A DNA stretch of 46,660 nt from sequence record NC_049829.1; one strand, written 5' to 3'. The notes beneath the pieces are model-generated. The model had not been told where the DNA came from, ran no database searches, and saw only the letters and a list, made by a program, of their open reading frames with translations. Within the stretch, counting starts at the first letter, position 1; the number at the start of each line of letters is the position of its first letter. Below, piece after piece: positions 1 to 46,660 of this stretch. The stretch is from Escherichia phage aalborv. The translations under genes were made by a program, and so were the position numbers.

Positions 1-158
1 GCCTCCGCAAATGCTAATGGGTAGTGACCATATGCTACGCGAAGTAGAATCATTGCAGCACCCCAATCCAAATGCATATTGTTTTTCGTTCCGCCTTTTA
101 CCGCCTCGCGTGCGGTTTGTTGTGCCTGATCAAATGCTTTCTTGCTGTATACTACCAT
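1..158 (-). CDS. hypothetical protein, partial (start at 158, continues past window start); N-terminus MVVYSKKAFDQAQQ
   Basis: ATG at 158..156 preceded by GAGGAAA SD; frame open to position 1; downstream of motif-type promoter 185..235; not in ORF track because truncated. Confidence 0.4.
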   Translation of the reverse strand, partial: MVVYSKKAFDQAQQTAREAVKGGTKNNMHLDWGAAMILLRVAYGHYPLAFAE

Positions 159-184
159 TTTTATTTCCTCATGTTCGTTTCGAT

Positions 185-235
185 AAAATAATTATGCCCG
201 ACACAAGGCAGGGCTTTTTAACAAAAAGTGCTATT
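185..235 (-). promoter_or_regulatory. motif-type promoter module (AATAGCACTTTTTGTTAAAA, 22-bp spacer with inverted repeat, -10 CATAAT)
   Basis: Motif at 216..235; -10 at 191..196; hairpin-capable GCCC..GGGC in spacer. Confidence 0.55.
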
Positions 236-470
236 TTGACGCGGATTCGTAAAACTCTTGCAAGTCTTTACCGATCTGCTCATGCCATTTTTCAAGCGGT
301 AGTTTTCTTGTTTCCTCAAAGCTCATATCAAGCGCGCTTGTAAACTCCCACGGATCGCAATCTAATAGCGGTTTTATGAAATCGTTTTTATCAAGCGCCT
401 CGCAAACCATAGCGCGAAATAACAACCACTCTCCAGTTTCATTTAAACAAACGTTTCTTTCTTTCTTCAT
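231..470 (-). CDS. hypothetical protein (79 aa)
   Basis: ORF track; stop codon TAG is embedded in promoter motif 216..235; start coupled to stop of upstream methylase gene. Confidence 0.5.
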   Translation of the reverse strand: MKKERNVCLNETGEWLLFRAMVCEALDKNDFIKPLLDCDPWEFTSALDMSFEETRKLPLEKWHEQIGKDLQEFYESASK

Positions 471-474
471 GGTT

Positions 475-1176
475 TTAGCTCCGTTTCCGTGCGCGACGCT
501 CTGCTACTGACGGGCAAATGTCGCTGATTTTAATGTATCGCGTTTTCTGCTGCTCACCTTCTTTTAGTTCGCGCATGATGAAAATAACGCTGCCTTTGTT
601 GTTGCCCTGCACTGGTTTACCTGTAAGCGCGGAAGTAAACGCCAGGCGTCCGGTGCGGGAATATTCTGTTCCATCCTCCTGGTAAACTTCGCCAGTGATC
701 CAGATGATTTCCGCTGCTCGCTGTTGCGCTTCATAAAACCATCCTGTTGATGTGTCGCAAGGTAACAGCATGTCGATCTGGTTGTTGCGCTCCATTTGCT
801 CAATCGCCTTCTTAACAAATGGCGTAATATTGCTGTACGGTGGATTCAGCCAGATATGCTTATTACTACCCCACCAACGCTTTAAGCAATTTGTTTCCTT
901 GCTGTAGAATTTTTCACATACGGCATTTTCTTTGCTCGCCGCCGCGTCGATGTCATAATCACCGTATTCGCTTTCCATCCATGCGACAAGCTCAGACGGA
1001 GTAGACCACAAATCGCGCACAATGTCCGGCGTATTGCTGCCGTTATAGCGGTTGCCAGTCACTTTGAAATATTGATTTGGTTTAACAGCCTGGTAATGAC
1101 CACCAGTAGCAAGAGCATTGCCAATGAATGTTTCGAGTTCTATTTGTTCAAATGTCACTTCGGTTTCTTTGCTCAT
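475..1176 (-). CDS. DNA N6-adenine methyltransferase (Dam-like)
   Basis: 233 aa with catalytic NPPY motif (HIWLNPPYSNITPF) typical of N6-adenine MTases; preceded by motif-type promoter 1205..1255. Confidence 0.7.
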   Translation of the reverse strand: MSKETEVTFEQIELETFIGNALATGGHYQAVKPNQYFKVTGNRYNGSNTPDIVRDLWSTPSELVAWMESEYGDYDIDAAASKENAVCEKFYSKETNCLKRWWGSNKHIWLNPPYSNITPFVKKAIEQMERNNQIDMLLPCDTSTGWFYEAQQRAAEIIWITGEVYQEDGTEYSRTGRLAFTSALTGKPVQGNNKGSVIFIMRELKEGEQQKTRYIKISDICPSVAERRARKRS

Positions 1177-1204
1177 TTCTTAATTACCTGTTGCTTGTTG
1201 AATT

Positions 1205-1255
1205 GGTGTTATTATGGCGCAATCCTTCGCGCCTGTTTTAACAAAAAGTGCTATT
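1205..1255 (-). promoter_or_regulatory. motif-type promoter module upstream of methylase gene
   Basis: Motif 1236..1255; 22-bp spacer with GGCGCG..CGCGCC inverted repeat; -10 CATAAT 1211..1216. Confidence 0.55.
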
Positions 1256-1670
1256 TCATCATGTATTCTACAGCGATCATGAATTGCTTATATCCGTATG
1301 TAACGGCGGCGAATCCGCCAAGCTCACGAACGCGGCTCAAAAACGCTCTTTGCTCCTTGCTGACTGGTGAAGCCTTTCCCTTTCCTGATTTGTTTACGCG
1401 CTTCATCTCAATTGCCGCAAACGGATAGCGGCCTTTTAATCCAATCAGGATGATGAAATCACTTACTCCCTTAACAAGTCCGGCTTGCTGGTCCATCATT
1501 GCTGTAGCGATCCCCTTGTCGCCCTCGTTTTTCGTATGCCATGCCAGCAATTCAGGGTAGGCATAAGTCAACCATTGAAACGCCCCGATCTGGTGCGATT
1601 CCTCTTTTAGCGTATCTGTCGGATCTCTTTCGTAAAACTCCAGATAATCGCCTTTATCAGTCATTGCCAT
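1251..1670 (-). CDS. VRR-NUC domain nuclease (PD-(D/E)XK-like)
   Basis: 139 aa; D...E-x-K arrangement (SDFIILIG...AAIEMKR) reminiscent of VRR-NUC family; stop TAG inside promoter motif 1236..1255. Confidence 0.5.
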   Translation of the reverse strand: MAMTDKGDYLEFYERDPTDTLKEESHQIGAFQWLTYAYPELLAWHTKNEGDKGIATAMMDQQAGLVKGVSDFIILIGLKGRYPFAAIEMKRVNKSGKGKASPVSKEQRAFLSRVRELGGFAAVTYGYKQFMIAVEYMMK

Positions 1671-3702
1671 AATTAAATTCCTTCTTGTACAAATTATCTT
1701 CGCCCTTGCTAGTCTTGCGATGAGTCACACGCGATGGCGGCATGATGTGATTCACATATTGCATGATTTTACGCGCATTGCGATAGCTCGCCACCATACC
1801 AGCAATGCGGCGATCTGGTATGTGTTTAAGAGCAACGCTTCGCCATTTTGCGCGGCAAATTTGGCTCTCAGATTCAGGGAAAAATATCTCTCTCGCCTTG
1901 AAAGTATCTATGCCATCGGAAAGCTCATAATTAAATATTATCCCTTTCTGGTTTTTCGTCATGTCAACCGCGAAAGATTGCACCTGGAACCAGTCGTTTT
2001 TTGTGTAGTGCTTTCCGCTTAACTTCTCGTTGGGGTCAATCAATGACATGTCACAATGTCTGCATACCCTGGCCGCAATATCATTTTTCGTTCCACAACC
2101 GCGCTGAATAATCTTTTTAGTGCGCGGGTCAATCTGATCATCACATGTCCTGAATTTAAAGAACCATTCGCATCTGTTGCCGTTTTCGTCTACGTGCATA
2201 CAACGACGAGCATAATAGCTATTAAGAGTTCCGCAAATAGGGCAAGGCTTCGGATCTTTACCATTTCTGAATCGCTTCTGATGCTGCGCCTGTTCCAGTA
2301 TCGGATCAAAATAAAGCTCCCCTAGCTCGTCCATCGTTCCTGAAAAATCCATGACTAGATGATCATCCTTCTGGAATCCTTGCTCCTTATGCCACTTCTT
2401 AAGTAGTCGCATTCCGCGACCTAAAAGCTGAATCAGCAACGTAAGAGATCCAATCTTACGCAGAATAACAGACGTATCCCAAAACGGCACGTTAACGCCA
2501 GTAGTTAGCGCCTGCACCTGGAAGATGTATTTAACCTTTCCCTCGTATGCTTCTTTCAACCACTCCTTGCGCTGGTTATCGCCAGTCTTACCAGTAATGA
2601 TCCTGTAAGTAGTTCCAGGTGGCAACGCTGCCGCTGCCTCTTTGCAATGCCTTTCTCCTGCACATGTCACAAGTACGCCATTGCGGTTTTTACAGATCTC
2701 GTGAACTTTCGCCATGATGCGCTTTGTCATGGTCGCTTCTTCATGAATTTTTTGTTCCATCCTGCGAAGCGTTTTAGCGTCAAAGTCTGCAACTCCATCC
2801 TCACTTGATGCCTCAAACTCTGAAAGGTCATACCCGAGATCGCCAACGTCGCCAAAATTAGTCGGAACAACAGATCCGAACTTGATCAGGTAGTTGGTGT
2901 CAATATTAGTAACCTGCTCACGCCAGAATCCTTTTTGCTTTTTATCTTCTACCAGTATTGGCACTACACCGCGAAACTCTGATCCAGTCATGCCAAATAT
3001 GCGTAGTTCATGACCATATGTTTTCCGGCAACGGCGCATCATTTCCATAATAATGACAGTGTATTGTGTGCGTCCTGTTCCCTCCATTGGCAAGCCATCA
3101 TCACCAATCAGGAACTCTGTATTTCTGTTCCTGCTTCCCTTTGTTATGTTATAATATGGATTTGGTACTTTTTCGCCTTTCTCCGTCGTCATTTGTAAAA
3201 ATGATTCGTCTTTCTCTATTGCGTCGGCAAGGTCTTCCCAATCCACCTGGTGACACTCGTCAATCCCGATAACGTGCGGAACATAGTCGCCAAGCGCTTT
3301 AAACAGTCCATTAACTACAGTTCCCTCAGAACCAACAACGATCGGAAAGTATGCGCTTTTTGTCTTCAGTCCTGCACAATAGATGGAGTTCGGCACACCA
3401 AGATTTGTTATCTCTTCAGAATCCTGATCCACAATCTCAGCCTGGCGAGCAAGGACCATCATTTTCAAGCCCATTTTCCGGCACTGGTGAGCAACCATTG
3501 CAAACATCAATGTTTTGCCAGCCGATACAGACGCTTTAACAAAGAATGGATGCTCATAATTTTTCATACGCTTTGCGATCTCAGCGTATGCAACGCACTG
3601 GTAAGGGTAAGGCACAATCTCGCCAACAGTGAATCGCTCCTGAATGGATTTAATTACCGCTTCACCAAGTGCTGATATTTGCTTTTCAATGTTTGGAATC
3701 AT
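1657..3702 (-). CDS. SF2 ATP-dependent DNA helicase with C-terminal Cys-rich (zinc-ribbon-like) region
   Basis: Walker A (SAGKT), DExH-like box (GIDECHQ), motif VI-like QLLGRGMR; track ORF begins with TTG at 3768 inside the promoter motif, so start moved to ATG 3702 (MIPNIEK) with AAAGG SD; ATG 3726 is an alternative. Confidence 0.75.
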   Translation of the reverse strand: MIPNIEKQISALGEAVIKSIQERFTVGEIVPYPYQCVAYAEIAKRMKNYEHPFFVKASVSAGKTLMFAMVAHQCRKMGLKMMVLARQAEIVDQDSEEITNLGVPNSIYCAGLKTKSAYFPIVVGSEGTVVNGLFKALGDYVPHVIGIDECHQVDWEDLADAIEKDESFLQMTTEKGEKVPNPYYNITKGSRNRNTEFLIGDDGLPMEGTGRTQYTVIIMEMMRRCRKTYGHELRIFGMTGSEFRGVVPILVEDKKQKGFWREQVTNIDTNYLIKFGSVVPTNFGDVGDLGYDLSEFEASSEDGVADFDAKTLRRMEQKIHEEATMTKRIMAKVHEICKNRNGVLVTCAGERHCKEAAAALPPGTTYRIITGKTGDNQRKEWLKEAYEGKVKYIFQVQALTTGVNVPFWDTSVILRKIGSLTLLIQLLGRGMRLLKKWHKEQGFQKDDHLVMDFSGTMDELGELYFDPILEQAQHQKRFRNGKDPKPCPICGTLNSYYARRCMHVDENGNRCEWFFKFRTCDDQIDPRTKKIIQRGCGTKNDIAARVCRHCDMSLIDPNEKLSGKHYTKNDWFQVQSFAVDMTKNQKGIIFNYELSDGIDTFKAREIFFPESESQICRAKWRSVALKHIPDRRIAGMVASYRNARKIMQYVNHIMPPSRVTHRKTSKGEDNLYKKEFNYGND

Positions 3703-3712
3703 TCTAAAACCT

Positions 3713-3740
3713 TTGAGTAATGCCATTTGGCGTGTATAAT
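3713..3740 (+). promoter_or_regulatory. sigma70-like promoter (TTGAGT-16-TATAAT) for HTH-primase operon, divergent and overlapping the helicase promoter
   Basis: -35 at 3713..3718, -10 at 3735..3740; the -10 lies in a palindromic TGTATAATACA shared with the leftward promoter. Confidence 0.45.
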
Positions 3741-3780
3741 ACACAATCATTAAATCATCGTTTAACAAAAAATGCTATTG
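3730..3780 (-). promoter_or_regulatory. motif-type promoter (variant AATAGCATTTTTTGTTAAA) for helicase operon
   Basis: Motif 3761..3780; -10 TATTAT about 3735..3741. Confidence 0.5.
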
Positions 3781-3791
3781 GAGAATGAATA

Positions 3792-4265
3792 ATGAAAGAA
3801 CAGCGAATCGCAGTATCAACTGGCAAGATTGACAAGCGCACAATTAATGGCAATAACGGAACCAGACGAGGCAAGGATAAGAAGAAACGCAAACGCCCTA
3901 CAGGATATTATGTACTAAAAGATGAAGTGCGCGCTGGGCTAAAAGCACGCCTTGACATCCTTATTGAGTATTACGGAAGTGTATCAGCAATGGCAAAACG
4001 TCTTAACGTTAGCCAGCAAACTGTAAATCAGTGGCGTGTTCGCGGTATGATTTCAGCCGCTGGCGCTCAAAAGGTGCATAACGATTACAAAAAGTATGGC
4101 TGTCAAGGCTATCGCGCTTCATTCTGCCGTCCAGATCTGCGATTTGATTCCAATGGAAAACCGCTCACAAAGAGATGTGATAAGCGTGAAATGTTGCGAG
4201 TGGTAAGAATGTCAGATTATGAACCTGGCGGATTCCTGTATAAACCTGAAAGCACTAATTGCTAA
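3792..4265 (+). CDS. helix-turn-helix DNA-binding protein (Cro/YdaS-like HTH), basic N-terminus
   Basis: 157 aa; HTH-like segment SVSAMAKRLNVSQQTVNQWRVRG; GGAGAA SD; followed by intrinsic terminator 4273..4310. Confidence 0.55.
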   Translation: MKEQRIAVSTGKIDKRTINGNNGTRRGKDKKKRKRPTGYYVLKDEVRAGLKARLDILIEYYGSVSAMAKRLNVSQQTVNQWRVRGMISAAGAQKVHNDYKKYGCQGYRASFCRPDLRFDSNGKPLTKRCDKREMLRVVRMSDYEPGGFLYKPESTNC

Positions 4266-4272
4266 AAACAAT

Positions 4273-4310
4273 GCCTGGCATGATGTTATCATCTGTCAGG
4301 CTTTTTTGTT
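4273..4310 (+). terminator. intrinsic terminator after HTH gene
   Basis: Imperfect GC/AT stem GCCTGGCATGAT..ATCATCTGTCAGGC followed by TTTTTTGTTT. Confidence 0.5.
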
Positions 4311-4320
4311 TGAGGTGCAT

Positions 4321-5253
4321 ATGAACAACGAAAACTTTATGGTTTATCAAAAGGAAGATGTTCTCCCATATATGCAGGGATTATGGCGTGAGGCGCTACA
4401 AAGTATTTGCGGTCTTCCAAATGAAGTTTTTAACGGCAAGCATCAATCTTGCCCCCACTGCGGCGGAAAGGATCGCTTTAGATGGACGGATAAACTTGGA
4501 GATAAAAAAGGCGATGGCGGTGCGATCTGCAACGTGTGCGGAAACGATACTGGAATCGGTTGGATCATGAAGCTAACCGGAGAACCTTACAGCGAAGTGA
4601 TCAATATTTTGGGCCGCTTTCTTGGAAAAGTTCCGCAGGACTATAGAATCAAGGCAAATAAGCGAGTATCTCGTGATTCTGGTTATTCGTTTGGGAAACA
4701 GGCAAGCCATGAATGCTGCGAGCGCGTTATGTCAAAAACACTAAAATTTGATCGCACGCCGTTAAGCACATATGAAGGAATATGCCCGCCTGAAGATGGT
4801 CATTATGATTGCGGCGTAAAAGATGGTCGATACATTCACGCGTTACCATGTTACCTTGTGCATTCAGATGATATTGATGATGAAATGTGCAATGTGCTTT
4901 TCATTGATGAAGAAGGTAAACAGTCTTTTCTAGCAAAGGACTACACGCGAGGGTCGATTGTTAGAACCGGAAGTACAGATAAGACTATCTATCTTTGCGT
5001 TGACTGGATTGATGCGCAACATATTCATCTTGCAACTGGTCAGGAGGTTTGGGCCTGTTTTGATGCAACTAACATTGAGATTGTGGCTTACAGGTATAAA
5101 GGCAACAGAAGAATGCGAGTTGTCTGTAAGAGCACAGATCGTGACGCGATCATTGCTGCCGAGGAAAGAGGACTTGAAATTATGATGCCGATTAATGATA
5201 ATTACAGACAAGGGATAGAGAGGAAGGTTTTCAAACCTGAATCTATTCTCTAA
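4321..5253 (+). CDS. DNA primase-like protein with N-terminal C4 zinc ribbon
   Basis: CPHCGG...CNVCGN (C-x2-C-x21-C-x2-C) resembles primase zinc-binding domain; start trimmed from track 4219 to ATG 4321 (GAGGTG SD) because 4266..4310 is a terminator hairpin. Confidence 0.55.
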   Translation: MNNENFMVYQKEDVLPYMQGLWREALQSICGLPNEVFNGKHQSCPHCGGKDRFRWTDKLGDKKGDGGAICNVCGNDTGIGWIMKLTGEPYSEVINILGRFLGKVPQDYRIKANKRVSRDSGYSFGKQASHECCERVMSKTLKFDRTPLSTYEGICPPEDGHYDCGVKDGRYIHALPCYLVHSDDIDDEMCNVLFIDEEGKQSFLAKDYTRGSIVRTGSTDKTIYLCVDWIDAQHIHLATGQEVWACFDATNIEIVAYRYKGNRRMRVVCKSTDRDAIIAAEERGLEIMMPINDNYRQGIERKVFKPESIL

Positions 5254-5269
5254 ATGTCACTGCTACTTT

Positions 5270-5296
5270 TACCCCGCATTGCGGGTTTTTTTTTTG
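5270..5296 (+). terminator. intrinsic terminator after primase gene
   Basis: Stem CCCGC..GCGGG followed by run of 10 T. Confidence 0.6.
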
Positions 5297-5352
5297 CCTT
5301 AGCAAATGCTATTATCTGCATTGACATTAATATGCAACACGGGAGAAAACGC

Positions 5353-5979
5353 ATGGCAATTTACAGAACCGGACAAGCGTCAATGGACGCGCAAGGTTAT
5401 ATCACTGGATACGACACAAAATGGCGAGAGCAACTAACGCTCATTCGCCCTGGTGCAACAATCTTTTTCATTGATGCTCCATTTCAAGCGGCTGTGATCA
5501 GTGAAGTTATCAGCGATACACAAATCCGCGCCATCACAACTGGCGGCGCTGAAATTGGGCGAAGCAACTACATTATTTTGCTGCATGACTCAATAACTGT
5601 TGACGGCCTGGCGCAAGATGTTGCGGAAACGCTGCGTTACTATCAAAGCAAAGAAACTCAGATCGAGGAATCTATTGAATTTCTCAAAAACTTTGACCTA
5701 AAACAGTTGCAAGATCTGGCTAATCAGGGTAAAGGTGATGCAGAGAAAACAGCCAATGATCGTGCTGCTACTGAACAACTGAAAAACGACACTCAACAGA
5801 TAAAGGATTCTGCTGTTGCTGAAACAAACCAGATTAAAGCAGACACTAACGCATTCAAAGAGCAAAAGGCAAAAGTTGACAAGCAACAAGAGGAGATCGA
5901 AACACTTAAATCTGAAATTGCAGATCTCAAAGAGGCGGTGGCGGCGTTACTCGACAAGCCAACAACGCTGGAAAATTAA
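5353..5979 (+). CDS. hypothetical protein with C-terminal coiled coil
   Basis: Start trimmed to ATG 5353 (GGGAGA SD) because track N-terminus spans terminator 5270..5296; C-terminal heptad-like K/E/Q-rich region; followed by terminator 5996..6024. Confidence 0.5.
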   Translation: MAIYRTGQASMDAQGYITGYDTKWREQLTLIRPGATIFFIDAPFQAAVISEVISDTQIRAITTGGAEIGRSNYIILLHDSITVDGLAQDVAETLRYYQSKETQIEESIEFLKNFDLKQLQDLANQGKGDAEKTANDRAATEQLKNDTQQIKDSAVAETNQIKADTNAFKEQKAKVDKQQEEIETLKSEIADLKEAVAALLDKPTTLEN

Positions 5980-5995
5980 CAAAAAATAATCACAA

Positions 5996-6024
5996 GGCGC
6001 GGCTACGGCTGCGCCTTTTTTCGT
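5996..6024 (+). terminator. intrinsic terminator after coiled-coil protein gene
   Basis: GC-rich stem GGCGC..GCGCC followed by TTTTTT. Confidence 0.55.
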
Positions 6025-6337
6025 CTTTATGCCATTTGCTGACATATCGCTTACAAATATTTTATATCTATTCCTGGTAATTTGGCGCACACCCTTTGTC
6101 ATACCATAAATATTGCAAACTTTTTTTTAATTTTTTAACGTCAAAGAGAGCACGAACAATAGCTGATTAAGGTCACTCACCAATATCAATTATGAAATCG
6201 GCAATGTCAGGTTTTAACGGGCTTGGAAGTATGAGCGGAATGTTGTCAATAATGACCAATGGAAAACTTAATGCTCATCAAGCTTAACTTGCAAAGCGAA
6301 TTGCTGTTAAGGTTATTGCCGTGCTTGTGATGGCTGA

Positions 6338-6366
6338 AAGTGAAAAAGGGGCGTAATGCCCCTTTG
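6338..6366 (-). terminator. intrinsic terminator after SSB gene
   Basis: Stem AGGGGC..GCCCCT with T-tract on minus strand. Confidence 0.55.
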
Positions 6367-6370
6367 TTGA

Positions 6371-6823
6371 TCAGAAAGGAATGTCGTCGTCAAAATCCAT
6401 AGGTGGCTGATTACTTTGTCTTGGCTGTTGCGGTTGTTGCGGTTGATTCTGTTGTTGTGGTTGGCCCCATCCCCCTTGCGTTCGCTGCTGATATTGTTGC
6501 TGGCTTTCCCCGCGCTGACTGAAGATAAGATTTGCAAATCCACCAGGCATCAAACTTGAATACATCTTTCCGTTGTGTTCTCGCGTTTCAATGCGCAGAG
6601 TGTCACAAGAAACAGAAATAACCTTGCCAACCTGGAACGCCTCAGCATACCAACCATTAAGTCCGTCAGTTTTCGCATTAAAAAAGAAACTGTAGTTTGT
6701 ATATTGCCAGTTTCCATCTTTATCTTTGTATCGCTCTGAAAGTTCAACCACATAAAGTGTGCTGCCGTTAGGCATTTGCTTTACTCGCGGCTCTTTTCGG
6801 ATCTCACCAGTAATAATATGCAT
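6371..6823 (-). CDS. single-stranded DNA-binding protein
   Basis: C-terminal acidic tail DFDDDIPF identical to the E. coli SSB tail motif, preceded by Gln/Pro-rich linker; N-terminal OB-fold-sized domain. Confidence 0.75.
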   Translation of the reverse strand: MHIITGEIRKEPRVKQMPNGSTLYVVELSERYKDKDGNWQYTNYSFFFNAKTDGLNGWYAEAFQVGKVISVSCDTLRIETREHNGKMYSSLMPGGFANLIFSQRGESQQQYQQRTQGGWGQPQQQNQPQQPQQPRQSNQPPMDFDDDIPF

Positions 6824-6840
6824 TATTTATTCTCCTGTAA

Positions 6841-6862
6841 GAAAGGGGCGCAAGCGCCCCAT
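6841..6862 (-). terminator. hairpin after ERF gene (weak terminator / attenuator)
   Basis: Stem GGGGCGC..GCGCCCC followed by TTTCTT on minus strand. Confidence 0.4.
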
Positions 6863-6867
6863 GTCAA

Positions 6868-7524
6868 TTATTCGAAATCAGTGATACTTTGTGATTTTAC
6901 TTGCTCGTCGTTTTTTGTGTCAACGTCTTGAGCGGCGAGATTTTGCTTTGGTTGCGCTGGATTAAATCCTCGTGCTTTTCCGATCTCAAGCTCTGCTTTG
7001 CGTTTTTCGTAATGCTCTTTAATTACCTGCTTGCTTGCCGGATCGCTTGCCTTCCATGCTGATTTAAGCACTTCTTGTAATTCGTTCACGCTTTCGCATT
7101 TCTCAATGTCACGCTTCCAGTCGTTTGCAGATTTAACGGCAATCTGCGCGTCATCGTCTGCCTGGCTTAAGCCAAATGCTGCGGCTGCTGCATAACGACG
7201 CGCGTATGTGAATGCAGATCCGACACCTTGAGGATCGTTTTTAACTATTGGTAATTCAGCATAGAATTTAACGTACTGACCGGACACATGAAGCACTGTC
7301 GTTTCAACTTTAATCCTATTTGGCTGATCGCTTTCAATCATATCCTGCATAAGCATTAATTCGTTATCGTTTAGCGCCGGAGTGATTGCATCAAGAACTG
7401 CATCAAGCGTTGCGTAACGATTTTTAAGGTGAGTGTTTTGCTTGTCCTTTTTAACCTTCACAAACAAGCTGCGAGCCTTATGCAGCGCTGGTAAAACCTT
7501 GTCGAATTGCTCTGATAGTTTCAT
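6868..7524 (-). CDS. ERF-family single-strand annealing protein (recombinase)
   Basis: 218 aa; motif [23 protein letters not shown] matches recalled ERF signature (SSYARKY...GLFGIDD of P22 Erf); adjacent to SSB and exonuclease. Confidence 0.7.
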
Positions 7525-7569
7525 GATTAATTCCCGTAATTCATGGCGGCTTTCGCCGCCTTATTGCTG

Positions 7570-7848
7570 TTAGTGTTTTGTTTCTTCTTTAGTGTGTAAT
7601 TTAATAAGATTTTCCATCATGCGATCAGAACTTTCTTTTACCGCCTTGATTGCTTCCTCGTTGTCTTCACTCATTGTCGCAATGAGCACGACGTTATCGA
7701 CTGCATCTATTACTTTTCTGATGTACTCCATTTCTTCTTCGCCTGCTGTTGGATCAAGTGGCTCTACAAAGTCACGAAGCAACATAGCCATGCCAGTTGC
7801 AAAATTGTTGATATGAACTGCTACCTCTGACACTTGTTTGTTTTCCAT
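7570..7848 (-). CDS. hypothetical acidic protein (92 aa)
   Basis: ORF track; degenerate motif-type promoter upstream (7880..7921). Confidence 0.45.
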   Translation of the reverse strand: MENKQVSEVAVHINNFATGMAMLLRDFVEPLDPTAGEEEMEYIRKVIDAVDNVVLIATMSEDNEEAIKAVKESSDRMMENLIKLHTKEETKH

Positions 7849-7879
7849 GTTTATTTCCTTACGCTTATTGTTAACTTAT

Positions 7880-7921
7880 GCGGTGAATTATAACACCGCA
7901 TTTTTCATTTGTTTAGCTATT
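7880..7921 (-). promoter_or_regulatory. degenerate motif-type promoter (AAATAGCTAAA ... TATAAT)
   Basis: -10 TATAAT at 7886..7891 inside inverted repeat TGCGGTG..CACCGCA; partial motif at 7911..7921. Confidence 0.4.
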
Positions 7922-7929
7922 TGTGCTGT

Positions 7930-8991
7930 TTAAATAAGATATTGCTTAAACTGGCGTCGCACCCAATCAGGAGTATCAAGGCAAACCTCCGGCTCGCCGT
8001 TTGAATACGAAGGCCAAACGTCATGTTGCTGGCACATGGCAAACTGGTTAATTACGCTCATGTACTGAATGCGCCCGATCTTCAATTGCTCGCTGTTCAT
8101 GCGGAAAGCTAACGGCAAGTAAGGCTCTTTCTTCTCTTGCGCTAACAGGCGCACAACTATAGGTCGCTTTTCTTCTGGATACGCTTTCCTGAATAAATCA
8201 CATTGCAACGCCATTTTCAGATAATAGCCGTGATTGTAAGCCAGGCGCATAAACTCAACCGGATTAGCGATCATTGTTGTTTTGTAGTCAGTAATCACAA
8301 TCGCCTCTGGATAAATAATATCGCGGCAAATCGGTTGACCTTTTTCATCGTAACCATCAATCAGCGTTGCGGTGACGTTCTTTGTTACGTCAACGTGATC
8401 GCATCGCACTTTGACTTTTACGCCGTTGATTTCACCGAACAACGATAATTCACGTTGTGCTGTCTTGCTATTCATACATGCGTTATGTTCCGGTATTGAT
8501 TCCAGAACCTGGCGCATTGCAACGCACGAATCGTAATCTTTAGCTTCGATTAACTGAACCCCATCGGCCCTGGCCTGACTTTCTGCGATCATGTCGATTA
8601 ACCACATGACGTTAAGGTCTTCTCCGCAGTCGACCATCATTTTTATAAGTTCGGGGTAAGTCTTTCCGGTTGTACCTTTCAGGCCAAATGATTTCAGCTT
8701 TGCAGCAAGCGCCGTTTGGCTGGTTATCAGATCCTTAAAGTCTTCTGGCGCTGGCGCACGGCGATAGTTTTTTTCGAAAAGCTCCTTGCTTTCAAAGTTG
8801 GTATGCGACTGCGTACCAAAAACTAGCGCCTTGCTCTTGTCGTCACGCGGCTTGAACTTCCACGCTGCCGGGCATGTGCTGTAAATCTCCGCCAGGCTTG
8901 AACCGCTAACATAATCAGCCGTCCACGCTTCTGGATCGTGATAAAGCTCGTTGCTCATTTCTTCGCTGGTGTACGCCATAAACTTATTCAT
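7930..8991 (-). CDS. PD-(D/E)XK exonuclease (RecE/YqaJ-like) partner of ERF
   Basis: 353 aa; D-x-K-containing segment IVITDYKT; synteny with ERF and SSB; GAGGG SD; sigma70-like promoter 9015..9048. Confidence 0.55.
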   Translation of the reverse strand: MNKFMAYTSEEMSNELYHDPEAWTADYVSGSSLAEIYSTCPAAWKFKPRDDKSKALVFGTQSHTNFESKELFEKNYRRAPAPEDFKDLITSQTALAAKLKSFGLKGTTGKTYPELIKMMVDCGEDLNVMWLIDMIAESQARADGVQLIEAKDYDSCVAMRQVLESIPEHNACMNSKTAQRELSLFGEINGVKVKVRCDHVDVTKNVTATLIDGYDEKGQPICRDIIYPEAIVITDYKTTMIANPVEFMRLAYNHGYYLKMALQCDLFRKAYPEEKRPIVVRLLAQEKKEPYLPLAFRMNSEQLKIGRIQYMSVINQFAMCQQHDVWPSYSNGEPEVCLDTPDWVRRQFKQYLI

Positions 8992-9014
8992 GATTTGCCC
9001 TCGTTTGTTGGTAT

Positions 9015-9048
9015 GCCTGCATTGTAGCTATTTGATGCGTTTAGTCAA
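9015..9048 (-). promoter_or_regulatory. sigma70-like promoter TTGACT-16-TACAAT for exonuclease-ERF-SSB operon
   Basis: -35 at 9043..9048, -10 at 9021..9026 (minus strand); 24 nt upstream of exonuclease start. Confidence 0.5.
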
Positions 9049-9101
9049 TAGCTATTTTGTTTTTTATGTTCTAACAACGTTCTCACCAACCTGGATAACA
9101 A

Positions 9102-9117
9102 AACTTACATGTAAGTT
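9102..9117. promoter_or_regulatory. 16-bp perfect palindrome AACTTACATGTAAGTT (candidate operator) within control region A
   Basis: Exact palindrome; embedded in longer imperfect dyad GGATAACA...TATCC. Confidence 0.45.
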
Positions 9118-9288
9118 ATTGATAAATATCCGAGTTGTCTTTTTGTTCTCTTGTTCCTCCATTTGCGCCGGATATAGATATATACACACATAACCACTGA
9201 CACATGCATAATCACAGAAAAATCACCAGACACGCAAAATCACACAAAACATAGATAACAATAAAGAACAGATATAAATATATATACC

Positions 9289-9304
9289 ACTAACTTATTG
9301 ATTT
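9289..9304. repeat. 16-mer ACTAACTTATTGATTT shared by control regions A and B (copy A)
   Basis: Identical 16-mer at 37186..37201; flanking ATATAAATA / TATATATA blocks also similar. Confidence 0.8.
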
Positions 9305-9415
9305 ATATGTATTTATATATATTTATCTGTATATATTGCTCTCTATTGTTGTTTACTTTTTGCTCTAAATTTACGCCTCCGCAGATTTGAGAACGCATGA
9401 GAACAAAAAGAACAG

Positions 9416-9465
9416 AATAGCACTTTTTGCTAAACGCCTGCTGTAAGATCGTGTATAGTTGCAAC
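9416..9465 (+). promoter_or_regulatory. motif-type promoter (variant AATAGCACTTTTTGCTAAA) for Cor-like gene
   Basis: Motif 9416..9435; -10 TATAGT 9454..9459 after 21-bp spacer. Confidence 0.5.
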
Positions 9466-9490
9466 CAACAACAACGAAGGAGATACCAAG

Positions 9491-9718
9491 ATGAAAAAAT
9501 TAATCGCCGTTTTGATTGCAGCCGTAACCCTGACTGGTTGCGCAAATATGCCTAAACGTGAATGCACGGCTATTTATGAAAATAGCGGTATGCAGTATTC
9601 AGTTGCTATTTTTGGAGTAAAACGAGTTGGCGACCGCACTCTTGTTAAGGCTGGCTATCCGTTTAATTTTCAGTGGGTAAGTATTGATAACTTTAAAAAC
9701 GCTGATTGCAGTCTGTAA
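9491..9718 (+). CDS. small outer-membrane lipoprotein, Cor-like superinfection exclusion candidate
   Basis: 75 aa; signal peptide plus lipobox LTGC; only plus-strand gene between the exonuclease and tail modules; promoter 9416..9465; terminator 9725..9750. Confidence 0.5.
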   Translation: MKKLIAVLIAAVTLTGCANMPKRECTAIYENSGMQYSVAIFGVKRVGDRTLVKAGYPFNFQWVSIDNFKNADCSL

Positions 9719-9724
9719 ATAAAA

Positions 9725-9750
9725 ATAAAGGGGCGAAAGCCCCTTTTTTC
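9725..9750. terminator. bidirectional intrinsic terminator between convergent Cor-like and tail-fiber-like genes
   Basis: Stem GGGGC-gaaa-GCCCC flanked by A-tract and T-tract. Confidence 0.65.
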
Positions 9751-9751
9751 A

Positions 9752-10390
9752 TTAGTCGTAAATATCAGTCTTGATGGCAATTATTGAGTTTCCGTTATTT
9801 GTTATAGAACCTGTTCCTGGAGTTGTCCTTGCCGCACCTATCCTTGTGCTTGAACCATCATACCTGCATGATGTATATATGTCAGACGCACCCATACCTA
9901 TAACAGCACCAAGCCTTGATGGGCAAACGGCATAAGAACCAGATAATGTCTGATCTATATTAGTTCCCCCTGAAGAACCATGAGCACCAATTGTCACAAG
10001 GTCTGTTAGCACCCTGCTTTCATTAGTTAAAACCAACTTGCCGCTTGCATCCCATATAGCCATTCCATATTTTGGCAGAGTTTGAGGGAATATGGCAAAT
10101 ATATAAACAGTCATTGTAAATGATTGCCCGTATGGATTGCCTCCGTTTACATAAATGTTGCCACCATTCCTGTAAGCTATTAATGCAGTTGGCTGCTGTG
10201 TGTTTGTTGTTTTTATAAATGCCATACATTGATAAGATTGATTTAATGGTATATTTGCGCTTGCGCTATGATAGGCAGAATTGCCAGAAGATGAATAAGT
10301 GTACTTGCCATATAAGCAAAATGGCGTTGATTTTGGTGTGATAAATGGATTCCCATTTGATAAAGATAACATTGCTCCATATTCAGCCAT
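9752..10390 (-). CDS. putative tail fiber / host-range protein (paralog A)
   Basis: Start set at MAEYG (ATG 10390) directly after stop of upstream paralog with GAGGG SD; Gly/Ser/Thr/Asn/Tyr-rich; downstream of J. Confidence 0.4.
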   Translation of the reverse strand: MAEYGAMLSLSNGNPFITPKSTPFCLYGKYTYSSSGNSAYHSASANIPLNQSYQCMAFIKTTNTQQPTALIAYRNGGNIYVNGGNPYGQSFTMTVYIFAIFPQTLPKYGMAIWDASGKLVLTNESRVLTDLVTIGAHGSSGGTNIDQTLSGSYAVCPSRLGAVIGMGASDIYTSCRYDGSSTRIGAARTTPGTGSITNNGNSIIAIKTDIYD

Positions 10391-10391
10391 T

Positions 10392-10697
10392 TTAAGCCCT
10401 CTCAAGAAAAACAACTAACTCGCACTTTGAAGAAGAATACCTATTTGGACCAACTGACGATGTAGGACTAATTCTTATTGTATTTCCAGATGCCACTATT
10501 TCCCTTCCAACTCCTCTAGCGCCTTCATCAAGTGAAACAACATACCCAACCTTAAAACCACTTGGAATGCTAAAGCTCCACGATCCGCTTGTCTGACCAG
10601 CGGCAAGACTGATGACACCAACAACGGAAACTGGCTTAATCCCGTAGTTATTATATTTTCCGTTAGCATCCCACGTTGAAATTCCATACTCAGCCAT
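10392..10697 (-). CDS. putative tail fiber / host-range protein (paralog B)
   Basis: Start set at MAEYG (ATG 10697, GGAGG SD) because track N-terminus overlaps J; shares N-terminal MAEYG..WDA..GK block with paralog A. Confidence 0.4.
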   Translation of the reverse strand: MAEYGISTWDANGKYNNYGIKPVSVVGVISLAAGQTSGSWSFSIPSGFKVGYVVSLDEGARGVGREIVASGNTIRISPTSSVGPNRYSSSKCELVVFLERA

Positions 10698-10706
10698 TAT
10701 TAAACC

Positions 10707-10735
10707 TCCATAAATGCGGGGCAAACGCCCCGCTT
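10707..10735 (-). terminator. hairpin after J-like gene (possible attenuator)
   Basis: Stem GCGGGGC..GCCCCGC followed by ATTTAT on minus strand. Confidence 0.4.
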
Positions 10736-10740
10736 TGATT

Positions 10741-13700
10741 TTACCACGTACCAGTAAGCCTACCAATCTGAACACGCAAGCGCCCGTTTGCGTCTCGTAC
10801 ACTTATCGTTTCGTTTGTCAACTTCATGGCCCCTTCTCCAGGAGTAGAGCCATAATTTTCAAACGTGCCGTTTTTATCCAGCCTCCATCCTGTTTGATTC
10901 CAAACGTAATTGTTTGATTGGATGAAGTTACCGATCATCGCATTGGTGATTGAACCATTTTTCACTAACAGGCTGTTAATGAAAACTTGGTTGTTTTCGA
11001 CCACAAAAGGCAATGTATACGACCCTCCGGTAGAACTCGTCATGATCGCAAATCTTCCAGCATCAAAAAGGATTTGTGAAATCAACCCTTGAGCGCTGTT
11101 TGATAGCTGCATGACCATTCCGGCGCTGTACTTCTGCCCGTTGTATGTCAATCCAAGTTTCATTGCGTACTGTGCGCCAACTCCATTAACGCCAGCCCAT
11201 GAATCAAGTTTTTCAGTAAGCGCCGATTCAACATCTCCAAACTTCGCTGTTAGTGCTGTATCAGCCGAAACGCGCGCCTCTGTTTCGCTTGCAATCGCCT
11301 CCTCAACTCTCGTTAATTGCCCCTGAATATCATCACCAATCTGTGATTTCAATTTCTCAATGGCTGTGGCTCGCGTTTCCGATTCTGTTGCAATTGCCTG
11401 ATCAAGTCTCGTTACTTCGCTAGTTATCTCCTCGTTAAATTCAGCCTTTAGTTGCGTCATTGCGGTAACGCGCGCTTCCGTTTCATTTGCGATCAATTGG
11501 ATTGATTGTCTAAACTCGGCTTTGCGTTTTCCGTTCTCCTTCCTCATAATCCTAACGTCTGTATCATTCGCCAATGCGTTTTGAATGATGCTTTGTGCCT
11601 GATCCTTGATTTTGTTTGCGCTATCAATGGCGTTCTCTTTCAGATCCTTTCCTGCTTCGGTATCAAAAATCTTATCAAGAATATCTCCTAAAACAGCCTC
11701 AACATCATCTGAAGCCATGCCTCTAACAAAATCAGTCCAGCCGGAAACGTTGCCGATTCTGTCAACACTTCGGATTCTATACCATACAACATGACCAGCC
11801 GGAAGCGTACCGTGCCAGTATTCATATTGTGGATATGGGATCAGCGTTAACAGGCTTGAGTTTTCAGCCGTTCCATCAGGCGACTGATGAAGCTCAATGT
11901 ATGCCGTGTCTCCGCTCCCTTCTGGCATCCCCCACTTAACACGAATGCCAAACACCTCATTGTCTGATGCAGTTAAGTTAACTGGCGCGCCTGGCTCTCC
12001 TACCTTACCAGTCAGTGAAGCTGTCACAATTCTGGACCACGGCGACGTAGAACCGGAAGCAGAAACAGATCTTACCCTTACCTGGTAGTTTCCTGAATAA
12101 ATACCTTCAACCTCAATTTCTTTGTTTGCAGTCTGTGGTGTATTCAGCCAGTTGCCATCACCTTTTCGCCACTGCATTTCATACAGCGATGCGTAAGGTA
12201 CTTTATCCCACGACACAACCATTGTTTCAACGCTTGCACCCTGGACAATTCGCGAGTAGGAGGATATTTGCACATTTTCAGGCGCTGCCATTGTGTCAGG
12301 CTGGACAATTGAAGTTGGCCTGTCGTCAATGTTTACTCCATAATCAATCTCGTCGTATTTGTTCGGGTCATATTCAACAGCTGTGATGGAGTATGTAAAT
12401 TCATCATCATCATCACCTTTGCCGATACTCGTTACAACGTATTGCTGCAATGCAATATCAGTGCGGTCGATTGCAAAAACCGTGTCCGGTTTAACTTCAA
12501 ATCCAAACCCAATGTTTAACTCAATGGTTTTTCCGTCACCGCTTACCTTTGAGATTGTGCGCTTAACTGGCTTTCCGTCAGGCTTGTTGATGATAATGAA
12601 ATCACCTGGTCGCGCGTCAATCTTAAACGGAGCGAACACCTGCAAGCCGGAAACTTCCATCACGCGACCTGATAGGTTTAATTTAAGGTTGCTGCTGTGA
12701 AAATTGTCAGAAATAGCAATCACATCACCTATTGATGGGATCATGCCTTCCAGTCCAGTAGCAAAGTTTACCGTAGTGCTGCGCAAGTTGGTTTTTAGTA
12801 TCCATCGACCGCGCCGATTAGCCTCACTCCTGCGTGTACATCCGATAGCTGTTATGCTTGTTGGATTGTATCCAAATCGCAATGCTGCCTCGGTGTCGAA
12901 TACGCCCTCAACGTCCTGTTGATACATGTTTTGTTCGTCGTCGAACGTCACGTTGCACTGCGTGTACATGCTCTTTTCGCTTGCTGTTGTGTACTGAAAA
13001 TCACCATCAACAACGTTGTCATTGGTGAAGATGTACGACGGATCGCGCGGCTTATCAATGACGATTGACAAGCTCTCGCCATTCCAAAAGCTCATGCCTC
13101 GGAAGATTGAGCAAATATCACGAATAAGCTGATAAGCCTCAATCTGACTCTGGATAACAACATCACATAGATAGCGTGGCTCTGTGCCTCCTTTTCCGTC
13201 AGGCACTTTCTGATCGCAGTATTGCGCCGCTTCGTAAAGACTCCATTTGTCAACATGCACACCAAGTTCTCTCTGATCTAATCCGTATCGCTGGTTTGTG
13301 ATAATGTCATAAAGTACCCACGCCGGATTGTTCGACCACGCTTTCTTGAATGTACCATCCCATGAACCGTGATACTCTCGCATTACCGTATCGTAATTGC
13401 TCGGAACATTAATCAACTTCCATTTCTTCTTGATTGAAATGTTAGGGATCTGGTTAGGGAACAACTCACTGTCAAATTCAACGTATACAAGACCAGTCAG
13501 AGGATAACGGAATTTTGCATCAATAACCTCAGCGTAACTTTGTAGCTTAATCAGATCAGTAACACGAGAAGATGTGCTGTCTGCCGTAACCCTTCTAACC
13601 CTAAGTAGTACGCGATCATTAAATGCCGGAAGGTCAATCCTCCGGCTTCTGTCGTAACCGGAACGCGTTTTACCTTCGATAGTGTCTAGCAATACCTCTT

Positions 13701-14166
13701 TGTAAGAGTCTCCGTCAACAGCCATATCAACAGCATAAGTAACCTTAACGCCGACAAGATCGCCGTTATCCTCTTGTCTAATGCCTGTTGGCATTAGCAT
13801 TTTGATTCTGATAGCCGATAATGTTTTGTTGGTTACAGAAATTACATAAGGATTTGATGTAGTAATGTCACGCGCCAGCGTCACTTCGCTTGATGTGTCA
13901 GTAAACCCCTGGATGTAATCTTGCGTCTGCGTTCCAGGTCGAAATTCAGCTTTCACACCCTGGTAGTTAACAGTTCCGTCGTCTGCAATTACCGGAACAT
14001 CATCAAGATACAGATCGCGAAGTGTAAAATCTGGATCGCACTCGCCATCGGAAACGGCAAGAAGGATTTTGATTTTGTTGATTGAGATCAGGTTATCTTC
14101 CATCTCTTTCGGAACATAAGGTTTTGATGATCCGCCCTTACTGCCCGTTATCATATTTTCAGTCAT
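10741..14166 (-). CDS. tail tip / host specificity protein (lambda J-like central tail fiber)
   Basis: 1141 aa, largest ORF after tape measure; position after I-K-L-M homologs; AAGGTG SD; sigma70-like promoter 14194..14228. Confidence 0.8.
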   Translation of the reverse strand: MTENMITGSKGGSSKPYVPKEMEDNLISINKIKILLAVSDGECDPDFTLRDLYLDDVPVIADDGTVNYQGVKAEFRPGTQTQDYIQGFTDTSSEVTLARDITTSNPYVISVTNKTLSAIRIKMLMPTGIRQEDNGDLVGVKVTYAVDMAVDGDSYKEVLLDTIEGKTRSGYDRSRRIDLPAFNDRVLLRVRRVTADSTSSRVTDLIKLQSYAEVIDAKFRYPLTGLVYVEFDSELFPNQIPNISIKKKWKLINVPSNYDTVMREYHGSWDGTFKKAWSNNPAWVLYDIITNQRYGLDQRELGVHVDKWSLYEAAQYCDQKVPDGKGGTEPRYLCDVVIQSQIEAYQLIRDICSIFRGMSFWNGESLSIVIDKPRDPSYIFTNDNVVDGDFQYTTASEKSMYTQCNVTFDDEQNMYQQDVEGVFDTEAALRFGYNPTSITAIGCTRRSEANRRGRWILKTNLRSTTVNFATGLEGMIPSIGDVIAISDNFHSSNLKLNLSGRVMEVSGLQVFAPFKIDARPGDFIIINKPDGKPVKRTISKVSGDGKTIELNIGFGFEVKPDTVFAIDRTDIALQQYVVTSIGKGDDDDEFTYSITAVEYDPNKYDEIDYGVNIDDRPTSIVQPDTMAAPENVQISSYSRIVQGASVETMVVSWDKVPYASLYEMQWRKGDGNWLNTPQTANKEIEVEGIYSGNYQVRVRSVSASGSTSPWSRIVTASLTGKVGEPGAPVNLTASDNEVFGIRVKWGMPEGSGDTAYIELHQSPDGTAENSSLLTLIPYPQYEYWHGTLPAGHVVWYRIRSVDRIGNVSGWTDFVRGMASDDVEAVLGDILDKIFDTEAGKDLKENAIDSANKIKDQAQSIIQNALANDTDVRIMRKENGKRKAEFRQSIQLIANETEARVTAMTQLKAEFNEEITSEVTRLDQAIATESETRATAIEKLKSQIGDDIQGQLTRVEEAIASETEARVSADTALTAKFGDVESALTEKLDSWAGVNGVGAQYAMKLGLTYNGQKYSAGMVMQLSNSAQGLISQILFDAGRFAIMTSSTGGSYTLPFVVENNQVFINSLLVKNGSITNAMIGNFIQSNNYVWNQTGWRLDKNGTFENYGSTPGEGAMKLTNETISVRDANGRLRVQIGRLTGTW

Positions 14167-14193
14167 ACTTTTTCACCTTTTGTGCTATTTGAT

Positions 14194-14228
14194 TTGTTGA
14201 ATTATACGGGCAAAAAAAAAGCCGCGCA
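14194..14228 (-). promoter_or_regulatory. sigma70-like promoter TTGCGC-17-TATAAT upstream of J-like gene
   Basis: -35 at 14223..14228 (within terminator stem), -10 at 14200..14205; partial AAATAGCAC element in 5'UTR (14181..14189). Confidence 0.45.
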
Positions 14229-14236
14229 ACGCGCGA
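14208..14236 (-). terminator. intrinsic terminator after I-like gene
   Basis: GC-rich stem followed by 9 T on minus strand. Confidence 0.6.
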
Positions 14237-14246
14237 CTCTTTTATA

Positions 14247-14843
14247 TTAAGCCTTATCCTCTGCATAGCTTCCAGCCGACCAGATAGCACCGCCAACGGT
14301 CCTCTGACCATATGGCAATGGTATTGGGTATCCTGCCGCCGTTGTGTTAACAGCGCCACCGAAAGCGTAAGACGGCTTATTCTCTGCTGATTGGGATGAT
14401 AACCGCGAACCTCCTTGCTGTGGTGAAATCATCTGCATTACGCCACCCAGCACCATAGCGCCACCCATCATAAAAGCAGACGATGCAAAAGCACCCATCA
14501 ACGCAAGTGAAGCGCCGCCAGTGAAAAATGCAGTCGCCATAATAACCGCGCCAAGAACAACCTGAAACAACCCGCCAGACTTTGACCCTGTTGGGATTGG
14601 AATAATCCTCACTTCCTTTGCGCATTGCCACGCTTTTTCATCGTGCTGTCCTACATTATTACCGTCAACAAATACAGCATAACGCATTCGCGATCCTACT
14701 TCGCTTTGCATGTATTCCTTGAATCCTTCCACCTGCGAAGATAGCGCACGGATTGCTTCAGGGTATGAGTCAACAGCCATCTTATGAAATACACCAAATC
14801 TTCGCCCTAAAGATCCAGATAATTTAATCACCTTCAAAGTCAT
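14247..14843 (-). CDS. tail assembly protein (lambda I-like)
   Basis: 198 aa; Gly/Ala-rich hydrophobic C-terminal half; synteny between K-like and J-like genes. Confidence 0.65.
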   Translation of the reverse strand: MTLKVIKLSGSLGRRFGVFHKMAVDSYPEAIRALSSQVEGFKEYMQSEVGSRMRYAVFVDGNNVGQHDEKAWQCAKEVRIIPIPTGSKSGGLFQVVLGAVIMATAFFTGGASLALMGAFASSAFMMGGAMVLGGVMQMISPQQGGSRLSSQSAENKPSYAFGGAVNTTAAGYPIPLPYGQRTVGGAIWSAGSYAEDKA

Positions 14844-15558
14844 ATTTCAGATCCTTATGTCTACAAACCATTTTTACATGTTCCTGATACCATCCAGAAT
14901 ACAAATCAACCCTCGACAACTTACCAAAGGCATGATGAAGCAACTGATTGTTGCCAAGATAAATGCCTGCATGATTCCAAACTGGCGCGGAAAGCTGAAA
15001 GATAACCATATCACCAGGTTTTGGCGGCTCTCCTGTTTCAACAAAACCCTCTTTCAGATAATTTTCTTGATAAAGATTTTCACCGTGCTCAGGCTTCCAC
15101 CATTCATATGGTTTCCTGAAATCATTCAGGATAACCCCATGTTGCTTGTGCCATGCCATAATAAGACCCCAGCAATCATAAGAACCAAGCGACCACGGGC
15201 GACCAATCAGGGGACGAGATTCAGGCTCTATGATTCTCATGTCACCTTCTGGCCATGACAAAATAACCCATGAAACACCCATTTCATCACACATGCATGT
15301 ATCATGGGCGCTTGGAATTGTACTTGCCCCGTCTCCTGTGTGGCTATGCACAACAGCAATAAGCTCACCACTTTCACAAGCCTCAACGTATTCAATTGCG
15401 TCCATCTCAAAATGATTTTCAGGATCATTATGCACGTTGTTTATGCGGTGGTATTTTTGCGCGCGTGATTTTTGAGTGATAACACCGCACGCCTCTCGCG
15501 GGTATTCATCTTTTACGTGCTGCATTATTTCAAGTTTTATTTTTGCACTAATCATCAC
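14824..15558 (-). CDS. tail assembly protein (lambda K-like; MPN/JAMM plus NlpC/P60-like)
   Basis: JAMM-like motif HSHTGDGASTIPSAHD; Cys/His-containing C-terminal peptidase-like region; synteny. Confidence 0.75.
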   Translation of the reverse strand: MMISAKIKLEIMQHVKDEYPREACGVITQKSRAQKYHRINNVHNDPENHFEMDAIEYVEACESGELIAVVHSHTGDGASTIPSAHDTCMCDEMGVSWVILSWPEGDMRIIEPESRPLIGRPWSLGSYDCWGLIMAWHKQHGVILNDFRKPYEWWKPEHGENLYQENYLKEGFVETGEPPKPGDMVIFQLSAPVWNHAGIYLGNNQLLHHAFGKLSRVDLYSGWYQEHVKMVCRHKDLKYDFEGD

Positions 15559-16349
15559 TGATTTCTCCTTAACAGGCTTGCTACTGGTGCACCGCCAAAA
15601 TCAAGCTGCTGATCTGCACCAAACCGAAGTTTACACGCGGTTACAGTTCCGGCGCAAAAGTCTTGAGATGGATCGGTTACAGGATTGTTGTCTTTGTCAA
15701 ACATTCGCGATCCATTGTATCCGCAACCTTTTCCGCTTCGATACCATCCACGCTGCGCCCAATAACAAACGCTTTGAGTTATTCGAGGAGGAATCATTAT
15801 TCCATCCATATCATAAGGCGATGTCAGATCAAATTTTGCCATCATCCTATTGTAGTGGCTTGGGCGCTCAATGTAGTAAACCAGCTTTCTTGAAGCTCCA
15901 TCTTTAATGCTGCCATCTTTCCCCATTAATTCCGCTGGCGTAATCCAGATTGTAACCTTAGCTTGCATCATGCCGTTAAAGTTGCGAATCATCGCGCTCA
16001 CCTGGCTATCAAGGTTTGATAGTATCAATTGTGGCTTATCAGCCTTTCCGTTGCTTGTGAAGTTGATTCCAGATATTCCGAACGGGCGCGCGCCGTAAAC
16101 CTCACCACGGAATGTAATCTCTTTCGGCGGAAGAACTCCAGTTTCTCGCGCCTGCAATAATTCTTCCGCAGTGTATGAGATGTTCTCATTGTGTATGCGG
16201 TAAATGTTTGCGCCAAACTTTGTGCCGTCAATTTCAATTAGCGTGATAATCTCGCCAGGGTAAAGGCTTTGCAGACAATTTTCAAGATCCGCGCGACCTG
16301 TTGTTTCATTAGCCATAATTGCACCTCCTTTCGTGCATTGTATCATCAA
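15555..16349 (-). CDS. minor tail protein (lambda L-like)
   Basis: 264 aa; synteny between M-like and K-like genes; start overlaps K-like stop. Confidence 0.65.
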   Translation of the reverse strand: MMIQCTKGGAIMANETTGRADLENCLQSLYPGEIITLIEIDGTKFGANIYRIHNENISYTAEELLQARETGVLPPKEITFRGEVYGARPFGISGINFTSNGKADKPQLILSNLDSQVSAMIRNFNGMMQAKVTIWITPAELMGKDGSIKDGASRKLVYYIERPSHYNRMMAKFDLTSPYDMDGIMIPPRITQSVCYWAQRGWYRSGKGCGYNGSRMFDKDNNPVTDPSQDFCAGTVTACKLRFGADQQLDFGGAPVASLLRRNQ

Positions 16350-16376
16350 TAAAAAAGCCGCACAAAGGCGGCTTGA
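16350..16376 (-). terminator. intrinsic terminator between M-like and L-like genes
   Basis: Stem AAGCCGC..GCGGCTT followed by TTTTTT on minus strand. Confidence 0.6.
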
Positions 16377-16377
16377 A

Positions 16378-16734
16378 TTATTGCATTGATGTAAATTGCT
16401 CAGTAAATGTTGCTTTCACTTCCTGAACGGTTGCTGATATTGGAGTTAATCCAACGCTACCAGATTTTATCCTGAATAGACCAGGTTGACCGTCAGGCAT
16501 AAACCATAAAAACGGCTTCAGCCTGTGTCCATTCAGAAAGTCAACAACGTCTCTGTAATCCTTGCCAACATAGACAATGGAAAACTCCCTGCGTACCGTG
16601 TTAAACCCTCCTGAAGCAACCTGCGTGTAACCATTACCAAATGAGATTTCCCTGTCGTTATTTGATGTGGTCATAGTGCCGCCGCCTCCTTGCGTTTGCG
16701 TGCACCATTTGAATTGCTCAAGTTTCACTATCAC
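16378..16734 (-). CDS. minor tail protein (lambda M-like)
   Basis: 118 aa; immediately downstream of tape measure with 4-nt overlap. Confidence 0.6.
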
Positions 16735-19403
16735 CCCCGCTTAGACATAACAAATTCGTAAACTTCCCCACCCTGCGTACAGGAACGCTTAATCATATCA
16801 GTGAAAATCATTTTTACGCCAGTCTCTAACCCCTTCGGATCGTTTCCGTTGTTAATATCAACGCTAATCCCACCAATATTAAGGTTTGTTGCTCCTGATG
16901 AAACGCCGCCGCCAGTGTATGAAGTTCCGCCAACAACGCCGCCATTTGCATAACCGCGCATCATTTTGTAAAGGTTTCCAACTCCGATCCGCTTCGTGGC
17001 CTCCTTCGTCATGACAAACTCGCCTTTATGGACAACACCTGCTGGCTCATACTTCCCGCCGTCGCCAGTGTATCCACCAGTTGCAAATCCAACATTCTTA
17101 AGAAGGCTTCCAATCGTCCAAGTGTCACCGCCAATCGCACCAGATATGGCATTAAAGATAACCATCTTCGTGATCATCTGGATAATCATTTGGATGATTG
17201 ACGTTGCGAAGCTCTTAAAGTTTGCCTTGCCTGTTGCAAGGAATGTAGCCATTTGGTTGGTTAGACCGTTGAGCGCCTGGCTTGCAATATCTTGCACGTT
17301 TCCGTACATATCCATTGCATCTTGTCCGTAAACCTCCCATGCGTTTTTTGCTCCTGCAATCCAGTTATTTCTTAGCTGATCCTCAGTGGCGTAATACTCT
17401 TTCAGCTTTGCTTCCATCTGCTGATAAATTTCATCGTCGATACTACCTCCGCCAGCAACATAATCAGTTCGCAACTTCTTCAACTCAAGCTCTCGCTGGA
17501 TTTGCAGATCTGTAGCTCCAGACTGTCGCAAGTTCATAGCGTCAATAGCATCTGATGTTTGCTGAATGAATTTAAGACCTTCCTGGTATTGCTTATTCTT
17601 TCTCTGTTGCAAAACAATCTGATCGCCTATCTCGGCCTTTTCTTTTGCCATAGCAATAACTGCTTTTTGCTCGTTTAGTAACGCCTGTTCCGCTTTTGTC
17701 AGCTTACGTTTGCTTTGCGCTTCCTCCAGGATCTGGATCTGCTTTTCAATGCTCCACAAAGATTGTCGCTGGCGTGAAATAACATCATTTACAGTCCTGT
17801 GCTCTTTTAGTGTTTCAAGTTGCGCTTTGAGAACATATAGCTCCTTATCAAGCTGCTCTGTTGGCGCTTTTACAACTCCACCAACTTTTTCCTTTTGCTG
17901 CTGCGCCTTCTTCGCCTCTTCAAGCTCTTTTCGCCTGAACTCCACGTTCTCAGCCGCTCGTTTTTTCAACTCTTCGTCTGCTGTCCTTGCTACGTTCTTC
18001 TGATCCTCTATGGCTTTGTTTAAAGCCTCTTGCGCCGCTCGAACTCTGTTTAAGGAAAGGTTTTCTCTGTCGATTCGTGCTGCTCGTTCAGCCATATCCT
18101 TATTCGCATCTTTTACGATCTTTCCTATATCCTCATAGGTGTTCTTCGCAAATTGCAGCATTGGATTCACATAAGCAAGCTCTTTCCCCAACAGCCCGCC
18201 GGACGGTGAAACATAATCACGTTTTGCTTTTAAGACCGCATACCATGAATCGCCAAGCTCAAGAACCTTGTTTTTGTGATCAGCAATTTTATTGTTAAGA
18301 CTTACAAAACTTGATGCGTTTTTGTATTCGTTTACTTTTGCCTTTGCTTCGTCATAGGTAAATCCAACATCGACGAGTTTTTGTATAGCCTCGGTTGCTC
18401 CATCCTTAGTGCTTATGTATGCCTTTGCCAGATTGTCGGCGCTCTCACCTGTCTTGTCAGATAGCGCCTGGATTCCAGTTGCAATCCGCTCCGCAAAATC
18501 ACCAGAAAGACCAGTTGCCTCTTGAACGGTTTTTGTGATCTCCTTCAGTTGCGCATTTGCTTTGTATGCATTATACGCAGCATAACCAAGCGCACCAGTC
18601 AGCGCCGTCATTCCTACACTTAAAGGCGTGACAAATGTCATTAGCGCTTTAAACGTATTAGCAACACCGCCGAATGAGTCCTTGATTTGCCCCCCCTGCT
18701 GGATTGCGATCATCCATACTGGCATACCTGAAGCAAGAGAAGTAACAACGTCAGTGATCTGCATTGGCAATTGCGCCATTGCTTGCTTGTACTGCCCCAT
18801 AGAAACGCCAAGTTTTGAGGCTTGTTTTTCCTGCTCCTTCATTTTTGCAATAAATGGCGCGGCCTCTGCACTAACTCCAAGTTGTGCGGCTCTCATTTCT
18901 ACAAGCTCTGATTTTGTTTTTTCCGCTGCGTCAGCTTGCGCCTGCAATGCCGCAATGAACTTTCTTGCCTCAGCCTCTGCTCTTGCCTTATTTTTTGCTT
19001 CCTCAAGCGCTGCTCGGCCTTCTTCAGTTAGTGCCTTTTTAGTTGCGATCAGTTTATTTTGCTGCGTCTCAAGAATTGATCCTAACTCAAAGAATGTATC
19101 ATCCGGCACAATTCCTTTTTTCCAAAGCGCATCAAGCTGTGTCGCAGCTTGGCGCAACTTATCCATTTTGCTTGCTGTCGGATCTATTGCCGACTGAATT
19201 GCTTTAAATTCTTGCTTCTGCTTTGCCAATTCCTCAGCCAGTTGTTTGGCTCTTTGTCTTGCAACAACCTCTGAATCAACAAAACTCTCAACGCTTCCCT
19301 TTGCGTCGTCGTTTGCCTTCTTGAATTGCTGTAAAGAATTTACAGCATTGTTGAGTTGAGAAACGTCAACCCCAAGCGTCAAGCCTGCGTATTGTTCTGA
19401 CAT
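16731..19403 (-). CDS. tail tape measure protein
   Basis: 890 aa; long coiled-coil-rich N-terminal two thirds, Gly-rich C-terminus; position after G/GT chaperone. Confidence 0.85.
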
Positions 19404-19421
19404 TATTAATCCTCCAGGTAA

Positions 19422-19448
19422 TAAAAAAGCGCCCGTAGGCGCTTATTT
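19422..19448 (-). terminator. intrinsic terminator between GT chaperone and tape measure gene
   Basis: Stem AAGCGCC..GGCGCTT followed by TTTTTT on minus strand. Confidence 0.6.
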
Positions 19449-20071
19449 TGAATGCATCATTTCAAGTGCTTTTTGCTCCATGATTCGCAAGTCGTTTAGC
19501 GCCATCTCGCGATCCTCAACCTTGTAAATCTCAAAAAGCATAGGCAAGACATTATAATCAAATCCGTAAGCGCCACCGCCAGAACACCTCCATTGCGTTT
19601 GCATTGCGCAAAATATATCCCATGATTGCATCATGCTTTCATCAAATATAACCTCTGGCGGATCTTCTCCTTCATAGTCTGCCCTTGTAAGGCCAACGGC
19701 CTCAAGTTCTGCATCTGTCGGCGGTTTCTGATAAAACAGGTAAACCGCCCTTTTTAGTTTTTTACTCGCTGCCCCGCAAGCGCTTTCATGTATGCGCTAG
19801 TTAATCCGATTGCTGTTGCTGGGTAGTAATCAAGAAGCTGTTTAATATTTTCTTCGTTAAATTCATCATCAAGATTCCAACCGGAAGCAAGGAAGGTGAT
19901 CATTTCAACATCGCTCATTGGAGTATCTGACGTGTAGCGCTCGTGAATCTCACTTGTTTTGCGGTGGCGAACTGTGAAGATAATTGTTTGATCTTCTCCG
20001 TTAGGCATTGCAAATTTCACTGGCAATTTAAAGTCAGGAAGCGGCCCAATCGTCAATTTCATTTTTGACAT
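19443..20071 (-). CDS. tail assembly chaperone fusion (G-T-like) produced by programmed -1 ribosomal frameshift
   Basis: -1 frame is open from the slippery site (19757..19763) to stop at 19443 and matches track ORF 19443..19634; stem-loop 19720..19750 lies 6 nt downstream of the heptamer. Confidence 0.65.
19754..20071 (-). CDS. tail assembly chaperone (lambda G-like)
   Basis: 105 aa; ends with slippery heptamer A_AAA_AAC immediately before stop; AAGGAG SD. Confidence 0.7.
   Translation of the reverse strand: MSKMKLTIGPLPDFKLPVKFAMPNGEDQTIIFTVRHRKTSEIHERYTSDTPMSDVEMITFLASGWNLDDEFNEENIKQLLDYYPATAIGLTSAYMKALAGQRVKN
19757..19763 (-). other. -1 programmed ribosomal frameshift slippery heptamer A_AAA_AAC
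   Basis: Heptamer occupies the last sense codons of the G-like ORF; downstream 8-bp stem GGCGGTTT..AAACCGCC at 19720..19750. Confidence 0.65.
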
Positions 20072-20083
20072 TTCTTTCTCCTT

Positions 20084-20134
20084 GATAGCACTTTTTGTTA
20101 AAAGAATTGATTATGAATCGTGTAGCATGATTGT
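20084..20134 (+). promoter_or_regulatory. motif copy (GATAGCACTTTTTGTTAAAA) in antisense orientation within late operon, TAGCAT 22 bp downstream
   Basis: Motif 20084..20103 on plus strand between minus-strand major tail and G genes; -10-like 20123..20128. Confidence 0.4.
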
Positions 20135-20142
20135 ACAGTAAC

Positions 20143-20170
20143 AAAAAAAGGGGCGCAACGCCCCTTGTTA
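20143..20170 (-). terminator. intrinsic terminator after major tail gene
   Basis: Stem AGGGGCG..CGCCCCT followed by 7 T on minus strand. Confidence 0.65.
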
Positions 20171-20833
20171 TTATGCTACTTGAGAAGGTAGGAAGGTGAA
20201 TCGACCTTTCAGGGTTACAGACAGGGAAACAGTTTCCATTTCGTTAACGGTCGTTTGTGGGATCTCGTTAAACGAAAGGACACCAGCCCAGCAACGCATC
20301 TCTTTCGCTTTCGGTACATACATGCGAAGCGCGGTCACTTTGCATGATTCATCTGCTGAACGCAATAGCGGATAGATCGCGTTATCGTATTCGTGCGCAA
20401 AAGTGTAAGTAAGAGAAACAGCGCTCTTATAGGTAGGTAACTGCTGTTCCTGGTCGTCTGCCAAACACTGATAAGTATAGTATTGCTGTTCGCCGCCGTC
20501 CTGCGACAAATCCTGAACCCAAGGGATCTCAGTCCATGCATTAATCCTGGCAAAAGATGCAGTGCCGCCAGTCGGGAACACGTTCTGTTCGGTAGTATCA
20601 ACACCCTCAAGAGTTACGCTTGTTTCTTCACCGTCAGCCTTTACACGCATAACACGATCAATCAGCTTACCCCAAGAGGACGCAGTTATGATCACATAAT
20701 CACCTTTCTTGTACTCAGTGCCACCAGATGCAACGGTGAATACAGGATCTTTATCGTTTGATACTGCCGTTGCTTTGATTTCGCTGCCACGATTGCTCTC
20801 AACGAAAATTTGCGATCCATTTGGTAAATGCAT
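20171..20833 (-). CDS. major tail protein (by synteny)
   Basis: 220 aa ORF immediately upstream of G/GT and tape measure; strong terminator follows (20143..20170). Confidence 0.55.
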   Translation of the reverse strand: MHLPNGSQIFVESNRGSEIKATAVSNDKDPVFTVASGGTEYKKGDYVIITASSWGKLIDRVMRVKADGEETSVTLEGVDTTEQNVFPTGGTASFARINAWTEIPWVQDLSQDGGEQQYYTYQCLADDQEQQLPTYKSAVSLTYTFAHEYDNAIYPLLRSADESCKVTALRMYVPKAKEMRCWAGVLSFNEIPQTTVNEMETVSLSVTLKGRFTFLPSQVA

Positions 20834-20838
20834 AATTT

Positions 20839-21237
20839 TTACTCCTTTGTTTCAATTCGAACATAAAATCTTATTGGGAGAAGCCAGCCGCTTTCACTCT
20901 TGAGCGGCTTGTGAACTCTTGCACCCTCATATATATAACCATGCTCCAACATTTTACCATCGTAAAAGAATTGCGCAATCTCTTTAGCGAGCACGCGCGG
21001 CCTGTCAGTTCCGTAACCTGGTGGAAACACAATGCCAACCTGAATCATTCCGATATATGAAACGCATTTTCGATCCAATGACAAGTATTCTGTGTCAACT
21101 TCGGCATAGTCAAACTTCAACCACGGCGAACCGTCACCAGGTGGCGTAAACTCTACGTTTTCATAAGCGATCATGAATCTTCTCTCGTATTCAGTCGCCA
21201 GCGCCTTACGCGCCGATAGCATTAATTCATAGTGCAT
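20839..21237 (-). CDS. tail terminator-like protein (by synteny)
   Basis: 132 aa ORF between tail completion-like gene and major tail gene. Confidence 0.4.
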   Translation of the reverse strand: MHYELMLSARKALATEYERRFMIAYENVEFTPPGDGSPWLKFDYAEVDTEYLSLDRKCVSYIGMIQVGIVFPPGYGTDRPRVLAKEIAQFFYDGKMLEHGYIYEGARVHKPLKSESGWLLPIRFYVRIETKE

Positions 21238-21670
21238 TTTTTGCCCTCGACTCTTTTATTGCCTCAGCCATATAAGATCTCAACTTAACCGCTACAATCC
21301 CAAGCACACCCGCTGGCGCTTGTTTTGAATGACCGTATTCAAGCGCGTTAGCGTAAATAAGCATATTTGAAAAATAAATGGCCCTTACCGCTCCGCCACC
21401 TCTCAATATTGCGTATATAGCTCGCTTACCTTCCGCGATCGTTTTGTCGCCGTGCTTATCGTACTGGTTAAGCGCATACAATGGCGGCTTATTTGCTGTT
21501 ACCTGCCAGTTTCCACGGTAACGACCAGTATCTACCGGAGAACGCTTAACCAAATCTGTGTGTACTTTTTCGGCGAACAACTCCACGCAATCTTTCAGGC
21601 CATTATCAACGGCGTTTATCCACGCATCAATGTTGCCGTGAAATTCCCTTATCGTGTAGTTTTTAGCCAT
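21227..21670 (-). CDS. tail completion / head-tail joining protein (HK97 gp10-like, by synteny)
   Basis: 147 aa; position in head-tail joining block. Confidence 0.4.
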   Translation of the reverse strand: MAKNYTIREFHGNIDAWINAVDNGLKDCVELFAEKVHTDLVKRSPVDTGRYRGNWQVTANKPPLYALNQYDKHGDKTIAEGKRAIYAILRGGGAVRAIYFSNMLIYANALEYGHSKQAPAGVLGIVAVKLRSYMAEAIKESRAKNAL

Positions 21671-22034
21671 GTACAGAAATCCTTCTCAAAATAGGCCGAT
21701 AAGCAACTGTGACATTGGTTTGTCTGATTGGTCTTGCTTCAACTACAACATATAATTCACCATCAACATCAATATGATACCCGTTCTTAATTTCAACTTT
21801 ATTGTTAAAAACTCCCAACTTATCGGTTGCTCGTATTGTCTCGCCGTCAACCTCGCGTAATTTTGGGGATCGAATTAAACCTTTAATCATTACGCCAATC
21901 TCTGGCTTTTCTACTTCTTCACCTCCGATGATTTCAACGCTTCCACGCTGCGTTATGCACTTAAACTCACCGTTGCTATCACTAAAGAAGTTAATTCCTT
22001 CGGTTGCCATTCTTGCGATCTCGTTATAGTTCAT
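21663..22034 (-). CDS. head-tail joining protein (by synteny)
   Basis: 123 aa ORF in head-tail joining block. Confidence 0.4.
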
Positions 22035-22447
22035 TTGCAGCGCCTCCGAAATCCAGTCACAAGGCCAAATCCACCGCCTTTCTTACGATTTAGCGTTTCG
22101 TACATTTTCCCCCATGGAGTTTGTCTAATCTCTTTTCCGCCAGAGTAGCCTGACACTCGATCAAAAGTCTGGCTAAATTCACCAGTCAGGGAAAATGATG
22201 CAACTCGCCGCGAGTAACTCTCTACGCTTTCCCCCTCTTGCTTCATTGCTCCGTCAAGCGTCATAAGGTGCAACGTATAAAGAGCAACCGCTTTAGGATA
22301 TGATTCTTTAAACCGCTTCTTGCAAACAAATTCCTTTGCAAGCTCAATCCATGCCACCATTAAATCTGGATCAATCTGCTTCATCGGTGGCGCTAATTTC
22401 ACGATTTGCTGCGTGATTTCTGCTTCAGTGAAAAGTTCATCAACCAT
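22031..22447 (-). CDS. head-tail connector / adaptor protein (by synteny)
   Basis: 138 aa ORF downstream of capsid gene; GGAGG SD. Confidence 0.4.
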
Positions 22448-22464
22448 TGTGTTTCCTCCAGATA

Positions 22465-22495
22465 TGACAAAGGGCGCTTATAGCGCCCTCTTTAT
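22465..22495 (-). terminator. hairpin after 22495..22767 (weak terminator)
   Basis: Stem AGGGCGC..GCGCCCT followed by TTTGTCAT. Confidence 0.4.
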
Positions 22496-22767
22496 TAATA
22501 GATGCCGCCGTCTTCAAGTTCGGCTTTGCTCTTGCCCTCTCGCGGGTCTTTTTTACGTTTGCTTGCTGCGCTCTGTTTGATTTCTTCGTTCAATGCGGAG
22601 TTGTCTTTAACCTCCAGATCGCCTTTTGCAATTAGATATTCAAACGCGCTTGTTTTCAATTTTGATTCTTCTACGTCAAACTCTTTGCCTGGATGATAAT
22701 GCTCACCATCAACAATGATAAGGCACACGCCGGAAACCTTTAGCGTTACAGTTTTTTCTTTAGCCAT
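22495..22767 (-). CDS. hypothetical protein (90 aa) downstream of major capsid gene
   Basis: ORF track; GGAGG SD after terminator 22782..22812. Confidence 0.45.
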   Translation of the reverse strand: MAKEKTVTLKVSGVCLIIVDGEHYHPGKEFDVEESKLKTSAFEYLIAKGDLEVKDNSALNEEIKQSAASKRKKDPREGKSKAELEDGGIY

Positions 22768-22781
22768 TTCATAACCTCCAA

Positions 22782-22812
22782 TAAAAAAAGGGAATCCAGT
22801 TAAGGATTCCCC
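22782..22812 (-). terminator. intrinsic terminator after major capsid gene
   Basis: 8-bp stem GGGAATCC..GGATTCCC followed by 7 T on minus strand. Confidence 0.7.
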
Positions 22813-22824
22813 AATGTTATACGA

Positions 22825-23799
22825 TTAACTTGATTTTTTCAAGCCAGTAATAAGCACTAGCGTAAACGGACGGTAAATCGTCAGGCCAGTACATTTTGAA
22901 GTACACGGAACTTTGAAATGCAGATCTTTTGGTTGTGCCGGAAGCATGTTAAATGCTTCTGGAATTTCGATCGACATGTTCATCGGGTCTTTCTCATATA
23001 CCAGGCAACCTTTCGTTCCAGTGCCATCAATATCCTCAAGCTCTGCGATTGAGTCGATGTTGATTCCGCTGTTTTGTTTCTGGAAGTATTCCAGATAACT
23101 TTCAGAGGTGTTTTCCATTCGAACGGAAAGAACCTTGCGCATAGACGGCGGAATCAAGATATTGGTTGCACGGTGCTGACCATTGGTGATGGTCTGAATG
23201 GTTTCAATAGCCTTTTCCAGTTCAGCATATGCTGCCTGCGGGAACTTAGTGTCTTCATTAGCACTTAACCAGCCAGCTGACACGATCTTTGCCAGGTTAG
23301 GGTGTTCAAACACCGAAAGAATCTTATGCGGCTTTGAACCCTTAAACACCAGGCGGTTAACTTCCTGATCATGAGCGTTTTGCGCTGCGTTTGCCTTGCG
23401 AGTGGAAAGGCTCTTACCAGTGCGCTGACCAGCCTTGATTTCGTCAATGGAGATCAAGAACGCGTTACCCAGGCGGAATACTTTACCGAATTCGCTAGAC
23501 ATCATCGCGTCAACGGTCGGCAGGTCGTCGGTGTAATCAGCGATAATTTTTGCGTAACCGACTTTGTCAAACATCTGATATTCAAAAGTCTTATCAGTAT
23601 CAGAAAGCTCATTAGTTACAGGGAATACACGAAGCGCTGAACCTGCCGGATATTCTTTCTCGTAAGCATTAGAGCGAATCTTATGCAGTTCTTGAGCGGC
23701 CCAAATGCCCATATCGGACGTATCACCTTTAACGCCGCGAGTAGCCAGATAGCTAGAAACAATGTCCGCATCTAGCTGATCAAATTTTTCTTTTTCCAT
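22825..23799 (-). CDS. major capsid protein (by size and synteny)
   Basis: 324 aa; GGAGG SD; followed by strong intrinsic terminator, typical of highly expressed capsid gene. Confidence 0.65.
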   Translation of the reverse strand: MEKEKFDQLDADIVSSYLATRGVKGDTSDMGIWAAQELHKIRSNAYEKEYPAGSALRVFPVTNELSDTDKTFEYQMFDKVGYAKIIADYTDDLPTVDAMMSSEFGKVFRLGNAFLISIDEIKAGQRTGKSLSTRKANAAQNAHDQEVNRLVFKGSKPHKILSVFEHPNLAKIVSAGWLSANEDTKFPQAAYAELEKAIETIQTITNGQHRATNILIPPSMRKVLSVRMENTSESYLEYFQKQNSGINIDSIAELEDIDGTGTKGCLVYEKDPMNMSIEIPEAFNMLPAQPKDLHFKVPCTSKCTGLTIYRPFTLVLITGLKKSS

Positions 23800-23844
23800 T
23801 TTCTTCCTCCATATATAAAGGTCGTTAGTATGTAACGGACCAAT

Positions 23845-23863
23845 GATAGCATTTTTTGTTAAA
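23845..23863 (+). promoter_or_regulatory. motif copy (GATAGCATTTTTTGTTAAA) in antisense orientation upstream of capsid gene
   Basis: On plus strand between minus-strand genes; no -10 at the usual spacing. Confidence 0.35.
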
Positions 23864-23882
23864 CGTGCAACATAATTTTGTG

Positions 23883-24317
23883 TTATGGGTCAATGCTTAC
23901 CCCGACAATATATGAATCATTATCAACCTTTACATGTTCGCCAGTAAAGATCCAACCAATCAGCAAGTCGCCTTCACTGTATGCCACATCTCCATCTTGC
24001 GTTACAAATACTTTATCTCCATATTCTGGCGCTTCGCTCTCAGAAGTTAAGCACCAAACATTACCTCGACTAACCACATTAACTGGATCGCCCTCCTCAT
24101 ATATGTACGAGTCCGGCGGCCTTACTGCCACGCCAATAACGAGATCCCCATTAACACTTGCTATTTTGTATCCATTTGTTATATGTGATAGTCGCACAAT
24201 CTTACCTGGCGCAATAAATTCATCTCCGCACACGAAAGATCCGTTAATCACCATTATTGAAGAATCAACCATGCACCCTGGCGACTCAGCGCCAACAATG
24301 ACTGAATAATCACTCAT
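23883..24317 (-). CDS. capsid-associated protein, decoration-like candidate (paralog 2)
   Basis: 144 aa; C-terminal half similar to 24363..24875 (G.VW.L.....AP..G..........G). Confidence 0.4.
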   Translation of the reverse strand: MSDYSVIVGAESPGCMVDSSIMVINGSFVCGDEFIAPGKIVRLSHITNGYKIASVNGDLVIGVAVRPPDSYIYEEGDPVNVVSRGNVWCLTSESEAPEYGDKVFVTQDGDVAYSEGDLLIGWIFTGEHVKVDNDSYIVGVSIDP

Positions 24318-24330
24318 GAGAACTCCAAAT

Positions 24331-24356
24331 ATAAAAAAGGCGCTCAGTGAGCGCCA
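24331..24356 (-). terminator. intrinsic terminator between the two decoration-like genes
   Basis: Stem GGCGCTC..GAGCGCC followed by TTTTTT on minus strand. Confidence 0.6.
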
Positions 24357-24362
24357 TATTTA

Positions 24363-24875
24363 TTAACCTGCTGAAGCTGCCGGAATTTTTTGCACCTGAA
24401 CCTCTACCAGCTTCAAGTCTTGAAACTTGGTGAAATCACCAGTCGCGATCCAGTTTGTTTCGATAGTGCCAGACGAGGTATCGACCTGACCATCATCAGA
24501 CAGTTTGATTGCAGTGCCGAAAGCTGGCGCGGAAGCGTCTTTAGCCAACATCCAAACACGCCCTTCAGTCATTACGTTGATTCCGCCGCCAGATTCATAA
24601 ATCATTCGACCGTCAGACGAAGTTGTCTGAAAGTGAGATCGAATTGCAACGCCGTAAGCCTTGCCGCTTGCCGCCATCGGCTTAATTAGCTTATTGCCCA
24701 TAGCGTCAACGCCGCCATGCTGGACCGCAACACCAACAAAAACAGACTGATTCTGATTGTCTGCTGCATTCTCAAGAACACAAGCGCCATCAATATTATA
24801 AGCTGAAGTGTCAGAAACCTGACCAGGTAACGCACGAGACATTACAGCAAAGTAGCTTGCTCCAATTGTAGCCAT
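24363..24875 (-). CDS. capsid-associated protein, decoration-like candidate (paralog 1)
   Basis: 170 aa; between scaffold-like and capsid genes; paralogous to 23883..24317. Confidence 0.4.
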   Translation of the reverse strand: MATIGASYFAVMSRALPGQVSDTSAYNIDGACVLENAADNQNQSVFVGVAVQHGGVDAMGNKLIKPMAASGKAYGVAIRSHFQTTSSDGRMIYESGGGINVMTEGRVWMLAKDASAPAFGTAIKLSDDGQVDTSSGTIETNWIATGDFTKFQDLKLVEVQVQKIPAASAG

Positions 24876-24887
24876 GTTTATTTCTCC

Positions 24888-26000
24888 TTATTTAAGTTTT
24901 TTCAAACGCGCAGTAGGATCAAGGGAGTCGGTTTTTTCACCCTTGCCAGATTCGAAAGAATCGCCCTTAACAGATTTACGCTGCGCCGCCATTTTATCAG
25001 ACTGCTTCGCAAGGTCAAAAGCCGTTTCAATATATGCATCGGCTTTTTCTGAAATATCCGCGCCAGTAACTTCTTTGACGTAAGCAACCTTGATCGCTTT
25101 AGCGTCCAAGCCGTCACACTTGATGCCAATTTCAGTTGCATCTGCAACCAGCTTGGCGTGTTCTTCTGCGTCAGTCTTTGCCTTCTTAACAGCTTCTGCA
25201 ATCTGCGCCGGAATGCCATCGACTTTAGTTTTCATGGCGTCGCGCTCGGCCTCAAGGCCATCAGCTTTTTCGGTTGCAGCTTTTGCATCTGCCTTTAACG
25301 CCTCAATATGATCAGCAACGGCCTTTGGAACATCAAATTCTACCGCGCCATCAAGTTTAATTTTTACTGTCATTTCCTCATCTCCTTTGTCATTTAGAAC
25401 CTCGTCACTATACGGAAAATCTTGTTCACTATCAAGATTTAATTTGGCAATGCCAGCACGACCACGAAAGACAAGCGCAATGTGGTTGACACGAATATTC
25501 GTCTGAATGGCGTCAAATTTGACCCAATCAGGAGAATCAGGCTTCCAGTCTTCTTTAAGGTCTTCATCAAATAAGTAATCACCAGTTTTATTGTTGCCCC
25601 ATCCTGGTTTATCAATATCAATTGATGTGTAACCAACTGAAATTTCAGCCGTATCTTTCTTTTTTGCGCTCTCAATTGCTCGCTTTGAGTAAATGCTTAA
25701 CGGAACTTCAACGCCAATTCCATTAGGAACACCAGCGCCAGCGCATGAACCAACAACAACCTGATCCGCATTATCTGGCGTCACTGTGACGTGACCGATA
25801 GTGATCGGCTTGCCTGCGAACGTGGCAAGGGAATCAGCTTTGAACACCTCTGACGCTGGTCTGAACTCTCGTCTGATTCCATACGGCGTGTGATACTCCT
25901 GCAAGCCAATTCGCGCCACAATTGGGCGATCCACTAAAAAGCCATTATCATCAAAATGCGCCTTAACCTGAACGCTATCAAATCTTTGTTTTGCCTTCAT
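24888..26000 (-). CDS. prohead protease / scaffolding-like protein
   Basis: 370 aa; globular N-terminal domain followed by long Ala/Lys/Glu/Asp-rich coiled-coil-like tail; position between head morphogenesis and capsid genes. Confidence 0.45.
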   Translation of the reverse strand: MKAKQRFDSVQVKAHFDDNGFLVDRPIVARIGLQEYHTPYGIRREFRPASEVFKADSLATFAGKPITIGHVTVTPDNADQVVVGSCAGAGVPNGIGVEVPLSIYSKRAIESAKKKDTAEISVGYTSIDIDKPGWGNNKTGDYLFDEDLKEDWKPDSPDWVKFDAIQTNIRVNHIALVFRGRAGIAKLNLDSEQDFPYSDEVLNDKGDEEMTVKIKLDGAVEFDVPKAVADHIEALKADAKAATEKADGLEAERDAMKTKVDGIPAQIAEAVKKAKTDAEEHAKLVADATEIGIKCDGLDAKAIKVAYVKEVTGADISEKADAYIETAFDLAKQSDKMAAQRKSVKGDSFESGKGEKTDSLDPTARLKKLK

Positions 26001-26003
26001 TAA

Positions 26004-26768
26004 TTACTCTCCTTTATTATTCCAATCTGGAATCGCCCAGCAACGGCAACCCCACGGCTCACCAGGGAAATCATGAATTGCATCAAGCGCTATTCTTTTA
26101 CCTTCCCATAACACATGCTGCAATCGCTCTCTATCATCTAACATTCCATGCCAGAAATAATGAGTTACCTTAGCATCGTAAAGGCGCTGGCGCATCAGGC
26201 GACTATTCCACGCGCCGATAATGTTTTCTGATCTTGTTTTGCCCCAAGAGCTATAAACAGCAAATCTCTTTTCTGCAAGATCATTAACCTGTTTATCATT
26301 GCTTCCGCGAAAGTTTGCATTGCGAATGTTTGTTGACCAGTCAGACACAATATTTGTGAACAACTTCCTTAGCGATGATTCTGTAAGCCCGTGCCATTGA
26401 CCGTAGAGCGTCTGATACCAATCCTCGTTAGCGTTAGCGCCAACCGCGATCAAAACAATTACCGCCGTATTATCCTTTCCGCCAGTTGACTTGGCAACAT
26501 TGATAAACTGCTTCGCATTGAATTTATAAATGGTCAACGCGATTGCAGGAAGAGTTGAAACAATGCCAGCTATAAGGTCAGTTGCCAGGCTGTTAATTTC
26601 ATCTTCTGCGCTGTTGATCTCATTATCTGTTGCGTCAAACTTCATCGCTTTTGTTCGCTTGCGCATGAGAATTACAAGATCTCTAATTGCCTCCTGAATT
26701 GAGCGGCTAAGTTGCCGCTCGCTTGCTTCAGGAAAGCGCCATTGTTTAACGACGCCATTCACTTTCAT
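26004..26768 (-). CDS. head morphogenesis / minor head protein (Mu F-like)
   Basis: 254 aa immediately downstream of portal with overlapping stop/start; Cys/Trp-containing C-terminal region. Confidence 0.55.
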   Translation of the reverse strand: MKVNGVVKQWRFPEASERQLSRSIQEAIRDLVILMRKRTKAMKFDATDNEINSAEDEINSLATDLIAGIVSTLPAIALTIYKFNAKQFINVAKSTGGKDNTAVIVLIAVGANANEDWYQTLYGQWHGLTESSLRKLFTNIVSDWSTNIRNANFRGSNDKQVNDLAEKRFAVYSSWGKTRSENIIGAWNSRLMRQRLYDAKVTHYFWHGMLDDRERLQHVLWEGKRIALDAIHDFPGEPWGCRCWAIPDWNNKGE

Positions 26769-28048
26769 TACTCATTCCCCTGTGTGCCTGGCTCCGGCTC
26801 CGCTGGCTCCGGTAGCTTGATTTTATTAGTGTCCTTTAGTTTAACGCTTGTGGCGATTGCTCGCAACGTGTCTCGCGCTTCTTCAACATCAAGGAACTGA
26901 CCATCAATAGCCTTGCTGATTGAGTCGATATTCTTATTCAGAATTTCAGCCTGATCTTTATCGCTAGGCACGCTCAAAGGTGAAAACTCAATGCTCCACT
27001 CCTGCTCACTAATGATGAACGGCAATAGAAATTCAAGGATAGGCTTGTAATCCTCAACGCGTTTTCTTTCAATCAGCTTATAGAATGTTTCAAGCGCCGT
27101 ATTTTGGCTTGCGCTAACGCCGCCAACGTTTTTATTTTTCAGGATGATTTCATGAATACCTGAAAGGGAAACTATGCGATCCATTTTCTTTTCCAGAAAA
27201 GAATCAACGCCGCTAATGTCAGAGTTAAGAATATCATATTCCTCATCCTCAGCATCAATACCAATGGCCTTGCCTACGCCGCCCTCATCGTCAACCTGCG
27301 CAAGCCTCAGACGTGCCGCGCTAACACCTTCCTCATCATCGCACAAGTCAGCGAGTCCTTTAGCCTTCCATACCGCCTGTTGTTTCCTACGCAATAATTG
27401 CGTGGCTAATGTTTCACAATAGTTATAATCAACAATAGCCTCAACAAGTCGCTTGTTGAGAACTGACTCACCCCAGCCATCATTGCTGCGTCGCTTTGCG
27501 TTAGGTATCCGCTCACCGTCGATAATGCAAACTCGCGTGTAGTGTACCTGGTATTCCGGCAAGTCTCCGCCTGGTGTTACAGTGTAAAGCACTGGCTCAC
27601 CATAGCGAACCTTGCGGGGATTAGTTTCGCGCGCTTCAACGCGAATCTGATAGCGATCGTAAACGCGCACATCTTCCAGAATAGCTCCAGGCTTTACAGG
27701 TGATTTGAGCGCTCGCCCATCCTGAACAAGAGCAATGATTGCAGATCCGCCAAACAAACGCGACCAGCAAAGCGCATCAATGATTTTTGCATTCAATCGC
27801 TTCTCATCCCACAAAGAACGGAATGCTGCCTCGTCTGCCACGCCGTCAACAGTAAAGCCAGGGGAAACCATTTCCTCTGGTACTACGTCAATAATCCTTT
27901 TTGCCAGGCCCTCTTTTTCGTAAAAGTCAGCAAGCGTCTTGTATGGCATTGACTGCATGTAGAATGGTTGCTCTGCTCGCGATTTGCAATTCTCGCCTTT
28001 AAAGATCTCGTTGTAGCCGTCAGCCTTAACGATTCGTGATTTACTCAT
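26768..28048 (-). CDS. portal protein
   Basis: 426 aa; immediately downstream of large terminase; GGAGG SD; acidic C-terminus. Confidence 0.8.
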   Translation of the reverse strand: MSKSRIVKADGYNEIFKGENCKSRAEQPFYMQSMPYKTLADFYEKEGLAKRIIDVVPEEMVSPGFTVDGVADEAAFRSLWDEKRLNAKIIDALCWSRLFGGSAIIALVQDGRALKSPVKPGAILEDVRVYDRYQIRVEARETNPRKVRYGEPVLYTVTPGGDLPEYQVHYTRVCIIDGERIPNAKRRSNDGWGESVLNKRLVEAIVDYNYCETLATQLLRRKQQAVWKAKGLADLCDDEEGVSAARLRLAQVDDEGGVGKAIGIDAEDEEYDILNSDISGVDSFLEKKMDRIVSLSGIHEIILKNKNVGGVSASQNTALETFYKLIERKRVEDYKPILEFLLPFIISEQEWSIEFSPLSVPSDKDQAEILNKNIDSISKAIDGQFLDVEEARDTLRAIATSVKLKDTNKIKLPEPAEPEPGTQGNE

Positions 28049-28061
28049 TATCTTTCCTCCA

Positions 28062-28088
28062 ATAAAAAAGGCTGGATTTACCAGCCTT
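28062..28088 (-). terminator. intrinsic terminator between large terminase and portal genes
   Basis: Stem GGCTGG..CCAGCC followed by TTTTTT on minus strand. Confidence 0.6.
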
Positions 28089-28122
28089 TGATTATATATT
28101 GGTTTGTCGATTCGTGCTATTT
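28085..28122 (-). promoter_or_regulatory. truncated motif element (AAATAGCACGAAT) plus TATAAT at terminase-portal junction
   Basis: Large terminase stop TAG lies in AAATAGCAC; TATAAT at 28091..28096; terminator follows. Confidence 0.35.
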
Positions 28123-29685
28123 GTTCCGCAAACCTGCCAATTTTTTCATTCTTCCTACCGGATCATCTGCCATGTTCATTTCAATGTTAACCGCATCAAT
28201 GATGTTATCAACAATATCATCATGAGGATGCGAATCATCGAATGTAAACGCCGCAACTTCAGCGAGTATCTCAGCCAGCATATGATGCGATTCTGGAAGT
28301 GCTACGCGTCCGGCGCGCATTACTGGCGCTGCGTCCATTGCTCGCGTAACCTTATCTTTATCTCGCTGAACGGGATTGATCTTGATCATGATTTTTTTCG
28401 CTGCACTCTGAATCAAACCAGTGCCAGACGATTTATCTTCAACATGAATCCTTCTCAACGTTCCGCATTCTTTATTGCGCTTCCAGCACTGATTAACGAA
28501 TGCAACAAAATTCGTCTCAAGGTCCGGTGCTTCCCATTTTCCGCGAACACCATCAATGAAGTAAACGCGATCTTTATACATCCCCCAATAACAGATCACG
28601 GAGTAGTCGTTAAGCTCCCCTGTTTTCTGTGCGGTATCAACCGTGATAAATGTATATTCAAAGCGATCCGGTTTTGGTAGCGTGCATTTCTCGCTGCTGC
28701 CGTAATACTGAAACCACTCTGTTTTAAACACGTTACCGCCAAGCGCAACAGGCTGTTGCTGATACTGACTAGCGAACGTGTACGGATCAGCATTGCGAAG
28801 CGCAAGCAATTCCTCCGCGCTTTCCTTAGCAGGCCAGAATGAATAATGAGCAACGCCATCAATCATCACTGGCTTACTGGACAAAACATCGCGATCAAAC
28901 TCAGGCTTTAACCAATCAGGAAGCGTTTCGCGATATTCCTTAGTAACGAGCGCCGGAATACTAACCACCTTAAACTTGATGCCGCCCATGCCGCCGTTTG
29001 TCATGAACCATGTTGAATCATTGACGTGTAGCCGTTGCTGGACCATTACGATGGGCGTTGTGTCCTTCATTCTACGCGATCGCACCGTGTTCTTTAGGCG
29101 CATGTGTCCGGCTTCTCGCTTTACCTTAGAAAGCATGTCATCCGGTTTGTCTGGATCATCAAGAACCAGCATACCAGTAAATCCATCGTCCATGTATCCG
29201 CCACGCAGACCAGTAACCTGACCACCGATAGAACGCGAGTTAACTTGTAATTTAACCTTGCCGCCATCGGTTACAATCAAATCCTTTGCGCTCGCCTTTG
29301 CCAGCTTTCCAGGCCATAGCTCCTGCCATTCTGGAGAACCAATAATCTCCTTAATTCGGTTGCTATTCTGCTGGACAAGGCCATCACTAAACGAAAGATT
29401 AAGATTTCGCACCTTCTTACTTTTCAATGACGCATAAGGTGACATATGGATCGAGAATATCTCTGTTTTACCGCTGCCTGGCGTTATGTTGAAAATTACA
29501 TTCTGTGACTCGCCTTTGATGATTTTTTCAACTTCGCTGCATAGGTAGCTGAAATGCCAGTTTCCTAAGAATTTCTGACCTTGCAATAATTGAAACCAAA
29601 TGCGGATCATCTTTTCGAATGAATATTCGCTCATTTCCTTAACGGCGCGTTTCTGCGCCGCTGTTAAGTCTTCCCAAATCAGCAT
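28117..29685 (-). CDS. terminase large subunit
   Basis: 522 aa; Walker A-like NITPGSGKTE; C-terminal nuclease-like acidic residues; start overlaps stop of small subunit. Confidence 0.85.
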   Translation of the reverse strand: MLIWEDLTAAQKRAVKEMSEYSFEKMIRIWFQLLQGQKFLGNWHFSYLCSEVEKIIKGESQNVIFNITPGSGKTEIFSIHMSPYASLKSKKVRNLNLSFSDGLVQQNSNRIKEIIGSPEWQELWPGKLAKASAKDLIVTDGGKVKLQVNSRSIGGQVTGLRGGYMDDGFTGMLVLDDPDKPDDMLSKVKREAGHMRLKNTVRSRRMKDTTPIVMVQQRLHVNDSTWFMTNGGMGGIKFKVVSIPALVTKEYRETLPDWLKPEFDRDVLSSKPVMIDGVAHYSFWPAKESAEELLALRNADPYTFASQYQQQPVALGGNVFKTEWFQYYGSSEKCTLPKPDRFEYTFITVDTAQKTGELNDYSVICYWGMYKDRVYFIDGVRGKWEAPDLETNFVAFVNQCWKRNKECGTLRRIHVEDKSSGTGLIQSAAKKIMIKINPVQRDKDKVTRAMDAAPVMRAGRVALPESHHMLAEILAEVAAFTFDDSHPHDDIVDNIIDAVNIEMNMADDPVGRMKKLAGLRNK

Positions 29686-30206
29686 TATATCTTCTCCAGA
29701 ATGTCAATTACCGCCTCTTTGACTTCCTCCGCCGTTACAGCGTCAACGCTTGCGCTTGTGTTATTCTCAATGGTTACGGTTGCTGGCTTTTCAATGCCGA
29801 TCTCTTTACCAATGAATCCGGCGTTAACAATATTGTTTGCGGCAAGCTGGAATTTTTGCTCGTAAACAACGCCGTCGATAAAGTCCATAACATCGCTGAA
29901 TCCTGGCTCGCGTCGCCATTTTTCAAGCACGGAAGCAGAAAGGCCAGAGAATAAGCGGAACCCATTTAAGGTGAACACGCGCGGCTTGTGAATCTTGCTT
30001 TCGTATACATCACCTTGAAAGGATGCAGTTTCCGCAGCCTGTATATGGTTTTCCTCTGCCCACGTAAAGTAACGTACAGCCAGATCAAATACCTGTTCCG
30101 GCGTGTACTTGTGCGCCTTTGTCATTTTTGCAATATCGCCATATTGCTTATTATATAGTTTTTTAAAATTGCAAGCCTTTACGGCTGGCTCAACGTTTTT
30201 AGCCAT
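29685..30206 (-). CDS. terminase small subunit (by synteny)
   Basis: 173 aa ORF directly upstream of and overlapping large terminase; preceded by terminator and TATAAT. Confidence 0.55.
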   Translation of the reverse strand: MAKNVEPAVKACNFKKLYNKQYGDIAKMTKAHKYTPEQVFDLAVRYFTWAEENHIQAAETASFQGDVYESKIHKPRVFTLNGFRLFSGLSASVLEKWRREPGFSDVMDFIDGVVYEQKFQLAANNIVNAGFIGKEIGIEKPATVTIENNTSASVDAVTAEEVKEAVIDILEKI

Positions 30207-30254
30207 AATGCGCCCTCCTTATAACAAAGACTCATTATAGACAAATTGCAGGCA

Positions 30255-30279
30255 ATAAAAAACCCGCCATTTGGCGGGT
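30255..30279 (-). terminator. intrinsic terminator upstream of terminase operon
   Basis: Stem CCCGCC..GGCGGG followed by 6 T on minus strand. Confidence 0.6.
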
Positions 30280-30285
30280 AGTTGG

Positions 30286-30519
30286 TCAATACTTGTATTT
30301 TACTTTTTCATCTTCTTGATTCTCCAGGTGCTGATGGATTTTGCTACCAATCATCAGATAGTGACCGCGCACATCCCATCGCTGCATATTGTTATTCCAT
30401 GTCGCGCTTGCAAACTTCCCGTTCTTAGCAAGAAATTTGCAAATCTTTTCCGATGCGACAAGCAGAATAATTACAGCAAAAACAAAACCAATAACAAAAG
30501 CAGAAATTAAGTTCAACAT
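30286..30519 (-). CDS. small membrane protein (77 aa, N-terminal TM helix)
   Basis: Hydrophobic N-terminus LISAFVIGFVFAVIILLVA; GGGGAG SD. Confidence 0.5.
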   Translation of the reverse strand: MLNLISAFVIGFVFAVIILLVASEKICKFLAKNGKFASATWNNNMQRWDVRGHYLMIGSKIHQHLENQEDEKVKYKY

Positions 30520-30604
30520 GATACTCCCCTTACAAAATTGATTGAAAATTGATGCGTCTCTGGATCTGCACCTGATATAACTTTAGCACATTGAATCGCG
30601 TCAA

Positions 30605-30641
30605 CAGGATTTTGCGCTGAAATCTCGCATTCAAAATCCTG
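30605..30641. other. 10-bp perfect inverted repeat CAGGATTTTG..CAAAATCCTG with 17-nt spacer in noncoding region
   Basis: No flanking T-tract on either strand, so not a terminator; lies in a 515-bp stretch without convincing ORFs. Confidence 0.5.
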
Positions 30642-30900
30642 CCTACATGACTGGCAATTACGCCCCATTCACCTGATCGTCAGCTTTACTTTGTACTTCA
30701 TCTTTTACGATCTCTCGTTTGATGCAATTGATATTGTGCACGGTGTACAAGTATTCACCAATTCGAATGAATTTGCAATCATCATCAATTTCATCCTCAT
30801 TCACGGTAACAGAAAAGCTATTGCAAGGTAACCATTTAATGGATTCATCACCATACCGTCAAACATGAAAGTTAATTTGTACTTTTCCATATATTCACCT

Positions 30901-30942
30901 ATAAAAAAGGCGATACGTCTTACGGCAAAAACCTGCATATCG
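30901..30942 (-). terminator. intrinsic terminator after 31035..31265
   Basis: Stem GGCGATA..TATCGCC with long loop followed by TTTTTTAT on minus strand. Confidence 0.45.
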
Positions 30943-31034
30943 CCGTTGTTGCGTGGCAACCGCGCCACCCGTTCGGCCTTAGCCGCTCTTATGTAAACGA
31001 TTGATATGCTATCCAATCAGGAAATAGTTGTCAA

Positions 31035-31265
31035 TCATTCGCGGTCAAATGCGTTTCCCCATCTTCCACGAAGATAACCACATAACCAGATGAATTGGGT
31101 AATTGTCAGCATTGGCGCAACTGGCTGATAATGTTCGGCAATAATGCCCTTCATAACTTCATCAACATACTTCCCGCGCTTTTCAACATCCGCCTTCATT
31201 GCCTCGCCGCACTTCTTAGCTTGGCGTTTTGCAGCGTTGAATTGTGCCTCGCTCATTCCAAACAT
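31035..31265 (-). CDS. hypothetical protein (76 aa)
   Basis: ORF track; start overlaps stop of upstream micro-ORF (TAATG); terminator 30901..30942 follows. Confidence 0.5.
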   Translation of the reverse strand: MFGMSEAQFNAAKRQAKKCGEAMKADVEKRGKYVDEVMKGIIAEHYQPVAPMLTITQFIWLCGYLRGRWGNAFDRE

Positions 31266-31393
31266 TACAGACCTCTACCCTTCCACAAGTTGTACATTTC
31301 GAAATAGTGCATTGCCGTTTCAGTGTCGCCGCGCTCTAATGCTTCCTCTTGCTTATGTGCGCACCACTGCGACGGTTTTATGTAGTTATCCAT
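31265..31393 (-). CDS. hypothetical small protein (42 aa, MDNYIKPSQWCAHKQEE...)
   Basis: Not in track (<60 aa); AAGGTGA SD 5 nt upstream of ATG; stop overlaps downstream ATG. Confidence 0.4.
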   Translation of the reverse strand: MDNYIKPSQWCAHKQEEALERGDTETAMHYFEMYNLWKGRGL

Positions 31394-31409
31394 TGAATCA
31401 CCTTACCTA

Positions 31410-31458
31410 AAAAATGCCTCGTAAAAATGCGTCCTGTTCGCTGTATGAGGCATTCAAT
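31410..31458 (-). terminator. hairpin with T-tract after 31464..31775
   Basis: 8-bp stem AATGCCTC..GAGGCATT, 26-nt loop, followed by TTTTT. Confidence 0.4.
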
Positions 31459-31463
31459 TTTAA

Positions 31464-31775
31464 TTAAAAATCGTCGAGCAACTCACGAAAGTTGTTAAGC
31501 GTTGCAACTTTAGCGCAATCCCACTCCGTAGATCCAGCTTCTTCCCACGGAGAACCAGGCCCGTGATTTGTCATGTCGTCGATTAGTGATGAAATTTCAT
31601 CAACAACAATCTCTTTCAAATGCTCTCGGTGCTCTATATCTTCCACTGGCTCAAAAGCCTGAATTACACCACCCAAAACGCGTTGCTGTGCTTTCGCATC
31701 GTCGAGCGTATCGTAAATATTTCGGATCTGCTTGTTGGCAAACTTCCCGATCCCGTAAGTGTGAATGTAAATCAT
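31464..31775 (-). CDS. hypothetical acidic protein (103 aa)
   Basis: ORF track; terminator 31410..31458 downstream. Confidence 0.5.
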   Translation of the reverse strand: MIYIHTYGIGKFANKQIRNIYDTLDDAKAQQRVLGGVIQAFEPVEDIEHREHLKEIVVDEISSLIDDMTNHGPGSPWEEAGSTEWDCAKVATLNNFRELLDDF

Positions 31776-32080
31776 TTTAATTTCTCCACATCAACCATAG
31801 TGCAGCGAGAAACAACACCAGATACACGATCAACTTTCTTTTTGCTCTTTCGCTTCCAGTTGTGAACTTTTAAAGCCGTGTATCCATTCTCAGCAAGCCA
31901 TTTTGCAGTTTCTGCCGCGTCAGTCGGACGCGGTGAGAATTTTTGCTCAAGCTGAGTAAAAAGCTCTCTTGCAACCTCATGATCAATCATCATTTCATCA
32001 TCTGATCCGCAAAGTGCACGAGAACCTACAGCATGCAGGAGTTTCTTTGCTTGTTCTTCTGAAAGGTTAATCGTGATCAT
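31772..32080 (-). CDS. hypothetical protein (102 aa)
   Basis: Start set to ATG 32080 (MITINLSEE), which overlaps the upstream stop as ATGA; track start 32098 lacks SD. Confidence 0.5.
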   Translation of the reverse strand: MITINLSEEQAKKLLHAVGSRALCGSDDEMMIDHEVARELFTQLEQKFSPRPTDAAETAKWLAENGYTALKVHNWKRKSKKKVDRVSGVVSRCTMVDVEKLK

Positions 32081-32289
32081 TCTTCTACTACCTCGCATTC
32101 GTCATGGTTTACGCCGATGTTATCACCGATTCGAATTTCTTCTGTATTGCGGATTGCTAACACGCAGTAAGAACCATCGCGAAAGAATCCGTCAACCTCT
32201 ACAATGTCACCAACTTTGAACCCGCATTGCTCAAGGGTAATGCCTCCGTCGTTGCGGTCAATGTCAACCCTGGTGATTCGAATTTTCAT
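32077..32289 (-). CDS. hypothetical protein (70 aa)
   Basis: ORF track; GAGGAAA SD; driven by motif promoter 32316..32366. Confidence 0.5.
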   Translation of the reverse strand: MKIRITRVDIDRNDGGITLEQCGFKVGDIVEVDGFFRDGSYCVLAIRNTEEIRIGDNIGVNHDECEVVEE

Positions 32290-32315
32290 TTTGATTTCCT
32301 CTGTTTCGCTTCAAT

Positions 32316-32366
32316 GAGGACACTTTAACAAATGCCCTCGCGGAAGTTTTAACAAAAAATGCTGTT
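32316..32366 (-). promoter_or_regulatory. motif-type promoter (variant AACAGCATTTTTTGTTAAAA), -10 TAAAGT
   Basis: Motif 32347..32366; 22-bp spacer; -10 32322..32327. Confidence 0.45.
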
Positions 32367-32652
32367 AGCTCATGTAATAGATTTCATCGCGAACAAAATC
32401 GTCAAAATCAGATTGCGTCAATGGTCGATCCTCTAGTGCTGCCTGCTCAATCATTTCTACAAGGGCGCAATCCATATCAAGGTAATGAGCATCAAAATCA
32501 TACCATGAAGCCATTTCACGCGCCCATGAGCGGCAATTCTTGAATCCGTAACGTCTGATACAGTTTGCTGTATGAAATGAGTCATTCCAACCACGCTCAA
32601 GCGCTGCCTTTTCGAATGCGTTAATCAACATTTTGCGATAGCTTTTAGCCAT
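32365..32652 (-). CDS. hypothetical protein (95 aa)
   Basis: ORF track; AAGGAGG SD; stop TAA abuts promoter motif. Confidence 0.5.
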   Translation of the reverse strand: MAKSYRKMLINAFEKAALERGWNDSFHTANCIRRYGFKNCRSWAREMASWYDFDAHYLDMDCALVEMIEQAALEDRPLTQSDFDDFVRDEIYYMS

Positions 32653-32694
32653 TTGTTTCCTCCTTTTGGCGCCACCTAAGCGGCGCGGTTAACA

Positions 32695-32874
32695 TTACTT
32701 CTTTTTTCCGGTCAGCATGTATCGCTTACCGTCTTTGAATCCGTCACCATAGCCAGCATATCCGCCAGCCATGAAGATAATCAATCCGCCGATTGACTCA
32801 ACAATGCCGCTATATCCATAAGCCAGGTAGCAACCAGCGATAAGGGCAATAAAAATGATAATTACTCTTTTCAT
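32695..32874 (-). CDS. small membrane protein / possible lipoprotein (59 aa)
   Basis: Start at ATG 32874 (MKRVIIIFIALIAGCY), lipobox-like LIAGC; ATGA overlap with upstream interrupted frame. Confidence 0.45.
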   Translation of the reverse strand: MKRVIIIFIALIAGCYLAYGYSGIVESIGGLIIFMAGGYAGYGDGFKDGKRYMLTGKKK

Positions 32875-33233
32875 ACGTGATCCCATACATCGCACTTTTT
32901 GACAACCAGCAAACGCAGCTTGTAAGGTCGGAACTTGTGCAACTTTTTAGCGTACTCACGCGCTTCACTGTAGCTATTGAACTCCATAGCCCAAAAACCG
33001 AAAGCATCATCCGTCAGATATTCCCAATCGCCACTGATAACGCGGCGGCGTTGCAGGTAATAAATCTTGCATTCTGTGCAAGCAACGATCCGGTATTAAG
33101 GTTTAAAGATTCGTTTTAATGCGTTAAAAACCATAGTGCGGCCCTCACTGAATAAATAACTAAGAGAATCAAGAATAACACAATCATGATTTCATAAAAA
33201 TCAAACGGTGGCTTAGGATTGGTTGCGTTGTTG

Positions 33234-33638
33234 TTATTTCCCAGCATTTCGCGCAATCCCCTTGTACATGCCGTAAAGAACATTATCAGGCTTTTTGAAC
33301 TTGATCGCATTGCGCGCAAGTCGGCGCATACGTCGCGCATCGTATCGCGCTCGCTGAAATGGCATTTTCATTGTCTTAACATGGCAGCCGCGATGATCGC
33401 TGATTCGCTTAAGCTCAATCAAAACGCCTTGAGTTGCCTCTACGCAATAATGATCAAAGCCAAGTCGTCTAGTAATGATATAGCCATTCTTGATGCGTGG
33501 TCGGTTAAACTCTTTTAACGATCCGATATAGCGATCGGAAGCCGTTACAATCTCACCTTTACGAATGCCGCATCGCTCATCATATACCCAGGTTACAACA
33601 AATTTTGTGCCTACGCGGATTTTGTGAAGATCTAACAT
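33234..33638 (-). CDS. hypothetical basic protein (134 aa)
   Basis: Start moved to ATG 33638 (MLDLHKIRVG, AAAGGA SD) because track N-terminus lies upstream of promoter -10 (33669..33674). Confidence 0.5.
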   Translation of the reverse strand: MLDLHKIRVGTKFVVTWVYDERCGIRKGEIVTASDRYIGSLKEFNRPRIKNGYIITRRLGFDHYCVEATQGVLIELKRISDHRGCHVKTMKMPFQRARYDARRMRRLARNAIKFKKPDNVLYGMYKGIARNAGK

Positions 33639-33662
33639 GTTCAAGTCCTTTCGTTGATTGGT

Positions 33663-33714
33663 GTTTGCATTATAGCGAGGCATTGCGCCCCGCTTTTAGC
33701 AATTCGTGCTATTT
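33663..33714 (-). promoter_or_regulatory. motif-type promoter variant (AAATAGCACGAATTGCTAAAA), -10 TATAAT
   Basis: TTGCTA then 22-bp GC-rich inverted-repeat spacer then TATAAT (33669..33674). Confidence 0.5.
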
Positions 33715-34299
33715 GATCTTTGTGTGTTTCCACTGGACCGTTTTGATGATCTCGTCAACAGTCTTTTCTGGATCGCCATCAGTCATTGTGAAGTCGTAAT
33801 GCTTGGCGCGGTGATGGTATCCGCTCAGGTCAATATAGTTTCGTGAATCGCCATCAAACGTGAAGCCTTCGCGATGCAGTCGGCAAATGTGCACTTCATG
33901 GCCTGCCTTAACTAGCGGCTTGATTTCTTCAGGGAATCCGCCGTCACTAATTACAACAGCTAAATCTCTGTACATCTCGTGTACTTGCTCAACCATGCGA
34001 TTTCCGAAATATTGCTCGCCAAAAGCTGGCTTCATAACTTCTTCGCTAATCCAGATCATGAACTGGCGAGGCGACTTTCCTTGCAAGATTGCTTGGGGCT
34101 TTTCTTTCTGCTCGCGGTCGTTATACAGATTAATGAACTCGTCATATCGGTAAACGCCAAGCATGGAAAACGCAATATCAAACATAGGCTGTTTAAACGA
34201 CGCTTTAACGGCTGCGTAACGATGGCCCGTTAAGTATGCCGCAAGCGTATCCTTGCCAACTCCTGGCGGTCCGTTAAGGATGATAATGTCGCGTTTCAT
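33709..34299 (-). CDS. P-loop nucleotide kinase (dNMP kinase / polynucleotide kinase-like)
   Basis: Walker A GPPGVGKDT near N-terminus resembling T4 gp1 / Pnk kinase P-loops; stop TAG inside promoter motif. Confidence 0.55.
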   Translation of the reverse strand: MKRDIIILNGPPGVGKDTLAAYLTGHRYAAVKASFKQPMFDIAFSMLGVYRYDEFINLYNDREQKEKPQAILQGKSPRQFMIWISEEVMKPAFGEQYFGNRMVEQVHEMYRDLAVVISDGGFPEEIKPLVKAGHEVHICRLHREGFTFDGDSRNYIDLSGYHHRAKHYDFTMTDGDPEKTVDEIIKTVQWKHTKIK

Positions 34300-34301
34300 A
34301 T

Positions 34302-34418
34302 TTATTCACCTCTTGCTTTCAAGACAGTAATTTCTGTTGTCTCGCTTAAAACCTTGAAATTTCTATTCTCGCTTTTAATTGTCATATTGACAATCATAAC
34401 CCGACCGCGCTCTATCAT
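34302..34418 (-). CDS. micro-ORF (38 aa) translationally coupled to kinase gene
   Basis: Stop TAA immediately followed by kinase ATG; preceded by overlapping 30-codon ORF 34415..34507 (ATGA); weak SD. Confidence 0.25.
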   Translation of the reverse strand: MIERGRVMIVNMTIKSENRNFKVLSETTEITVLKARGE

Positions 34419-34517
34419 GTCGGCAAGCTCTCGAAGGTGACTTGCAGTTTTGGCAATCTCTTAGCTTTTTTCGTCAAATGGTGGCAATTGCATTTAGTTG
34501 TCTCCATGTCTGATTGT

Positions 34518-34568
34518 AGGCCTACTATACAGCAGGCCCGATAATCTGTTTTTGCAAAAAGTGCTATT
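34518..34568 (-). promoter_or_regulatory. motif-type promoter (variant AATAGCACTTTTTGCAAAAA), -10 TATAGT
   Basis: Motif 34549..34568; -10 at 34524..34529. Confidence 0.5.
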
Positions 34569-34743
34569 AAACAGAAAAATCATCATCATCTGGATCAATG
34601 GCCCAGGTGTCACCGTGGTCGTCGTACACAAAGTAATTGCCAGCACTCGACACATCGGCATGATAACGCTTTCCAGCGGTGAAACATTCGTTGACTTCCT
34701 CGCATTCACTACCCAGGAATTTAATCACTGTTGATTGCATCAT
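34567..34743 (-). CDS. small acidic protein (58 aa, C-terminus DPDDDDFSV)
   Basis: Not in track; GGAGG SD 9 nt upstream; stop TAA immediately precedes TAGCAC of promoter motif 34549..34568; preferred over track ORF 34494..34709, which reads through the motif. Confidence 0.45.
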   Translation of the reverse strand: MMQSTVIKFLGSECEEVNECFTAGKRYHADVSSAGNYFVYDDHGDTWAIDPDDDDFSV

Positions 34744-35362
34744 TTTTCAATTCCTCCACGCCGCAACGCAAACATTTACCATCAACCACACTAAAACAGT
34801 GCTCGCCTTCGCATTCGATTTTTGGCTTCAATTCATCCACGCCGTGCGATTGGATGTGATTATGTGGCTTGTCGTATTCCGTGACCTGATAGGTTGTGAT
34901 CCCCAGGCTGCGGAAGTGCTTAACCACGTTCGGCGAATCGTCAAAGGCGCAAACGATGTTCTCCAGGCCAATAGCTTGCAAGACTTCTTCTTTGATGATT
35001 GTATCTTTTCGATTGTCTTCCTTTCGGCGCATGATTAACGCGTCGTGCTTGATGCCGTTATAATTTAACCAGTCGCAGGTGTCAGCCATCACCTCATCGC
35101 TGCGTCCGGTCAGGATAACGATGGCAAATCCTGACATCCACAATCCGTTAACCACTGCAACCGTGCTCTTAATCGGCGAATCGCCAACAGCCGCTTTGTT
35201 GAACTCAGACCAGCTTTCTGTAAGGTGCAAATCTTCTGTCGGCAGCAGGTGCAAGCGATGCGTTCCATCTGATAACGTTCCGTCCAGATCAACAATAACA
35301 ATCGGCTTGCTCGTGGAAAAATGGTATTTGCTGCCAAAAAGTTCGAACTCGTATTTTTTCAT
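34721..35362 (-). CDS. HAD-superfamily phosphatase with C-terminal Cys4 zinc ribbon
   Basis: DxDGT motif (VIVDLDGTLSD) near N-terminus; C-terminal C-x3-C...C-x2-C. Confidence 0.6.
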   Translation of the reverse strand: MKKYEFELFGSKYHFSTSKPIVIVDLDGTLSDGTHRLHLLPTEDLHLTESWSEFNKAAVGDSPIKSTVAVVNGLWMSGFAIVILTGRSDEVMADTCDWLNYNGIKHDALIMRRKEDNRKDTIIKEEVLQAIGLENIVCAFDDSPNVVKHFRSLGITTYQVTEYDKPHNHIQSHGVDELKPKIECEGEHCFSVVDGKCLRCGVEELKNDAINSD

Positions 35363-35580
35363 TATTTCACTTCCTCAAATTCAGCAATTACCATAGCGTG
35401 TGCCATAACCTTAGTGCCTTCACCGCCGTTCAGGAACATGCGATGCCCCTTACTATTGCTCACATAAAAAGATCCGGTTGATGATTTCAACTTTTGCGCC
35501 ATATAGATTTCGCCAGGCTTGAACATGCCAGCGCAACCATAGTTAACGGAAATGCATTTCATCTTCTTGTTAATGTACAT
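35362..35580 (-). CDS. hypothetical protein (72 aa)
   Basis: Start moved to ATG 35580 because track TTG start lies inside promoter motif 35636..35655. Confidence 0.45.
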   Translation of the reverse strand: MYINKKMKCISVNYGCAGMFKPGEIYMAQKLKSSTGSFYVSNSKGHRMFLNGGEGTKVMAHAMVIAEFEEVK

Positions 35581-35604
35581 CGTTTTATCTTCTTCATTGA
35601 AAGT

Positions 35605-35655
35605 GAGGCCATTATACCTGGCCCCACATTTGAGTTTTAACAAAAAGTGCTATTT
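35605..35655 (-). promoter_or_regulatory. motif-type promoter, -10 TATAAT in loop of GGCC..GGCC inverted repeat
   Basis: Motif 35636..35655; -10 35611..35616. Confidence 0.55.
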
Positions 35656-35839
35656 AGAATTTTACCTCTTCCACAAGCTCAACCATTTTATAACCCAGCC
35701 GATAAGAGTCACCGAACAACAGCACCCCCATAAATTCATCGTGGCTTATTGACTCTTTGCCAACAGTTCTAAGCTCGCCGTTGTGAATCACAGTATCGCC
35801 GATCTTGATTTCTGATTTATGGACTAATTTCGTTTTCAT
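35654..35839 (-). CDS. hypothetical protein (61 aa)
   Basis: ORF track; AGGTGA SD; stop TAA abuts promoter motif. Confidence 0.45.
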   Translation of the reverse strand: MKTKLVHKSEIKIGDTVIHNGELRTVGKESISHDEFMGVLLFGDSYRLGYKMVELVEEVKF

Positions 35840-35854
35840 TTATTCACCTGCTAA

Positions 35855-36040
35855 TTAAAAGAAAGCTACATAGTTTGCAATGCCTTTGGCGTCGTCGTTT
35901 GGCATTGCTTTTACAGCCAGGTCATAACCTTCCTCTACCTTCTGCTTTGCTGTTTCTTCGTTGTAACCCCAGATAACCAGGATTTTAACTACGTTTTCTT
36001 TGTTCAGGATTTTAAGGTCTTTGGTGATGCGACGTGCCAT
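35855..36040 (-). CDS. hypothetical protein (61 aa)
   Basis: ORF track; GAGGAAAA SD within conserved 5'UTR (CATCGAAACGA) of promoter module 36067..36117. Confidence 0.5.
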   Translation of the reverse strand: MARRITKDLKILNKENVVKILVIWGYNEETAKQKVEEGYDLAVKAMPNDDAKGIANYVAFF

Positions 36041-36066
36041 TTTGTTTTCCTCAATCTCGTTTCGAT

Positions 36067-36117
36067 GAGGCTATTATGCCAGGCTTTTACACCTGGCTTT
36101 TAACAAAAAGTGCTATT
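36067..36117 (-). promoter_or_regulatory. motif-type promoter module, exact inverted copy of module 40786..40836
   Basis: Motif 36098..36117; spacer hairpin GCCAGG..CCTGGC; -10 CATAAT 36073..36078; conserved leader CATCGAAACGA. Confidence 0.55.
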
Positions 36118-36118
36118 T
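36073..36118. repeat. 46-bp exact inverted repeat of promoter module (partner 40785..40830)
   Basis: Reverse complement of 40785..40830 matches 36073..36118 base for base. Confidence 0.85.
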
Positions 36119-36379
36119 AATATCTGTTGTGACTTGCTGGTGCATTACGCTCTTTCCGCTGTTGTGCGTGCTATTCGTTGCGCCTTTGCAATTGGTGTAA
36201 TAGATCGCGCGACCGTTATCATAGAATCTGTATGCTGTGCATCCATCAACAGTGAACAGGCGACCGACTTTGAAATCTGACTCCACGCCTACGACAACCG
36301 TTGATTCCGATGCCTTTCGCATCCGGTCAGGGTAGCGATTGCAATCAAAACTCCAATTAATGCCTTGTTCATTATTCAT
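36113..36379 (-). CDS. hypothetical protein (88 aa)
   Basis: ORF track; stop TAG inside promoter motif 36098..36117. Confidence 0.5.
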   Translation of the reverse strand: MNNEQGINWSFDCNRYPDRMRKASESTVVVGVESDFKVGRLFTVDGCTAYRFYDNGRAIYYTNCKGATNSTHNSGKSVMHQQVTTDIK

Positions 36380-36842
36380 CCTCCATCTTTACCATCTCGT
36401 TAAGCATTTCATTCATTCGCTCAAGTGCGATTGCCGCACCTTCCAGGCGCTCGCCTTCAAGATCGCTGATTCGCGGCTGTGTTTTAAGCAGTTGAGCAAT
36501 AAACTTTGCTCGCCACTTGATTTCAAGTTTCGCTATATCATCTCCAGTCAGAACACGCGGTTTGCTTTTGGATTCTGTGAGCGCAAACACGAAACCATCA
36601 CCTTCATCAGTCACCTTGCGCTTAATGCTGATCACGCCTTTTTGCTTCACTTCAGGTACGCGGTTGACAACCTGGCGCATGTACGATGCCGTAATTGCTT
36701 CGCCGTTCTCCACATTAGCGCACAAAAAAAGTGCTGGCATGAATACATTATTACGCTCACCACTACCAATTGCCGCGCCCAAGTCGCGAAGCATATCGCA
36801 GAACTCACTACGCGACATATAACTAATATTTTCTTCATTCAT
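36372..36842 (-). CDS. hypothetical protein (156 aa), first gene of leftward operon
   Basis: Start set to ATG 36842 (MNEENISYM, AAGGAG SD); sigma70-like TTGACA-17-AATAAT promoter 36873..36907. Confidence 0.5.
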   Translation of the reverse strand: MNEENISYMSRSEFCDMLRDLGAAIGSGERNNVFMPALFLCANVENGEAITASYMRQVVNRVPEVKQKGVISIKRKVTDEGDGFVFALTESKSKPRVLTGDDIAKLEIKWRAKFIAQLLKTQPRISDLEGERLEGAAIALERMNEMLNEMVKMEDE

Positions 36843-36872
36843 GGCGTCTGCTCCTTTTGTTGCGTTTAAACT

Positions 36873-36907
36873 GGATGCATTATTTCCTTGCCTTTCCTGC
36901 ATGTCAA
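36873..36907 (-). promoter_or_regulatory. sigma70-like promoter TTGACA-17-AATAAT for leftward operon
   Basis: -35 at 36902..36907, -10 at 36879..36884 (minus strand); 30-nt leader with AAGGAG SD. Confidence 0.5.
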
Positions 36908-37185
36908 TATATTTTGTGTTTTAATAACAATTTTTGGCATGTGGCGCGTTTAAAGATAACAAAATGCACTACTTAAGTTATTGGTTTAACAGATAAAAGC
37001 GACCCTGTTGACCTGGTTGACGGAGTATTGCCGCTACCCCATATATATACATACAAAAATCACCACACATCACCATTGATTAAAAAATATACAATCACAC
37101 ATACATATCACCACAAACAATACCACTCCACCACATACCCATAGAACAAGCTCAACAGTAAATAACAAATATAAATACATATATA

Positions 37186-37201
37186 ACTAACTTATTGATT
37201 T
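37186..37201. repeat. 16-mer ACTAACTTATTGATTT (copy B)
   Basis: Identical to 9289..9304. Confidence 0.8.
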
Positions 37202-37442
37202 TATGGGTATATATATAAATTTTATTTTGTTCTTTTTGTTGATGAACGCCGTTTCTGTTATCTAAAAGTGCGGAGGCTTATTTGAGATAACATGGGGAAC
37301 AGAAATAACAGATGAGCGCGCCAGGATTGCCGGAAAGGACGCAAGAGGACCGCGTTTCTCTATCCCCTCCACACAAAAAGTTAATCATCTGATTAAAATT
37401 GATCAAACTCAATATCTCACAATCCAGGTGATCGCGAATGAG

Positions 37443-37482
37443 TTATTCCTGTTATTCCTGATTAATGGAATAGATGGAATAA
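37443..37482. promoter_or_regulatory. dyad of repeated half-sites TTATTCC(x2)...GGAATA(x2), candidate operator upstream of first rightward promoter
   Basis: TTATTCC at 37443 and 37452; GGAATA at 37467 and 37476; 14 bp upstream of motif 37496. Confidence 0.45.
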
Positions 37483-37495
37483 TGACCAGTCAGCA

Positions 37496-37546
37496 AATAG
37501 CACTTTTTGTTAAAACTGAATCCGCCTGATCGGGTACATTACACAC
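37496..37546 (+). promoter_or_regulatory. motif-type promoter module, first of the rightward early array
   Basis: Motif 37496..37515; -10 TACATT 37535..37540; leader CATCGAAAAGAA. Confidence 0.55.
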
Positions 37547-37575
37547 ATCGAAAAGAACCGATCAGGAGATAGCAA

Positions 37576-37848
37576 ATGAACATCAGCAAAACCACTTTCA
37601 ACTTCGCTAAGCGTCACGGTCTGGATCTGACTGTTGAAGATTTTGGCGATGTTCTGCAACTCTGCATTTGGGAAGCAGATAACGATTGCGAGTGGCTTTG
37701 CTCTTATCGTATCAACTACGATTGCTTGACCTGGCACGGCAATATCTATCTGCCGCAAGAAGTGAAAGAGGAATTGCCAGAAACCATCAACAACGAAGTT
37801 TTTTTGCGCAAAGTCATGAAGTTTATTGCCGAGGAGATCAAGAAATGA
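37576..37848 (+). CDS. hypothetical early protein (90 aa)
   Basis: ORF track; first gene after promoter module 37496..37546; AGGAGA SD. Confidence 0.5.
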   Translation: MNISKTTFNFAKRHGLDLTVEDFGDVLQLCIWEADNDCEWLCSYRINYDCLTWHGNIYLPQEVKEELPETINNEVFLRKVMKFIAEEIKK

Positions 37849-38084
37849 TTAATGAAGTGGATTTTGAACTCGCTGAGGCCCAGGTAAGGGCCAAAAAGAT
37901 GGGATTGCGGATCTTGACGCAAAAAGTCGAGTTCCCGTCGATGCCGTTCGCATCATTCCATAAAGTGACTGTGTTCAGTAGCAAACGCGAGTTTAACGCG
38001 CTAATCCCTGATGGTGATGATAAGCGCATGGCGAAATTTATTAACGAATCCTGTGATGTTCTGGATGCCGTTAAACATGGTTAA
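37845..38084 (+). CDS. hypothetical early protein (79 aa)
   Basis: Start ATG 37845 overlaps upstream stop (ATGA). Confidence 0.5.
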   Translation: MINEVDFELAEAQVRAKKMGLRILTQKVEFPSMPFASFHKVTVFSSKREFNALIPDGDDKRMAKFINESCDVLDAVKHG

Positions 38085-38103
38085 CAACAAAGGAGAAATA
38101 AAG

Positions 38104-38370
38104 ATGCCACGTATCAATGCACCTATTCCAGATAAGCGCAAAGCACGTTTGCTCAATAACGGGTGTTACGCCCTGCGGCCTGCATTTAAGGATCGCACCT
38201 TTCCGGTTATCGTTAACGTATCTCACGTAAGCCGTAGCGGGGATCTGGTATTTGTTAAAGGTGAGGATCTGTCGGCGCTTGGATTCTATGGCGGTATTTA
38301 CGGTGAGGCGCTAGGATTCTGGATTAAAGATCCGTTAACTGGCGAGCGCGAAATCGAATTCCTGGACTAA
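38104..38370 (+). CDS. hypothetical early protein (88 aa)
   Basis: AAAGGAG SD; stop TAA abuts promoter motif 38370..38389. Confidence 0.5.
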   Translation: MPRINAPIPDKRKARLLNNGCYALRPAFKDRTFPVIVNVSHVSRSGDLVFVKGEDLSALGFYGGIYGEALGFWIKDPLTGEREIEFLD

Positions 38371-38420
38371 ATAGCACTTTTTGTTAAAACTCAATCCTCG
38401 TATTCCTGTACATTACACAC
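38370..38420 (+). promoter_or_regulatory. motif-type promoter module
   Basis: Motif 38370..38389; -10 TACATT 38409..38414; leader CATCGATAACGAA...GAGGATTTGAAA. Confidence 0.55.
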
Positions 38421-38447
38421 ATCGATAACGAATGCGAGGATTTGAAA

Positions 38448-38600
38448 ATGGTTACTCTGATTACCTGGGAACACGAAAACAGCCAGCCGGAAGTGCGCGA
38501 ATTTGAAACTGTAGCCGCTTGTTACAACCTGGCGAAAAATGGCGGCTTCTACAAGGCGCAAATCGTTAACGAATTTGGAGTTGTTGACTATGAGTTCTAA
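38448..38600 (+). CDS. hypothetical small early protein (50 aa, MVTLITWEHENSQ...)
   Basis: Not in track; GAGGA SD in conserved 5'UTR of promoter module 38370..38420. Confidence 0.45.
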   Translation: MVTLITWEHENSQPEVREFETVAACYNLAKNGGFYKAQIVNEFGVVDYEF

Positions 38601-38871
38601 GTTTTACAGCTACACCGACACAGTGGATTTTGAGGGGATACAATTGCCCCTACCTAACAACTACAGGTACATAACTCGTGACCGTTTCGGCTTTATCCAG
38701 GGGTGGCGGAACAAACCAACACACACTGAGTTCGGTATGTCTGGAGGAGAAGAGTTGCCGATCACTTTTGGGCATCAAAGCGGTGAAAATCTTCCGGTTG
38801 TTGCGCGTAAGTATCGTAGACGAAAGATCACAAGACGGCTTATCTCTTTAACTGGATCTGTTGTTGAATAG
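38590..38871 (+). CDS. hypothetical early protein with basic C-terminus (93 aa)
   Basis: Start ATG 38590 (MSSKFYS, GGAG SD) overlapping previous ORF end; stop TAG inside promoter motif. Confidence 0.5.
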   Translation: MSSKFYSYTDTVDFEGIQLPLPNNYRYITRDRFGFIQGWRNKPTHTEFGMSGGEELPITFGHQSGENLPVVARKYRRRKITRRLISLTGSVVE

Positions 38872-38917
38872 CACTTTTTGTTAAAACCGATGCGCCTCTG
38901 ATTGGTATATTAATCGC
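38867..38917 (+). promoter_or_regulatory. motif-type promoter module
   Basis: Motif 38867..38886; -10 TATATT 38906..38911; leader CATCGACAACGAA...GAGGATTTAAAA. Confidence 0.55.
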
Positions 38918-38942
38918 ATCGACAACGAACGAGGATTTAAAA

Positions 38943-39140
38943 ATGGAAAATCAAGTTGATGTTAAAGTTGTACAGCGTGACAAGTCTCACGAAAAAGGTT
39001 TGTTTAAGAAAGGTGCTGAAATCACCATTGACCTTGATGATATGGAGGCGTACCACTCAGGGCTAACTTGGAACGTGCGCAAATGTGAAAACGGCCTGTT
39101 CAAGTTAAATGGCTTTGAAACATACATGGAGATCATTTAA
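38943..39140 (+). CDS. hypothetical early protein (65 aa)
   Basis: ORF track; GAGGATTTAAAA-ATG conserved leader. Confidence 0.5.
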   Translation: MENQVDVKVVQRDKSHEKGLFKKGAEITIDLDDMEAYHSGLTWNVRKCENGLFKLNGFETYMEII

Positions 39141-39460
39141 TGGCAAAGCAATTAAAACTTAAGTGCGTAGAAACTTATAACTCAATTTGGAAATTTACGC
39201 GCGGAAAAGAATATCCACTAATGTGAAATCTCAAAGAAGATCCTCATGTAATTTCAGATAATGGTCTTCACCTTTATTTGATGGAATACAACGATGGCTA
39301 TATTGGCGCTGGTGTTCCAGGTCATAAATTTAAGATGAAAAATAAGAAATGAGGCTATTTATTTTCAAAAATGCCCGGATGGTAGCGGTTGCAAATGACC
39401 ATTACGGAGGCGACGGAAAAAGAGCGCCACGTCATTCATATTTCAATTGAGGATATTTAA

Positions 39461-39688
39461 ATGAAAGCAAAAGTTTTAAACATTATGGCAACTATTGACG
39501 CTCATCACCGCGTGGCTGTAAAACTTGATAAGTCCTGCGGAATTAGCCAAATCACTATCACCGAGGGCAAAGGCGGCTATCTTATTGGTAGCCATCCAGG
39601 CGGTAAGGTGCGCAAATACAATAAAGATCAGGTAAAAGAATTACTGGAAGAAAACGCTTTCTATATTCAAAGTTGGCGCGCTCTTTAA
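39461..39688 (+). CDS. hypothetical early protein (75 aa)
   Basis: ORF track; GAGGATATTTAA-ATG leader; followed by terminator 39696..39718. Confidence 0.5.
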   Translation: MKAKVLNIMATIDAHHRVAVKLDKSCGISQITITEGKGGYLIGSHPGGKVRKYNKDQVKELLEENAFYIQSWRAL

Positions 39689-39695
39689 TTAATCT

Positions 39696-39718
39696 GGCGG
39701 CGTTTTGCCGCCTTTTAA
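39696..39718 (+). terminator. intrinsic terminator after 39461..39688
   Basis: Stem GGCGGC..GCCGCC followed by TTTT. Confidence 0.55.
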
Positions 39719-39730
39719 ATGAGGTGGAAA

Positions 39731-39847
39731 ATGATAGATAAAGCTATTGATTTCTTTTTTTATTCTATTATTGGCGCGGTTGGTTTTTTGGTTACTGCTG
39801 CTGGTCTGGCTATTATCTTGGCTGTTATTAAGGGGATTATGCGATGA
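39731..39847 (+). CDS. small hydrophobic membrane peptide (38 aa, MIDKAIDFFFYSIIGAVGFLVTAAGLAIILAVIKGIMR)
   Basis: Not in track; GAGGTGG SD 5 nt upstream; single predicted TM helix. Confidence 0.4.
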   Translation: MIDKAIDFFFYSIIGAVGFLVTAAGLAIILAVIKGIMR

Positions 39848-39877
39848 GTCAAGACGGTTTTTTTTGAGCGCCTTCAA

Positions 39878-40069
39878 ATGGCAGAAGATGCCGGACTAAA
39901 TAAAGAGTCGGCGCTTGAAGTGGCATATAAAATTAAGACTCTTGATGAGGCTTTAGGTGATATGGATATGGATCTTGAATCAAGCGCAATATTTGCAGAT
40001 CCCACTATGATTGTTAATGATTGTGGATGCGATTTCGATCCTGGTTGTGCGCGCTGTTTTCCGTTTTGA
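39878..40069 (+). CDS. hypothetical acidic Cys-containing protein (63 aa)
   Basis: ORF track; weak SD. Confidence 0.4.
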   Translation: MAEDAGLNKESALEVAYKIKTLDEALGDMDMDLESSAIFADPTMIVNDCGCDFDPGCARCFPF

Positions 40070-40079
40070 GGTAATGACG

Positions 40080-40790
40080 ATGTATAAAGGTTTAATATTC
40101 TCCCTATTTGATGGATCTGGTAAAGCCGTTAAAGATTGGGCTGATAATGGCTATAAGTGCATTTGCTTTAATGCTGACGGCGGCGATCACGGTGATTACC
40201 AGTCAGTGCGCATACAGCATGAGAATATCGAATATGTTAACGTCTGGATTGATGAAAGATTTTACCACCGCGCGCGCTGGGAGGAATGGGGCATTCCTGA
40301 CTTTATTATGGCATTTCCGCCATGCACTGACCTTGCAAATAGCGGATCTCGCCATTGGGCTAAAAAACGCATTGAGAATCCATCGTTCCAGGATGAAGCC
40401 GCCGACACTTGCAAAATAGCTGCGCAAATTGCTGATTATTTCGGTGTTCCGTACATGATAGAGAATCCTGTAGGCAAGCTGTCAACGCTATGGCGCAAGC
40501 CTGATTATACGTTCCATCCGTGCGATTATGCTGGCTATCTGCCGGAAGATGATAAACATCCCGACTTTCCTGATATTATTCCGGCACGGGATCGGTACTT
40601 TAAGAAAACATGCCTTTGGACTGGAAACGGATTTGTTATTCCTCCGCGCGCAACAATCATTCCTAAAGATGGCGACAAGGATAATCCTGGTTGGGCCAAA
40701 ACTGGCGGAAAATCGTCTCGCACAAAGATGATCCGCTCCCTCACACCGCGCGGTTTTGCTCGCGCCGTCTTTGAAGCAAACGCAAAATAG
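40080..40790 (+). CDS. putative compact DNA cytosine-C5 methyltransferase-like protein
   Basis: Start set to ATG 40080 (MYKG, GAGGT SD); FxGxG-like (LFDGSG), PC (FPPCTD) and ENx (MIENPVG) motifs in C5-MTase order; short for the family, so tentative. Confidence 0.4.
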   Translation: MYKGLIFSLFDGSGKAVKDWADNGYKCICFNADGGDHGDYQSVRIQHENIEYVNVWIDERFYHRARWEEWGIPDFIMAFPPCTDLANSGSRHWAKKRIENPSFQDEAADTCKIAAQIADYFGVPYMIENPVGKLSTLWRKPDYTFHPCDYAGYLPEDDKHPDFPDIIPARDRYFKKTCLWTGNGFVIPPRATIIPKDGDKDNPGWAKTGGKSSRTKMIRSLTPRGFARAVFEANAK

Positions 40791-40830
40791 CACTTTTTGT
40801 TAAAAGCCAGGTGTAAAAGCCTGGCATAAT
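40785..40830. repeat. 46-bp exact inverted repeat of promoter module (partner 36073..36118)
   Basis: See partner entry. Confidence 0.85.
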
Positions 40831-40836
40831 CACTTC
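40786..40836 (+). promoter_or_regulatory. motif-type promoter module
   Basis: Motif 40786..40805; spacer hairpin GCCAGG..CCTGGC; -10 CATAAT 40825..40830. Confidence 0.55.
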
Positions 40837-40861
40837 ACCGAAACGAAAGGAGAAATAAACG

Positions 40862-41248
40862 ATGAAAGTTATCTGCAATAAAACCAACGTTTTGATGAAC
40901 GGTCGCTATAAAACCGTATACGAAAAAATCGCTGGTAGCGATGATGTGATCGAGTTGGAACAATTCCAGGTAAAGAGCATTACAAAGGGTAGTAAGTGGC
41001 AAAACGCTGTTGAGTCTGACTATCGTCACATCAAGACAAAAACAATTAAATGCACATTTGTAGATCACAAGATCCCGTGCAAAAAGCATTTCAAAGAAGG
41101 AAAGCGTTACCAGATTGAGCAAGGACGCGCGCTTGGCGCTGTTGCTGGTTATGTGTTTGATGAGTCTGGCGACCGCTGGACGCTATACCGCGAAGAAGTT
41201 GGATTTTCCGCTGGTGGCTGTCATTTGTTTGAGGCTATGTATAAGTGA
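40862..41248 (+). CDS. hypothetical early protein (128 aa)
   Basis: ORF track; AAGGAGAAA SD after promoter module 40786..40836. Confidence 0.5.
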   Translation: MKVICNKTNVLMNGRYKTVYEKIAGSDDVIELEQFQVKSITKGSKWQNAVESDYRHIKTKTIKCTFVDHKIPCKKHFKEGKRYQIEQGRALGAVAGYVFDESGDRWTLYREEVGFSAGGCHLFEAMYK

Positions 41249-41466
41249 TCAAGGCTGAATATCGCTATAAGGTGACTCATTCAGCAACAAAAACCTTCAA
41301 TCCTGGCGATATAGTCAGGCCAATAAAGAAAACGATGGTTGGGTGGCTGACTGGATTCTCATATCACAAATCACTTTACTTTGATTTTGTTGATTCTGTA
41401 ACCGCGCATTGCCATAGTGCAAAGGAACCAGAAAAAATCTTAGTTAGCATAGAGCGGATCAAATAG
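41245..41466 (+). CDS. hypothetical early protein (73 aa), GTG start
   Basis: GTG at 41245 overlaps upstream stop (GTGA); stop TAG inside promoter motif. Confidence 0.45.
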   Translation: MIKAEYRYKVTHSATKTFNPGDIVRPIKKTMVGWLTGFSYHKSLYFDFVDSVTAHCHSAKEPEKILVSIERIK

Positions 41467-41512
41467 CATTTTTTGTTAAATGCGGGTAGCATTGGTGCGG
41501 TATTATTGCCGC
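41462..41512 (+). promoter_or_regulatory. motif-type promoter module (variant AATAGCATTTTTTGTTAAA)
   Basis: TTGTTA 41473..41478; 22-bp spacer; -10 TATTAT 41501..41506. Confidence 0.5.
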
Positions 41513-41534
41513 ATCAAAAAAGGAGTTATCATCA

Positions 41535-43118
41535 ATGAATTTTTCGTTTGAAACCAATAAACTAACACCAAAACAAATTATCGAATTAGCTGATGCACAA
41601 GGATTGTCTCCGGTGCGCGTGTCCATTCAGGCAAACGGATACCGTCAATCGTCCAGCTTTTGGGGTGAGGTTAATGATGTTAATAACGGAAACGATCGCT
41701 ACCCTATAATTTCTCTTGGCAATGATGTTGATGTTGTTGGTAAGTTGGCGCGCAACATTGCTCGATCAGTTCAGTTCCCTGAATCATCGGCATATATGCA
41801 TTTTATCGGCTGCGTGTCTGCTGCAATGCTTGGACGCTTCACGGTTGAGTATCACGGAACGGATCAACCAACTGCTCTTTACGTTGTTACAAGTCAGCCT
41901 CCTTCAACTGGTAAATCTGCCGTTAACAGCCTTGCACTTGCTCCTATGGTTGCTGAGGTAGAAAGAATTAATGATCAGCGAAAGAAGGAACGAAAAAAGA
42001 TTCAGGCAAAGTTGGCAGGTCTTGCAAAGGAAATGAAAAGCGAGCGTTCCGGCGCTGATATGGAATCGCTATACCAGGAGAAAGAAGATCTGGAAGAAAA
42101 ACTGGAAAAGATGTGTGACATTGTTTTCCCTGTCTCCGACACCACGCCGGAAGGACTTGCAAGAATCAACAACCGCCAGGGAAACTTTGCTGTAATTTCA
42201 GACGAGGCAACGAGTATTAACAGCCTTTTAGGTCTGACATATGCCAATAGCGAACGTAAAACCAACAGCGAACTTGTGCTAAAAGCATGGGATCATGGTC
42301 ATGTTTCTATAGCTCGTGCAAACGCTGACAACAATATGAGTTTTAAAGCTCTTGGCTGCATGGCGGTAATTGCCCAGGATGAAACAATCAATGCCATCAT
42401 GGACGCAGGATCACGCGGTATCGGTGTAAGTGAGCGTTATTTGCTTGTGCGTGAGGAATCATTTTTAGGTCGTCGAAAGTTTGTTGATGATAACGGTGAT
42501 TCGACTTATGAGCCTGTTGATGGAGAACTGAAAAGCCAATATTTTAAGCTGATCCATAACATAATGAGCGAATCAAACATCCAGCTTAAGATCAGCAAAT
42601 CAGCAATGCGAGTGCTTAACATGGCTCGTCAGGAGATGGAACCGCACCTTGCCGATGGCGGAAAGTATTCTCATACAATGCTGCGCGGCGCGCTTGGCAA
42701 AATGGATAAGCAGGTGATCAGAATTGCTTCGGTTTTGCACACTATCCGCAATTGGTTTAATCCTGGCGGATACCCTCAAAAGTCGAAAGAGATTGAGGTT
42801 GAAACCGTTCAGGAAGCACTGCTGATGTTTAGCGAGTTGAGCAAAACATACATTAGCGCCGCCAACGCTTCTGGCTATGCTGGTGATGATGCTGAAATGG
42901 GTAAACTAATCGAGATTATCACTCGACACGGTAAGGCTAACAAGGGAATCTTGAATGTGCGAGCCATATATGAGGCTGCGCGAAAAGTTAAGCCTTTTGT
43001 TGGTCAGGCTGGCGTAATGAAGCGCATGGAAACGCAACTGCTGCCGATGCTTGAAGAAAGAAATTATATTTGTGTGATTAATGGCGTTGTTTTTGTAAAT
43101 CCAACATTGCTGGGGTAA
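41535..43118 (+). CDS. P-loop NTPase domain protein (527 aa), function unknown
   Basis: Walker A-like TSQPPSTGKSAV; AAGGAG SD; largest protein of the early block. Confidence 0.6.
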   Translation: MNFSFETNKLTPKQIIELADAQGLSPVRVSIQANGYRQSSSFWGEVNDVNNGNDRYPIISLGNDVDVVGKLARNIARSVQFPESSAYMHFIGCVSAAMLGRFTVEYHGTDQPTALYVVTSQPPSTGKSAVNSLALAPMVAEVERINDQRKKERKKIQAKLAGLAKEMKSERSGADMESLYQEKEDLEEKLEKMCDIVFPVSDTTPEGLARINNRQGNFAVISDEATSINSLLGLTYANSERKTNSELVLKAWDHGHVSIARANADNNMSFKALGCMAVIAQDETINAIMDAGSRGIGVSERYLLVREESFLGRRKFVDDNGDSTYEPVDGELKSQYFKLIHNIMSESNIQLKISKSAMRVLNMARQEMEPHLADGGKYSHTMLRGALGKMDKQVIRIASVLHTIRNWFNPGGYPQKSKEIEVETVQEALLMFSELSKTYISAANASGYAGDDAEMGKLIEIITRHGKANKGILNVRAIYEAARKVKPFVGQAGVMKRMETQLLPMLEERNYICVINGVVFVNPTLLG

Positions 43119-43120
43119 TT

Positions 43121-43513
43121 ATGTTTCTTCTGGATCTGTATCGCTGGTGTGAGTCATTCGAATGGTTTACACGTCAACATATAGCGAAATTTATATTTCA
43201 GCATAGAGAATGTGAGCGGCTCGCAAGGGCCGCAGGATTTACGCCGAGGATGTTTGCAACTGCCGTTTCAAAAGAATTTTGCTCAAGAATGATGACCGCT
43301 GGTTATCTTGATGGAGTTGGTGGAAAGTTCTGGTGTAAGAAAGGATCAGCAAATCGCCCTTTCTCGTTTGAACTTTACAGCCTGGAAGGTATGCAAAACG
43401 AATGGGTAAGAGATGTTTTACGGATCGGAGAAATGAGCGATGAAGAATTGTTTACGTCAAATGCTAATAGACAAAATATTGAAGTTCTGCGCCGTAAGTT
43501 CAATCTCACATGA
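43121..43513 (+). CDS. hypothetical early protein (130 aa)
   Basis: ORF track; GGGG SD. Confidence 0.5.
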   Translation: MFLLDLYRWCESFEWFTRQHIAKFIFQHRECERLARAAGFTPRMFATAVSKEFCSRMMTAGYLDGVGGKFWCKKGSANRPFSFELYSLEGMQNEWVRDVLRIGEMSDEELFTSNANRQNIEVLRRKFNLT

Positions 43514-43634
43514 CGACTTCATGCACGCAATGTTAACGCTCATTCATTCTGACATGCGAGCGTTTGATATATCAGAGCATAATTTGTGTGATGAGGACGG
43601 AGTTTTGTTGGTTACTGTAAAGCGTATTGAATAG
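43440..43634 (+). CDS. hypothetical protein (64 aa) overlapping previous gene out of frame
   Basis: GGAGAAA SD; stop TAG is the TAG of promoter motif 43630..43648; 74-nt overlap with 43121..43513. Confidence 0.35.
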   Translation: MKNCLRQMLIDKILKFCAVSSISHDDFMHAMLTLIHSDMRAFDISEHNLCDEDGVLLVTVKRIE

Positions 43635-43679
43635 CACTTTTGTTAAAACACCCGATCTCGTATCGGGTATATTTGTTTC
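43630..43679 (+). promoter_or_regulatory. motif-type promoter module
   Basis: Motif 43630..43648 (one T shorter); spacer hairpin CCCGAT..ATCGGG; -10 TATATT 43668..43673; leader CATCGAAACGAA. Confidence 0.55.
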
Positions 43680-43706
43680 ATCGAAACGAATATGAGGATT
43701 TTAAAA

Positions 43707-43928
43707 ATGGCTATCAAAGTAACAAAAAAAGAAACAAAAATCATCAATGTAACTTTTGATGTTTTCAACGACAAAGGAACTGCGACAAGAGAAGATGGTA
43801 GCACGTTTGAAATAAATCGTTACGAATACAATGAAATGTTATGGGATATAAAGAAGAAAGGTGCTTACATTCTTGTCGAGAATGATTATAGCGGAAACAG
43901 CTTTCAAGATTTGATGGATTCACTATAA
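43707..43928 (+). CDS. hypothetical early protein (73 aa)
   Basis: Start ATG 43707 with GAGGATTTTAAAA leader; terminator 43934..43960 follows. Confidence 0.5.
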   Translation: MAIKVTKKETKIINVTFDVFNDKGTATREDGSTFEINRYEYNEMLWDIKKKGAYILVENDYSGNSFQDLMDSL

Positions 43929-43933
43929 AACAA

Positions 43934-43960
43934 AGGAGGCGTTAAGCCTCCTTTTTGTTG
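43934..43960. terminator. bidirectional terminator between rightward early array and lysis cassette
   Basis: Stem AGGAGGC..GCCTCCT followed by TTTTTGTTG; spanin stop codon lies in the loop. Confidence 0.6.
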
Positions 43961-44340
43961 CCTTTGCGGTAGGAAAAGTAAAGCATTGACAAAAGACCAC
44001 TAAAAATTGCCGCGCAATAGATTATAGGATCGTACCAATTCCTTTGTCCACCTTGCACGACCTGGATTTTATCAGCCTTGATGGTGTTAGCCTGAATGGT
44101 TGACGTAGTAAAATCCTTCTTGCTGGAAGTGTCCACCTTATCAACCGCAGATTCCTTTATTGTAGTTTCCTGTTTTGTGCTGGTGTCCTGCTTTGCGGTA
44201 ACGCCAACGGTCTGCTTTACGTTCTCCGCTCCTGCCTGTGCTGTGATTTCCGGCTTACTACCGATTAATCCGGTCAGTGGCATAACGCTTGAACATCCAG
44301 ACAAAATAACAGCGATCACGATTATTGATAACTTTCTCAT
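43942..44340 (-). CDS. unimolecular spanin-like lipoprotein (outer-membrane lipoprotein with C-terminal TM anchor)
   Basis: Lipobox LSGCSS after signal peptide; C-terminal TM helix IIYCAAIFSGLLSMLYF; last gene of lysis cassette. Confidence 0.6.
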   Translation of the reverse strand: MRKLSIIVIAVILSGCSSVMPLTGLIGSKPEITAQAGAENVKQTVGVTAKQDTSTKQETTIKESAVDKVDTSSKKDFTTSTIQANTIKADKIQVVQGGQRNWYDPIIYCAAIFSGLLSMLYFSYRKGNKKEA

Positions 44341-44342
44341 AA

Positions 44343-44831
44343 TTACAGATCCTTAATGCAATATTTAAATTCCACAGCGCGGCGGTTTCGCAGTCCTTTA
44401 GACGTTTCTTTCTTTCCTGTTTTTGGATTGGTGTATTTTGTCCATCGCCATAACTGCTCGCACGCTTCCATATAACGACCGTTATTAATCAGCTTAAGCA
44501 TGGTTGAATTTCTAAAAGCACCAGTGCCAGCATTGTATGTGAATGAATACATTGCCGCGCGCATTGTATCAGGAATATCAACATTAACACGCTTATCAAC
44601 TTCATCCTTTGCGATCTTGATATGCTTTGCCAGTAGCGCATCGCATTCTCTCTGCGTGTACGTCTTACCTGGTATTACGTCAGGTCCAGTTATTCCGGCG
44701 CAAACCGTCCATATTCCAGCAATATCTTTGTACGGCTTATATTTTACTCCTTCTATTTCCTCCAGCAACGGAGAAGTAAGAGCAAGAGCAACGCCAAAAG
44801 CCGCAGCGGTCACTCTTTGTTTTATGCTCAT
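44343..44831 (-). CDS. endolysin, GH24 lysozyme with N-terminal SAR-like signal-anchor
   Basis: E-x8-D-x5-T catalytic pattern ([22 protein letters not shown]); Gly/Ala-rich weakly hydrophobic N-terminus. Confidence 0.75.
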
Positions 44832-45046
44832 TATTTACCCCTGATTTCAATAGCTTTCTTAATATCTCCGCATTCAAGCGCGTCACGTAGCGCCTTACTA
44901 TCACGCCAGCGAAGATAAGCCCCCCACATACCAAATGCAGCCATCAAAACGAAGCTGGCTATTGCAATGGTTGTTTGACCAGTTACCGCGCCAGTGATTG
45001 ACGCGCCGCCAGTGCCGGAAGTTGCAACGTTTAAAAAATCTTTCAT
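44831..45046 (-). CDS. holin / pinholin candidate
   Basis: 71 aa with TM helix [20 protein letters not shown] and charged C-terminus; overlaps endolysin start. Confidence 0.6.
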
Positions 45047-45118
45047 GATTAGATCTCCTGTAAATAAAAGTCAACAATTAATTGATTGTATCCTAACCAT
45101 TGAACGCATAAAAAGGAA

Positions 45119-45144
45119 TAAAAAAAAGGCAAAGCAAAATGCCT
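45119..45144 (-). terminator. intrinsic terminator upstream of lysis cassette
   Basis: Stem AGGCA..TGCCT followed by 8 T on minus strand. Confidence 0.5.
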
Positions 45145-45192
45145 CGCCCAATTAAATTTATGATTTATATTGGTATTTTAATAATTAAAAGT

Positions 45193-46311
45193 TCAATCAG
45201 CCATTTCTGGATAATGCATAAATCGCCCTACTTCTCCGTATTCTTTATCGTAAACAATAACAGCCGCACGGCGACGGGAACGCCATCCACCGCGCGCCGC
45301 ATATGCATCTTTTGCCGCCATAGTGCTATGCACTTCAACAATGCCCAGGCTTGTTTCAGTTACTGTCTGATTATGCCAGTGCCCTACGTGAGCATACATC
45401 ATTTTTGAATTTCCGAAGTCTTCGCGCCAGTCTGCCGCGCACATCATGAGCAATGTTTCAGGCTTGCGGATAGTGTGCCCATGATGGTATGCCAGGAATG
45501 TTTTGCCATATTGTGTGTGATGAACTACTCGCGGAGACACATCAACATGCACTCGCGGCTCATTCTCATATGCTGCCGCCATTGCTGCGCGCAACCAGAT
45601 CATGCCGCTTTGGTCGTGGTTGCCTTCAATTATCTGAATCTCGACGTTTTTGTGTTTTGATAACAGCTTTGCTATTGCTCGACGCACTGACCGGATGGCA
45701 ACGTAAACCAGTTTTGCATATCGACTATCTTGATCCAATACGTGACCGCTTGCAGGTGTTACCGCCTCCAGTCCGTCGCTGTGAAGCATATCACCACCAA
45801 TCAGCAAGACAGCTTTTTCACTATCCGGCGCGCACTGGATGGAATAATCAATGAAATTATTCATTACGCGCTCTGCTGTTGCTGTATCCCAATTCTCTCC
45901 GCATTCATGCTTATGCGCCATTGCGCCCAAGTGCATATCAAAGATCGGATACAGTGATAACGTCTCGCTATAATCCTTTTGTGATTCTGGTTGCGGATCA
46001 AGTCGCGGAACTTCTTCGCTAAATGCATCCATAGCGGCCTGCATTAATGCTTCTAACTGTTCGCGGTCCTTGCTTGTCTTAATCCATGTCATAACCACAT
46101 TGCCATCTTGATCAATTAGCTTTGATTCTCCAGTAACACCAAAACCAGGTGATCCGATGGTTGTAACTTTACCTTGCTTTGCTAATCGTGCCGCGCGGCG
46201 CTCAATGCTGCGAACGTTCATGCCATACTCATTAGCGATCTGCTTATATGTCTTTCCCTGCTTGCGCTCATTGATAAATTGTTCATCTGTGATTTTGATT
46301 TGCTTCATCAA
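45193..46311 (-). CDS. HTH domain fused to calcineurin-like metallophosphoesterase
   Basis: N-terminal HTH-like TYKQIANEYGMNVRSIERR; MPP motifs D-x-H (FDMHLG), GDxxD (GGDMLHSD), GNHD (EGNHDQ), GH-x-H (GHWHN). Confidence 0.6.
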   Translation of the reverse strand: MMKQIKITDEQFINERKQGKTYKQIANEYGMNVRSIERRAARLAKQGKVTTIGSPGFGVTGESKLIDQDGNVVMTWIKTSKDREQLEALMQAAMDAFSEEVPRLDPQPESQKDYSETLSLYPIFDMHLGAMAHKHECGENWDTATAERVMNNFIDYSIQCAPDSEKAVLLIGGDMLHSDGLEAVTPASGHVLDQDSRYAKLVYVAIRSVRRAIAKLLSKHKNVEIQIIEGNHDQSGMIWLRAAMAAAYENEPRVHVDVSPRVVHHTQYGKTFLAYHHGHTIRKPETLLMMCAADWREDFGNSKMMYAHVGHWHNQTVTETSLGIVEVHSTMAAKDAYAARGGWRSRRRAAVIVYDKEYGEVGRFMHYPEMAD

Positions 46312-46406
46312 AAATTCTCCTTATTTCATTATGACAACGTATACAATAGAGAACGCCATCATAACAGGTAAGGGCAAAAGTAACAAACGCCACATGATAA
46401 TAATCC

Positions 46407-46649
46407 TCATTTGTAGTATTTGCGCGGCTCGCGAATTTTCGCCATAGCCTCTTTGAAATCAATCTTTGTTGGTATTGCTGGTACGCGATGCATCTTGCGC
46501 GGTCGTTCATTGAGAAATGTCATTTTGTCGCCGCTGATAATGCTTATGTCAGCAATATCAAAATATTTCGCTATCCTGGATATGTCTTCTGCGATCCCGC
46601 ATTCCTTTGCGTGATCCCATACAGCCTGCCTACCTTGTTCAACCTTCAT
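46407..46649 (-). CDS. hypothetical protein (80 aa)
   Basis: ORF track; start 11 nt from window end, so upstream signals not visible. Confidence 0.4.
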   Translation of the reverse strand: MKVEQGRQAVWDHAKECGIAEDISRIAKYFDIADISIISGDKMTFLNERPRKMHRVPAIPTKIDFKEAMAKIREPRKYYK

Positions 46650-46660
46650 GCTTATAATAT

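What the first reader, a model, noticed from the sequence alone, without database searches (positions are those of the whole stretch)
185..43679. Genome-wide conserved 20-bp promoter element with non-canonical geometry
About 19 intergenic copies of AATAGCACTTTTTGTTAAAA (variants TTGCTA/TTGCAA) occur in the gene orientation. A TAtAaT-like hexamer (CATAAT, TATATT, TACATT, TATAAT, TATAGT, TATTAT) follows at a fixed 21-22 bp after TTGTTA, then an SD and ATG within about 30-45 nt. A 22-bp spacer is too long for sigma70 -35 recognition, and the -35 position is occupied by AAAAnn. This suggests a dedicated phage promoter class, perhaps activator-dependent in the manner of T4 MotA-type sigma appropriation, or a UP-like element substituting for -35. 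The motif's 5' end (TAA-ATAG or TAG) supplies the stop codon of the upstream gene in most copies.
Basis: partly seen in the sequence, partly recalled or inferred. Interest (0 to 1): 0.85.

Follow-up and report, generated by a model that had tools for sequence, protein, structure and literature searches.

The report
T1-like phage promoters carrying marboxes
About nineteen copies of a 20-base repeat in this T1-like coliphage are the upstream halves of compact promoters, and the repeat closely matches the DNA site bound by the host's MarA/SoxS/Rob stress regulators, so the phage probably borrows those host proteins to switch on its early genes.

Summary
The window is a T1-like coliphage (Drexlerviridae, Hanrivervirus). 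It has 19 strong copies of AATAGCACTTTTTGTTAAAA. In 17 of them a TATAAT-like hexamer follows at a fixed distance, then a conserved C-A start dinucleotide, a leader of about 25 nt, a Shine-Dalgarno site and ATG.

The repeat is not new. A 2024 paper on phage TLS describes the same 21-nt repeat (aaATAGCACnnnTTGnTAAAA) in T1-like phages and lists its function as an open question.

What I add is that the repeat matches the E. coli marbox, the MarA/SoxS/Rob binding site. It matches 10 of 10 specified positions of gcannwwntgnnaaa. It is in forward orientation, 18 bp from the -10 hexamer, spanning about -50 to -31. The host micF promoter, the class II model solved with Rob, SoxS and RamA, has the same 18-bp spacing.

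The architecture holds at about 80 sites in T1, TLS, Rtp and Klebsiella phage KP36, and is absent from lambda and T7. No phage-encoded AraC-family protein was found.

Best reading (confidence 0.55): these are class II activator-dependent sigma-70 promoters served by host Rob, MarA or SoxS. No experiment supports this yet, and no TSS or binding data were found. The hairpins in the promoter spacers remain unexplained.

The parts
158..234 (-). Promoter module 1: marbox 215-234, -10 CATAAT 191-196, predicted start ~184, ATG 158 (ORF runs off the left edge)
1176..1254 (-). Module 2: marbox 1235-1254, -10 CATAAT 1211-1216, predicted start ~1204, ATG 1176 (Dam methyltransferase 475-1176). A hairpin GGCGC/GCGCC lies in the spacer
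   Evidence: Pfam Dam
3702..3778 (-). Module 3: marbox ATAGCATTTTTTGTTAAACG 3759-3778, -10 TATTAT 3736-3741 (17-bp spacing), ATG 3702 (helicase operon). It is divergent from the Cro-like gene
4249..4323 (+). Module 4: marbox AAAGCACTAATTGCTAAAAA 4249-4268 (contains the stop codon of the Cro-like gene), -10 TATCAT 4287-4292, ATG 4321 (primase-like ORF to 5253)
7848..7929 (-). Module 5: marbox ACAGCACAAATAGCTAAACA 7910-7929, -10 TATAAT 7887-7892 in the loop of hairpin GCGGTG/CACCGC, ATG 7848 (92-aa ORF, then Erf and SSB)
9417..9493 (+). Module 6: marbox ATAGCACTTTTTGCTAAACG 9417-9436 (0 mismatches to AYnGCACnnWnnRYYAAAYn), -10 TATAGT 9454-9459, ATG 9491 (75-aa lipoprotein-like ORF)
20085..20128 (+). 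Antisense copy between the major tail gene and the tail-chaperone gene: marbox 20085-20104, weak -10 TAGCAT 20123-20128, pointing into a bidirectional terminator hairpin. Position and orientation are conserved in T1 (18831, minus strand)
23843..23870 (-). Sense-strand sigma-70-like promoter of the major capsid gene (TTGCAC 23865-23870, 16-bp spacer, TATCAT 23843-23848). Its spacer is a reverse-oriented marbox (23846-23865, read on the plus strand). The same arrangement occurs in T1 and TLS
32289..32365 (-). Module: marbox ACAGCATTTTTTGTTAAAAC 32346-32365, -10 TAAAGT 32322-32327, ATG 32289
33638..33712 (-). Module: marbox ATAGCACGAATTGCTAAAAG 33693-33712 (the 'G-type' variant), -10 TATAAT 33669-33674, ATG 33638
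34493..34567 (-). Module: marbox ATAGCACTTTTTGCAAAAAC 34548-34567, -10 TATAGT 34524-34529, ATG 34493 (only a 10-codon ORF follows)
35580..35653 (-). Module: marbox 35634-35653, -10 TATAAT 35611-35616 flanked by GGCC arms, probable ATG 35580
36040..36116 (-). Module: marbox 36097-36116, spacer hairpin GCCAGG/CCTGGC, -10 CATAAT 36073-36078, ATG 36040
37497..37578 (+). Module: marbox 37497-37516, -10 TACATT 37535-37540, predicted start ~37547 (CAT), ATG 37576. This is the first rightward early gene
38371..38450 (+). Module: marbox 38371-38390, -10 TACATT 38409-38414, ATG 38448
38868..38945 (+). Module: marbox 38868-38887, -10 TATATT 38906-38911, ATG 38943
40787..40864 (+). Module: marbox 40787-40806, spacer hairpin, -10 CATAAT 40825-40830, ATG 40862
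41463..41537 (+). Module: marbox ATAGCATTTTTTGTTAAATG 41463-41482, -10 TATTAT 41501-41506, ATG 41535 (527-aa helicase-like ORF)
43631..43709 (+). Module with a 1-nt deletion in the T run (ATAGCACTTTTGTTAAAAC, 43631-43649). The B-box keeps its register with -10 TATATT 43668-43673. ATG 43707

Best explanation
Each copy is the upstream half of a compact sigma-70 promoter of the class II, activator-dependent type. The conserved 20-mer is a consensus marbox.

Proposed mechanism:
1. A monomeric two-HTH AraC-family activator of the host binds at about -50 to -31. Its A-box (GCAC) is promoter-distal and its B-box (TGyTAAA) lies over the -35 region. The most likely activator is the constitutively expressed Rob, with MarA or SoxS when induced, and RamA in Klebsiella.
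2. The activator replaces the sigma region 4 / -35 contact and recruits RNA polymerase to a TATAAT-like hexamer exactly 18 bp downstream.
3. Transcription starts at the conserved C(-1)A(+1), 7 nt after the hexamer. This gives a leader of about 25 nt, then the SD and ATG.

The modules start at, or on, the stop codon of the preceding gene. They are placed every 0.5-2 kb along both early arms and the replication genes.

Shown here: motif identity, orientation, spacing, family-wide conservation, and absence of a phage AraC homologue.
Inferred: that these are active promoters, where transcription starts, and which protein binds.
For: 1. Sequence match. The window has 18 perfect matches to the published marbox definition gcannwwntgnnaaa (PMC12052159), against 1.5 expected (maximum 5) in dinucleotide shuffles. 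Lambda has 1 and T7 has 0.

2. Unbiased site selection. 92 sites in five Drexlerviridae genomes were picked by Hamming distance to the phage repeat, with 0 hits in shuffled genomes. G4, C5, A6, G13, A16 and A17 are 99-100% invariant. Almost all variation falls on positions that are degenerate in the marbox (7 C/T; 8; 9 and 10 A/T; 14 C/T; 20). The invariant positions are those contacted base-specifically by Rob in the micF complex (-47G, -45A, -38G, -35, -34; PMC9178005). A-box mutations cost 7-100-fold in affinity, against 2-4-fold for the B-box (PMC8279559).

3. Direct comparison with host sites. The micF marbox ACAGCACTGAATGTCAAAAC is followed by exactly 18 bp and then TAGAAT. The mar operon marbox ATGCCACGTTTTGCTAAATC is 17/20 identical to the KP36 copy ATAGCACGTTTTGCTAAAAC.

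4. Geometry. A -10-like hexamer sits at offset 18 in 69 of 90 sites and at offset 17 in 10 of 90, against about 1 of 90 at other offsets. Orientation is forward and the centre is about -40.5. [quoted passage not shown]

5. Promoter hallmarks. G(-14) in 64/81, C(-1) in 51/81, A(+1) in 65/81, median leader 25 nt.

6. Conservation. The architecture is conserved in T1, TLS, Rtp and KP36 although the spacers are unrelated in sequence. The repeat is multi-copy in about 1000 phage records, nearly all listed under Enterobacteriaceae hosts.

7. No phage-encoded AraC/MarA homologue. phmmer against the six-frame translation found nothing. Pfam found none among the 45 small or unassigned ORFs. tblastn of MarA against 50,697 phage records gave no Klebsiella or Shigella phage hits and no T1-like phage among the 30 listed.

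8. Canonical sigma-70 promoters are not enriched in the early arms: 26 found against 35 expected. The TLS authors found only three. So a pre-existing host factor fits immediate-early expression.
Against: - No experimental datum: no TSS map, binding assay or host-mutant phenotype was found.
- The match was recognised post hoc, not by a systematic scan of all transcription-factor motifs.
- T11 is invariant (92/92) although it is 'n' in both published consensus forms. Position 19 is mostly A, not Y, although micF also has A there. The true binder could therefore have a slightly different specificity.
- From general knowledge: MarA and SoxS are scarce and unstable without inducers, and Rob is largely sequestered, yet T1-like phages grow fast on ordinary laboratory strains.
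- Good -10 hexamers with G(-14) or TG (46%) could give substantial activator-independent activity.
- The conserved spacer hairpins are not predicted by this model.
Confidence: 0.55

Rival explanations
1. The modules are activator-dependent promoters, but the protein that binds the repeat is phage-encoded and unrelated to AraC. It would be an unrecognised early protein or the Cro-like HTH protein at 3792-4265, and the resemblance to the marbox would be convergent or coincidental (a MotA-like cascade).
For: - The extra invariant positions T11 and A1-A3 are not required by the marbox consensus.
- Every family member keeps a conserved 'transcriptional regulator' next to the helicase promoter.
- That gene has no forward marbox upstream, and a TGTATAAT sits on its own strand, so it could be immediate-early (sequence inspected).
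- Dozens of small early ORFs have no assigned function.
Against: - The regulator has a single Cro-type HTH, with best PDB matches to Cro proteins. Such proteins bind symmetric operators as dimers, whereas the repeat is asymmetric and bipartite with 7-bp A-box/B-box spacing.
- Marbox promoters also precede the first genes of both early arms, so a phage activator would have to be made before them.
- The match to the marbox covers sequence, orientation and the exact 18-bp spacing seen at micF.
Confidence: 0.2
2. The modules are activator-independent promoters. Sigma-70 holoenzyme uses the strong or extended -10 and the A/T-rich T-tract/A-tract of the repeat as a UP-like or weak -35 (TTAAAA) contact, with no dedicated activator.
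For: - G(-14) occurs in 79% and TG in 46% of modules, and the hexamers are close to consensus.
- TTTTT-N3-AAAA resembles the UP-element pattern. This was also suggested by the TLS authors.
- The scan tool reads TTAAAA-18-TATAAT as a promoter at 35640-35611.
Against: - It does not explain the 100% invariance of G4-C5-A6.
- About a third of copies (GCACGAATTGCTAAAA) have no T tract.
- The element lies at -51 to -32, about 8-10 bp downstream of where UP subsites sit, and over the -35 region.
- TTAAAA would need a 19-bp spacer.
Confidence: 0.15
3. The repeat is not a promoter element. It would be a roadblock or 'stoperator'-type repressor site, part of a terminator or RNA-processing signal for the upstream gene, or a recombination or boundary signal.
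For: - The TLS authors raised stoperators.
- The repeat begins on the stop codon of the upstream gene in 14 of 19 copies.
- It is followed by conserved hairpins, some of which are annotated as terminators in T1.
- Two copies are antisense to the flanking genes.
Against: - The fixed 18-bp register to a -10 hexamer, the conserved CA start and the uniform leader to SD/ATG in about 80 sites are not expected for a roadblock or RNA signal.
- The window encodes no detected integrase or CI-type repressor among the families shown.
- No Rfam family matches.
Confidence: 0.05

Closest known systems
Intergenic 21-nt direct repeats of T1-like phages (TLS 'DR' elements; German, Kropinski, Misra et al. 2024, PMC11447400)
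   Same: It has the same sequence (aaATAGCACnnnTTGnTAAAA) and a similar copy number (18 intergenic copies in TLS, 19 here). [quoted passage not shown] The T, G and A subtypes of the central triplet are also present.
   Different: That paper leaves the function open, offering stoperator, enhancer site or UP element. It does not report the fixed -10 hexamer, the conserved start dinucleotide, the spacer hairpins or the marbox identity.
Class II MarA/SoxS/Rob (RamA) promoters of Enterobacteriaceae, e.g. micF
   Same: Both have an asymmetric 20-bp box with A-box GCAC and B-box YAAA 7 bp apart. Orientation is forward and the box overlaps the -35 region, centred near -41. The spacing to the -10 hexamer is 18 bp, there is no recognisable -35, and the -10 is canonical.
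   Different: Host marboxes are degenerate and occur once per promoter. The phage carries 14-20 near-consensus copies per ~48-kb genome, fused to the upstream stop codon and to spacer hairpins. Binding and activation by the host proteins are untested.
T4 middle promoters (MotA box plus AsiA sigma appropriation)
   Same: A phage promoter class that lacks a -35 hexamer, keeps a sigma-70 -10, and depends on a factor bound in the -35 region.
   Different: From general knowledge, the MotA box is (a/t)(a/t)(a/t)TGCTTtA centred at -30, 11-13 bp from the -10. Here the motif is different, spans -50 to -31, and no MotA or AsiA domain was found among the 45 small or unassigned ORFs.
UP elements (alpha-CTD sites) of strong promoters
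   Same: An A/T-rich T-tract/A-tract upstream of the core promoter.
   Different: UP elements lie at -59 to -38, upstream of a -35 hexamer, and have no GCAC core (general knowledge). The phage element overlaps the -35 position, and many copies lack the T tract.
MarA-repressed promoters with a reverse marbox inside the core promoter (rob, purA, hdeA; recalled from the literature, not re-read here)
   Same: The copy at 23846-23865 is a reverse marbox filling the 16-bp spacer of a sense-strand TTGCAC/TATCAT promoter upstream of the major capsid gene. The same arrangement occurs in T1 and TLS.
   Different: No evidence that this capsid promoter is used or repressed. KP36 has a degenerate version.

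Membership tests
Class II MarA/SoxS/Rob (marbox) promoter | Asymmetric ~20-bp marbox with A-box GCAC and B-box (TG)nnAAA / YAAA separated by a 7-bp A/T-rich segment | tested here: met
   18 perfect matches to gcannwwntgnnaaa against 1.5 expected. 16 of the 19 strong copies have <=1 mismatch to AYnGCACnnWnnRYYAAAYn, and the other three have 2 (that consensus is recalled from Martin et al. 1999).
Class II MarA/SoxS/Rob (marbox) promoter | Forward orientation (A-box promoter-distal), overlapping the -35 region and centred near -41 | tested here: met
   The marbox ends 18 bp before the -10 hexamer in 69/90 sites and 17 bp before it in 10/90. micF has the same 18-bp spacing. The position is relative to a predicted, not a mapped, start site.
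Class II MarA/SoxS/Rob (marbox) promoter | No recognisable -35 hexamer, canonical -10 hexamer | tested here: met
   The -35 position is AAAAnn. Hexamers are TATAGT, CATAAT, TATTAT, TATAAT and similar, as described for class II promoters in PMC10268841.
Class II MarA/SoxS/Rob (marbox) promoter | Bound by MarA, SoxS or Rob, with transcription dependent on them | not testable with these tools
   Needs EMSA or footprinting, in vitro transcription, reporter fusions, and a marA soxS rob host.
Drexlerviridae 21-nt intergenic direct repeat (TLS DR) | Consensus aaATAGCACnnnTTGnTAAAA, multi-copy, intergenic, in the direction of transcription, about 76 nt upstream of start codons | tested here: met
   There are 19 copies, 17 co-directional with the downstream gene, 75-82 nt from box start to ATG. 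The phage is a Hanrivervirus.
T4 MotA-dependent middle promoter | MotA box centred at -30 (11-13 bp from the -10), plus phage MotA and AsiA proteins | tested here: not met
   The motif and its position differ. No MotA or AsiA Pfam domain was found among the 45 small or unassigned ORFs.
UP element | A/T-rich alpha-CTD site at -59 to -38, upstream of a -35 hexamer | tested here: not met
   The element spans about -51 to -32 and has an invariant GCAC. G-type copies lack the T tract.
Extended -10 promoter | TG at -15/-14 immediately upstream of the -10 hexamer | tested here: inconclusive
   TG in 37/81 modules and G(-14) in 64/81. It is present in many copies but not universal.
Sigma-54 promoter | TGGCAC-N5-TTGC with GG and GC 12 bp apart | tested here: not met
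   The phage has AGCAC-N3-TTGY, so the spacing is 2 bp too short and AG replaces GG (sequence).
Stoperator (mycobacteriophage L5 type) | Asymmetric repressor sites within transcription units of a temperate phage that encodes the cognate repressor | tested here: inconclusive
   No integrase or CI-type repressor appears among the Pfam families shown. The strict register with the -10 hexamer and start site argues for a promoter element. Binding was not testable.

The most novel reading that the evidence does not exclude
Virulent T1-like phages (Drexlerviridae) run most of their early and middle transcription on the host's MarA/SoxS/Rob (RamA) stress and antibiotic-resistance activators, through 14-20 near-consensus class II marbox promoters per genome. 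A reverse marbox inside the capsid-gene promoter makes the same host factor a repressor of a late promoter. Titration of the factor by replicating phage DNA would then contribute to the early-to-late switch. Phage gene expression would be coupled to bile, oxidative or antibiotic stress and to mar/ramA-type multidrug-resistant hosts.
Probability: 0.3. Interest if true: 0.85.

Novelty: new member of a known kind. Interest (0 to 1): 0.62.

Why it matters
The authors of the TLS archetype paper list the function of this repeat among the unanswered questions for T1-like phages. Recognising it as a class II marbox turns that question into a few simple experiments.

If host Rob, MarA or SoxS do drive these promoters, this would, as far as I found, be the first virulent phage family shown to wire its early programme to the mar/sox/rob regulon. 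Consequences for Drexlerviridae, which are widely isolated against E. coli, Klebsiella and Shigella:
- Salicylate, bile salts, redox drugs and antibiotics that induce these regulators could modulate phage growth.
- Multidrug-resistant strains that over-express MarA or RamA could be better hosts.
- Hundreds of high-affinity marboxes on replicating phage DNA could titrate the regulators away from efflux genes.

The analysis also yields about 80 natural, compact (~75 bp) promoter-leader modules of graded sequence.

Tried and rejected
1. Phage-encoded MarA-like activator: rejected. phmmer with MarA and SoxS against all six-frame ORFs gave no hit with E below 0.4. Pfam scans of the ORFs found no HTH_18/AraC domain among the 45 small or unassigned ORFs; one search showed only 25 of 55 families. 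tblastn of MarA against 50,697 phage records hit no Klebsiella or Shigella phages and no T1-like phage among those listed.

2. T4 MotA/AsiA mechanism: no homologues found, and the box and position are wrong.

3. UP element: wrong position and cannot explain GCAC.

4. Sigma-54 (-24/-12): spacing is 2 bp short and there is no GG.

5. Sigma-32: the CCCCAT seen after some hexamers is about 30 bp from the TTG, and it is really the 3' arm of a hairpin.

6. TTGTTA as a -35 hexamer: a 21-22-bp spacer is too long.

7. Class I marbox role for the two antisense copies: the distance to the start codon (about 56-64 nt) leaves no room for a -62 site plus a leader.

8. Rfam: no family in the window.

9. Literature:
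- No paper contains the exact motif string other than by chance.
- No paper links T1-like phages or Drexlerviridae with the marbox, MarA, SoxS or Rob.
- No TSS or transcriptome data for a Drexlerviridae phage were found. The one candidate preprint profiled a T5-like phage.

10. Cro-like protein 3792-4265 as the binder: it has a single Cro-type HTH, so it is unlikely for an asymmetric bipartite site, though not excluded.

Full report
**What the window is.** The 46.6-kb window is almost a whole genome of a T1-like siphovirus. The terminase-portal region is 98% identical to Escherichia phages damhaus and grams. The early region is about 90% identical to phage JakobBernoulli, which is classified Drexlerviridae; Tempevirinae; Hanrivervirus. 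The structural genes run leftward from about 30,200 to 10,000. Two arms of small early genes diverge from about 37,000-37,500. Replication genes lie at 1-9,000.

**Checking the observation.**
- AATAGCACTTTTTGTTAAAA occurs 15 times at <=3 mismatches, against 0.02 expected.
- It occurs 18 times at <=5 mismatches.
- One more variant was found with a degenerate pattern, giving 19 strong copies.
- In 17 copies a hexamer with A at position 2 and T at position 6 (TATAGT, CATAAT, TATTAT, TATAAT, TACATT and similar) begins 18 bp (13 copies) or 17 bp (4 copies) after the 20-mer counted from ATAGCAC.
- The start codon follows 22-32 nt after the predicted start site.
- In 14 of 19 copies the stop codon of the upstream ORF is TAG at positions 2-4 of the box, a TAA that abuts the box or overlaps it by 1 nt, or, in one case, a stop inside the box.

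**The repeat is already in the literature.** A full-text search led to the 2024 re-annotation of phage TLS (PMC11447400). That paper reports 18 intergenic copies of a 21-nt direct repeat, aaATAGCACnnnTTGnTAAAA. The copies lie in the direction of transcription, about 76 nt upstream of start codons, with A, T and G subtypes. The repeat is also present in T1, Rtp and Rogue1. The authors found only three sigma-70-like intergenic promoters. They suggested stoperators, enhancer sites or UP elements, and listed the function of the repeat as an open question.

**What the repeat matches.** The core GCACTTTTTGTTAAA matches all ten specified positions of the E. coli marbox as defined by the Grainger laboratory, 5'-gcannwwntgnnaaa-3' (PMC12052159).
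- The window holds 18 perfect matches, against 1.5 (maximum 5) in dinucleotide shuffles. T1, TLS, Rtp and KP36 hold 14-20 each. Lambda has 1 and T7 has 0, and neither has a -10 at the right distance.
- To avoid circularity I re-selected sites by Hamming distance (<=4) to the two common phage forms. This gave 92 sites in five genomes and none in shuffled genomes.
- In those sites G4, C5, A6, G13, A16 and A17 are 99-100% invariant. Variation is confined to positions 7 (C/T), 8, 9-10 (A/T only), 14 (C/T only), 19 and 20. These are the degenerate positions of the marbox consensus, and the variation stays within the allowed base classes.
- The invariant positions are those read base-specifically by Rob in the Rob-RNAP-micF structure: -47G and -45A in the A site; -38G, -37T, -35 and -34 in the B site (PMC9178005). 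A-box substitutions cost 7-100-fold in Rob affinity, against 2-4-fold for the B-box (PMC8279559).
- Real host sites read from MG1655: the micF marbox is ACAGCACTGAATGTCAAAAC. The mar marbox is ATGCCACGTTTTGCTAAATC, which is 17/20 identical to the KP36 copy ATAGCACGTTTTGCTAAAAC.

**Geometry.** Published class II MarA/SoxS/Rob/RamA promoters have a forward-oriented marbox overlapping the -35 region and centred near -41. They lack a recognisable -35 hexamer and keep a canonical -10.
- In micF the marbox is followed by exactly 18 bp and then TAGAAT.
- Among 90 phage sites, a -10-like hexamer starts at offset 18 in 69 and at offset 17 in 10. Every other offset from 0 to 59 has 0-7.
- Aligned on the hexamer, G is at -14 in 64/81, TG is at -15/-14 in 37/81, C is at -1 in 51/81 and A is at +1 in 65/81. 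The leader to the start codon has a median of 25 nt, mostly 20-34.
- The 18-bp spacers are unrelated in sequence between sites and between phages. Selection therefore acts on the box, the distance and the hexamer.

It is the canonical geometry of class II marbox promoters.

**Who binds.**
- No AraC-family protein is encoded. phmmer with MarA and SoxS against all six-frame ORFs gave nothing below E = 0.4. My recalled MarA sequence was validated by a 95% match to a Salmonella fragment.
- Pfam scans found no HTH_18/AraC, MotA or AsiA domain among the 45 small or unassigned ORFs. The scan of all 74 ORFs showed only the first 25 of 55 families.
- tblastn of MarA against 50,697 phage records returned 136 hits. 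None were to Klebsiella or Shigella phages, and no T1-like phage appeared among the 30 listed, although hundreds of Drexlerviridae are in that collection.
- The only recognisable regulator is a 157-aa protein with a single Cro-type HTH at 3792-4265. Its best PDB matches are Cro proteins. That type normally binds symmetric operators as a dimer.
- Canonical -35/-10 promoters are not enriched in the early arms: 26 against 35 expected.
- The repeat is multi-copy in about 1000 phage records of 44-53 kb, nearly all listed under Enterobacteriaceae hosts; 21 are labelled Campylobacter. From general knowledge, Enterobacteriaceae carry Rob, MarA and SoxS, and some carry RamA.
- Rob is constitutively expressed at a high level.

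A pre-existing host activator is therefore the most economical reading. Rob would act by default, and MarA or SoxS when induced. This step is inference; nothing here measures binding or activity.

**What the model does not explain.**
- T11 is invariant (92/92) although it is unspecified in both consensus forms. Position 19 is mostly A, as in micF.
- About 70% of 81 modules contain a stable inverted repeat (mean z = -2.9 against shuffles). It lies either wholly within the spacer or with arms flanking the hexamer, so that the -10 sits in the loop.
- At what I take to be orthologous promoters upstream of the Erf gene, the arms differ but pairing is kept: GCGGTG/CACCGC here, GAGGTG/CACCTC in T1, GATGCGTG/CACGCATC in TLS, GGGGTA/TACCCC in Rtp.
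- Some of these hairpins are annotated as terminators in the T1 record. They may be leaky terminators or 3'-end stabilisers for the upstream cistron, embedded in the next promoter. That is speculation.

**The two antisense copies.** Both are conserved in position and orientation in T1, and one also in TLS.
- The copy at 23846-23865 is, on the sense strand, a reverse marbox filling the 16-bp spacer of TTGCAC...TATCAT just upstream of the major capsid gene. T1 has TTGACG-N17-TATTAT and TLS has TTGAAC-N16-TATATT with the same insert. A reverse marbox inside a core promoter is the arrangement I recall for MarA-repressed promoters. It suggests, without proof, that the early activator also holds down a late promoter.
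- The copy at 20085 points into a bidirectional terminator and could make only a very short RNA.

**Verdict.** The MotA-like and UP-like mechanisms are not supported. The element is a known repeat of T1-like phages. My best explanation is that it is a class II marbox promoter served by host Rob, MarA or SoxS. That explanation was not found in the searched literature, and subscription-only papers could not be searched. Confidence that the modules are promoters is about 0.9. Confidence that the host mar/sox/rob activators are the binders is about 0.55.

Noticed in passing
window 23843-23870 (minus strand); T1 L002 ~15060-15095; TLS L003 ~15015-15050: A sense-strand sigma-70-like promoter for the major capsid gene (TTGCAC-N16-TATCAT) has a reverse-oriented marbox as its spacer. 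T1 and TLS share this arrangement, and KP36 has a degenerate version. This is a repression-type geometry and a possible early/late switch.
   Followed up: partly
spacers of the modules, e.g. window 36079-36096, 7880-7905, 41490-41515; 81 modules in L002-L005: GC-rich inverted repeats lie inside the 18-bp spacer or flank the -10 hexamer in about 70% of modules (mean z = -2.9). Arm sequences differ but stay complementary at what appear to be orthologous promoters. Some are annotated as terminators in the T1 record. Their function is unknown.
   Followed up: partly
window 20085-20165 (plus strand): An antisense marbox with a weak -10 (TAGCAT) points into the bidirectional terminator after the major tail gene. 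It could yield only a ~30-40-nt RNA. The copy is conserved in T1 (18831, minus strand).
   Followed up: no
predicted leaders, e.g. window 38420-38447, 36041-36066, 43680-43706: The first transcribed bases are conserved (C-A-T-C-G-A-A-A-C-G-A), followed by an A-rich leader of uniform length (~25 nt). In several copies the 5' end (CCTCAT or TTTCAT) can pair with ATGAGG of the Shine-Dalgarno region.
   Followed up: no
window 3730-3750: The perfect palindrome GTGTATTATACAC is centred on overlapping divergent -10 hexamers (TATTAT on the minus strand, TATAAT on the plus strand) between the helicase operon and the Cro-like regulator gene. It is a plausible operator for that regulator, and similar sequences occur in T1, TLS and KP36.
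   Followed up: no
window 34461-34493 (minus strand): The marbox promoter at 34548 is followed by only a 10-codon ORF (MQLPPFDEKS). The same N-terminal words begin the Erf-region gene in T1, so this may be a truncated remnant that kept its promoter.
   Followed up: no
window 14169-14188 and 28101-28120 (minus strand): These are degenerate marbox-like copies without a -10 at the fixed distance. The first sits directly on the SD/ATG of the tail-tip J gene and is conserved in T1 and TLS. The second lies 4 bp before a TATAAT and a terminator-like hairpin upstream of the portal gene.
   Followed up: partly
window 43631-43649 (plus strand): One copy has a single-T deletion that shortens the A-box/B-box spacing to 6 bp, while the B-box keeps its register with the -10. 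It is a natural test case for bipartite recognition.
   Followed up: no
window ~36,900-37,500: The two early arms diverge here with no long ORF. A near-consensus TTGACA-17-AATAAT lies at 36907-36879 (minus strand). The window is circularly permuted relative to the T1 map, so this region probably corresponds to the genome ends or pac region.
   Followed up: no

What the first reader, a model, noticed from the sequence alone, without database searches (positions are those of the whole stretch)
8992..9490. Control region A: long AT-rich divergent intergenic region with palindrome and iteron-like repeats
About 500 bp without ORFs between the leftward recombination operon and the rightward Cor-like gene. 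It contains a 16-bp perfect palindrome (9102..9117), repeated AATCAC(C/A) units (9200..9250), AT-rich TATATA blocks and a 16-mer shared with region B. This is a candidate replication origin and/or operator hub.
Basis: seen in the sequence. Interest (0 to 1): 0.65.

Follow-up and report, generated by a model that had tools for sequence, protein, structure and literature searches.

The report
Duplicated iteron-flanked AT-rich control element
The 500-bp gap between the recombination operon and cor in this T1-like phage is one of two ancient, family-wide copies of a non-coding element (early promoter, repeated protein-binding motifs, the genome's most easily melted DNA), which makes it the best candidate so far for the still-unmapped replication origin of T1-like phages.

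Summary
The window is a Drexlerviridae (T1-like, Hanrivervirus) genome. The observation mostly holds. 8992-9490 is non-coding. The 16-bp palindrome, three AATCAC units, TATATA blocks and a 16-mer shared with "region B" all exist. But the palindrome is chance-level and not conserved, and AATCAC is only weakly conserved.

The shared 16-mer is the tip of a ~380-415-bp paralogy between A (9044-9421) and B (36903-37317), in the same orientation. Both copies occur in every lineage checked: T1, Tempevirinae genera and Pantoea phage AAS23. Each copy has:
- a leftward consensus sigma-70 promoter at its left edge;
- arrays of short motifs in both orientations around an AT-rich centre;
- an IHF-consensus site in many lineages.

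The two centres are the least stable duplex DNA in the genome. The motifs are lineage-specific and largely confined to A and B. T1 has TGTTACA 6 times, all in A+B. AAS23 has an exact 12-mer 5 times, all in A+B.

No conserved ORF, RNA structure, Rfam hit or DnaA box was found. The right 75 bp of A is the known 21-nt "DR" promoter module for cor.

Best reading (unproven): a composite promoter region whose core is an iteron-flanked unwinding element, one of two replication-initiation or control sites, analogous to SPP1 oriL/oriR or P4 ori/crr. A purely transcriptional hub remains a serious rival.

The parts
9021..9048 (-). Leftward sigma-70-type promoter for the exonuclease VIII/Erf/SSB operon (-35 TTGACT at 9048-9043, 16-nt spacer, -10 TACAAT at 9026-9021)
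   Evidence: Found by the promoter scan (10/12 matches). The -35 is nearly invariant across 44 relatives. T1 has TTGACT-16-TATAAT at the same place. It corresponds to the predicted promoter P51 of phage TLS (PMC11447400 Table S1).
9047..9066 (+). T-rich tract (A-rich on the promoter strand, at about -40 to -60, so UP-element-like) that also reads as a degenerate DR-like box AATAGCTATTTTGTTTTTTA
   Evidence: The sequence is shown. TTG 9058-9060 and the flanking T-run are conserved in both the A and B consensus. A counterpart, ATAACAATTTTTG, lies in B at 36924.
9067..9100 (.). Left outer motif cluster: TGTTCT (9067), GTTCTC (9079) and GATAACA (9094-9100)
   Evidence: Motifs located. GATAACAAAAT is a block shared by the A and B consensus.
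9102..9117 (.). Perfect 16-bp palindrome AACTTACATGTAAGTT; lineage-specific and probably incidental
   Evidence: Verified. Not conserved outside close relatives. About 0.8 such palindromes are expected by chance per genome (my estimate), and two are observed.
9112..9124 (-). IHF-consensus match 1 (TATCAATAACTTA on the minus strand), inside the conserved block GTAAGTTnaTGATTTTAA
   Evidence: One of only 9 WATCAANNNNTTR matches in the window. The block is conserved in both the A and B consensus. Most relatives carry ATCAT at position 6 of the consensus, which is one base off.
9138..9157 (+). Outer-left inverted-repeat arm TCTTTTTGTTCTCTTGTTCC (two TGTTC units)
   Evidence: Repeat I6: 9138-9153 is 94% complementary to 9396-9411. 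The arm position is conserved, with TTGTTCAC in other Tempevirinae and GTAACAC..TGTAACC in T1.
9160..9175 (+). Conserved GC-rich box CATTTGCGCCGGATAT, followed by a TATATA block
   Evidence: Conserved in the A and B consensus. It occupies the position of the exact 12-mer iteron TTTGCGGTAGAT/ATCTACCGCAAA of Pantoea phage AAS23.
9185..9250 (+). Strand-asymmetric C/A-rich segment holding AATCAC at 9210, 9221 and 9238
   Evidence: Sequence and motif positions. AAAATCA at 9218-9225 and 9236-9243 is conserved. The same stretch is annotated as 'repeat_region' in phage haarsle. The triple repeat is not family-wide.
9246..9270 (+). Three direct RAACA units spaced about 8-11 bp start to start (AAAACA, GATAACA, AGAACA) abutting the AT-rich centre
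   Evidence: Strongly conserved block in A and B of all Tempevirinae. It is replaced by TTACAC/ATACAA/TTACAC at about 10-bp phasing in T1-type phages. AGAACA occurs 7 times in A+B against 0.46 expected, and GATAACA 5 times against 0.21.
9271..9335 (.). AT-rich centre and candidate DNA-unwinding element. It includes the 16-mer shared with B (9289-9304), IHF-consensus match 2 (9291-9303, minus strand), inverted arms 9268-9284 / 9314-9330, and the 10-bp tandem ATTTATATGT x3.6 (9301-9336)
   Evidence: It contains the least stable 50-bp stretch (9272-9321; -46.7 kcal/mol against a genome mean of -67.9 +/- 4.4) and overlaps the least stable 100-bp stretch (9236-9335) of the whole window. Repeats.
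9336..9362 (-). Inner-right arm (TTGCTCTCTATTGTTGTTTACTTTTTG), with TGTT units facing the centre
   Evidence: Repeat I1: 9245-9270 against 9337-9362, 77% complementary. The corresponding block TTTTGTTCTTTTTGTT is conserved in A and B of other genera.
9368..9390 (+). Second GC-rich box AATTTACGCCTCCGCAGATTTGA
   Evidence: AAATTT and the flanking bases are highly conserved among A copies. The B counterpart is AAAAGTGCGGAGGCTTATTTGAG.
9389..9415 (+). Outer-right arm GAGAACGCATGAGAACAAAAAGAACAG (GAGAAC x2, GAACA x2)
   Evidence: Repeats I2, I6 and I11. GAACAAAAAGAACA is among the best conserved stretches. The B counterpart is GGGGAACAGAAATAACAGA.
9415..9490 (+). cor promoter module: 21-nt DR box GAATAGCACTTTTTGCTAAAC (9415-9435), -10-like GTATAGT (9453-9459), Shine-Dalgarno AAGGAG (9477-9482)
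   Evidence: One of about 18 DR copies in the window, each about 74 nt upstream of a start codon. It matches the published TLS consensus aaATAGCACnnnTTGnTAAAA (PMC11447400). The -10 is conserved.
36879..37317 (+). Region B: the paralogous copy of the element. It carries a leftward promoter (TTGACA-17-AATAAT, 36907->36879), the same conserved blocks, and the second least stable duplex (37169-37218)
   Evidence: Paralogy. Promoter. Duplex stability. The cumulative GC-skew minimum of the window falls at 37191.

Best explanation
Region A is a composite element.

Its two edges are ordinary promoter modules. On the left is a consensus sigma-70 promoter firing leftward into the exonuclease VIII-Erf-SSB operon. 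On the right is a family-typical DR-type promoter firing rightward into cor.

The ~330-bp core between them (about 9067-9415) is a conserved cis-acting DNA element, not a gene. It consists of a ~65-bp AT-rich unwinding centre with an IHF-type bend site. Short repeated motifs abut this centre in both orientations and are bracketed by an outer inverted repeat.

I infer that these repeats are iterons for a phage-encoded DNA-binding protein. Candidates are the C-terminal winged-helix part of the MCM-like DUF3987 helicase (41535-43118) and the Cro-like HTH protein (3792-4265).

I further infer the following mechanism. Protein binding, an IHF bend and the negative supercoiling left behind the two outward-firing promoters open the AT-rich centre. 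The phage helicase and Zn-ribbon primase then load, and host polymerase III replicates.

The genome holds a second, paralogous copy (region B, 36879-37317). So the phage has either two origins or an origin plus an auxiliary site, as in SPP1 oriL/oriR or P4 ori/crr.

Shown here: non-coding status, paralogy, family-wide conservation, lineage-specific repeats confined to A and B, minimal duplex stability, and the promoters as sequence matches. Inferred only: protein binding, unwinding and replication initiation.
For: 1. Paralogy. A and B align over about 380-415 bp in the same orientation (score 175 against 34 +/- 5; nhmmer E = 5e-14). No third copy exists.

2. Antiquity. An HMM built from 44 A copies finds B-type copies in Tempevirinae genera and in T1 (E = 2e-10). 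The A and B consensus sequences share block after block. In the window, PeterMerian and T1 the two copies lie in the same orientation.

3. Selective constraint. The A core keeps 62-74% identity to other Tempevirinae genera, while four-fold sites of the adjacent recE gene are at 37-53%. The shuffle baseline is 54 +/- 2.4%.

4. Lineage-specific repeats largely confined to A and B:
- T1 has TGTTACA 6 times, 4 in A and 2 in B, and none elsewhere in 48.8 kb.
- Pantoea phage AAS23 has the exact 12-mer ATCTACCGCAAA 5 times in 50 kb, 1 upstream of recE and 4 in B.
- Another lineage has TGGGACAA 9 times within 460 bp of B and nowhere else in a 17.5-kb locus.
- The window has AGAACA 7 times against 0.46 expected, and GATAACA 5 times against 0.21.

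5. Arrangement. Direct, roughly phased units lie on one side of the AT-rich centre and inverted units on the other, with an outer 16-nt inverted repeat that is 94% complementary.

6. Duplex stability. A and B are the two least stable segments of the window at 50, 100 and 200 bp. The same holds at 100 bp in AAS23.

7. IHF. Three of the nine IHF-consensus matches in the window lie in A and B, at homologous positions and on the same strand.

8. No rival origin. [quoted passage not shown] The SU57 paper found no oriC-like site.

10. Precedents for two cis elements sharing repeats: SPP1 oriL/oriR (PMC6316719) and P4 ori/crr, as annotated in X51522.
Against: - There is no experimental evidence of initiation at A or B in any T1-like phage.
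- The duplicated unit includes a consensus sigma-70 promoter. TLS authors predicted only three such intergenic promoters, and two of them correspond by position to the A and B sites. So the core could simply be an upstream regulatory region of these early promoters.
- In AAS23 the A copy also carries four DR-like GCACTTTT boxes. That points to transcription-factor binding.
- The window's own motifs are short (5-7 nt) and degenerate, unlike classical 17-22-bp iterons.
- The GC-skew minimum at B coincides with the switch in gene orientation, so it is uninformative on its own. No skew feature is seen at A.
- IHF-consensus sites are missing in TLS-type and T1-type copies.
- The dyad symmetry is strong only in the window lineage: z = -5.5 there, but -0.6 in a close relative.
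- A test for concerted evolution of A and B was clear only for T1.
Confidence: 0.42

Rival explanations
1. Purely transcriptional control hub. The core would be an upstream regulatory region of two of the few host-recognised early promoters. It would be bound by IHF and by a phage regulator, for example the Cro-like HTH protein or the factor that recognises DR boxes. That binding would boost and later shut off or retime early transcription. It would have no role in replication.
For: - The paralogous unit begins with a consensus sigma-70 promoter in both A and B.
- TLS authors predicted only three such intergenic promoters, and two correspond by position to A and B.
- The T-rich tract next to the -35 looks like an UP element.
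- Degenerate DR-like boxes occur in A and B. Four GCACTTTT boxes occur in the AAS23 A copy.
- The element travels with the recE promoter even where the gene order is rearranged, as in AAS23.
- IHF sites upstream of phage early promoters are well known, for example at Mu Pe and lambda pL (from my own knowledge).
Against: - 330 bp of conserved upstream sequence with motifs up to about 370 bp from the -35 is far more than known UP or activator architectures need.
- Extreme meltability centred about 250 bp upstream of the promoter has no obvious transcriptional purpose.
- Repeats lie in both orientations around an AT-rich centre, which is origin-like.
- The window has 16 promoter-like sites with at least 10/12 matches, so these two promoters are not unique by sequence alone.
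Confidence: 0.33
2. The region encodes a non-coding RNA. One candidate is a C/A-rich small RNA transcribed rightward from about 9190. Another is its G/U-rich antisense, present as two paralogous copies.
For: - The C/A-rich segment (9185-9270) is strongly strand-asymmetric, and this is conserved in A and B.
- A weak promoter-like match points rightward at 9183-9212.
- The window's A core folds better than shuffles, z about -4.
Against: - No Rfam match in the core at E <= 10 apart from one chance-level hit.
- RNAalifold gives no consensus structure on 62 A and B cores.
- The fold z-score is equal on both strands, absent in B (z = +0.5), and absent in a 90%-identical relative.
- No terminator lies inside the element.
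- Conservation is in short blocks that read as inverted DNA motifs.
Confidence: 0.06
3. The region encodes a short protein. Examples are the 41-aa ORF 9064-9189 (minus strand) annotated in phage EC147 and the 46-aa ORF annotated in the T1 spacer.
For: Small CDSs are annotated in this spacer in EC147, in T1 (30110-30250) and in AAS23.
Against: - ORFs differ in position, frame, strand and start codon among 13 representative relatives, and most start with GTG or TTG.
- Indels of lengths that are not multiples of three are frequent.
- Conservation is patchy and motif-like.
Confidence: 0.03
4. Another DNA-level role: a nucleoid-protein (H-NS/IHF) binding sink, a recombination hotspot serving the adjacent RecE/Erf system, or a packaging or injection signal.
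For: - The DNA is extremely AT-rich and carries IHF-type sites.
- The element lies next to the recombination genes in every lineage seen, including the rearranged AAS23.
Against: - Lineage-specific exact repeats argue for a specific phage-encoded binder rather than generic nucleoid proteins.
- The TLS authors placed the pac site by restriction mapping and by resemblance to the P22 pac sequence, not at an AT-rich repeat element.
- No data link the element to recombination frequency.
Confidence: 0.08

Closest known systems
Bacillus phage SPP1 oriL / oriR
   Same: - It has two distant cis elements of similar organisation in one lytic siphovirus genome, each with repeats plus an AT-rich unwinding element.
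- One of them lies in an intergenic region among late genes.
- The phage also encodes a 5'-3' exonuclease, an annealase, an SSB and a Holliday-junction resolvase. These are proposed to restart replication after the fork meets the second, protein-bound copy (PMC6316719).
- The window phage encodes exonuclease VIII, an Erf-type recombinase and an SSB directly beside copy A, and a resolvase gene nearby by synteny with T1.
   Different: - SPP1 uses a dedicated origin-binding protein (gp38), a loader and a DnaB-type helicase. No homologues of these were identified here, and the candidate helicase is MCM-like.
- SPP1 oriL lies inside gene 38, whereas both copies here are intergenic and carry promoters.
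- The repeats here are shorter.
- Origin function here is untested.
Satellite phage P4 ori + crr (alpha protein type I iterons)
   Same: - It has two separated cis elements carrying the same octamer, TGTTCACC, in both orientations.
- From my own knowledge, both are bound by one multifunctional primase-helicase with a C-terminal DNA-binding domain.
- Several Tempevirinae A copies carry TTGTTCAC / GTGAACAC at the outer arms, which resembles the P4 octamer.
   Different: - BLASTP finds no similarity between P4 alpha and the window's DUF3987 helicase.
- The window's own motifs are TGTTCTC and TGTTCC, not TGTTCAC.
- The resemblance in motif sequence may be coincidence.
SaPI / SCCmec replication origins with self-loading Rep or Cch helicases
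   Same: - From my own knowledge, SaPI origins are two sets of short iterons flanking an AT-rich region that the Rep helicase melts, with origin specificity in the Rep C-terminal domain.
   Different: - SaPI origins lie immediately next to the rep gene. Here the helicase gene is about 4 kb from B and about 13 kb from A across the window ends.
- Binding is untested.
Drexlerviridae 21-nt direct repeat (DR) promoter-associated element
   Same: The right end of the region (9415-9435) is a typical copy. [quoted passage not shown]
   Different: It explains only the last ~75 bp of the region. The function of DR boxes is itself unknown and is listed as an open question in PMC11447400.
Enterobacterial oriC / DnaA-dependent origins
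   Same: Both have an AT-rich unwinding region and an IHF-type site.
   Different: There are no DnaA boxes in A or B, and none matching TTATNCACA in the whole window. There is no GATC cluster: neither core has a GATC site, although the window has 253.

Membership tests
Iteron-type phage/plasmid replication origin (lambda, SPP1, P4, SaPI class) | AT-rich DNA-unwinding element | tested here: met
   A (9272-9321) and B (37169-37218) are the two least stable 50-bp duplex segments of the window, about 4.5-4.8 SD from the mean. They also rank first and second at 100 and 200 bp. The same holds at 100 bp in AAS23.
Iteron-type phage/plasmid replication origin (lambda, SPP1, P4, SaPI class) | Multiple copies of a specific repeat next to the unwinding element, rare elsewhere in the genome | tested here: met
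   - T1: TGTTACA 6 of 6 copies in A+B.
- AAS23: 12-mer 5 of 5 copies in A+B.
- Another lineage: TGGGACAA 9 copies, only in B within a 17.5-kb locus.
- Window: AGAACA 7 against 0.46 expected, GATAACA 5 against 0.21. The window's own repeats are short and degenerate.
Iteron-type phage/plasmid replication origin (lambda, SPP1, P4, SaPI class) | Repeats bound by a cognate initiator protein | not testable with these tools
   Only candidates can be named: the MCM-like DUF3987 helicase with a winged-helix C-terminus and the Cro-like HTH protein.
Iteron-type phage/plasmid replication origin (lambda, SPP1, P4, SaPI class) | Replication initiates there, or the element confers replication in cis | not testable with these tools
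   No experimental mapping of a T1-like origin was found in the searchable literature. TLS and SU57 authors report no origin identified.
Iteron-type phage/plasmid replication origin (lambda, SPP1, P4, SaPI class) | Lies within or directly beside the initiator gene (lambda O, SPP1 gene 38, SaPI rep) | tested here: not met
   A lies between recE and cor. B lies between small early genes. The candidate helicase genes are at least 4 kb away. This feature is not universal in the class: SPP1 oriR and P4 crr also lack it.
DnaA-dependent oriC-like origin | DnaA boxes (TTATNCACA) and a GATC cluster | tested here: not met
   No strict DnaA boxes in the window. No GATC in either core, although the window has 253 GATC sites.
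Sigma-70 promoter (left edge) | -35 and -10 hexamers with a 16-18-nt spacer, conserved and correctly placed before the gene | tested here: met
   TTGACT-16-TACAAT at 9048->9021. It is conserved. There are homologous promoters in B and T1. It was predicted independently in TLS as P51. The transcription start itself cannot be tested here.
Drexlerviridae DR element (PMC11447400) | 21-nt aaATAGCACnnnTTGnTAAAA, intergenic, in the direction of transcription, about 76 nt upstream of a start codon | tested here: met
   GAATAGCACTTTTTGCTAAAC at 9415-9435, 74 nt before the cor ATG. It is one of about 18 copies in the window.
IHF binding site | WATCAANNNNTTR core with an A/T-rich flank | tested here: inconclusive
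   The window has perfect matches at 9112, 9291 and 37188, which is 3 of 9 in the genome. The match is kept in many Tempevirinae A and B copies. It is lost or one base off in TLS-type and T1-type copies. Binding is not testable here.
Structured non-coding RNA | Rfam match, or a conserved structure with covariation | tested here: not met
   No meaningful Rfam hit. The RNAalifold consensus is empty. The folding z-score is not conserved and is the same on both strands.
Small protein-coding gene | ORF conserved in frame and position across relatives | tested here: not met
   ORF positions, frames and start codons are inconsistent across 13 lineages.

The most novel reading that the evidence does not exclude
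A and B form a two-site replication system for a bacterial-virus MCM-like helicase. One copy, probably B at the skew minimum between the diverging early gene arms, would be the initiating origin, where helicase is loaded over iterons that lie in both orientations. Copy A sits directly upstream of the exonuclease-annealase-SSB operon. It would stay protein-bound and act as a programmed fork barrier or auxiliary site that triggers the switch from theta replication to recombination-dependent concatemer synthesis, as proposed for SPP1 oriR. This would give classical phage T1 its long-missing origin. It would also be a tractable bacterial model of MCM-type origin melting.
Probability: 0.15. Interest if true: 0.8.

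Novelty: new member of a known kind. Interest (0 to 1): 0.55.

Why it matters
T1 is one of the founding model phages. Yet the searches I could run found no mapped replication origin for it or its relatives, and recent genome papers say none was identified. The 2024 TLS paper found no iterons in its genome and lists the intergenic DR repeats among open questions.

This analysis gives two precise, conserved, testable sites per genome. It gives the lineage-specific motifs to mutate. It also names candidate binding proteins, including a helicase whose predicted fold is MCM-like.

If confirmed, it would explain how these common laboratory-contaminant phages, which are also therapy candidates, start DNA synthesis. 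If the element turns out to be purely transcriptional, it would still define the control region of the immediate-early promoters.

Tried and rejected
- Rfam at E <= 10 on 8500-10000 gave only terminator-like chance hits outside the core.
- RNAalifold on 62 A and B cores gave no structure. The folding z-score looked impressive for the window (-4 to -5.5), but it is strand-symmetric, absent in B and absent in close relatives.
- The conserved small ORF idea was rejected.
- DnaA boxes and GATC clustering are absent.
- AA/TT 10-bp periodicity, a proxy for intrinsic curvature, showed no signal, so I make no curvature claim.
- The palindrome as a functional site was rejected for lack of conservation and chance-level expectation.
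- A third AT-rich spot at 45.0-45.25 kb is unrelated. It holds the holin upstream region and a terminator.
- P4 alpha shows no sequence similarity to the DUF3987 helicase.
- The proteins flanking the DUF3987 gene (40862-41248 and 43121-43513) are not similar to each other and match no known family.
- A matrix test for concerted evolution of A and B was noisy. It was clear only for T1.
- Cumulative GC skew is confounded by gene orientation.
- Exact-pattern scans of IMG/VR with the 16-mer and with an iteron pair returned mostly chance hits and were a waste.
- Literature searches for T1-like origin mapping or transcriptomes found nothing usable. The T1 (2004) and Rtp (2006) genome papers are not held.
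Full report
**Identity of the window.** The region matches Escherichia phage EC147 at 99% (Drexlerviridae, Tempevirinae, Hanrivervirus). It also matches 153 T1-like phage records at 68-94% identity. In the window it lies between an exonuclease VIII-like gene (7930-8991, minus strand) and a 75-aa lipoprotein annotated as Cor in relatives (9491-9718, plus strand). The Erf-type recombinase and SSB genes follow the exonuclease gene.

**Checking the observation.**
- The 499-bp stretch is non-coding in practice. ORFs of 30-120 aa occur in it, but they differ in position, frame, strand and start codon in 13 representative relatives. Alignments show frequent indels whose lengths are not multiples of three.
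- The 16-bp palindrome at 9102-9117 is real. I estimate that about 0.8 such palindromes are expected in a genome of this size and composition, and two are present. This one decays in close relatives and is absent in other genera.
- AATCAC occurs three times, at 9210, 9221 and 9238. Only one or two AAATCA units are conserved, and the triple repeat is confined to the window and T1-type phages.
- The TATATA blocks and a 10-bp tandem array (9301-9336) are present.
- The 16-mer shared with "region B" is ACTAACTTATTGATTT, at 9289 and 37186.

**The main finding: a duplicated element.** The 16-mer belongs to a much longer similarity.
- A (9044-9421) aligns with B (36903-37317) in the same orientation. 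The local score is 175 against 34 +/- 5 for dinucleotide shuffles, and nhmmer gives E = 5e-14. There is no third copy.
- I collected 44 copies of A from IMG/VR through the adjacent exonuclease gene. I collected B copies through the DUF3987 helicase gene about 4 kb to its right.
- An HMM of the A copies detects B copies in several Tempevirinae genera, in PeterMerian and in T1, where B spans the ends of the GenBank record.
- The consensus of the A copies and the consensus of the B copies share a series of blocks:
  - GATAACAAAAT;
  - GTAAGTTCATGATTTTAAACG.TGTTTT;
  - a TTGTTC/TTGTTA pair;
  - a GC-rich box (..TTT.CGC.GGAT);
  - ATATATATATACATACA;
  - three RAACA units;
  - the AT-rich centre with TTGATTT;
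  - TTTTGTT.TTTTTGTT;
  - G.AACA...GAAACA.
- The duplication therefore predates the split of Tunavirinae and Tempevirinae, and both copies have been kept.
- The A core retains 62-74% identity between Tempevirinae genera, against a shuffle baseline of 54 +/- 2.4%. Four-fold degenerate sites of the neighbouring recE gene are at 37-53%.

**Anatomy of A.**
- The left edge is a sigma-70 promoter pointing into the exonuclease operon (TTGACT-16-TACAAT, 9048->9021). Its -35 is almost invariant. B has the homologous TTGACA-17-AATAAT, and T1 has TTGACT-16-TATAAT.
- The TLS authors predicted only three intergenic sigma-70 promoters in that genome. P51 lies upstream of the exonuclease gene, and P01 lies at the start of the record, which is the B side.
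- The right edge (9415-9490) is a standard copy of the published 21-nt DR box with a -10-like GTATAGT and a Shine-Dalgarno sequence before cor.
- Between these edges, 9067-9415 contains short motifs enriched against the rest of the genome: AGAACA/TGTTCT (7 against 0.46 expected) and GATAACA/TTGTTAT (5 against 0.2-0.4).
- The motifs are arranged as follows:
  - an outer inverted repeat, 9138-9153 against 9396-9411, 94% complementary;
  - an inner inverted repeat, 9245-9270 against 9337-9362;
  - three direct units abutting the left side of the AT-rich centre.
- The centre (9271-9335) contains the least stable 50-bp stretch of duplex in the window and overlaps the least stable 100-bp stretch. 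B's centre is second at both scales.
- Three of the window's nine matches to the IHF core consensus WATCAANNNNTTR fall in A and B, at homologous positions and on the same strand: 9112, 9291 and 37188. The central one is the shared 16-mer. Many Tempevirinae copies keep it, but TLS-type and T1-type copies do not.
- There are no DnaA boxes and no GATC sites in either core.

**Lineage-specific repeats tie A and B together.**
- In T1 the enriched motif is TGTTACA. It occurs six times in 48.8 kb, four in A and two in B, and nowhere else. It occupies the alignment positions where Tempevirinae carry TGTTC/GAACA.
- In more distant genera the AT-rich centre of B is surrounded by longer exact repeats found nowhere else in the 17.5-kb loci:
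  - ATCTACCGCAAA, 4 copies;
  - AATCCTCCGTAA, 4 copies (5 for the 11-mer core);
  - TGGGACAA, 9 copies within 460 bp, in both orientations.
- I fetched the genome of one of these phages, Pantoea phage AAS23 (Sauletekiovirus). The exact 12-mer ATCTACCGCAAA occurs five times in 50 kb, four in B and one in the spacer upstream of the exonuclease gene. Those two places are also the two least stable 100-bp segments of that genome.
- In AAS23 the recombination module is inverted and cor is absent, yet the element still sits upstream of the exonuclease gene.
- Repeats that differ between lineages but are shared by the two copies within a genome indicate a trans-acting, phage-encoded binding protein that recognises both copies.

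**What it is not.**
- Rfam gives nothing meaningful in the core.
- RNAalifold finds no consensus structure over 62 A and B cores.
- The window's A core folds better than shuffles (z about -4). But it does so equally on both strands, B does not (z = +0.5), and a 90%-identical relative does not. This is lineage-specific DNA dyad symmetry, not an RNA.
- No ORF is conserved.

**Candidate proteins.**
- Pfam finds four relevant proteins:
  - an SF2 helicase (1657-3768);
  - a Cro/YdaS-like HTH protein (3792-4265);
  - a Zn-ribbon primase (4219-5253);
  - a DUF3987 ATPase (41535-43118).
- An AlphaFold model of the DUF3987 protein, built on 27 homologues, has pLDDT 88.4.
- From my own knowledge, Cch and SaPI Rep are self-loading initiator helicases, and SaPI origins are iteron sets flanking an AT-rich region. 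So a suitable initiator candidate exists, but nothing here shows that it binds A or B.

**Interpretation.** The core has the hallmarks of an iteron-type origin or auxiliary replication site:
- an unwinding element;
- flanking specific repeats in both orientations;
- a bend site;
- outward-firing promoters on both sides that would leave negative supercoils behind them;
- no competing origin candidate in the literature.

Two such elements per genome have precedents. SPP1 has oriL and oriR. There the second, protein-bound copy is proposed to stall the fork and trigger the exonuclease/annealase/SSB/resolvase-dependent switch to concatemer synthesis. P4 has ori and crr, which share TGTTCACC repeats.

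The rival reading has real support. Each copy starts with one of the few consensus early promoters. Degenerate DR-like boxes occur inside the elements. The element follows the recE promoter through rearrangements.

The cumulative GC-skew minimum falls exactly at B's centre (37191). But it coincides with the reversal of gene orientation, so it adds little.

I rate the origin or replication-site reading at about 0.42 and the purely transcriptional hub at about 0.33. The two are not mutually exclusive.

**Novelty.** I found no description of the A/B paralogy or of these repeats. The 2024 TLS paper states that no iterons were found in its genome and lists the intergenic DR repeats as an open question. 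If the element is an origin, it is a new member of a known kind, the iteron-plus-unwinding-element phage origin in a dual arrangement. Its possible partner would be an MCM-like helicase, which would be the more unusual aspect.

Noticed in passing
[not shown]
   Followed up: partly
window, about 18 sites (e.g. 234-, 1254-, 9417+, 36116-, 37497+, 38371+, 40787+, 43631+): In the DR promoter modules the conserved box ATAGCACTTTTTGTTAAAA puts its TTG 21-22 nt from the -10. That is about 5 bp too far upstream for a normal -35. The box therefore centres near -41, like a class II activator site. The spacer and -10 are often enclosed by GC-rich inverted repeats of variable sequence (mean best stem 5.44 against 4.80 +/- 0.22 in shuffles). 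Many copies share a leader CATCGAAACGA..GAGG before the ATG.
   Followed up: partly
window 37445-37480 (region B, right part); also in the T1 B copy: Two direct TTATTCC units are followed by two GGAATA units, forming a 2+2 inverted repeat. It lies immediately upstream of the first rightward DR promoter (37497). It is conserved in T1 (ATTCCAG x2 ... TGGAATA / TTGGAATA). It looks like an operator present in B but not in A.
   Followed up: no
window 37380-37410, and B copies of PeterMerian and T1: A second family of lineage-specific repeats lies in the right part of B: TTAATCA..TGATTAA in the window, TAATCA about 6 times in PeterMerian, and GTGTTAATC x3 plus CGTAATCG x2 in T1.
   Followed up: no
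window 36372-36902 (-): The DUF7174 gene probably starts at the second Met (ATG at 36842) rather than at 36902. The consensus promoter TTGACA-17-AATAAT occupies 36907->36879, and a good Shine-Dalgarno sequence precedes the second ATG.
   Followed up: partly
GenBank records MG0656xx ('Campylobacter phage A113, A13a, A127 ...'): About 18-20 records labelled as Campylobacter jejuni phages carry this T1-like region at 84-92% identity. They are evidently T1-like coliphage sequences, either mislabelled or contaminants.
   Followed up: no
L381 (Pantoea phage AAS23) 24581-25196: In this distant genus the exonuclease-recombinase-SSB module is inverted relative to the tail genes, and cor is missing. The A-type element still sits upstream of the exonuclease gene. 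It carries four GCACTTTT (DR-like) boxes, two on each strand and pointing outward.
   Followed up: partly
window 9727-9746: A bidirectional intrinsic terminator (AAAGGGGCGAAAGCCCCTTT flanked by T runs on both strands) separates cor from the convergent tail genes. The rightward transcript from region A therefore covers cor only.
   Followed up: no
phage records JakobBernoulli, slyngel, herni, grams, JLBYU09 (hits H41-H45): In these relatives the match to region B is split in two pieces spanning about 1.53 kb instead of 0.67 kb. About 860 bp with small annotated genes is inserted between the B core and its right-hand promoter part. The two parts of B are therefore separable modules.
   Followed up: no

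What the first reader, a model, noticed from the sequence alone, without database searches (positions are those of the whole stretch)
9491..9718. Cor-like lipoprotein as superinfection exclusion candidate
A 75-aa lipoprotein (signal peptide, lipobox LTGC) with its own promoter and terminator, encoded convergently against the tail-fiber-like genes. This architecture matches Cor/Llp-type lipoproteins that inactivate the phage's own outer-membrane receptor after infection.
Basis: inference. Interest (0 to 1): 0.45.

Follow-up and report, generated by a model that had tools for sequence, protein, structure and literature searches.

The report
Known Cor exclusion lipoprotein, T1-like phage

Summary
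The ORF at 9491-9718 (+) is real. It encodes 75 aa and has a Shine-Dalgarno site, a lipoprotein signal peptide with lipobox LTG|C, and a strong bidirectional terminator shared with the convergent tail-tip operon. A sigma-70 consensus promoter could not be located. A promoter is implied only because this is a lone + strand gene with a conserved upstream block.

The protein passes NCBIfam's curated equivalog model for "phage exclusion lipoprotein Cor" (70 bits, cut-off 31) and matches PHROG 1119 (E 4e-29). It is 100% identical to the annotated exclusion protein of phage EC147. It is 98.7% identical to Cor of JLBYU41 and 92% to Cor of PeterMerian, both experimentally FhuA-dependent, and 56% to T1 Cor.

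The conserved cassette gpJ, 101-aa protein, 212-aa protein, cor is present. Published work links this cassette to FhuA use.

The window is an essentially complete Hanrivervirus (Drexlerviridae) genome.

The exclusion phenotype itself remains untested for this allele.

The parts
9491..9718 (+). cor CDS, 75-aa prolipoprotein including the stop codon. The signal peptide is aa 1-16 (9491-9538). The mature 59-aa lipoprotein starts at Cys17 (9539). Conserved Cys25 and Cys73 are mature Cys9 and Cys57.
   Evidence: ORF list. NCBIfam NF047972 scores 70.1 bits against a cut-off of 31. PHROG 1119 gives E 4.2e-29. The protein is 100% identical to EC147 URC25733.1. G16, C17, C25 and C73 are invariant in the alignment.
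9478..9483 (+). Shine-Dalgarno sequence AAGGAG, 7 nt upstream of the ATG
   Evidence: Read directly from the sequence. The GGAG core is conserved in all relatives aligned except T1.
9420..9465 (+). Conserved upstream block holding the only plausible -10 element (TATAGT, 9454-9459). This is a candidate cor promoter and is not demonstrated.
   Evidence: The block is conserved among window, JLBYU41, EC147 and PeterMerian. The best hexamer pair is only 8/12, and the consensus scan reports nothing here.
9727..9746 (.). Bidirectional intrinsic terminator shared by cor (+) and the J-p557-p425 operon (-)
   Evidence: Terminator scan hits on both strands. The RNA fold gives -13.9 kcal/mol, z -3.8.
9752..10390 (-). 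212-aa protein (PHROG 425, labelled 'membrane associated protein'), the second gene of the cassette downstream of gpJ. It is a candidate receptor-binding or accessory protein. It is context for cor, not part of Cor itself.
   Evidence: PHROG 425 gives E 2.8e-67. It is 96.7% identical to the JLBYU41 protein. It has no Pfam or NCBIfam hit.
10392..10697 (-). 101-aa protein (PHROG 557, labelled 'outer membrane protein'), the first gene downstream of gpJ and part of the same cassette
   Evidence: PHROG 557 gives E 1.1e-29. It is 98% identical to the JLBYU41 protein.
10741..14166 (-). gpJ-like central tail fibre / tail tip protein (1141 aa)
   Evidence: Pfam Phage_Tail_Tip, FNIII-A_GpJ and Phage-tail_3 all match. 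PHROG 31 gives E 0.

Best explanation
The gene is cor, the superinfection-exclusion lipoprotein of a T1-like (Drexlerviridae, Tempevirinae, Hanrivervirus) virulent phage.

Shown here: it is a real, selectively constrained gene. It encodes a prolipoprotein that meets the curated Cor family threshold. Its predicted fold is closest to T5 Llp. It lies in the conserved J-p557-p425-cor cassette.

Inferred mechanism, from experiments on phi80, N15 and mEp167 Cor and from the FhuA-Llp crystal structure: the gene is transcribed as its own unit after infection. The precursor is exported, lipidated at Cys17 and cleaved by signal peptidase II. [quoted passage not shown] A Cys25-Cys73 disulfide ties the termini of a small beta-barrel. 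The protein binds the periplasmic face and plug of the TonB-dependent transporter FhuA and locks it in a non-native state. Extracellular loops then fold inward, so FhuA-dependent phages (its own progeny, T1, T5, phi80) can no longer adsorb or inject, and ferrichrome uptake is lost.

In a virulent phage the benefit would be protection of the infected cell from superinfection, and of released progeny from being wasted on receptor in cell debris.
For: Family: NCBIfam NF047972 'phage exclusion lipoprotein Cor' is an equivalog model, and the protein scores 70.1 bits against a cut-off of 31, aligned over residues 1-73. PHROG 1119 gives E 4.2e-29 over 1-74.

Identity by tblastn and pairwise alignment:
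- 100% to EC147
- 98.7% to JLBYU41 and grams
- 92% to PeterMerian
- 56% to T1 Cor
- 37% to phi80 Cor
- 33% to N15 Cor

Receptor: JLBYU41 is FhuA-dependent (PMC10373560). Its whole cassette is 97-99% identical to the window's. PeterMerian (Bas05) has FhuA as its terminal receptor (PMC8594841 supplement file 5). PMC13164509 reports that Cor together with both upstream proteins occurred in 10 BASEL phages, all of which use FhuA.

Synteny: the same gene order is seen in T1, phi80, N15, JLBYU60 and Motto.

Mechanism of the family: the FhuA-Llp structure and its model are in PMC9586334. The statement that Cor functionally inactivates FhuA, and that Cor and Llp are one structural family, is in bioRxiv 10.64898/2026.03.26.714494.

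Selection: pN/pS is 0.03-0.18.
Against: No experiment on this allele, or on any Hanrivervirus Cor, was found in the papers read. Exclusion and FhuA inactivation were shown for the temperate-phage Cor proteins, which are only 33-37% identical.

No consensus promoter was found, so the timing and level of expression are unknown.

PMC13164509 notes Cor-like proteins in BtuB-using phages, so family membership alone does not fix the target. Its reference list also cites Arguijo-Hernandez et al. [quoted passage not shown]
Confidence: 0.88

Rival explanations
1. It is a Cor-family lipoprotein but blocks a different TonB-dependent receptor (for example BtuB) rather than FhuA.
For: PMC13164509 reports Cor-like proteins in BtuB-using Markadamsvirinae and in one Tempevirinae species. 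FritzSarasin, in the related genus Warwickvirus, uses BtuB. Receptor modules are exchanged horizontally (PMC8594841; mosaic seen).
Against: The BtuB-linked Tempevirinae case lacks the p557 gene, whereas the window has both upstream genes. The two phages with the closest Cor and known receptors, JLBYU41 (98.7%) and PeterMerian (92%), both use FhuA. The whole cassette is 97-99% identical to that of JLBYU41.
Confidence: 0.05
2. It is a lysis lipoprotein (an o-spanin or Rz1-like protein) or another outer-membrane lipoprotein moron unrelated to receptor blocking.
For: It is a small lipoprotein. It gives a weak PHROG 812 'Rz-like spanin' hit (E 0.074), confined to residues 1-24.
Against: The phage's spanin is elsewhere. 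The lipoprotein at 43942-44340 (-) matches PHROG 1804 'Rz-like spanin' at E 1e-48 and lies next to the endolysin at 44343-44831. The spanin-like hit covers only the signal peptide, whereas the Cor models cover the full length above curated thresholds.
Confidence: 0.01
3. Cor works together with the two adjacent proteins (p557, p425) as a three-part exclusion cassette rather than alone. This idea is raised in PMC13164509.
For: The three genes are syntenic in T1-like, Dhillonvirus, phi80 and N15 genomes. PMC13164509 proposes that the two upstream proteins could be related to exclusion.
Against: p557 and p425 lie in the late tail operon behind gpJ on the opposite strand, separated from cor by a terminator. 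By inspection they have no signal peptide or transmembrane segment. PMC8594841 interprets them as receptor-binding proteins whose alleles track the receptor. In the window they have been exchanged independently of cor: cor is 100% identical to EC147 at the nucleotide level, while the two genes are 44-72% identical.
Confidence: 0.06

Closest known systems
Cor of Hanrivervirus/Warwickvirus phages (EC147 URC25733.1, JLBYU41 UGO55943.1, vojen YP_009901764.1, grams, PeterMerian QXV84024.1)
   Same: Identity is 92-100%. The length (75 aa), the position between the J-p557-p425 operon and recE, the convergent orientation and the shared terminator are all the same. All except the PeterMerian copy (deposited as 'hypothetical protein') are already annotated as superinfection exclusion protein.
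   Different: Essentially nothing differs in cor. The neighbouring p557/p425 module is of the vojen/JLBYU41 type rather than the EC147 type.
Cor of phage T1 (AAP49969.1) and of temperate phages phi80, N15, mEp167 and HK022. The temperate-phage proteins are the experimentally studied FhuA-inactivating lipoproteins.
   Same: Same family by curated HMM. The lipobox, the two conserved cysteines and the AGYPF motif are shared. The cassette downstream of gpJ is the same.
   Different: Identity is 56% to T1 and only 33-37% to phi80 and N15. In phi80 and N15 cor is co-directional with J, and in phi80 it is annotated as a moron with its own -35 and -10 signals and transcription start site. In T1-like phages and Dhillonvirus it is inverted and convergent. 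Here it would act in a lytic cycle, not from a prophage.
Llp, the lytic conversion lipoprotein of phage T5 (PDB 8A60 chain B, 7QJF)
   Different: Identity is about 18-22%. phmmer gives E 0.045, and a Cor profile does not find Llp. Llp lies next to the pb5 (oad) receptor-binding gene, and no pb5 homologue is present here.

Membership tests
Cor phage exclusion lipoprotein (NCBIfam NF047972 / PHROG 1119) | Full-length match to the curated family model, above its trusted cut-off | tested here: met
   NF047972 (equivalog) scores 70.1 bits against a cut-off of 31, aligned over residues 1-73. PHROG 1119 gives E 4.2e-29 over residues 1-74.
Cor phage exclusion lipoprotein (NCBIfam NF047972 / PHROG 1119) | Lipoprotein signal peptide with a lipobox, and a +2 residue compatible with outer-membrane sorting | tested here: met
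   The N-terminus is MKKLIAVLIAAVTLTG|C-A-N. G16 and C17 are invariant in 14 Cor proteins. LPAM_1 scores 19.6 bits. Actual lipidation and localisation are not testable here.
Cor phage exclusion lipoprotein (NCBIfam NF047972 / PHROG 1119) | Two conserved cysteines in the mature part (intramolecular disulfide, as in Llp) | tested here: met
   C25 and C73 are invariant. The Llp Cys11-Cys58 disulfide is described in PMC9586334 and is reported as required for FhuA interaction in bioRxiv 10.64898/2026.03.26.714494. Bond formation itself was not tested.
Cor phage exclusion lipoprotein (NCBIfam NF047972 / PHROG 1119) | Position at the end of the gpJ - p557 - p425 cassette | tested here: met
   The window order is J 10741-14166, p557 10392-10697, p425 9752-10390, cor 9491-9718. 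The same order is seen in T1, phi80, N15, JLBYU60 and Motto.
Cor phage exclusion lipoprotein (NCBIfam NF047972 / PHROG 1119) | The phage carrying it uses FhuA as terminal receptor | not testable with these tools
   Indirect only. JLBYU41 (cassette 97-99% identical) and PeterMerian (Cor 92% identical) are FhuA-dependent.
Cor phage exclusion lipoprotein (NCBIfam NF047972 / PHROG 1119) | Expression excludes FhuA-dependent phages and inactivates FhuA transport | not testable with these tools
   This needs a plating or uptake experiment. It has been shown for phi80, N15 and mEp167 Cor according to PMC11436027 and bioRxiv 10.64898/2026.03.26.714494.
Llp (T5 lytic conversion lipoprotein) structural family | Llp-like small beta-barrel fold | tested here: met
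Llp (T5 lytic conversion lipoprotein) structural family | Significant sequence similarity to Llp | tested here: inconclusive
   phmmer against the PDB ranks 8a60_B first, but at E 0.045. A 14-sequence Cor profile does not retrieve it at E <= 1.
Llp (T5 lytic conversion lipoprotein) structural family | Adjacent to a pb5-type receptor-binding protein gene | tested here: not met
   The neighbours are PHROG 425 and PHROG 557 proteins and gpJ. Neither neighbour had a Pfam or NCBIfam hit.
Spanin (Rz1 / o-spanin or u-spanin) | Located in the lysis cassette, with a full-length match to spanin families | tested here: not met
   There is only a signal-peptide-level hit (PHROG 812, E 0.074, residues 1-24). 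The real spanin is at 43942-44340, beside the endolysin.

The most novel reading that the evidence does not exclude
Cor is identical at the nucleotide level to EC147's, while the adjacent two-gene putative receptor-binding module has been swapped. JLBYU41-type phages, unlike T5 or phi80, are not blocked by any single FhuA loop deletion (PMC10373560).

This Hanrivervirus Cor might therefore impose a broader or different allosteric rearrangement of FhuA than the EL7/EL8 closure seen with Llp. It would then act as a 'universal' periplasmic lock that excludes FhuA phages whichever loops they use. Alternatively, it might fail to exclude its own multi-loop-binding phage and serve mainly against competitors.
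Probability: 0.1. Interest if true: 0.35.

Novelty: already known. Interest (0 to 1): 0.07.

Why it matters
It matters little beyond correct annotation. The gene marks this phage as a predicted FhuA user that converts infected cells to FhuA-phage resistance. That is relevant when designing phage cocktails, because co-applied FhuA phages such as T1-, T5- or phi80-like ones would be excluded. It is also relevant when interpreting T1-type laboratory contaminations. The family, its genomic cassette and its likely mechanism are already published, and an identical protein is already annotated in GenBank.

Tried and rejected
1. Promoter. The consensus scan and a relaxed hexamer scan gave no convincing sigma-70 promoter upstream of cor. 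The attractive TTGCTA...TATAGT pair is 21 nt apart. The phi80 cor promoter region shows no evident similarity by eye, so it cannot be transferred.\n\n2. Sequence-level Cor-Llp homology. A 14-sequence Cor profile against PDB sequences did not find Llp. Only the single-sequence search did, and weakly. The link therefore rests on the fold and on published work.\n\n3. Deep alignment for structure prediction. The word-indexed protein search returned only 6 close homologues. The core was nevertheless confident.\n\n4. Spanin or lysis role. Rejected, because the spanin and endolysin lie at 43942-44831.\n\n5. Structured RNA. No Rfam family matched anywhere in the window.\n\n6. Chance ORF. Rejected on pN/pS and on the family hits.\n\n7. 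Antisense ORFs over the locus (9303-9545 and 9430-9567, - strand). These were not searched against any family library. They are treated as spurious because the + strand frame is the conserved, selectively constrained one.

Full report
**Observation**

The window holds an ATG-initiated ORF at 9491-9718 on the + strand that encodes 75 aa: MKKLIAVLIAAVTLTGCANMPKRECTAIYENSGMQYSVAIFGVKRVGDRTLVKAGYPFNFQWVSIDNFKNADCSL. A Shine-Dalgarno AAGGAG sits 7 nt upstream. The N-terminus is a textbook lipoprotein signal peptide: two lysines, an 11-residue hydrophobic core, and lipobox L-T-G-C with Cys17. Residue +2 is Ala, so by the E. coli Lol sorting rule (established knowledge) the mature 59-aa protein should go to the outer membrane.

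Eight nucleotides after the stop codon lies an 8-bp G+C-rich hairpin with a GAAA loop (9727-9746). It is flanked by T-runs on both strands. Its fold energy is -13.9 kcal/mol, z = -3.8 against shuffles. The hairpin serves both cor and the convergent - strand operon, which ends at 9752.

The one stated element I could not confirm is the promoter. The consensus scan reports no + strand site between 9213 and the ATG. A relaxed scan gives at best TAAACG-17-TATAGT, 8 of 12 matches. TTGCTA at 9427 is 21 nt from TATAGT at 9454, which is too far. A promoter must exist, because cor is the only + strand gene between - strand genes: recE-like 7930-8991 upstream and p425 9752-10390 downstream. The block 9420-9465 is also conserved among relatives. 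Its position remains inferred.

**The gene is real**

Against close relatives, substitutions are overwhelmingly synonymous. pN/pS is 0.03 against JLBYU41, 0.08 against PeterMerian and 0.18 against vojen. tblastn finds full-length homologues in 243 phage records.

**What it is**

The protein passes NCBIfam's equivalog model NF047972, 'phage exclusion lipoprotein Cor', at 70.1 bits against a curated cut-off of 31. It matches PHROG 1119, 'Cor superinfection exclusion protein', at E 4.2e-29 over its full length. Pfam has no model that it passes.

Identity to other Cor proteins:

| Phage | Identity to the window's Cor |
|---|---|
| EC147 (nucleotide sequence also identical; annotated 'super-infection exclusion protein') | 100% |
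| JLBYU41, grams | 98.7% |
| PeterMerian | 92% |
| T1 | 56% |
| phi80 | 37% |
| N15 | 33% |

The window as a whole is an essentially complete Hanrivervirus genome (Drexlerviridae, Tempevirinae). It is 93-96% identical over long stretches to vojen, herni, egaa, pSf-1 and JLBYU41.

**Context**

Downstream, on the - strand, lies the tail-tip operon:
- a gpJ-like central fibre (10741-14166; Pfam Phage_Tail_Tip, FNIII-A_GpJ);
- a 101-aa protein (10392-10697, PHROG 557);
- a 212-aa protein (9752-10390, PHROG 425).

The same four-gene order, J-p557-p425-cor, occurs in T1, phi80, N15, the Dhillonvirus JLBYU60 and phage Motto. The cor gene is co-directional with J in phi80 and N15, and inverted in the T1-like phages and Dhillonvirus.

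Maffei et al. [quoted passage not shown] PMC13164509 reports that Cor together with both upstream genes was found in 10 BASEL phages, all of which use FhuA.

**Which receptor**

Two phages with experimentally determined receptors carry near-identical Cor. JLBYU41 is FhuA-dependent (PMC10373560). Its Cor, p425 and p557 are 98.7%, 96.7% and 98.0% identical to the window's. PeterMerian (Bas05) has FhuA as its terminal receptor (PMC8594841 supplement). FhuA is therefore the well-supported predicted target. BtuB remains a low-probability alternative, because Cor-like proteins occur in some BtuB phages.

**Mechanism**

By sequence the link is marginal. phmmer gives E 0.045 with Llp as the top PDB hit, and a Cor profile does not retrieve it. 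C25 and C73 are invariant across 14 Cor proteins, as are G16 and C17. They correspond to Llp's Cys11-Cys58 disulfide (PMC9586334), which is reported as required for FhuA interaction (bioRxiv 10.64898/2026.03.26.714494). That preprint, and PMC13164509, independently conclude from predicted structures that Cor and Llp are one family.

The published Llp mechanism is this. The lipoprotein binds the periplasmic face and plug of FhuA in a non-native state. By reverse allostery this folds loops EL7 and EL8 inward, which occludes the phage-binding site and jams transport (PMC9586334). I transfer that mechanism to this Cor by inference. Only the family membership, the sequence features and the fold similarity are shown here.

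**Rivals**

A spanin role is excluded. The phage's spanin lipoprotein (43942-44340, PHROG 1804, E 1e-48) lies beside the endolysin (44343-44831).

A three-protein exclusion cassette, an idea raised in PMC13164509, is unlikely for three reasons. p557 and p425 belong to the late tail operon. By inspection they have no signal peptide or transmembrane segment. They have also been exchanged independently of cor: window and EC147 are 99-100% identical across 9000-9797 and from 10662 onward, but only 44-72% identical across 9798-10661, which is exactly these two genes. vojen shows the opposite pattern.

**Comparison with the known, and novelty**

This is a member of the Cor family by every sequence-testable criterion. 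The phenotype criteria (exclusion, FhuA inactivation) cannot be tested here. It is not Llp in the strict sense: identity is about 20% and there is no pb5 neighbour. It shares the fold and, very probably, the mechanism. An identical protein is already deposited and annotated, and the cassette-receptor association and the Cor-Llp relationship are published. The finding is therefore correct but already known, and interest is low.

The only mildly open questions concern Hanrivervirus Cor, whose phage does not depend on any single FhuA loop (PMC10373560). Does it induce the same loop closure as Llp, and does it exclude its own phage?

Noticed in passing
window 9752-10697 (- strand), compared with L002 (EC147) and L011 (vojen): There is a sharp mosaic boundary. 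The window is 99-100% identical to EC147 on both sides (cor and its upstream region; the 3' end of gpJ onward), but only 44-72% identical across exactly the two genes p425 and p557. vojen is 99-100% identical in those genes from about 9962 onward and less so over cor (86-96%). The putative receptor-binding module has therefore been exchanged as a unit, independently of cor.
   Followed up: partly
window 5254-5979 (+) and 5735-6139: The lateral tail fibre gene encodes only 241 aa, matching just the N-terminal part of tail-fibre families. About 3.4 kb present in vojen is absent: the rest of a 671-aa fibre plus most of the four hypothetical genes downstream. A similar short version occurs in EC147. 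This accounts for most of the difference between the 46.7-kb window and the roughly 51-kb relatives.
   Followed up: partly
window 9138-9150 (-) and 9399-9411 (+); AT-rich palindromes 9267-9326: The 13-mer GAGAACAAAAAGA occurs only twice in the window, in inverted orientation. Both copies lie in the 499-bp divergent intergenic region between the recE-like gene and cor. Chance expectation is 0.15, and 1 of 100 shuffles reached 2 matches. The + copy lies in a stretch conserved in relatives. It is possibly a regulator or promoter-associated site for the divergent transcription units.
   Followed up: partly
window 9752-10390 and 10392-10697 (- strand): The PHROG labels 'membrane associated protein' and 'outer membrane protein' are not supported by the sequences. 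By inspection neither protein has a signal peptide or a transmembrane segment, and neither has a Pfam or NCBIfam hit. Both begin with the same MAEYG motif, which suggests a shared N-terminal function such as docking to gpJ.
   Followed up: no
window 43942-44340 (-) and 44343-44831 (-): This is the window's other strong lipobox ORF (MRKLSIIVIAVILSGC...). It is the Rz-like spanin (PHROG 1804, E 1e-48), adjacent to the endolysin. It also gives a weak hit to the Cor PHROG (E 3e-5, residues 1-63), probably driven largely by the signal peptide.
   Followed up: yes
phage database hits to cor and to the window: Several records labelled 'Campylobacter phage' (for example A15b, Cor 97% identical) and 'Pseudomonas phage Motto' (Cor 69% identical) carry this E. 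coli-type Drexlerviridae cassette. The host labels look doubtful; T1-like phages are known laboratory contaminants.
   Followed up: no
window 7570-7848 (-): A 92-aa acidic protein lies between the recE-like and erf genes. It matches PHROG 11265, which is named 'tail length tape measure protein'. That name is implausible for its size and for its position in the recombination module, so it is likely a propagated misannotation.
   Followed up: no

What the first reader, a model, noticed from the sequence alone, without database searches (positions are those of the whole stretch)
9752..10697. Paralogous pair of small proteins downstream of the J-like gene
Two adjacent genes (9752..10390 and 10392..10697) begin with the same MAEYG..WDA.GK N-terminal block and then diverge into Gly/Ser/Thr/Asn/Tyr-rich sequences. 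The conserved N-terminus could be an attachment domain and the variable C-termini receptor-binding or host-range modules. They are translationally coupled (TAA-n-ATG).
Basis: inference. Interest (0 to 1): 0.5.

Follow-up and report, generated by a model that had tools for sequence, protein, structure and literature searches.

The report
Tail-tip receptor-binding pair of T1-like phage

Summary
The two genes are real. They lie on the minus strand (A, 10392..10697, 101 aa; B, 9752..10390, 212 aa) directly after the J-like central tail fibre gene, joined by TAA-A-ATG. The window is a Hanrivervirus-like T1 relative; this stretch is 97.6% identical to phage vojen. A and B are orthologues of T1 ST32/ST31 and match PHROG 557/425. 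Both occur in about 350 phage records, next to J and nearly always next to cor, the FhuA-linked superinfection-exclusion lipoprotein.

"Same N-terminal block" is only partly right. Both start MAEYG, but WDA.GK sits at A residues 9-14 and B residues 113-118. The hairpin-like motif occurs once in A, twice in B and twice in the last 50 residues of J, and nowhere else in the window. Paralogy of A with B's N-terminal half is weakly supported.

Most likely B is the terminal FhuA binder docked on the J trimer, and A is an accessory or adaptor. The literature already proposes this locus as the FhuA specificity locus, untested biochemically. Ordinary, modest interest.

The parts
10741..14166 (-). J-like central tail fibre gene (1141 aa)
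   Evidence: Pfam FNIII-A_GpJ, Phage-tail_3 and Phage_Tail_Tip (residues 983-1117); phrog_31.
10849..10878 (-). First motif copy in the J C-terminus (LDKNGTFENYG, within GWRLDKNGTFENYGS)
   Evidence: One of only two matches to D.[SN]G...NYG in the six-frame window; the other is the A N-terminus.
10762..10806 (-). Last motif copy in J (ISVRDANGRLRVQIG), 6 residues before the J stop
   Evidence: Read from the translation. It resembles A ISTWDANGK and B MAIWDASGKLVL. This end of J co-varies with the type of downstream locus.
10716..10733 (.). GC-rich hairpin (GCGGGGC-N4-GCCCCGC) in the 43-nt J-A spacer
   Evidence: Terminator-like on the + strand. On the - strand it is followed only by ATTTAT. 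The T1 record annotates a rho-independent terminator at the same position between ST33 and ST32.
10392..10697 (-). Gene A: 101-aa protein, orthologue of T1 ST32, similar to N15 gp22
   Evidence: phrog_557 E 4e-30. AF2 pLDDT 88.4: a 6-strand beta-sandwich at 25-100 and a low-confidence N-terminal arm at 1-20. GGAGG lies 8 nt before the ATG.
10641..10688 (-). A N-terminal motif YGISTWDANGKYNNYG
   Evidence: G5, N16, N17, Y18, G19, I20, P22 invariant in 55 homologues.
9752..10390 (-). Gene B: 212-aa protein, orthologue of T1 ST31, similar to N15 gp23; candidate FhuA-binding protein
10343..10381 (-). B first motif YGAMLSLSNGNPF (residues 4-16)
   Evidence: Conserved (G5, F16, T18, P19, P23 invariant) but pLDDT 57-62 in the monomer model.
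10037..10069 (-). B second, internal motif YGMAIWDASGK (residues 108-118)
   Evidence: It lies in the most conserved block of the family, residues 91-160.
9727..9746 (.). Bidirectional intrinsic terminator between B (-) and cor (+)
   Evidence: The stem-loop is flanked by T runs on both strands.
9491..9718 (+). cor: 75-aa lipoprotein, superinfection exclusion partner of the locus
   Evidence: phrog_1119 'Cor superinfection exclusion protein' E 4e-29; lipobox LTGC. cor is present in 79 of 80 related loci.

Best explanation
[quoted passage not shown] B is most likely the monomeric terminal receptor-binding protein that recognises the outer-membrane transporter FhuA. Its two lobes carry variable surface stretches (residues ~31-90 and ~161-200) that would contact the receptor. 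Its conserved parts (residues 1-30 and 91-160, each containing a Y/W-G-x3-4-[WL]-[DN]-x-x-G hairpin motif) would dock it on the tip of the J trimer. A is a small beta-sandwich protein with one copy of the same motif on a flexible N-terminal arm. It is made together with B by translational coupling and most likely co-assembles at the J tip as an adaptor or accessory subunit. The convergent cor gene encodes the lipoprotein that blocks FhuA in infected cells. Shown here: gene structure, coupling, family membership, synteny, motif distribution, the match of B's predicted fold to a solved receptor-binding protein, and the joint exchange of the J C-terminus with the locus. Inferred: FhuA binding by B, presence of A and B in the virion, and docking through the hairpins.
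Confidence: 0.65

Rival explanations
1. J itself binds FhuA through its C-terminal tip. A and B are non-structural helpers (assembly chaperones for the J tip, as Tfa or gp38-type proteins are for other fibres) that are absent from the virion or not in contact with the receptor.
For: Lewis et al. list the J-like protein as the receptor-binding protein of these phages (PMC10373560). The 2026 preprint speaks of 'accessory proteins' in the locus. A is small and has no significant fold match. J's last residues also differ between locus types.
Against: B's predicted fold matches a protein shown by cryo-EM to bind its receptor directly. J's tip differs by only ~10-20 residues between locus types, while A and B are replaced wholesale. 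In TolC and LamB users the locus is absent and J carries an extension instead (PMC8594841; long-J loci).
Confidence: 0.15
2. A and B are membrane-associated moron or host-takeover proteins, as their database labels say ('outer membrane protein', 'membrane associated protein'), acting in the infected cell like Lom or Cor.
For: The PHROG and RefSeq labels; their position next to cor.
Against: Neither has a signal peptide, lipobox or hydrophobic segment: the maximum 19-residue Kyte-Doolittle mean is ~1.0, against 1.56 for the Cor signal peptide. They are co-oriented and translationally coupled with the tail genes. They are kept in strictly lytic T1-like phages. The fold evidence points the other way. 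Published membrane-affinity estimates for homologues are low (PMC12309495).
Confidence: 0.05
3. A forms a homotrimeric Ig-like extension of the J trimer, equivalent to the C-terminal domain of lambda J, and B caps that trimer (J3:A3:B1).
For: This arrangement was modelled for JLBYU60 and relatives (PMC12309495). A is a beta-sandwich with a free N-terminal arm.
Against: The same paper reports that models favoured B directly on the J tip over the A trimer. A shows no sequence similarity to the lambda J C-terminus (hhalign score 14.4, within the column-shuffle null measured for other profile pairs). No Foldseek hit to lambda J chains appears among the top 50 listed. Tight A-to-B translational coupling fits 1:1 synthesis better than 3:1, but does not exclude 3:1.
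Confidence: 0.15

Closest known systems
T1 ST32/ST31 (similar to N15 gp22/gp23 and two HK022 hypothetical proteins): the FhuA-type 'bona fide RBP locus' downstream of gpJ (BASEL, PMC8594841)
   Same: Orthologous proteins (A 60% identical, B about 52-55% identical in Tunavirus relatives of T1). Same order J-A-B with convergent cor. A hairpin or terminator sits between J and A in both.
   Different: Nothing essential; this is the same module in a Hanrivervirus-like genome. Function in T1 is also only inferred.
Oekolampad / Rtp44 LptD-binding proteins (Pfam DUF6453, PDB 9RPT chain C)
   Different: One chain of 311-323 aa with three motif copies, against A (one copy) plus B (two copies). No detectable sequence similarity. 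Opposite strand to J. Receptor is LptD, not FhuA. The exclusion protein is Rtp45-like, not Cor.
T5 pb5 with Llp
   Same: Works alike: a monomeric protein at the end of a trimeric central fibre binds FhuA, and a small lipoprotein blocks FhuA in infected cells (PMC9586334).
Lambda J C-terminal receptor-binding domain (LamB)
   Same: Same place in the particle. The window's J aligns with lambda J up to residue ~1069 of 1141, lambda residue 931.
   Different: In lambda the binding domain is the last ~200 residues of J itself. Here J ends in a ~70-residue hairpin tip and the binder is encoded separately. A and B have no similarity to it.

Membership tests
FhuA-type RBP locus of small siphoviruses (T1 ST32/ST31/cor) | Genes lie immediately downstream of the gpJ homologue | tested here: met
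   A starts 43 nt after the J stop and B 1 nt after the A stop. The same layout is seen in vojen and T1.
FhuA-type RBP locus of small siphoviruses (T1 ST32/ST31/cor) | Proteins homologous to those of phages with experimentally shown FhuA dependence | tested here: met
   The locus is 94% identical in DNA to JLBYU41. Protein homologues occur in T1 and JLBYU60. Their FhuA dependence is reported in PMC10373560.
FhuA-type RBP locus of small siphoviruses (T1 ST32/ST31/cor) | Cognate Cor superinfection-exclusion lipoprotein gene is adjacent | tested here: met
   9491..9718(+) matches phrog_1119 at E 4e-29 and has a lipobox. cor is present in 79 of 80 related loci.
FhuA-type RBP locus of small siphoviruses (T1 ST32/ST31/cor) | Phage needs FhuA; B binds FhuA; A and B are in the virion | not testable with these tools
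   Needs plating on fhuA mutants, binding assays and virion mass spectrometry.
DUF6453 (PF20051) LptD-binding proteins | Match to the Pfam model | tested here: not met
   No Pfam family matches A or B at E <= 1. A profile of the B family finds no 9RPT sequence.
DUF6453 (PF20051) LptD-binding proteins | Fold of the solved member (9RPT chain C) | tested here: met
DUF6453 (PF20051) LptD-binding proteins | Single chain of ~311-323 aa with three hairpin-led modules | tested here: not met
   B is 212 aa with two motif copies and A is 101 aa with one. No fused A-B protein appeared among 84 hits in 1.84 billion representatives.
Lambda J-type C-terminal receptor-binding domain | Sequence or fold similarity to the last ~200 residues of lambda J | tested here: not met
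   hhalign scores are 14.4 (A) and 14.6 (B), within the column-shuffle null measured for other profile pairs. No lambda J chain is in the Foldseek lists.
T5 pb5 FhuA-binding protein | Sequence or fold similarity to pb5 | tested here: not met
Outer membrane / membrane-associated protein (database label) | Signal peptide, lipobox, transmembrane or beta-barrel features | tested here: not met
   No N-terminal signal is present. The maximum 19-residue hydropathy is 1.05 (A) and 0.93 (B). The models are soluble beta-sandwich folds.

The most novel reading that the evidence does not exclude
The receptor-binding unit on the trimeric J tip may be a pseudo-trimer of three hairpin-led beta modules, one per J chain, which would resolve the mismatch between a threefold fibre and a monomeric receptor. 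In LptD-type loci all three modules are in one DUF6453 chain. Its three motif segments are residues 1-25, 113-142 and 206-234, exactly the parts unresolved in the 9RPT cryo-EM map. In the FhuA-type locus and at least three further locus types, the modules are split into a small protein with one motif and a medium protein with two: 101+212 = 313 aa here, against 311 aa for Rtp44. A would then be an obligatory 1:1 subunit of the binder (J3:A1:B1). The FhuA- and LptD-type binders, described as unrelated families, would be one structural superfamily that docks by imitating J's own terminal hairpins.
Probability: 0.35. Interest if true: 0.6.

Novelty: already known. Interest (0 to 1): 0.3.

Why it matters
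Receptor choice in T1-like, Dhillonvirus and lambdoid phages is set by this small exchangeable cassette. Knowing which residues dock on J and which contact the receptor is what one needs to predict host range from sequence and to re-target phages by swapping modules. This window adds no new module. The analysis does give three testable points. First, the FhuA-type protein is predicted to share the fold of the solved LptD binder. Second, the exchange unit runs from the last ~50 codons of J to the mature part of the exclusion lipoprotein. Third, every locus type carries three copies of one hairpin motif.

Tried and rejected
- Pfam scan of A and B: no family at E <= 1.
- PDB sequence searches with A, B and a B-family profile: only chance hits.
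- Foldseek against the PDB for both models: nothing at E <= 0.001. The top hits (Sf6 tailspike, R2 pyocin fibre, PCSK9 C-terminal domain) have TM-scores of 0.25-0.4.
- HMMER cross-searches between A, the N-terminal half of B and the C-terminal half of B: no signal beyond the motif when compared with shuffled sequences.
- hhalign of A, B and concatenated A+B against a DUF6453 profile: the global score is above the shuffle null (21.5 against 3.5 +/- 2.7). The register is ambiguous (B aligns to modules 1-2 or 2-3), so the split-gene idea could not be settled by sequence.
- A-family profile against 1.84 billion representative proteins: about 60 stand-alone proteins of ~100 aa, and no B-like or fused proteins. 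The hits in giant repetitive proteins proved heterogeneous (PKD-like, FG-GAP, CBM) and were set aside as noise.
- Protein P0107, a J C-terminus joined in frame to an A N-terminus, looks like a decayed prophage ORF and not a true fusion.
- The published claim that A resembles the lambda J C-terminal Ig-like domain found no support by sequence or Foldseek.
- Receptors of the other locus types (represented by L085, L111, L136) could not be assigned from the papers read.

Full report
**What is there**

The region holds two minus-strand genes directly after the J-like central tail fibre gene (10741..14166, 1141 aa). J carries the Pfam domains FNIII-A_GpJ, Phage-tail_3 and Phage_Tail_Tip, the last at residues 983-1117.
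- Gene A is 10392..10697 and encodes 101 aa, starting MAEYGISTWDANGKYNNYGIKPVS.
- Gene B is 9752..10390 and encodes 212 aa, starting MAEYGAMLSLSNGNPFITPKSTPF.
- The longer ORFs from upstream GTG/TTG codons listed are not the real starts. Homologues and the vojen annotation begin at these ATGs, and each ATG is preceded by a Shine-Dalgarno-like sequence.
- The A stop and B start read TAA-A-ATG.
- Downstream of B lie a bidirectional terminator (9727..9746) and the convergent gene 9491..9718(+). That gene encodes a 75-aa lipoprotein matching the Cor superinfection-exclusion family (phrog_1119, E 4e-29).

**Origin**

The stretch 9400..10800 is 97.6% identical to Escherichia phage vojen (Drexlerviridae, Hanrivervirus). 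It is 94-96% identical to some 30 other T1-like phages, including JLBYU41. JLBYU41 was isolated as a FhuA-dependent phage (PMC10373560).

In T1 itself the orthologues are ST32 and ST31, next to ST30 (Cor) and after ST33 (J).
- ST32 is labelled 'outer membrane protein, similar to N15 gp22'.
- ST31 is labelled 'membrane associated protein, similar to N15 gp23'.

A matches phrog_557 (E 4e-30) and B matches phrog_425 (E 2.5e-67). Neither matches any Pfam family.

**Check of the observation**

The genes, the coupling and the G/S/T/N/Y-rich composition (43% and 47%) are confirmed. The 'same N-terminal block' is only partly true.
- Both proteins begin MAEYG.
- WDA.GK follows at once only in A. In B it lies at residues 113-118, within KYGMAIWDASGK.
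- In the six-frame translation of the whole window, [WL]D[AK][SN]G[KRT] occurs exactly three times: in the J C-terminus, the A N-terminus and the middle of B.
- D.[SN]G...NYG occurs exactly twice: J LDKNGTFENYG and A WDANGKYNNYG.
- J's last hairpin, ISVRDANGRLRVQIG, also resembles A ISTWDANGK and B MAIWDASGKLVL.

**Paralogy**
- Profile-profile comparison of the A family with the N-terminal half of the B family scores 27.6-27.9 over 80 columns. The column-shuffle nulls are 10.8-11.5 +/- 2.4, with maxima of 19-20.
- Two other families of small proteins from related loci also align with B's N-terminal half above the null: 25.3 over 89 columns and 23.5 over 38 columns.
- The two AlphaFold models show the same order and spacing of six strands (A 25-31, 38-41, 48-55, 65-70, 73-78, 92-100; B 25-33, 41-48, 55-62, 69-75, 78-85, 92-99).
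- HMMER profiles see nothing beyond the motif.
- An A-family profile run over 1.84 billion representative proteins finds only stand-alone ~100-aa proteins.

I rate distant paralogy of A with B's N-terminal lobe as plausible but not shown.

**Distribution and synteny**
- tblastn finds B in 350 and A in 344 phage records. These include T1-like coliphages, Dhillonvirus, the FhuA-dependent HK/mEp lambdoid phages, and Klebsiella, Enterobacter and Erwinia relatives.
- In 80 viral contigs that carry B, A is present in 80, J in 78 and cor in 79.
- The A stop and B start overlap by 1 nt in 66 of them.
- cor is on the same strand in 75 and convergent in 4, the T1-like arrangement seen here.

**Structure**
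- A: pLDDT 88.4, a six-strand beta-sandwich (25-100) with a low-confidence arm (1-20).
- B: pLDDT 90.4, pTM 0.87, all-beta, with residues 1-20 at pLDDT 57-62.
- Foldseek against the PDB gave nothing significant for either protein.
- 9RPT chain C is the receptor-binding protein of phage Oekolampad, solved by cryo-EM on the LptDE translocon (PMC12685063).
- That protein is also encoded directly after gpJ and paired with an exclusion lipoprotein.
- Its family is Pfam DUF6453. It has no detectable sequence similarity to B.

**Evidence that the conserved motif regions dock on J**
1. In A, B and DUF6453 the first 25-30 residues are the most conserved. So are B 91-160 and the DUF6453 segments around 101-130 and 190-230. 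The variable stretches lie between them.
2. These conserved N-termini are the least confident parts of the monomer models.
3. In 9RPT, residues 1-25, 113-142 and 206-234 had to be modelled because density was absent (PMC12685063, methods). These are the three segments that carry the motif copies GILIDYNDGRP, AGLLVANSTDF and TGITMTNNQNQ.
4. Two natural exchanges show what travels together.
   - The window's J is 97% identical to the J of a haarsle-type phage (L085), which has a different downstream pair. Identity falls to 0.84, 0.80 and 0.64 in the last three 25-residue blocks.
   - A T1-like J (L114, with A+B+cor) is 93% identical to that of L113 (DUF6453 type), but only 0.40 and 0.24 identical in the last 50 residues.
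   - The preprint reports the same association for the J tip.
5. Each locus type repeats its own J's last hairpin. An example is Rtp J GITVNLPNGGRVVVG against Rtp44 GIYIDLNDGRKP.

**A wider pattern**

Sorting T1-like loci by the J body shows six arrangements:
- the A+B+cor type;
- three further 'small plus medium' pairs (92+204 aa, ~102+~216 aa, 123+265 aa), each small protein carrying one motif copy and each medium protein two, one N-terminal and one at ~100-125;
- the single-chain DUF6453 type with three copies;
- long J proteins with no downstream binder.

The 204-aa protein is a clear B homologue (HMM E 7e-12). It has 44-45% identical relatives in Stx-converting phages.

Three motif copies per locus, the sizes (101+212 = 313 aa against 311 aa for Rtp44), and the 138 residues of B aligned on 254 resolved residues of 9RPT together suggest a pseudo-trimeric cap, one module per J chain, either fused or split. 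Sequence methods could not fix which DUF6453 modules B corresponds to, and no fused A-B protein was found. This remains a hypothesis; I give it a probability of about 0.35.

**What the literature already says**
- PMC12309495 modelled the JLBYU60 homologues: a small 'Ig-like' protein and a 23-kDa 'hand-like' protein. AlphaFold-multimer favoured the hand-like protein on the J tip and on FhuA. An SDS-PAGE band of fitting size was seen in a distant relative.
- The 2026 preprint confirmed the locus-receptor correlation in 101 siphoviruses.
- The T1 cryo-EM study could not resolve J residues 821-1172 (PMC11945409).

It is still untested biochemically for the FhuA type.

**Rivals**
- J alone binds FhuA and A/B are chaperones (0.15).
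- An A homotrimer extends J, with B as cap (0.15).
- A and B are membrane morons, as their labels say (0.05). Against this: no signal peptide or hydrophobic segment, co-orientation and coupling with the tail genes, and the fold evidence.
- The published resemblance of A to the lambda J C-terminal domain was not reproduced.

**Verdict**

This is a correct reading of a known module. The genes are near-identical to annotated genes of described phages, and their role as the receptor-specificity cassette is already proposed. Novelty is low and interest modest. The useful additions are the fold link between B and the solved LptD binder, the definition of the motif and of the exchange unit, and the three-module hypothesis.

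Noticed in passing
window 10716..10733: A perfect 7-bp GC hairpin lies in the 43-nt spacer between J and gene A. It scores as a terminator on the + (antisense) strand and is followed only by ATTTAT on the coding strand. The T1 record annotates a rho-independent terminator at the same position. In most lambdoid relatives J and A instead abut or overlap (gap 1, -1 or -4 nt). It may lower A/B expression relative to J or stop antisense transcripts.
   Followed up: partly
L114 and L113 (viral contigs), genes after the binder genes: The Cor of a T1-like phage (MKKLITIIAAAFILTGCSSMPERTCT) and the exclusion lipoprotein of a DUF6453-type relative (MKKLITIIAAAFILTGCAQNLKNGDC) share an identical 17-residue signal peptide and then diverge. 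One boundary of the exchanged cassette seems to lie inside the lipoprotein gene. The other lies ~50 codons before the J stop.
   Followed up: partly
L085, L091, L092, L145; L089, L090, L094, L111, L129, L130; L136: There are three further types of 'small plus medium' gene pairs after J, mostly on the opposite strand to J, with the same one-plus-two motif layout and their own lipoprotein or secreted partner. Their receptors could not be assigned here. The 204-aa type has 44-45% identical relatives in Stx-converting phages.
   Followed up: partly
search hits for window 9400..10800: Eighteen GenBank records named 'Campylobacter phage' (e.g. A14b, A13a, A136; host given as Campylobacter jejuni) are 94% identical to this T1-like coliphage region. 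They look like mislabelled or contaminating coliphages.
   Followed up: no
window 9491..9718 compared with related loci: cor is convergent with B here and in T1-like phages, but co-oriented with B in 75 of 79 mostly lambdoid loci.
   Followed up: no
protein P0107 (from a 1.37-Mb ENA contig): This 139-aa ORF joins a J C-terminus (...RVQVGRLTG) in frame to an A N-terminus (MAYGIQTWDASGK...) and then breaks off. It is probably a decayed prophage, not a functional fusion.
   Followed up: partly
window 6371..8991: A recombination module on the minus strand lies next to the locus: exonuclease VIII-like (7930..8991), Erf-like annealing protein (6868..7524) and a single-strand DNA-binding protein (6371..6823). 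This matches the T1 and Rtp gene order.
   Followed up: no

What the first reader, a model, noticed from the sequence alone, without database searches (positions are those of the whole stretch)
20084..20170. Antisense-oriented promoter motif inside the late tail operon
A full motif copy (20084..20103) lies on the plus strand between the minus-strand major tail and G chaperone genes, with TAGCAT 22 bp downstream and a hairpin at 20149..20165 about 20 nt further on. It could generate a very short antisense RNA or act as an orientation-independent binding site controlling G/GT expression. On the gene strand the same sequence sits 12 nt upstream of the G start and abuts its SD.
Basis: inference. 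Interest (0 to 1): 0.6.

Follow-up and report, generated by a model that had tools for sequence, protein, structure and literature searches.

The report
Backward-facing early promoter in tail operon
A conserved copy of this T1-like phage's early-gene promoter, whose 20-base motif matches the binding site of the bacterial stress regulators MarA/SoxS/Rob, points backwards between two tail genes, head-on against an ordinary promoter for the tail-assembly genes. It probably acts as a switch that holds those genes back early in infection.

Summary
GATAGCACTTTTTGTTAAAA (20084-20103, + strand) is one of 15 copies in the window (0 expected by chance). It lies between the minus-strand major tail and tail-chaperone genes of a T1-like phage (Hanrivervirus). 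Its core is an exact match to the published MarA/SoxS/Rob "marbox" consensus. The spacing to TAGCAT (20 nt from the 15-nt core) equals that of the E. coli micF class II promoter and of the roughly 15 co-oriented early promoters per genome. In 32 related loci (23 distinct sequences), including T1 itself, the motif, the 19-nt spacing and positions 1, 2 and 6 of the -10 are invariant, while the spacer and positions 3-5 drift. This plus-strand promoter (L, start about 20135) faces a family-wide sigma-70-type promoter (R). R has its -35 TTG in the loop of the major-tail terminator and its -10 TACAAT directly abutting L's -10; the predicted starts are 13 bp apart. My best reading is an activator-dependent antisense promoter that excludes R, with a short or antisense RNA as by-product. 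The hairpin is mainly the minus-strand major-tail terminator. No transcription or binding data exist. The activator (host Rob/MarA/SoxS or a phage protein) and the function are inferred.

The parts
20084..20103 (+). 20-nt family motif GATAGCACTTTTTGTTAAAA. Its 15-nt core at 20088-20102 (GCACTTTTTGTTAAA) is an exact match to the marbox consensus GCAnnWWnTGnnAAA.
   Evidence: It scores 15.3 of a maximum 17.7 bits on a matrix built from 36 Salmonella MarA/SoxS/Rob/RamA ChIP-seq sites. It is conserved at 1.83 bits/position across 23 distinct relatives.
20123..20128 (+). -10 hexamer TAGCAT of the antisense promoter L, 20 nt after the marbox core.
   Evidence: The spacing is the same as at E. coli micF and at 17 of 21 marbox hits in the window. 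Positions 1, 2 and 6 are invariant and positions 3-5 variable across relatives. TAGCAT also serves as the -10-like hexamer in two other copies with the same geometry, in T1 and KLPN1.
20135..20135 (+). Predicted start site of L (an A, 7 nt after the -10).
   Evidence: Inferred from the -10 position. Not measured.
20148..20166 (.). GC-rich hairpin. It is the intrinsic terminator of the major tail gene on the minus strand (followed by TTTTTGTT). On the + strand it lies 13 nt into the predicted L RNA and is followed by GTTATTAT.
   Evidence: One search lists it as terminator-like on both strands. One search gives -19.1 kcal/mol (minus) and -16.2 kcal/mol (plus), with z-scores of -4.0 and -3.5. 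It is annotated as a terminator in phage G29-2 and in T1.
20153..20158 (-). -35 element TTGCGC of the gene-strand promoter R, formed by the terminator loop and the 3' arm of the stem.
   Evidence: The layout TTGnnn, 16-18 nt, then TAnAAT or CATAAT is present in 44 of 46 distinct related sequences, including those without the motif.
20130..20135 (-). -10 element TACAAT of promoter R, 17 nt from the -35. It lies one base from L's -10, and L's predicted start falls inside it.
   Evidence: The 12 nt downstream of L's -10, which contain this hexamer, are conserved at 1.69 bits/position.
20123..20123 (-). Predicted start site of R. It is convergent with L, and the two predicted transcripts overlap by 13 nt.
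   Evidence: Inferred from the -10 position. Not measured.
20069..20083 (-). Shine-Dalgarno AAGGAG (20083-20078) and ATG (20071-20069) of the tail assembly chaperone G, directly downstream of the reverse-complemented motif.
19754..20071 (-). Tail assembly chaperone G gene, the first gene downstream of promoter R.
   Evidence: Pfam Phage_TAC_4, E=1.8e-31.
20171..20833 (-). Major tail (tube) protein gene. Its 3' end would be covered by any L transcript that passes the hairpin.
   Evidence: Pfam Phage_tail_3, E=2.4e-61.
23843..23870 (-). Sister case. The second reverse-oriented marbox (20-mer 23845-23864, + strand) forms the 16-nt spacer of a gene-strand promoter for the major capsid gene: TTGCAC (23870-23865), 16 nt, TATCAT (23848-23843).
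   Evidence: TTGnnn-16-TAnnnT is found in 16 of 17 distinct relatives. There is no T at position 6 of a -10 on the motif strand, so this copy is not an antisense promoter.
3713..3775 (.). Sister case: a second face-to-face pair. A sigma-70-type promoter, TTGAGT (3713-3718), 16 nt, TATAAT (3735-3740) on the + strand, serves the Cro-like regulator gene (3792-4265). It opposes a marbox promoter (core 3775-3761, -10 TATTAT 3741-3736, minus strand) for the helicase gene.
   Evidence: The equivalents are TTGAAT-17-TATAAT in T1 and promoter P57 in TLS.

Best explanation
The motif is a near-consensus marbox, the asymmetric site bound by the monomeric AraC-family activators MarA, SoxS and Rob of enterobacteria. 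Together with TAGCAT 20 nt downstream of its core, it forms a class II (activator-overlaps-the--35) sigma-70 promoter, L. L fires on the + strand from about 20135, against the late tail operon. L lies head-on against a conserved gene-strand promoter, R. R has its -35 TTG in the loop of the major-tail terminator and its -10 TACAAT one base from L's -10. The predicted start sites are convergent and 13 bp apart, so RNA polymerase can hold only one of the two promoters at a time. The same motif drives about 15 early promoters in this genome. When the marbox-binding activator is available, polymerase would be recruited to L. R would then be occluded, and polymerases leaking through the terminator would meet a head-on complex. 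This would hold down G/GT and tape-measure expression. When the activator becomes limiting, R would be free. The L transcript is non-coding. In this clade it may end at the hairpin (about 35-45 nt); elsewhere it would run antisense into the end of the major tail gene. It is probably a by-product. What is shown: the sequence match, the geometry and the pattern of conservation. What is inferred: that L and R are transcribed, that they interfere, the timing, and that the activator is host Rob/MarA/SoxS rather than a phage protein.
For: (1) Marbox identity. The window holds 18 exact matches to GCAnnWWnTGnnAAA against 1.73 expected, with a maximum of 5 in 100 shuffles. The consensus is from PMC12052159. 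An independent matrix from Salmonella ChIP-seq sites (PMC10268841) scores the phage copies at 13-17.4 of 17.7 bits, with 15 hits of at least 14 bits against 1.0 expected. The copy at 4252-4266 equals the published consensus gcactaattgctaaa 15/15.
(2) Class II geometry. The orientation is forward. The core spans -47 to -33 from the predicted start. No -35 hexamer is present (AAAAGA at that position). The 20-nt gap to the -10 is identical to that at micF in E. coli MG1655.
(3) Family-wide use. In T1, KLPN1, grams and the window, 15-18 of 20-23 strong marbox hits have a (T/C)AnnnT hexamer at a 19-21 nt gap.
(4) Selection on L. In 23 distinct sequences from 32 loci, information content is 1.83 bits/position for the motif, 0.76 for the spacer, 2.00 for -10 positions 1, 2 and 6, and 0.58 for positions 3-5. 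The spacing is always 19 nt.
(5) R is conserved in 44 of 46 distinct sequences, including lineages that lack the motif.
(6) The same opposing design recurs at the regulator/helicase pair, and a reverse marbox fills the spacer of the capsid promoter. A marbox in a promoter spacer represses pbpG (PMC12052159).
(7) There is no conserved ORF downstream of L, no Rfam hit, and no structure in the G leader.
Against: There are no transcript, footprint or genetic data for any T1-like phage at this site. L's -10 (TAGCAT) is weak. R's -35 is only TTGnnn and R is predicted only. TLS-like, Webervirus-like and a few other lineages lack L altogether while keeping R and the marbox promoters, so L is dispensable. 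The other late terminators have no promoter after them, so most G/GT transcription may be read-through, which L could affect only by collision. No MarA-like gene is found in the phage, so a virulent phage would depend on host stress regulators. MarA and SoxS are low in unstressed cells and Rob is largely sequestered. That is biologically surprising. A phage protein with convergent specificity is not excluded.
Confidence: 0.5

Rival explanations
1. Operator only. A marbox-binding protein sits on the DNA at +22 to +36 of promoter R, abutting the G Shine-Dalgarno sequence. It represses or blocks transcription of G/GT directly. Any initiation at L is incidental.
For: Reverse or degenerate marboxes lie inside or just downstream of other late promoters without any antisense -10. 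These are the capsid promoter spacer, the site upstream of the large tail gene, and the sites upstream of terS and the tail fibre gene in T1. A marbox in a promoter spacer represses pbpG.
Against: It does not explain why TAnnnT is invariant at exactly 19 nt from the motif while the spacer drifts. It also does not explain why most lineages carry TGn upstream of that hexamer. A monomeric activator bound at +30 is a poor roadblock (general knowledge).
Confidence: 0.2
2. The RNA is the product. L makes an antisense RNA complementary to the 3' end and terminator of the major tail mRNA. That RNA changes the mRNA's stability or its termination efficiency, and so the major tail to G/GT ratio.
For: The predicted L RNA is perfectly complementary to the terminator region. 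It folds into a stable hairpin (-16.2 kcal/mol, z -3.5). In this clade a U-rich tract follows, and the site is called terminator-like on the + strand.
Against: The U-tract after the hairpin on this strand is not conserved; T1 has CCCCCTGTGGATGG. So the length and 3' end of the RNA are not under visible selection. Apart from a 13-nt overlap of the two predicted 5' ends, the RNA does not overlap the G leader or its ribosome site. There is no Rfam family.
Confidence: 0.15
3. The motif is read by a phage-encoded protein, not by host MarA/SoxS/Rob. A candidate is the Cro-like regulator at 3792-4265, or an unrecognised protein. The marbox match would then be convergence. This rival concerns the identity of the factor, not the architecture.
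For: The motif is far more uniform than host marboxes. The regulator gene has its own sigma-70-type promoter with the motif in its leader, which looks autoregulatory. The G-type variant contains the partial dyad TAGCA-N5-TGCTA.
Against: The match to the host consensus is 15/15, and some copies are identical to ChIP-identified Salmonella sites such as GCACTTTTTGCAAAA and GCATTTTTTGCTAAA. Spacing and orientation are exact class II, equal to micF. The partial dyad is part of the host consensus itself. No AraC-type two-HTH protein is detectable in the window, T1 or grams.
Confidence: 0.25
4. RNA element. The reverse complement of the motif, transcribed in the G leader next to the Shine-Dalgarno sequence, acts at the RNA level in translation control or processing.
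For: It abuts the Shine-Dalgarno sequence here and at the regulator gene.
Against: The leader is unstructured (-3.1 kcal/mol, z +0.27). At some 15 other sites the same sequence sits upstream of the -10 at a fixed distance from it, which is a DNA-level constraint.
Confidence: 0.03
5. The copy is a replication or priming promoter, as at T4 oriF/oriG, or a decaying relic of a transposed early promoter.
For: It is an early-type promoter with no gene behind it.
Against: GC skew simply follows gene orientation, with no inflection near 20.1 kb. No AT-rich unwinding region follows. Strong purifying selection across genera rules out a relic.
Confidence: 0.04

Closest known systems
Class II MarA/SoxS/Rob (RamA) promoters of Enterobacteriaceae, e.g. 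micF, lpxC P2, lpxL P1, rfaY P1
   Same: They share the asymmetric 15-nt core GCAnnWWnTGnnAAA in forward orientation, overlapping the -35 position. There is no -35 hexamer. The gap to the -10 is 20 nt, the same as at micF, whose -10 is TAGAAT against TAGCAT here.
   Different: This one sits in a virulent phage. The sites are near-consensus and almost identical to one another, about 20 per 50-kb genome. This copy drives no gene and points against an operon. Binding by the host proteins is untested.
Repression by marboxes placed within core promoters (pbpG, with the marbox in the spacer)
   Same: A marbox placed where it excludes productive RNA polymerase binding at a sigma-70 promoter. The capsid promoter of this phage has exactly that layout.
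   Different: At the G locus the marbox is not inside R. It lies at +22 to +36, and exclusion would work through polymerase recruited to the opposing promoter L.
Face-to-face (convergent, overlapping) promoter pairs such as IS10 pIN/pOUT, coliphage 186 pR/pL and P22 Pant/Psar (from my own knowledge, not checked here)
   Same: Two promoters on opposite strands have starts that overlap, so that firing of one interferes with the other. The antisense partner makes a small non-coding RNA.
   Different: Here the overlap is only 13 bp, so occupancy is mutually exclusive rather than a matter of collisions along a long overlap. The antisense RNA does not cover the regulated gene's ribosome site. One partner depends on an activator.
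The '21-nt direct repeats' of phage TLS (aaATAGCACnnnTTGnTAAAA; Phage 2024, PMC11447400)
   Same: It is the same motif family. The paper also says it occurs in T1, Rtp and Rogue1. TLS DR7 corresponds to the capsid-proximal reverse copy.
   Different: The paper describes the repeats as lying in the direction of transcription, about 76 nt before start codons, with unknown function (stoperator, enhancer site or UP element). It does not mention the marbox. TLS lacks the copy between the major tail and chaperone genes.
T4 middle promoters (MotA box replacing the -35), from my own knowledge
   Same: A conserved activator box takes the place of the -35 at a whole temporal class of phage promoters.
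   Different: MotA and AsiA are phage-encoded. Here no phage activator is recognisable, and the box equals a host regulon site.

Membership tests
Class II marbox (MarA/SoxS/Rob-dependent) promoter | Sequence matches the marbox consensus 5'-GCAnnWWnTGnnAAA-3' | tested here: met
   20088-20102 matches 15/15. It scores 15.3 of 17.7 bits on a matrix built from ChIP-seq sites.
Class II marbox (MarA/SoxS/Rob-dependent) promoter | Forward orientation, with the site overlapping the -35 position (centre between -36 and -55, about -41 at micF) | tested here: met
   The core spans -47 to -33 (centre -40) from the predicted start at 20135. The gap to the -10 is 20 nt, the same as measured at micF in MG1655. 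The start site itself is predicted, not mapped.
Class II marbox (MarA/SoxS/Rob-dependent) promoter | Poor or absent -35 hexamer together with a recognisable -10 | tested here: met
   AAAAGA occupies the -35 position. The -10 TAGCAT keeps T1, A2 and T6, which are invariant in 23 distinct relatives.
Class II marbox (MarA/SoxS/Rob-dependent) promoter | Bound by MarA, SoxS or Rob, with transcription dependent on them | not testable with these tools
   This needs EMSA or footprinting, in vitro transcription and host mutants. No phage-encoded homologue was found.
T1-family 21-nt direct repeat as described for TLS | Consensus aaATAGCACnnnTTGnTAAAA | tested here: met
   gATAGCACtttTTGtTAAAA.
T1-family 21-nt direct repeat as described for TLS | Lies in the direction of transcription, about 76 nt upstream of a start codon | tested here: not met
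   This copy is opposite to both flanking genes, and no conserved ORF lies downstream.
Convergent overlapping (face-to-face) promoter pair | Two promoter-like elements on opposite strands whose predicted start sites face each other and overlap | tested here: met
   L's -10 is at 20123-20128 (+) and R's -10 at 20135-20130 (-). Predicted starts are 20135 and 20123. Both hexamers are conserved. This holds at sequence level only.
Bidirectional intrinsic terminator | Stable hairpin followed by a U-tract on both strands | tested here: inconclusive
   The minus strand has 7 T followed by GTT. The plus strand has GTTATTAT (5 T in 8) and passes the simple scan. The plus-strand tract is absent in T1 and most relatives.
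Stoperator (mycobacteriophage L5 type) | Asymmetric repressor sites in one fixed orientation relative to transcription, bound by the phage repressor | tested here: not met
   Most copies sit upstream of a -10 at a fixed distance and so are promoter elements. Orientation relative to transcription is mixed in the late region. The phage is virulent, with no recognisable immunity repressor.
Sigma-54 promoter (TGGCAC-N5-TTGCA) | GG and GC elements 11 nt apart (G3 to G14 of TGGCACG-N4-TTGC) | tested here: not met
   In TAGCAC-N3-TTGC the elements are 2 nt too close and the GG is AG (read from the sequence). A conserved sigma-70-type -10 follows instead.

The most novel reading that the evidence does not exclude
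T1-like phages run their whole early programme on near-consensus class II marboxes, so that an abundant host stress regulator (Rob, or MarA/SoxS/RamA) is the activator of some 15-20 early promoters per genome. The same site, placed backwards at the constitutive sigma-70-type promoters of the structural operon, holds late genes off. It does this inside the capsid promoter spacer and as the head-on promoter L against R at the tail chaperone gene. Titration or loss of the factor as phage DNA replicates would then set the early-to-late switch without any phage-encoded sigma factor, polymerase or dedicated late activator.
Probability: 0.3. Interest if true: 0.85.

Novelty: new variant of a known kind. 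Interest (0 to 1): 0.66.

Why it matters
How T1-like phages are transcribed has been unclear since the T1 genome was sequenced. They encode no RNA polymerase or sigma factor. Few sigma-70 promoters can be predicted, and a 2024 paper still lists the conserved 21-nt repeat as of unknown function. Reading that repeat as a class II marbox gives a testable mechanism: host Rob/MarA/SoxS activation. It links phage growth to the host's antibiotic and oxidative stress regulon. The backward copy studied here, with its sister at the capsid promoter, suggests how one factor could both switch early genes on and keep structural genes off. If true, this bears on phage-antibiotic interactions, because mar/sox/rob induction would change phage gene timing. 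It also offers a compact design for activator-controlled promoter switches.

Tried and rejected
(1) Dyad operator for the Cro-like regulator. TAGCA-N5-TGCTA looked like a dimer site centred at -42, but that partial dyad is part of the host marbox consensus itself and is broken in the commoner T-type copies. The idea is kept only as a minor rival.

(2) Sigma-54, IHF, Fis and CRP consensus comparisons by eye did not fit. For sigma-54 the spacing is 2 nt short.

(3) The gene-strand promoter proposed by the simple scan (TGTACA-16-CATAAT, 20137-20110) is not conserved outside the window's own clade. The terminator-embedded TTGCGC-17-TACAAT is conserved.

(4) Anti-Shine-Dalgarno idea: that the spacer upstream of the -10 pairs with the ribosome site in read-through transcripts. 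It is not general. Own pairs gave -6.24 and cross pairs -6.22 kcal/mol, p=0.67.

(5) Replication origin: GC skew follows gene orientation only.

(6) A gene behind L: no ORF is conserved in position, length or start codon across 13 lineages.

(7) Known RNA family: nothing reached a gathering score. The G leader is unstructured.

(8) A phage-encoded MarA/SoxS/Rob homologue. The best hits were E=0.49 and E=0.018, the latter on a spurious antisense ORF. The AraC positive control did not print, so the sensitivity is unverified.

(9) Literature: searches for T1-like transcriptomes or start-site maps found none. No held paper links Drexlerviridae or T1 with marbox/MarA/SoxS/Rob. The T1 (Virology 2004) and Rtp (J Bacteriol 2006) genome papers are not in the library.

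Full report
**What the window is.** The 4-kb stretch around the finding is 96-97% identical to Hanrivervirus phages (pSf-1, grams, G29-2), which are T1-like siphoviruses of Escherichia and Shigella in the family Drexlerviridae. The structural genes lie on the minus strand. ORF 20171-20833 is the major tail tube protein (Pfam Phage_tail_3, E=2.4e-61). ORF 19754-20071 is a tail assembly chaperone (Phage_TAC_4, E=1.8e-31). It is followed by the 890-aa tape measure gene.

**Checking the observation.**
- The 20-mer GATAGCACTTTTTGTTAAAA is at 20084-20103 on the + strand.
- TAGCAT is at 20123-20128, 19 nt after the 20-mer.
- The hairpin stem is 20148-20166.
- On the gene strand the reverse complement of the motif is followed by AAGGAGAAAGAA and then the ATG of the chaperone gene.
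- The motif has 15 copies with at most 3 mismatches in the window, against none in 100 shuffles.
- Thirteen of these copies point the same way as the gene downstream. They have a -10-like hexamer 18-19 nt after the 20-mer and a start codon some 70 nt further on. They are therefore promoters of the non-structural genes.
The hairpin is first of all the intrinsic terminator of the major tail gene, and it is annotated as such in G29-2 and T1.

**What the motif is.**
- A 2024 paper on phage TLS describes the same element as a 21-nt direct repeat, aaATAGCACnnnTTGnTAAAA. It reports 21 copies, notes that the element also occurs in T1, Rtp and Rogue1, and leaves its function unknown (stoperator, enhancer site or UP element) (PMC11447400).
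- The core is an exact match to the binding site of the enterobacterial AraC-family activators MarA, SoxS and Rob, called the marbox. Its published consensus is 5'-GCAnnWWnTGnnAAA-3' (PMC12052159).
- The window holds 18 exact matches to that consensus, against 1.73 expected and at most 5 in 100 shuffles.
- The copy at 4252-4266 is identical to the published consensus gcactaattgctaaa (PMC5684230).
- A weight matrix built from 36 Salmonella ChIP-seq sites for MarA/SoxS/Rob/RamA (PMC10268841) scores the phage copies at 13.2-17.4 of a possible 17.7 bits. There are 15 hits of at least 14 bits against 1.0 expected. The copy under study scores 15.3.
- The marbox is asymmetric and is read by a monomer with two helix-turn-helix motifs. 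A forward marbox overlapping the -35 position defines a class II promoter, which typically lacks a -35 hexamer.
- I measured the geometry at the classic class II promoter micF in E. coli MG1655. The 15-nt core ends 20 nt before the -10 hexamer TAGAAT.
- The phage promoters have the same 19-21 nt gap, mostly 20. This holds for 17 of 21 strong hits in the window, 18 of 23 in T1, 17 of 21 in grams and 15 of 20 in the Klebsiella phage KLPN1.
- I found no MarA-like gene in six-frame ORFs of the window, T1 or grams.
- No paper in the held library links T1-like phages to the marbox.

**The copy under study as a promoter (L).** With the core at 20088-20102, a 20-nt gap, TAGCAT at 20123-20128 and no -35 hexamer (AAAAGA at that position), this copy has the full class II layout on the + strand. 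The predicted start is the A at 20135.

I fetched 58 related loci through the major tail protein and examined 54 of them.
- In 32 loci (window included), giving 23 distinct sequences, the motif sits in the same place and in the same backward orientation. T1 itself is among them.
- The motif carries 1.83 bits per position and the 19-nt spacer 0.76.
- Positions 1, 2 and 6 of the hexamer are invariant (2.00 bits). Positions 3-5 vary freely (0.58 bits): TAGCAT, TATCAT, TAGAGT, TAGGAT, TACGAT, TAAGAT, TAGATT, TATATT, TATCTT.
- The spacing never changes. This is the signature of selection on a sigma-70 -10 element.
- Most lineages also carry TGn just upstream of the hexamer.
- TAGCAT is also the -10-like hexamer of other marbox copies with the same geometry in T1 and KLPN1.
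- TLS-like, Webervirus-like and a few other lineages lack the module and have a shorter gap, so it is dispensable.

**What it faces (R).** On the gene strand, directly after the terminator's T-run, every lineage has TGTAAAAT, TGTAGAAT, TGTACAAT, TGTAATAT or TGCATAAT.
- In 44 of 46 distinct sequences, including those without the motif, this hexamer lies 16-18 nt (mostly 17) downstream of a TTG that forms the loop of the terminator hairpin.
- In the window the elements are TTGCGC (20158-20153), 17 nt, TACAAT (20135-20130), with a predicted start at 20123.
- This is a sigma-70-type promoter embedded in the terminator. I call it R. It would restart transcription for G/GT and the tape measure.
- The same design (TTGCGC-17-TATAAT inside a terminator) precedes the large tail gene at 14229-14201. 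Four of the five other late terminators examined are followed at once by a ribosome site.
- L and R are convergent. Their -10 hexamers are one base apart, and the predicted starts (20135 and 20123) overlap by 13 nt. One polymerase would cover both, so occupancy should be mutually exclusive.

**Two sister cases support an opposing-promoter logic.**
- At 3713-3792, a sigma-70-type promoter (TTGAGT-16-TATAAT) for the Cro-like regulator gene faces a marbox promoter for the helicase gene. Their -10 hexamers overlap, and the reversed motif abuts the regulator's ribosome site, exactly as at G. T1 has TTGAAT-17-TATAAT there. The TLS authors' promoter P57, one of only three sigma-70 promoters they predicted, is the equivalent.
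- The second backward copy in the late operon (23845-23864) is present in almost all lineages. It has no T at position 6 of any -10 on its own strand; the conserved TA there is the reversed stop codon of the upstream gene. Instead, on the gene strand the motif forms the 16-nt spacer of TTGCAC-16-TATCAT just upstream of the major capsid gene. TTGnnn-16-TAnnnT is found in 16 of 17 distinct relatives. A marbox in a promoter spacer is the layout at which MarA and SoxS repress pbpG (PMC12052159).

**Most likely mechanism.** L is an activator-dependent antisense promoter. Its main effect would be to exclude polymerase from R and to oppose read-through from the major tail gene while the marbox-binding factor is available. 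That is the period when the same factor drives the early genes. R and the capsid promoter would be released when the factor becomes limiting.

The L transcript is probably a by-product.
- No ORF is conserved behind it.
- It matches no Rfam family.
- The U-rich tract that could end it at the hairpin exists only in the window's clade.

The steps from sequence to function are inferences. These are transcription from L and R, interference between them, its timing, and the identity of the factor. I put about 0.8 on L being a selected promoter-type element, about 0.5 on the full interference model, and about 0.6-0.7 on a host MarA/SoxS/Rob-type protein being the binder.

**Rivals.**
- A pure operator or roadblock at +22 to +36 of R fits the other late-region copies. 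It does not explain the conserved -10 at fixed spacing.
- A functional antisense RNA against the 3' end of the major tail mRNA is possible. Its 3' end is not conserved.
- A phage-encoded binder cannot be excluded.
- An RNA element in the G leader is unlikely. The leader is unstructured (z +0.27), and the fixed distance to the -10 elsewhere is a DNA-level constraint.
- An origin-type promoter has no support from composition.
- A relic is excluded by the conservation.

**Novelty.** Class II marbox promoters, repression by marboxes and face-to-face promoters are all known. Three things appear to be new:
- a whole family of virulent phages built on near-consensus marboxes;
- this copy's use as a gene-less antisense promoter set head-on against a terminator-embedded promoter;
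- the reverse marbox inside the capsid promoter.

The repeat itself is published, but with unknown function and described as co-oriented with transcription.

Noticed in passing
whole window; e.g. 217-231(-), 4252-4266(+), 9420-9434(+), 33695-33709(-), 37500-37514(+): All copies of the family promoter motif are exact marbox (MarA/SoxS/Rob site) matches: 18 against 1.7 expected. Almost all have class II spacing to a -10. The same holds in T1, grams and Klebsiella phage KLPN1. No phage-encoded MarA-like protein was found, and no paper in the library makes this link.
   Followed up: yes
23843-23870 (minus strand); motif 23845-23864 (+): The reverse marbox forms the 16-nt spacer of a sigma-70-type promoter (TTGCAC-16-TATCAT) for the major capsid gene. 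This is conserved in 16 of 17 distinct relatives and is a repression-type layout like pbpG. The transcript would begin with a stable 5' hairpin (about 23841-23820).
   Followed up: partly
3713-3792: A sigma-70-type promoter (TTGAGT-16-TATAAT) for a Cro-like HTH gene (3792-4265; weak Pfam hits to YdaS_toxin and P22_Cro) lies face-to-face with the marbox promoter of the helicase gene. Their -10 hexamers overlap, and the reversed motif abuts the regulator's ribosome site. It looks like a small genetic switch.
   Followed up: partly
e.g. 35610-35636(-), 34525-34550(-), 41481-41515(+), 7880-7912(-); also T1 (L060) and KLPN1 (L142): In about half of 50 family promoters the -10 hexamer sits in the loop of a promoter-specific GC-rich inverted repeat. 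The spacer pairs with the 12 nt after the -10 at a mean of -8.0 kcal/mol, against -4.7 for mismatched pairs (p=5e-7). The function is unknown. The backward copy L lacks this repeat.
   Followed up: partly
14164-14229 (minus strand): A second terminator-embedded promoter (TTGCGC in the hairpin loop, 17 nt, TATAAT) precedes the 1141-aa tail gene. It is followed by a degenerate forward motif (ATAGCACAAAAGGTGAAA, 14188-14171) that contains the ribosome site 4 nt before the ATG. T1 and TLS (DR8) have the same.
   Followed up: partly
4252-4325 (+): A consensus marbox is followed by a -10 (TATCAT) lying in the loop of a hairpin plus T-run (GCCTGGCATGATGTTATCATCTGTCAGGC TTTTTT). This sits between the regulator gene and the primase gene and looks like a promoter and a terminator superimposed.
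   Followed up: no
e.g. 160-175(-), 36060-36075(-), 37540-37555(+), 38415-38430(+), 43690-43705(+): Many early promoters share a conserved leader, (C)ATCGA(A/T)AACGA, starting about 8-12 nt after the -10. Its role is unknown.
   Followed up: no
16355-16374, 19427-19444, 22471-22489, 22789-22812, 24339-24355 (minus strand): Four of these five late-operon terminators are followed directly by a Shine-Dalgarno sequence and start codon with no promoter-like element, so they look like attenuators that set gene dosage. The one at 16355-16374 is followed by TGATACAAT, an extended -10-like sequence.
   Followed up: no
one search hit statistics: Nineteen records labelled Campylobacter phage, with host Campylobacter jejuni, match this T1-like tail region at 60-80% identity. 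This is an unexpected host label for Drexlerviridae-like sequence.
   Followed up: no
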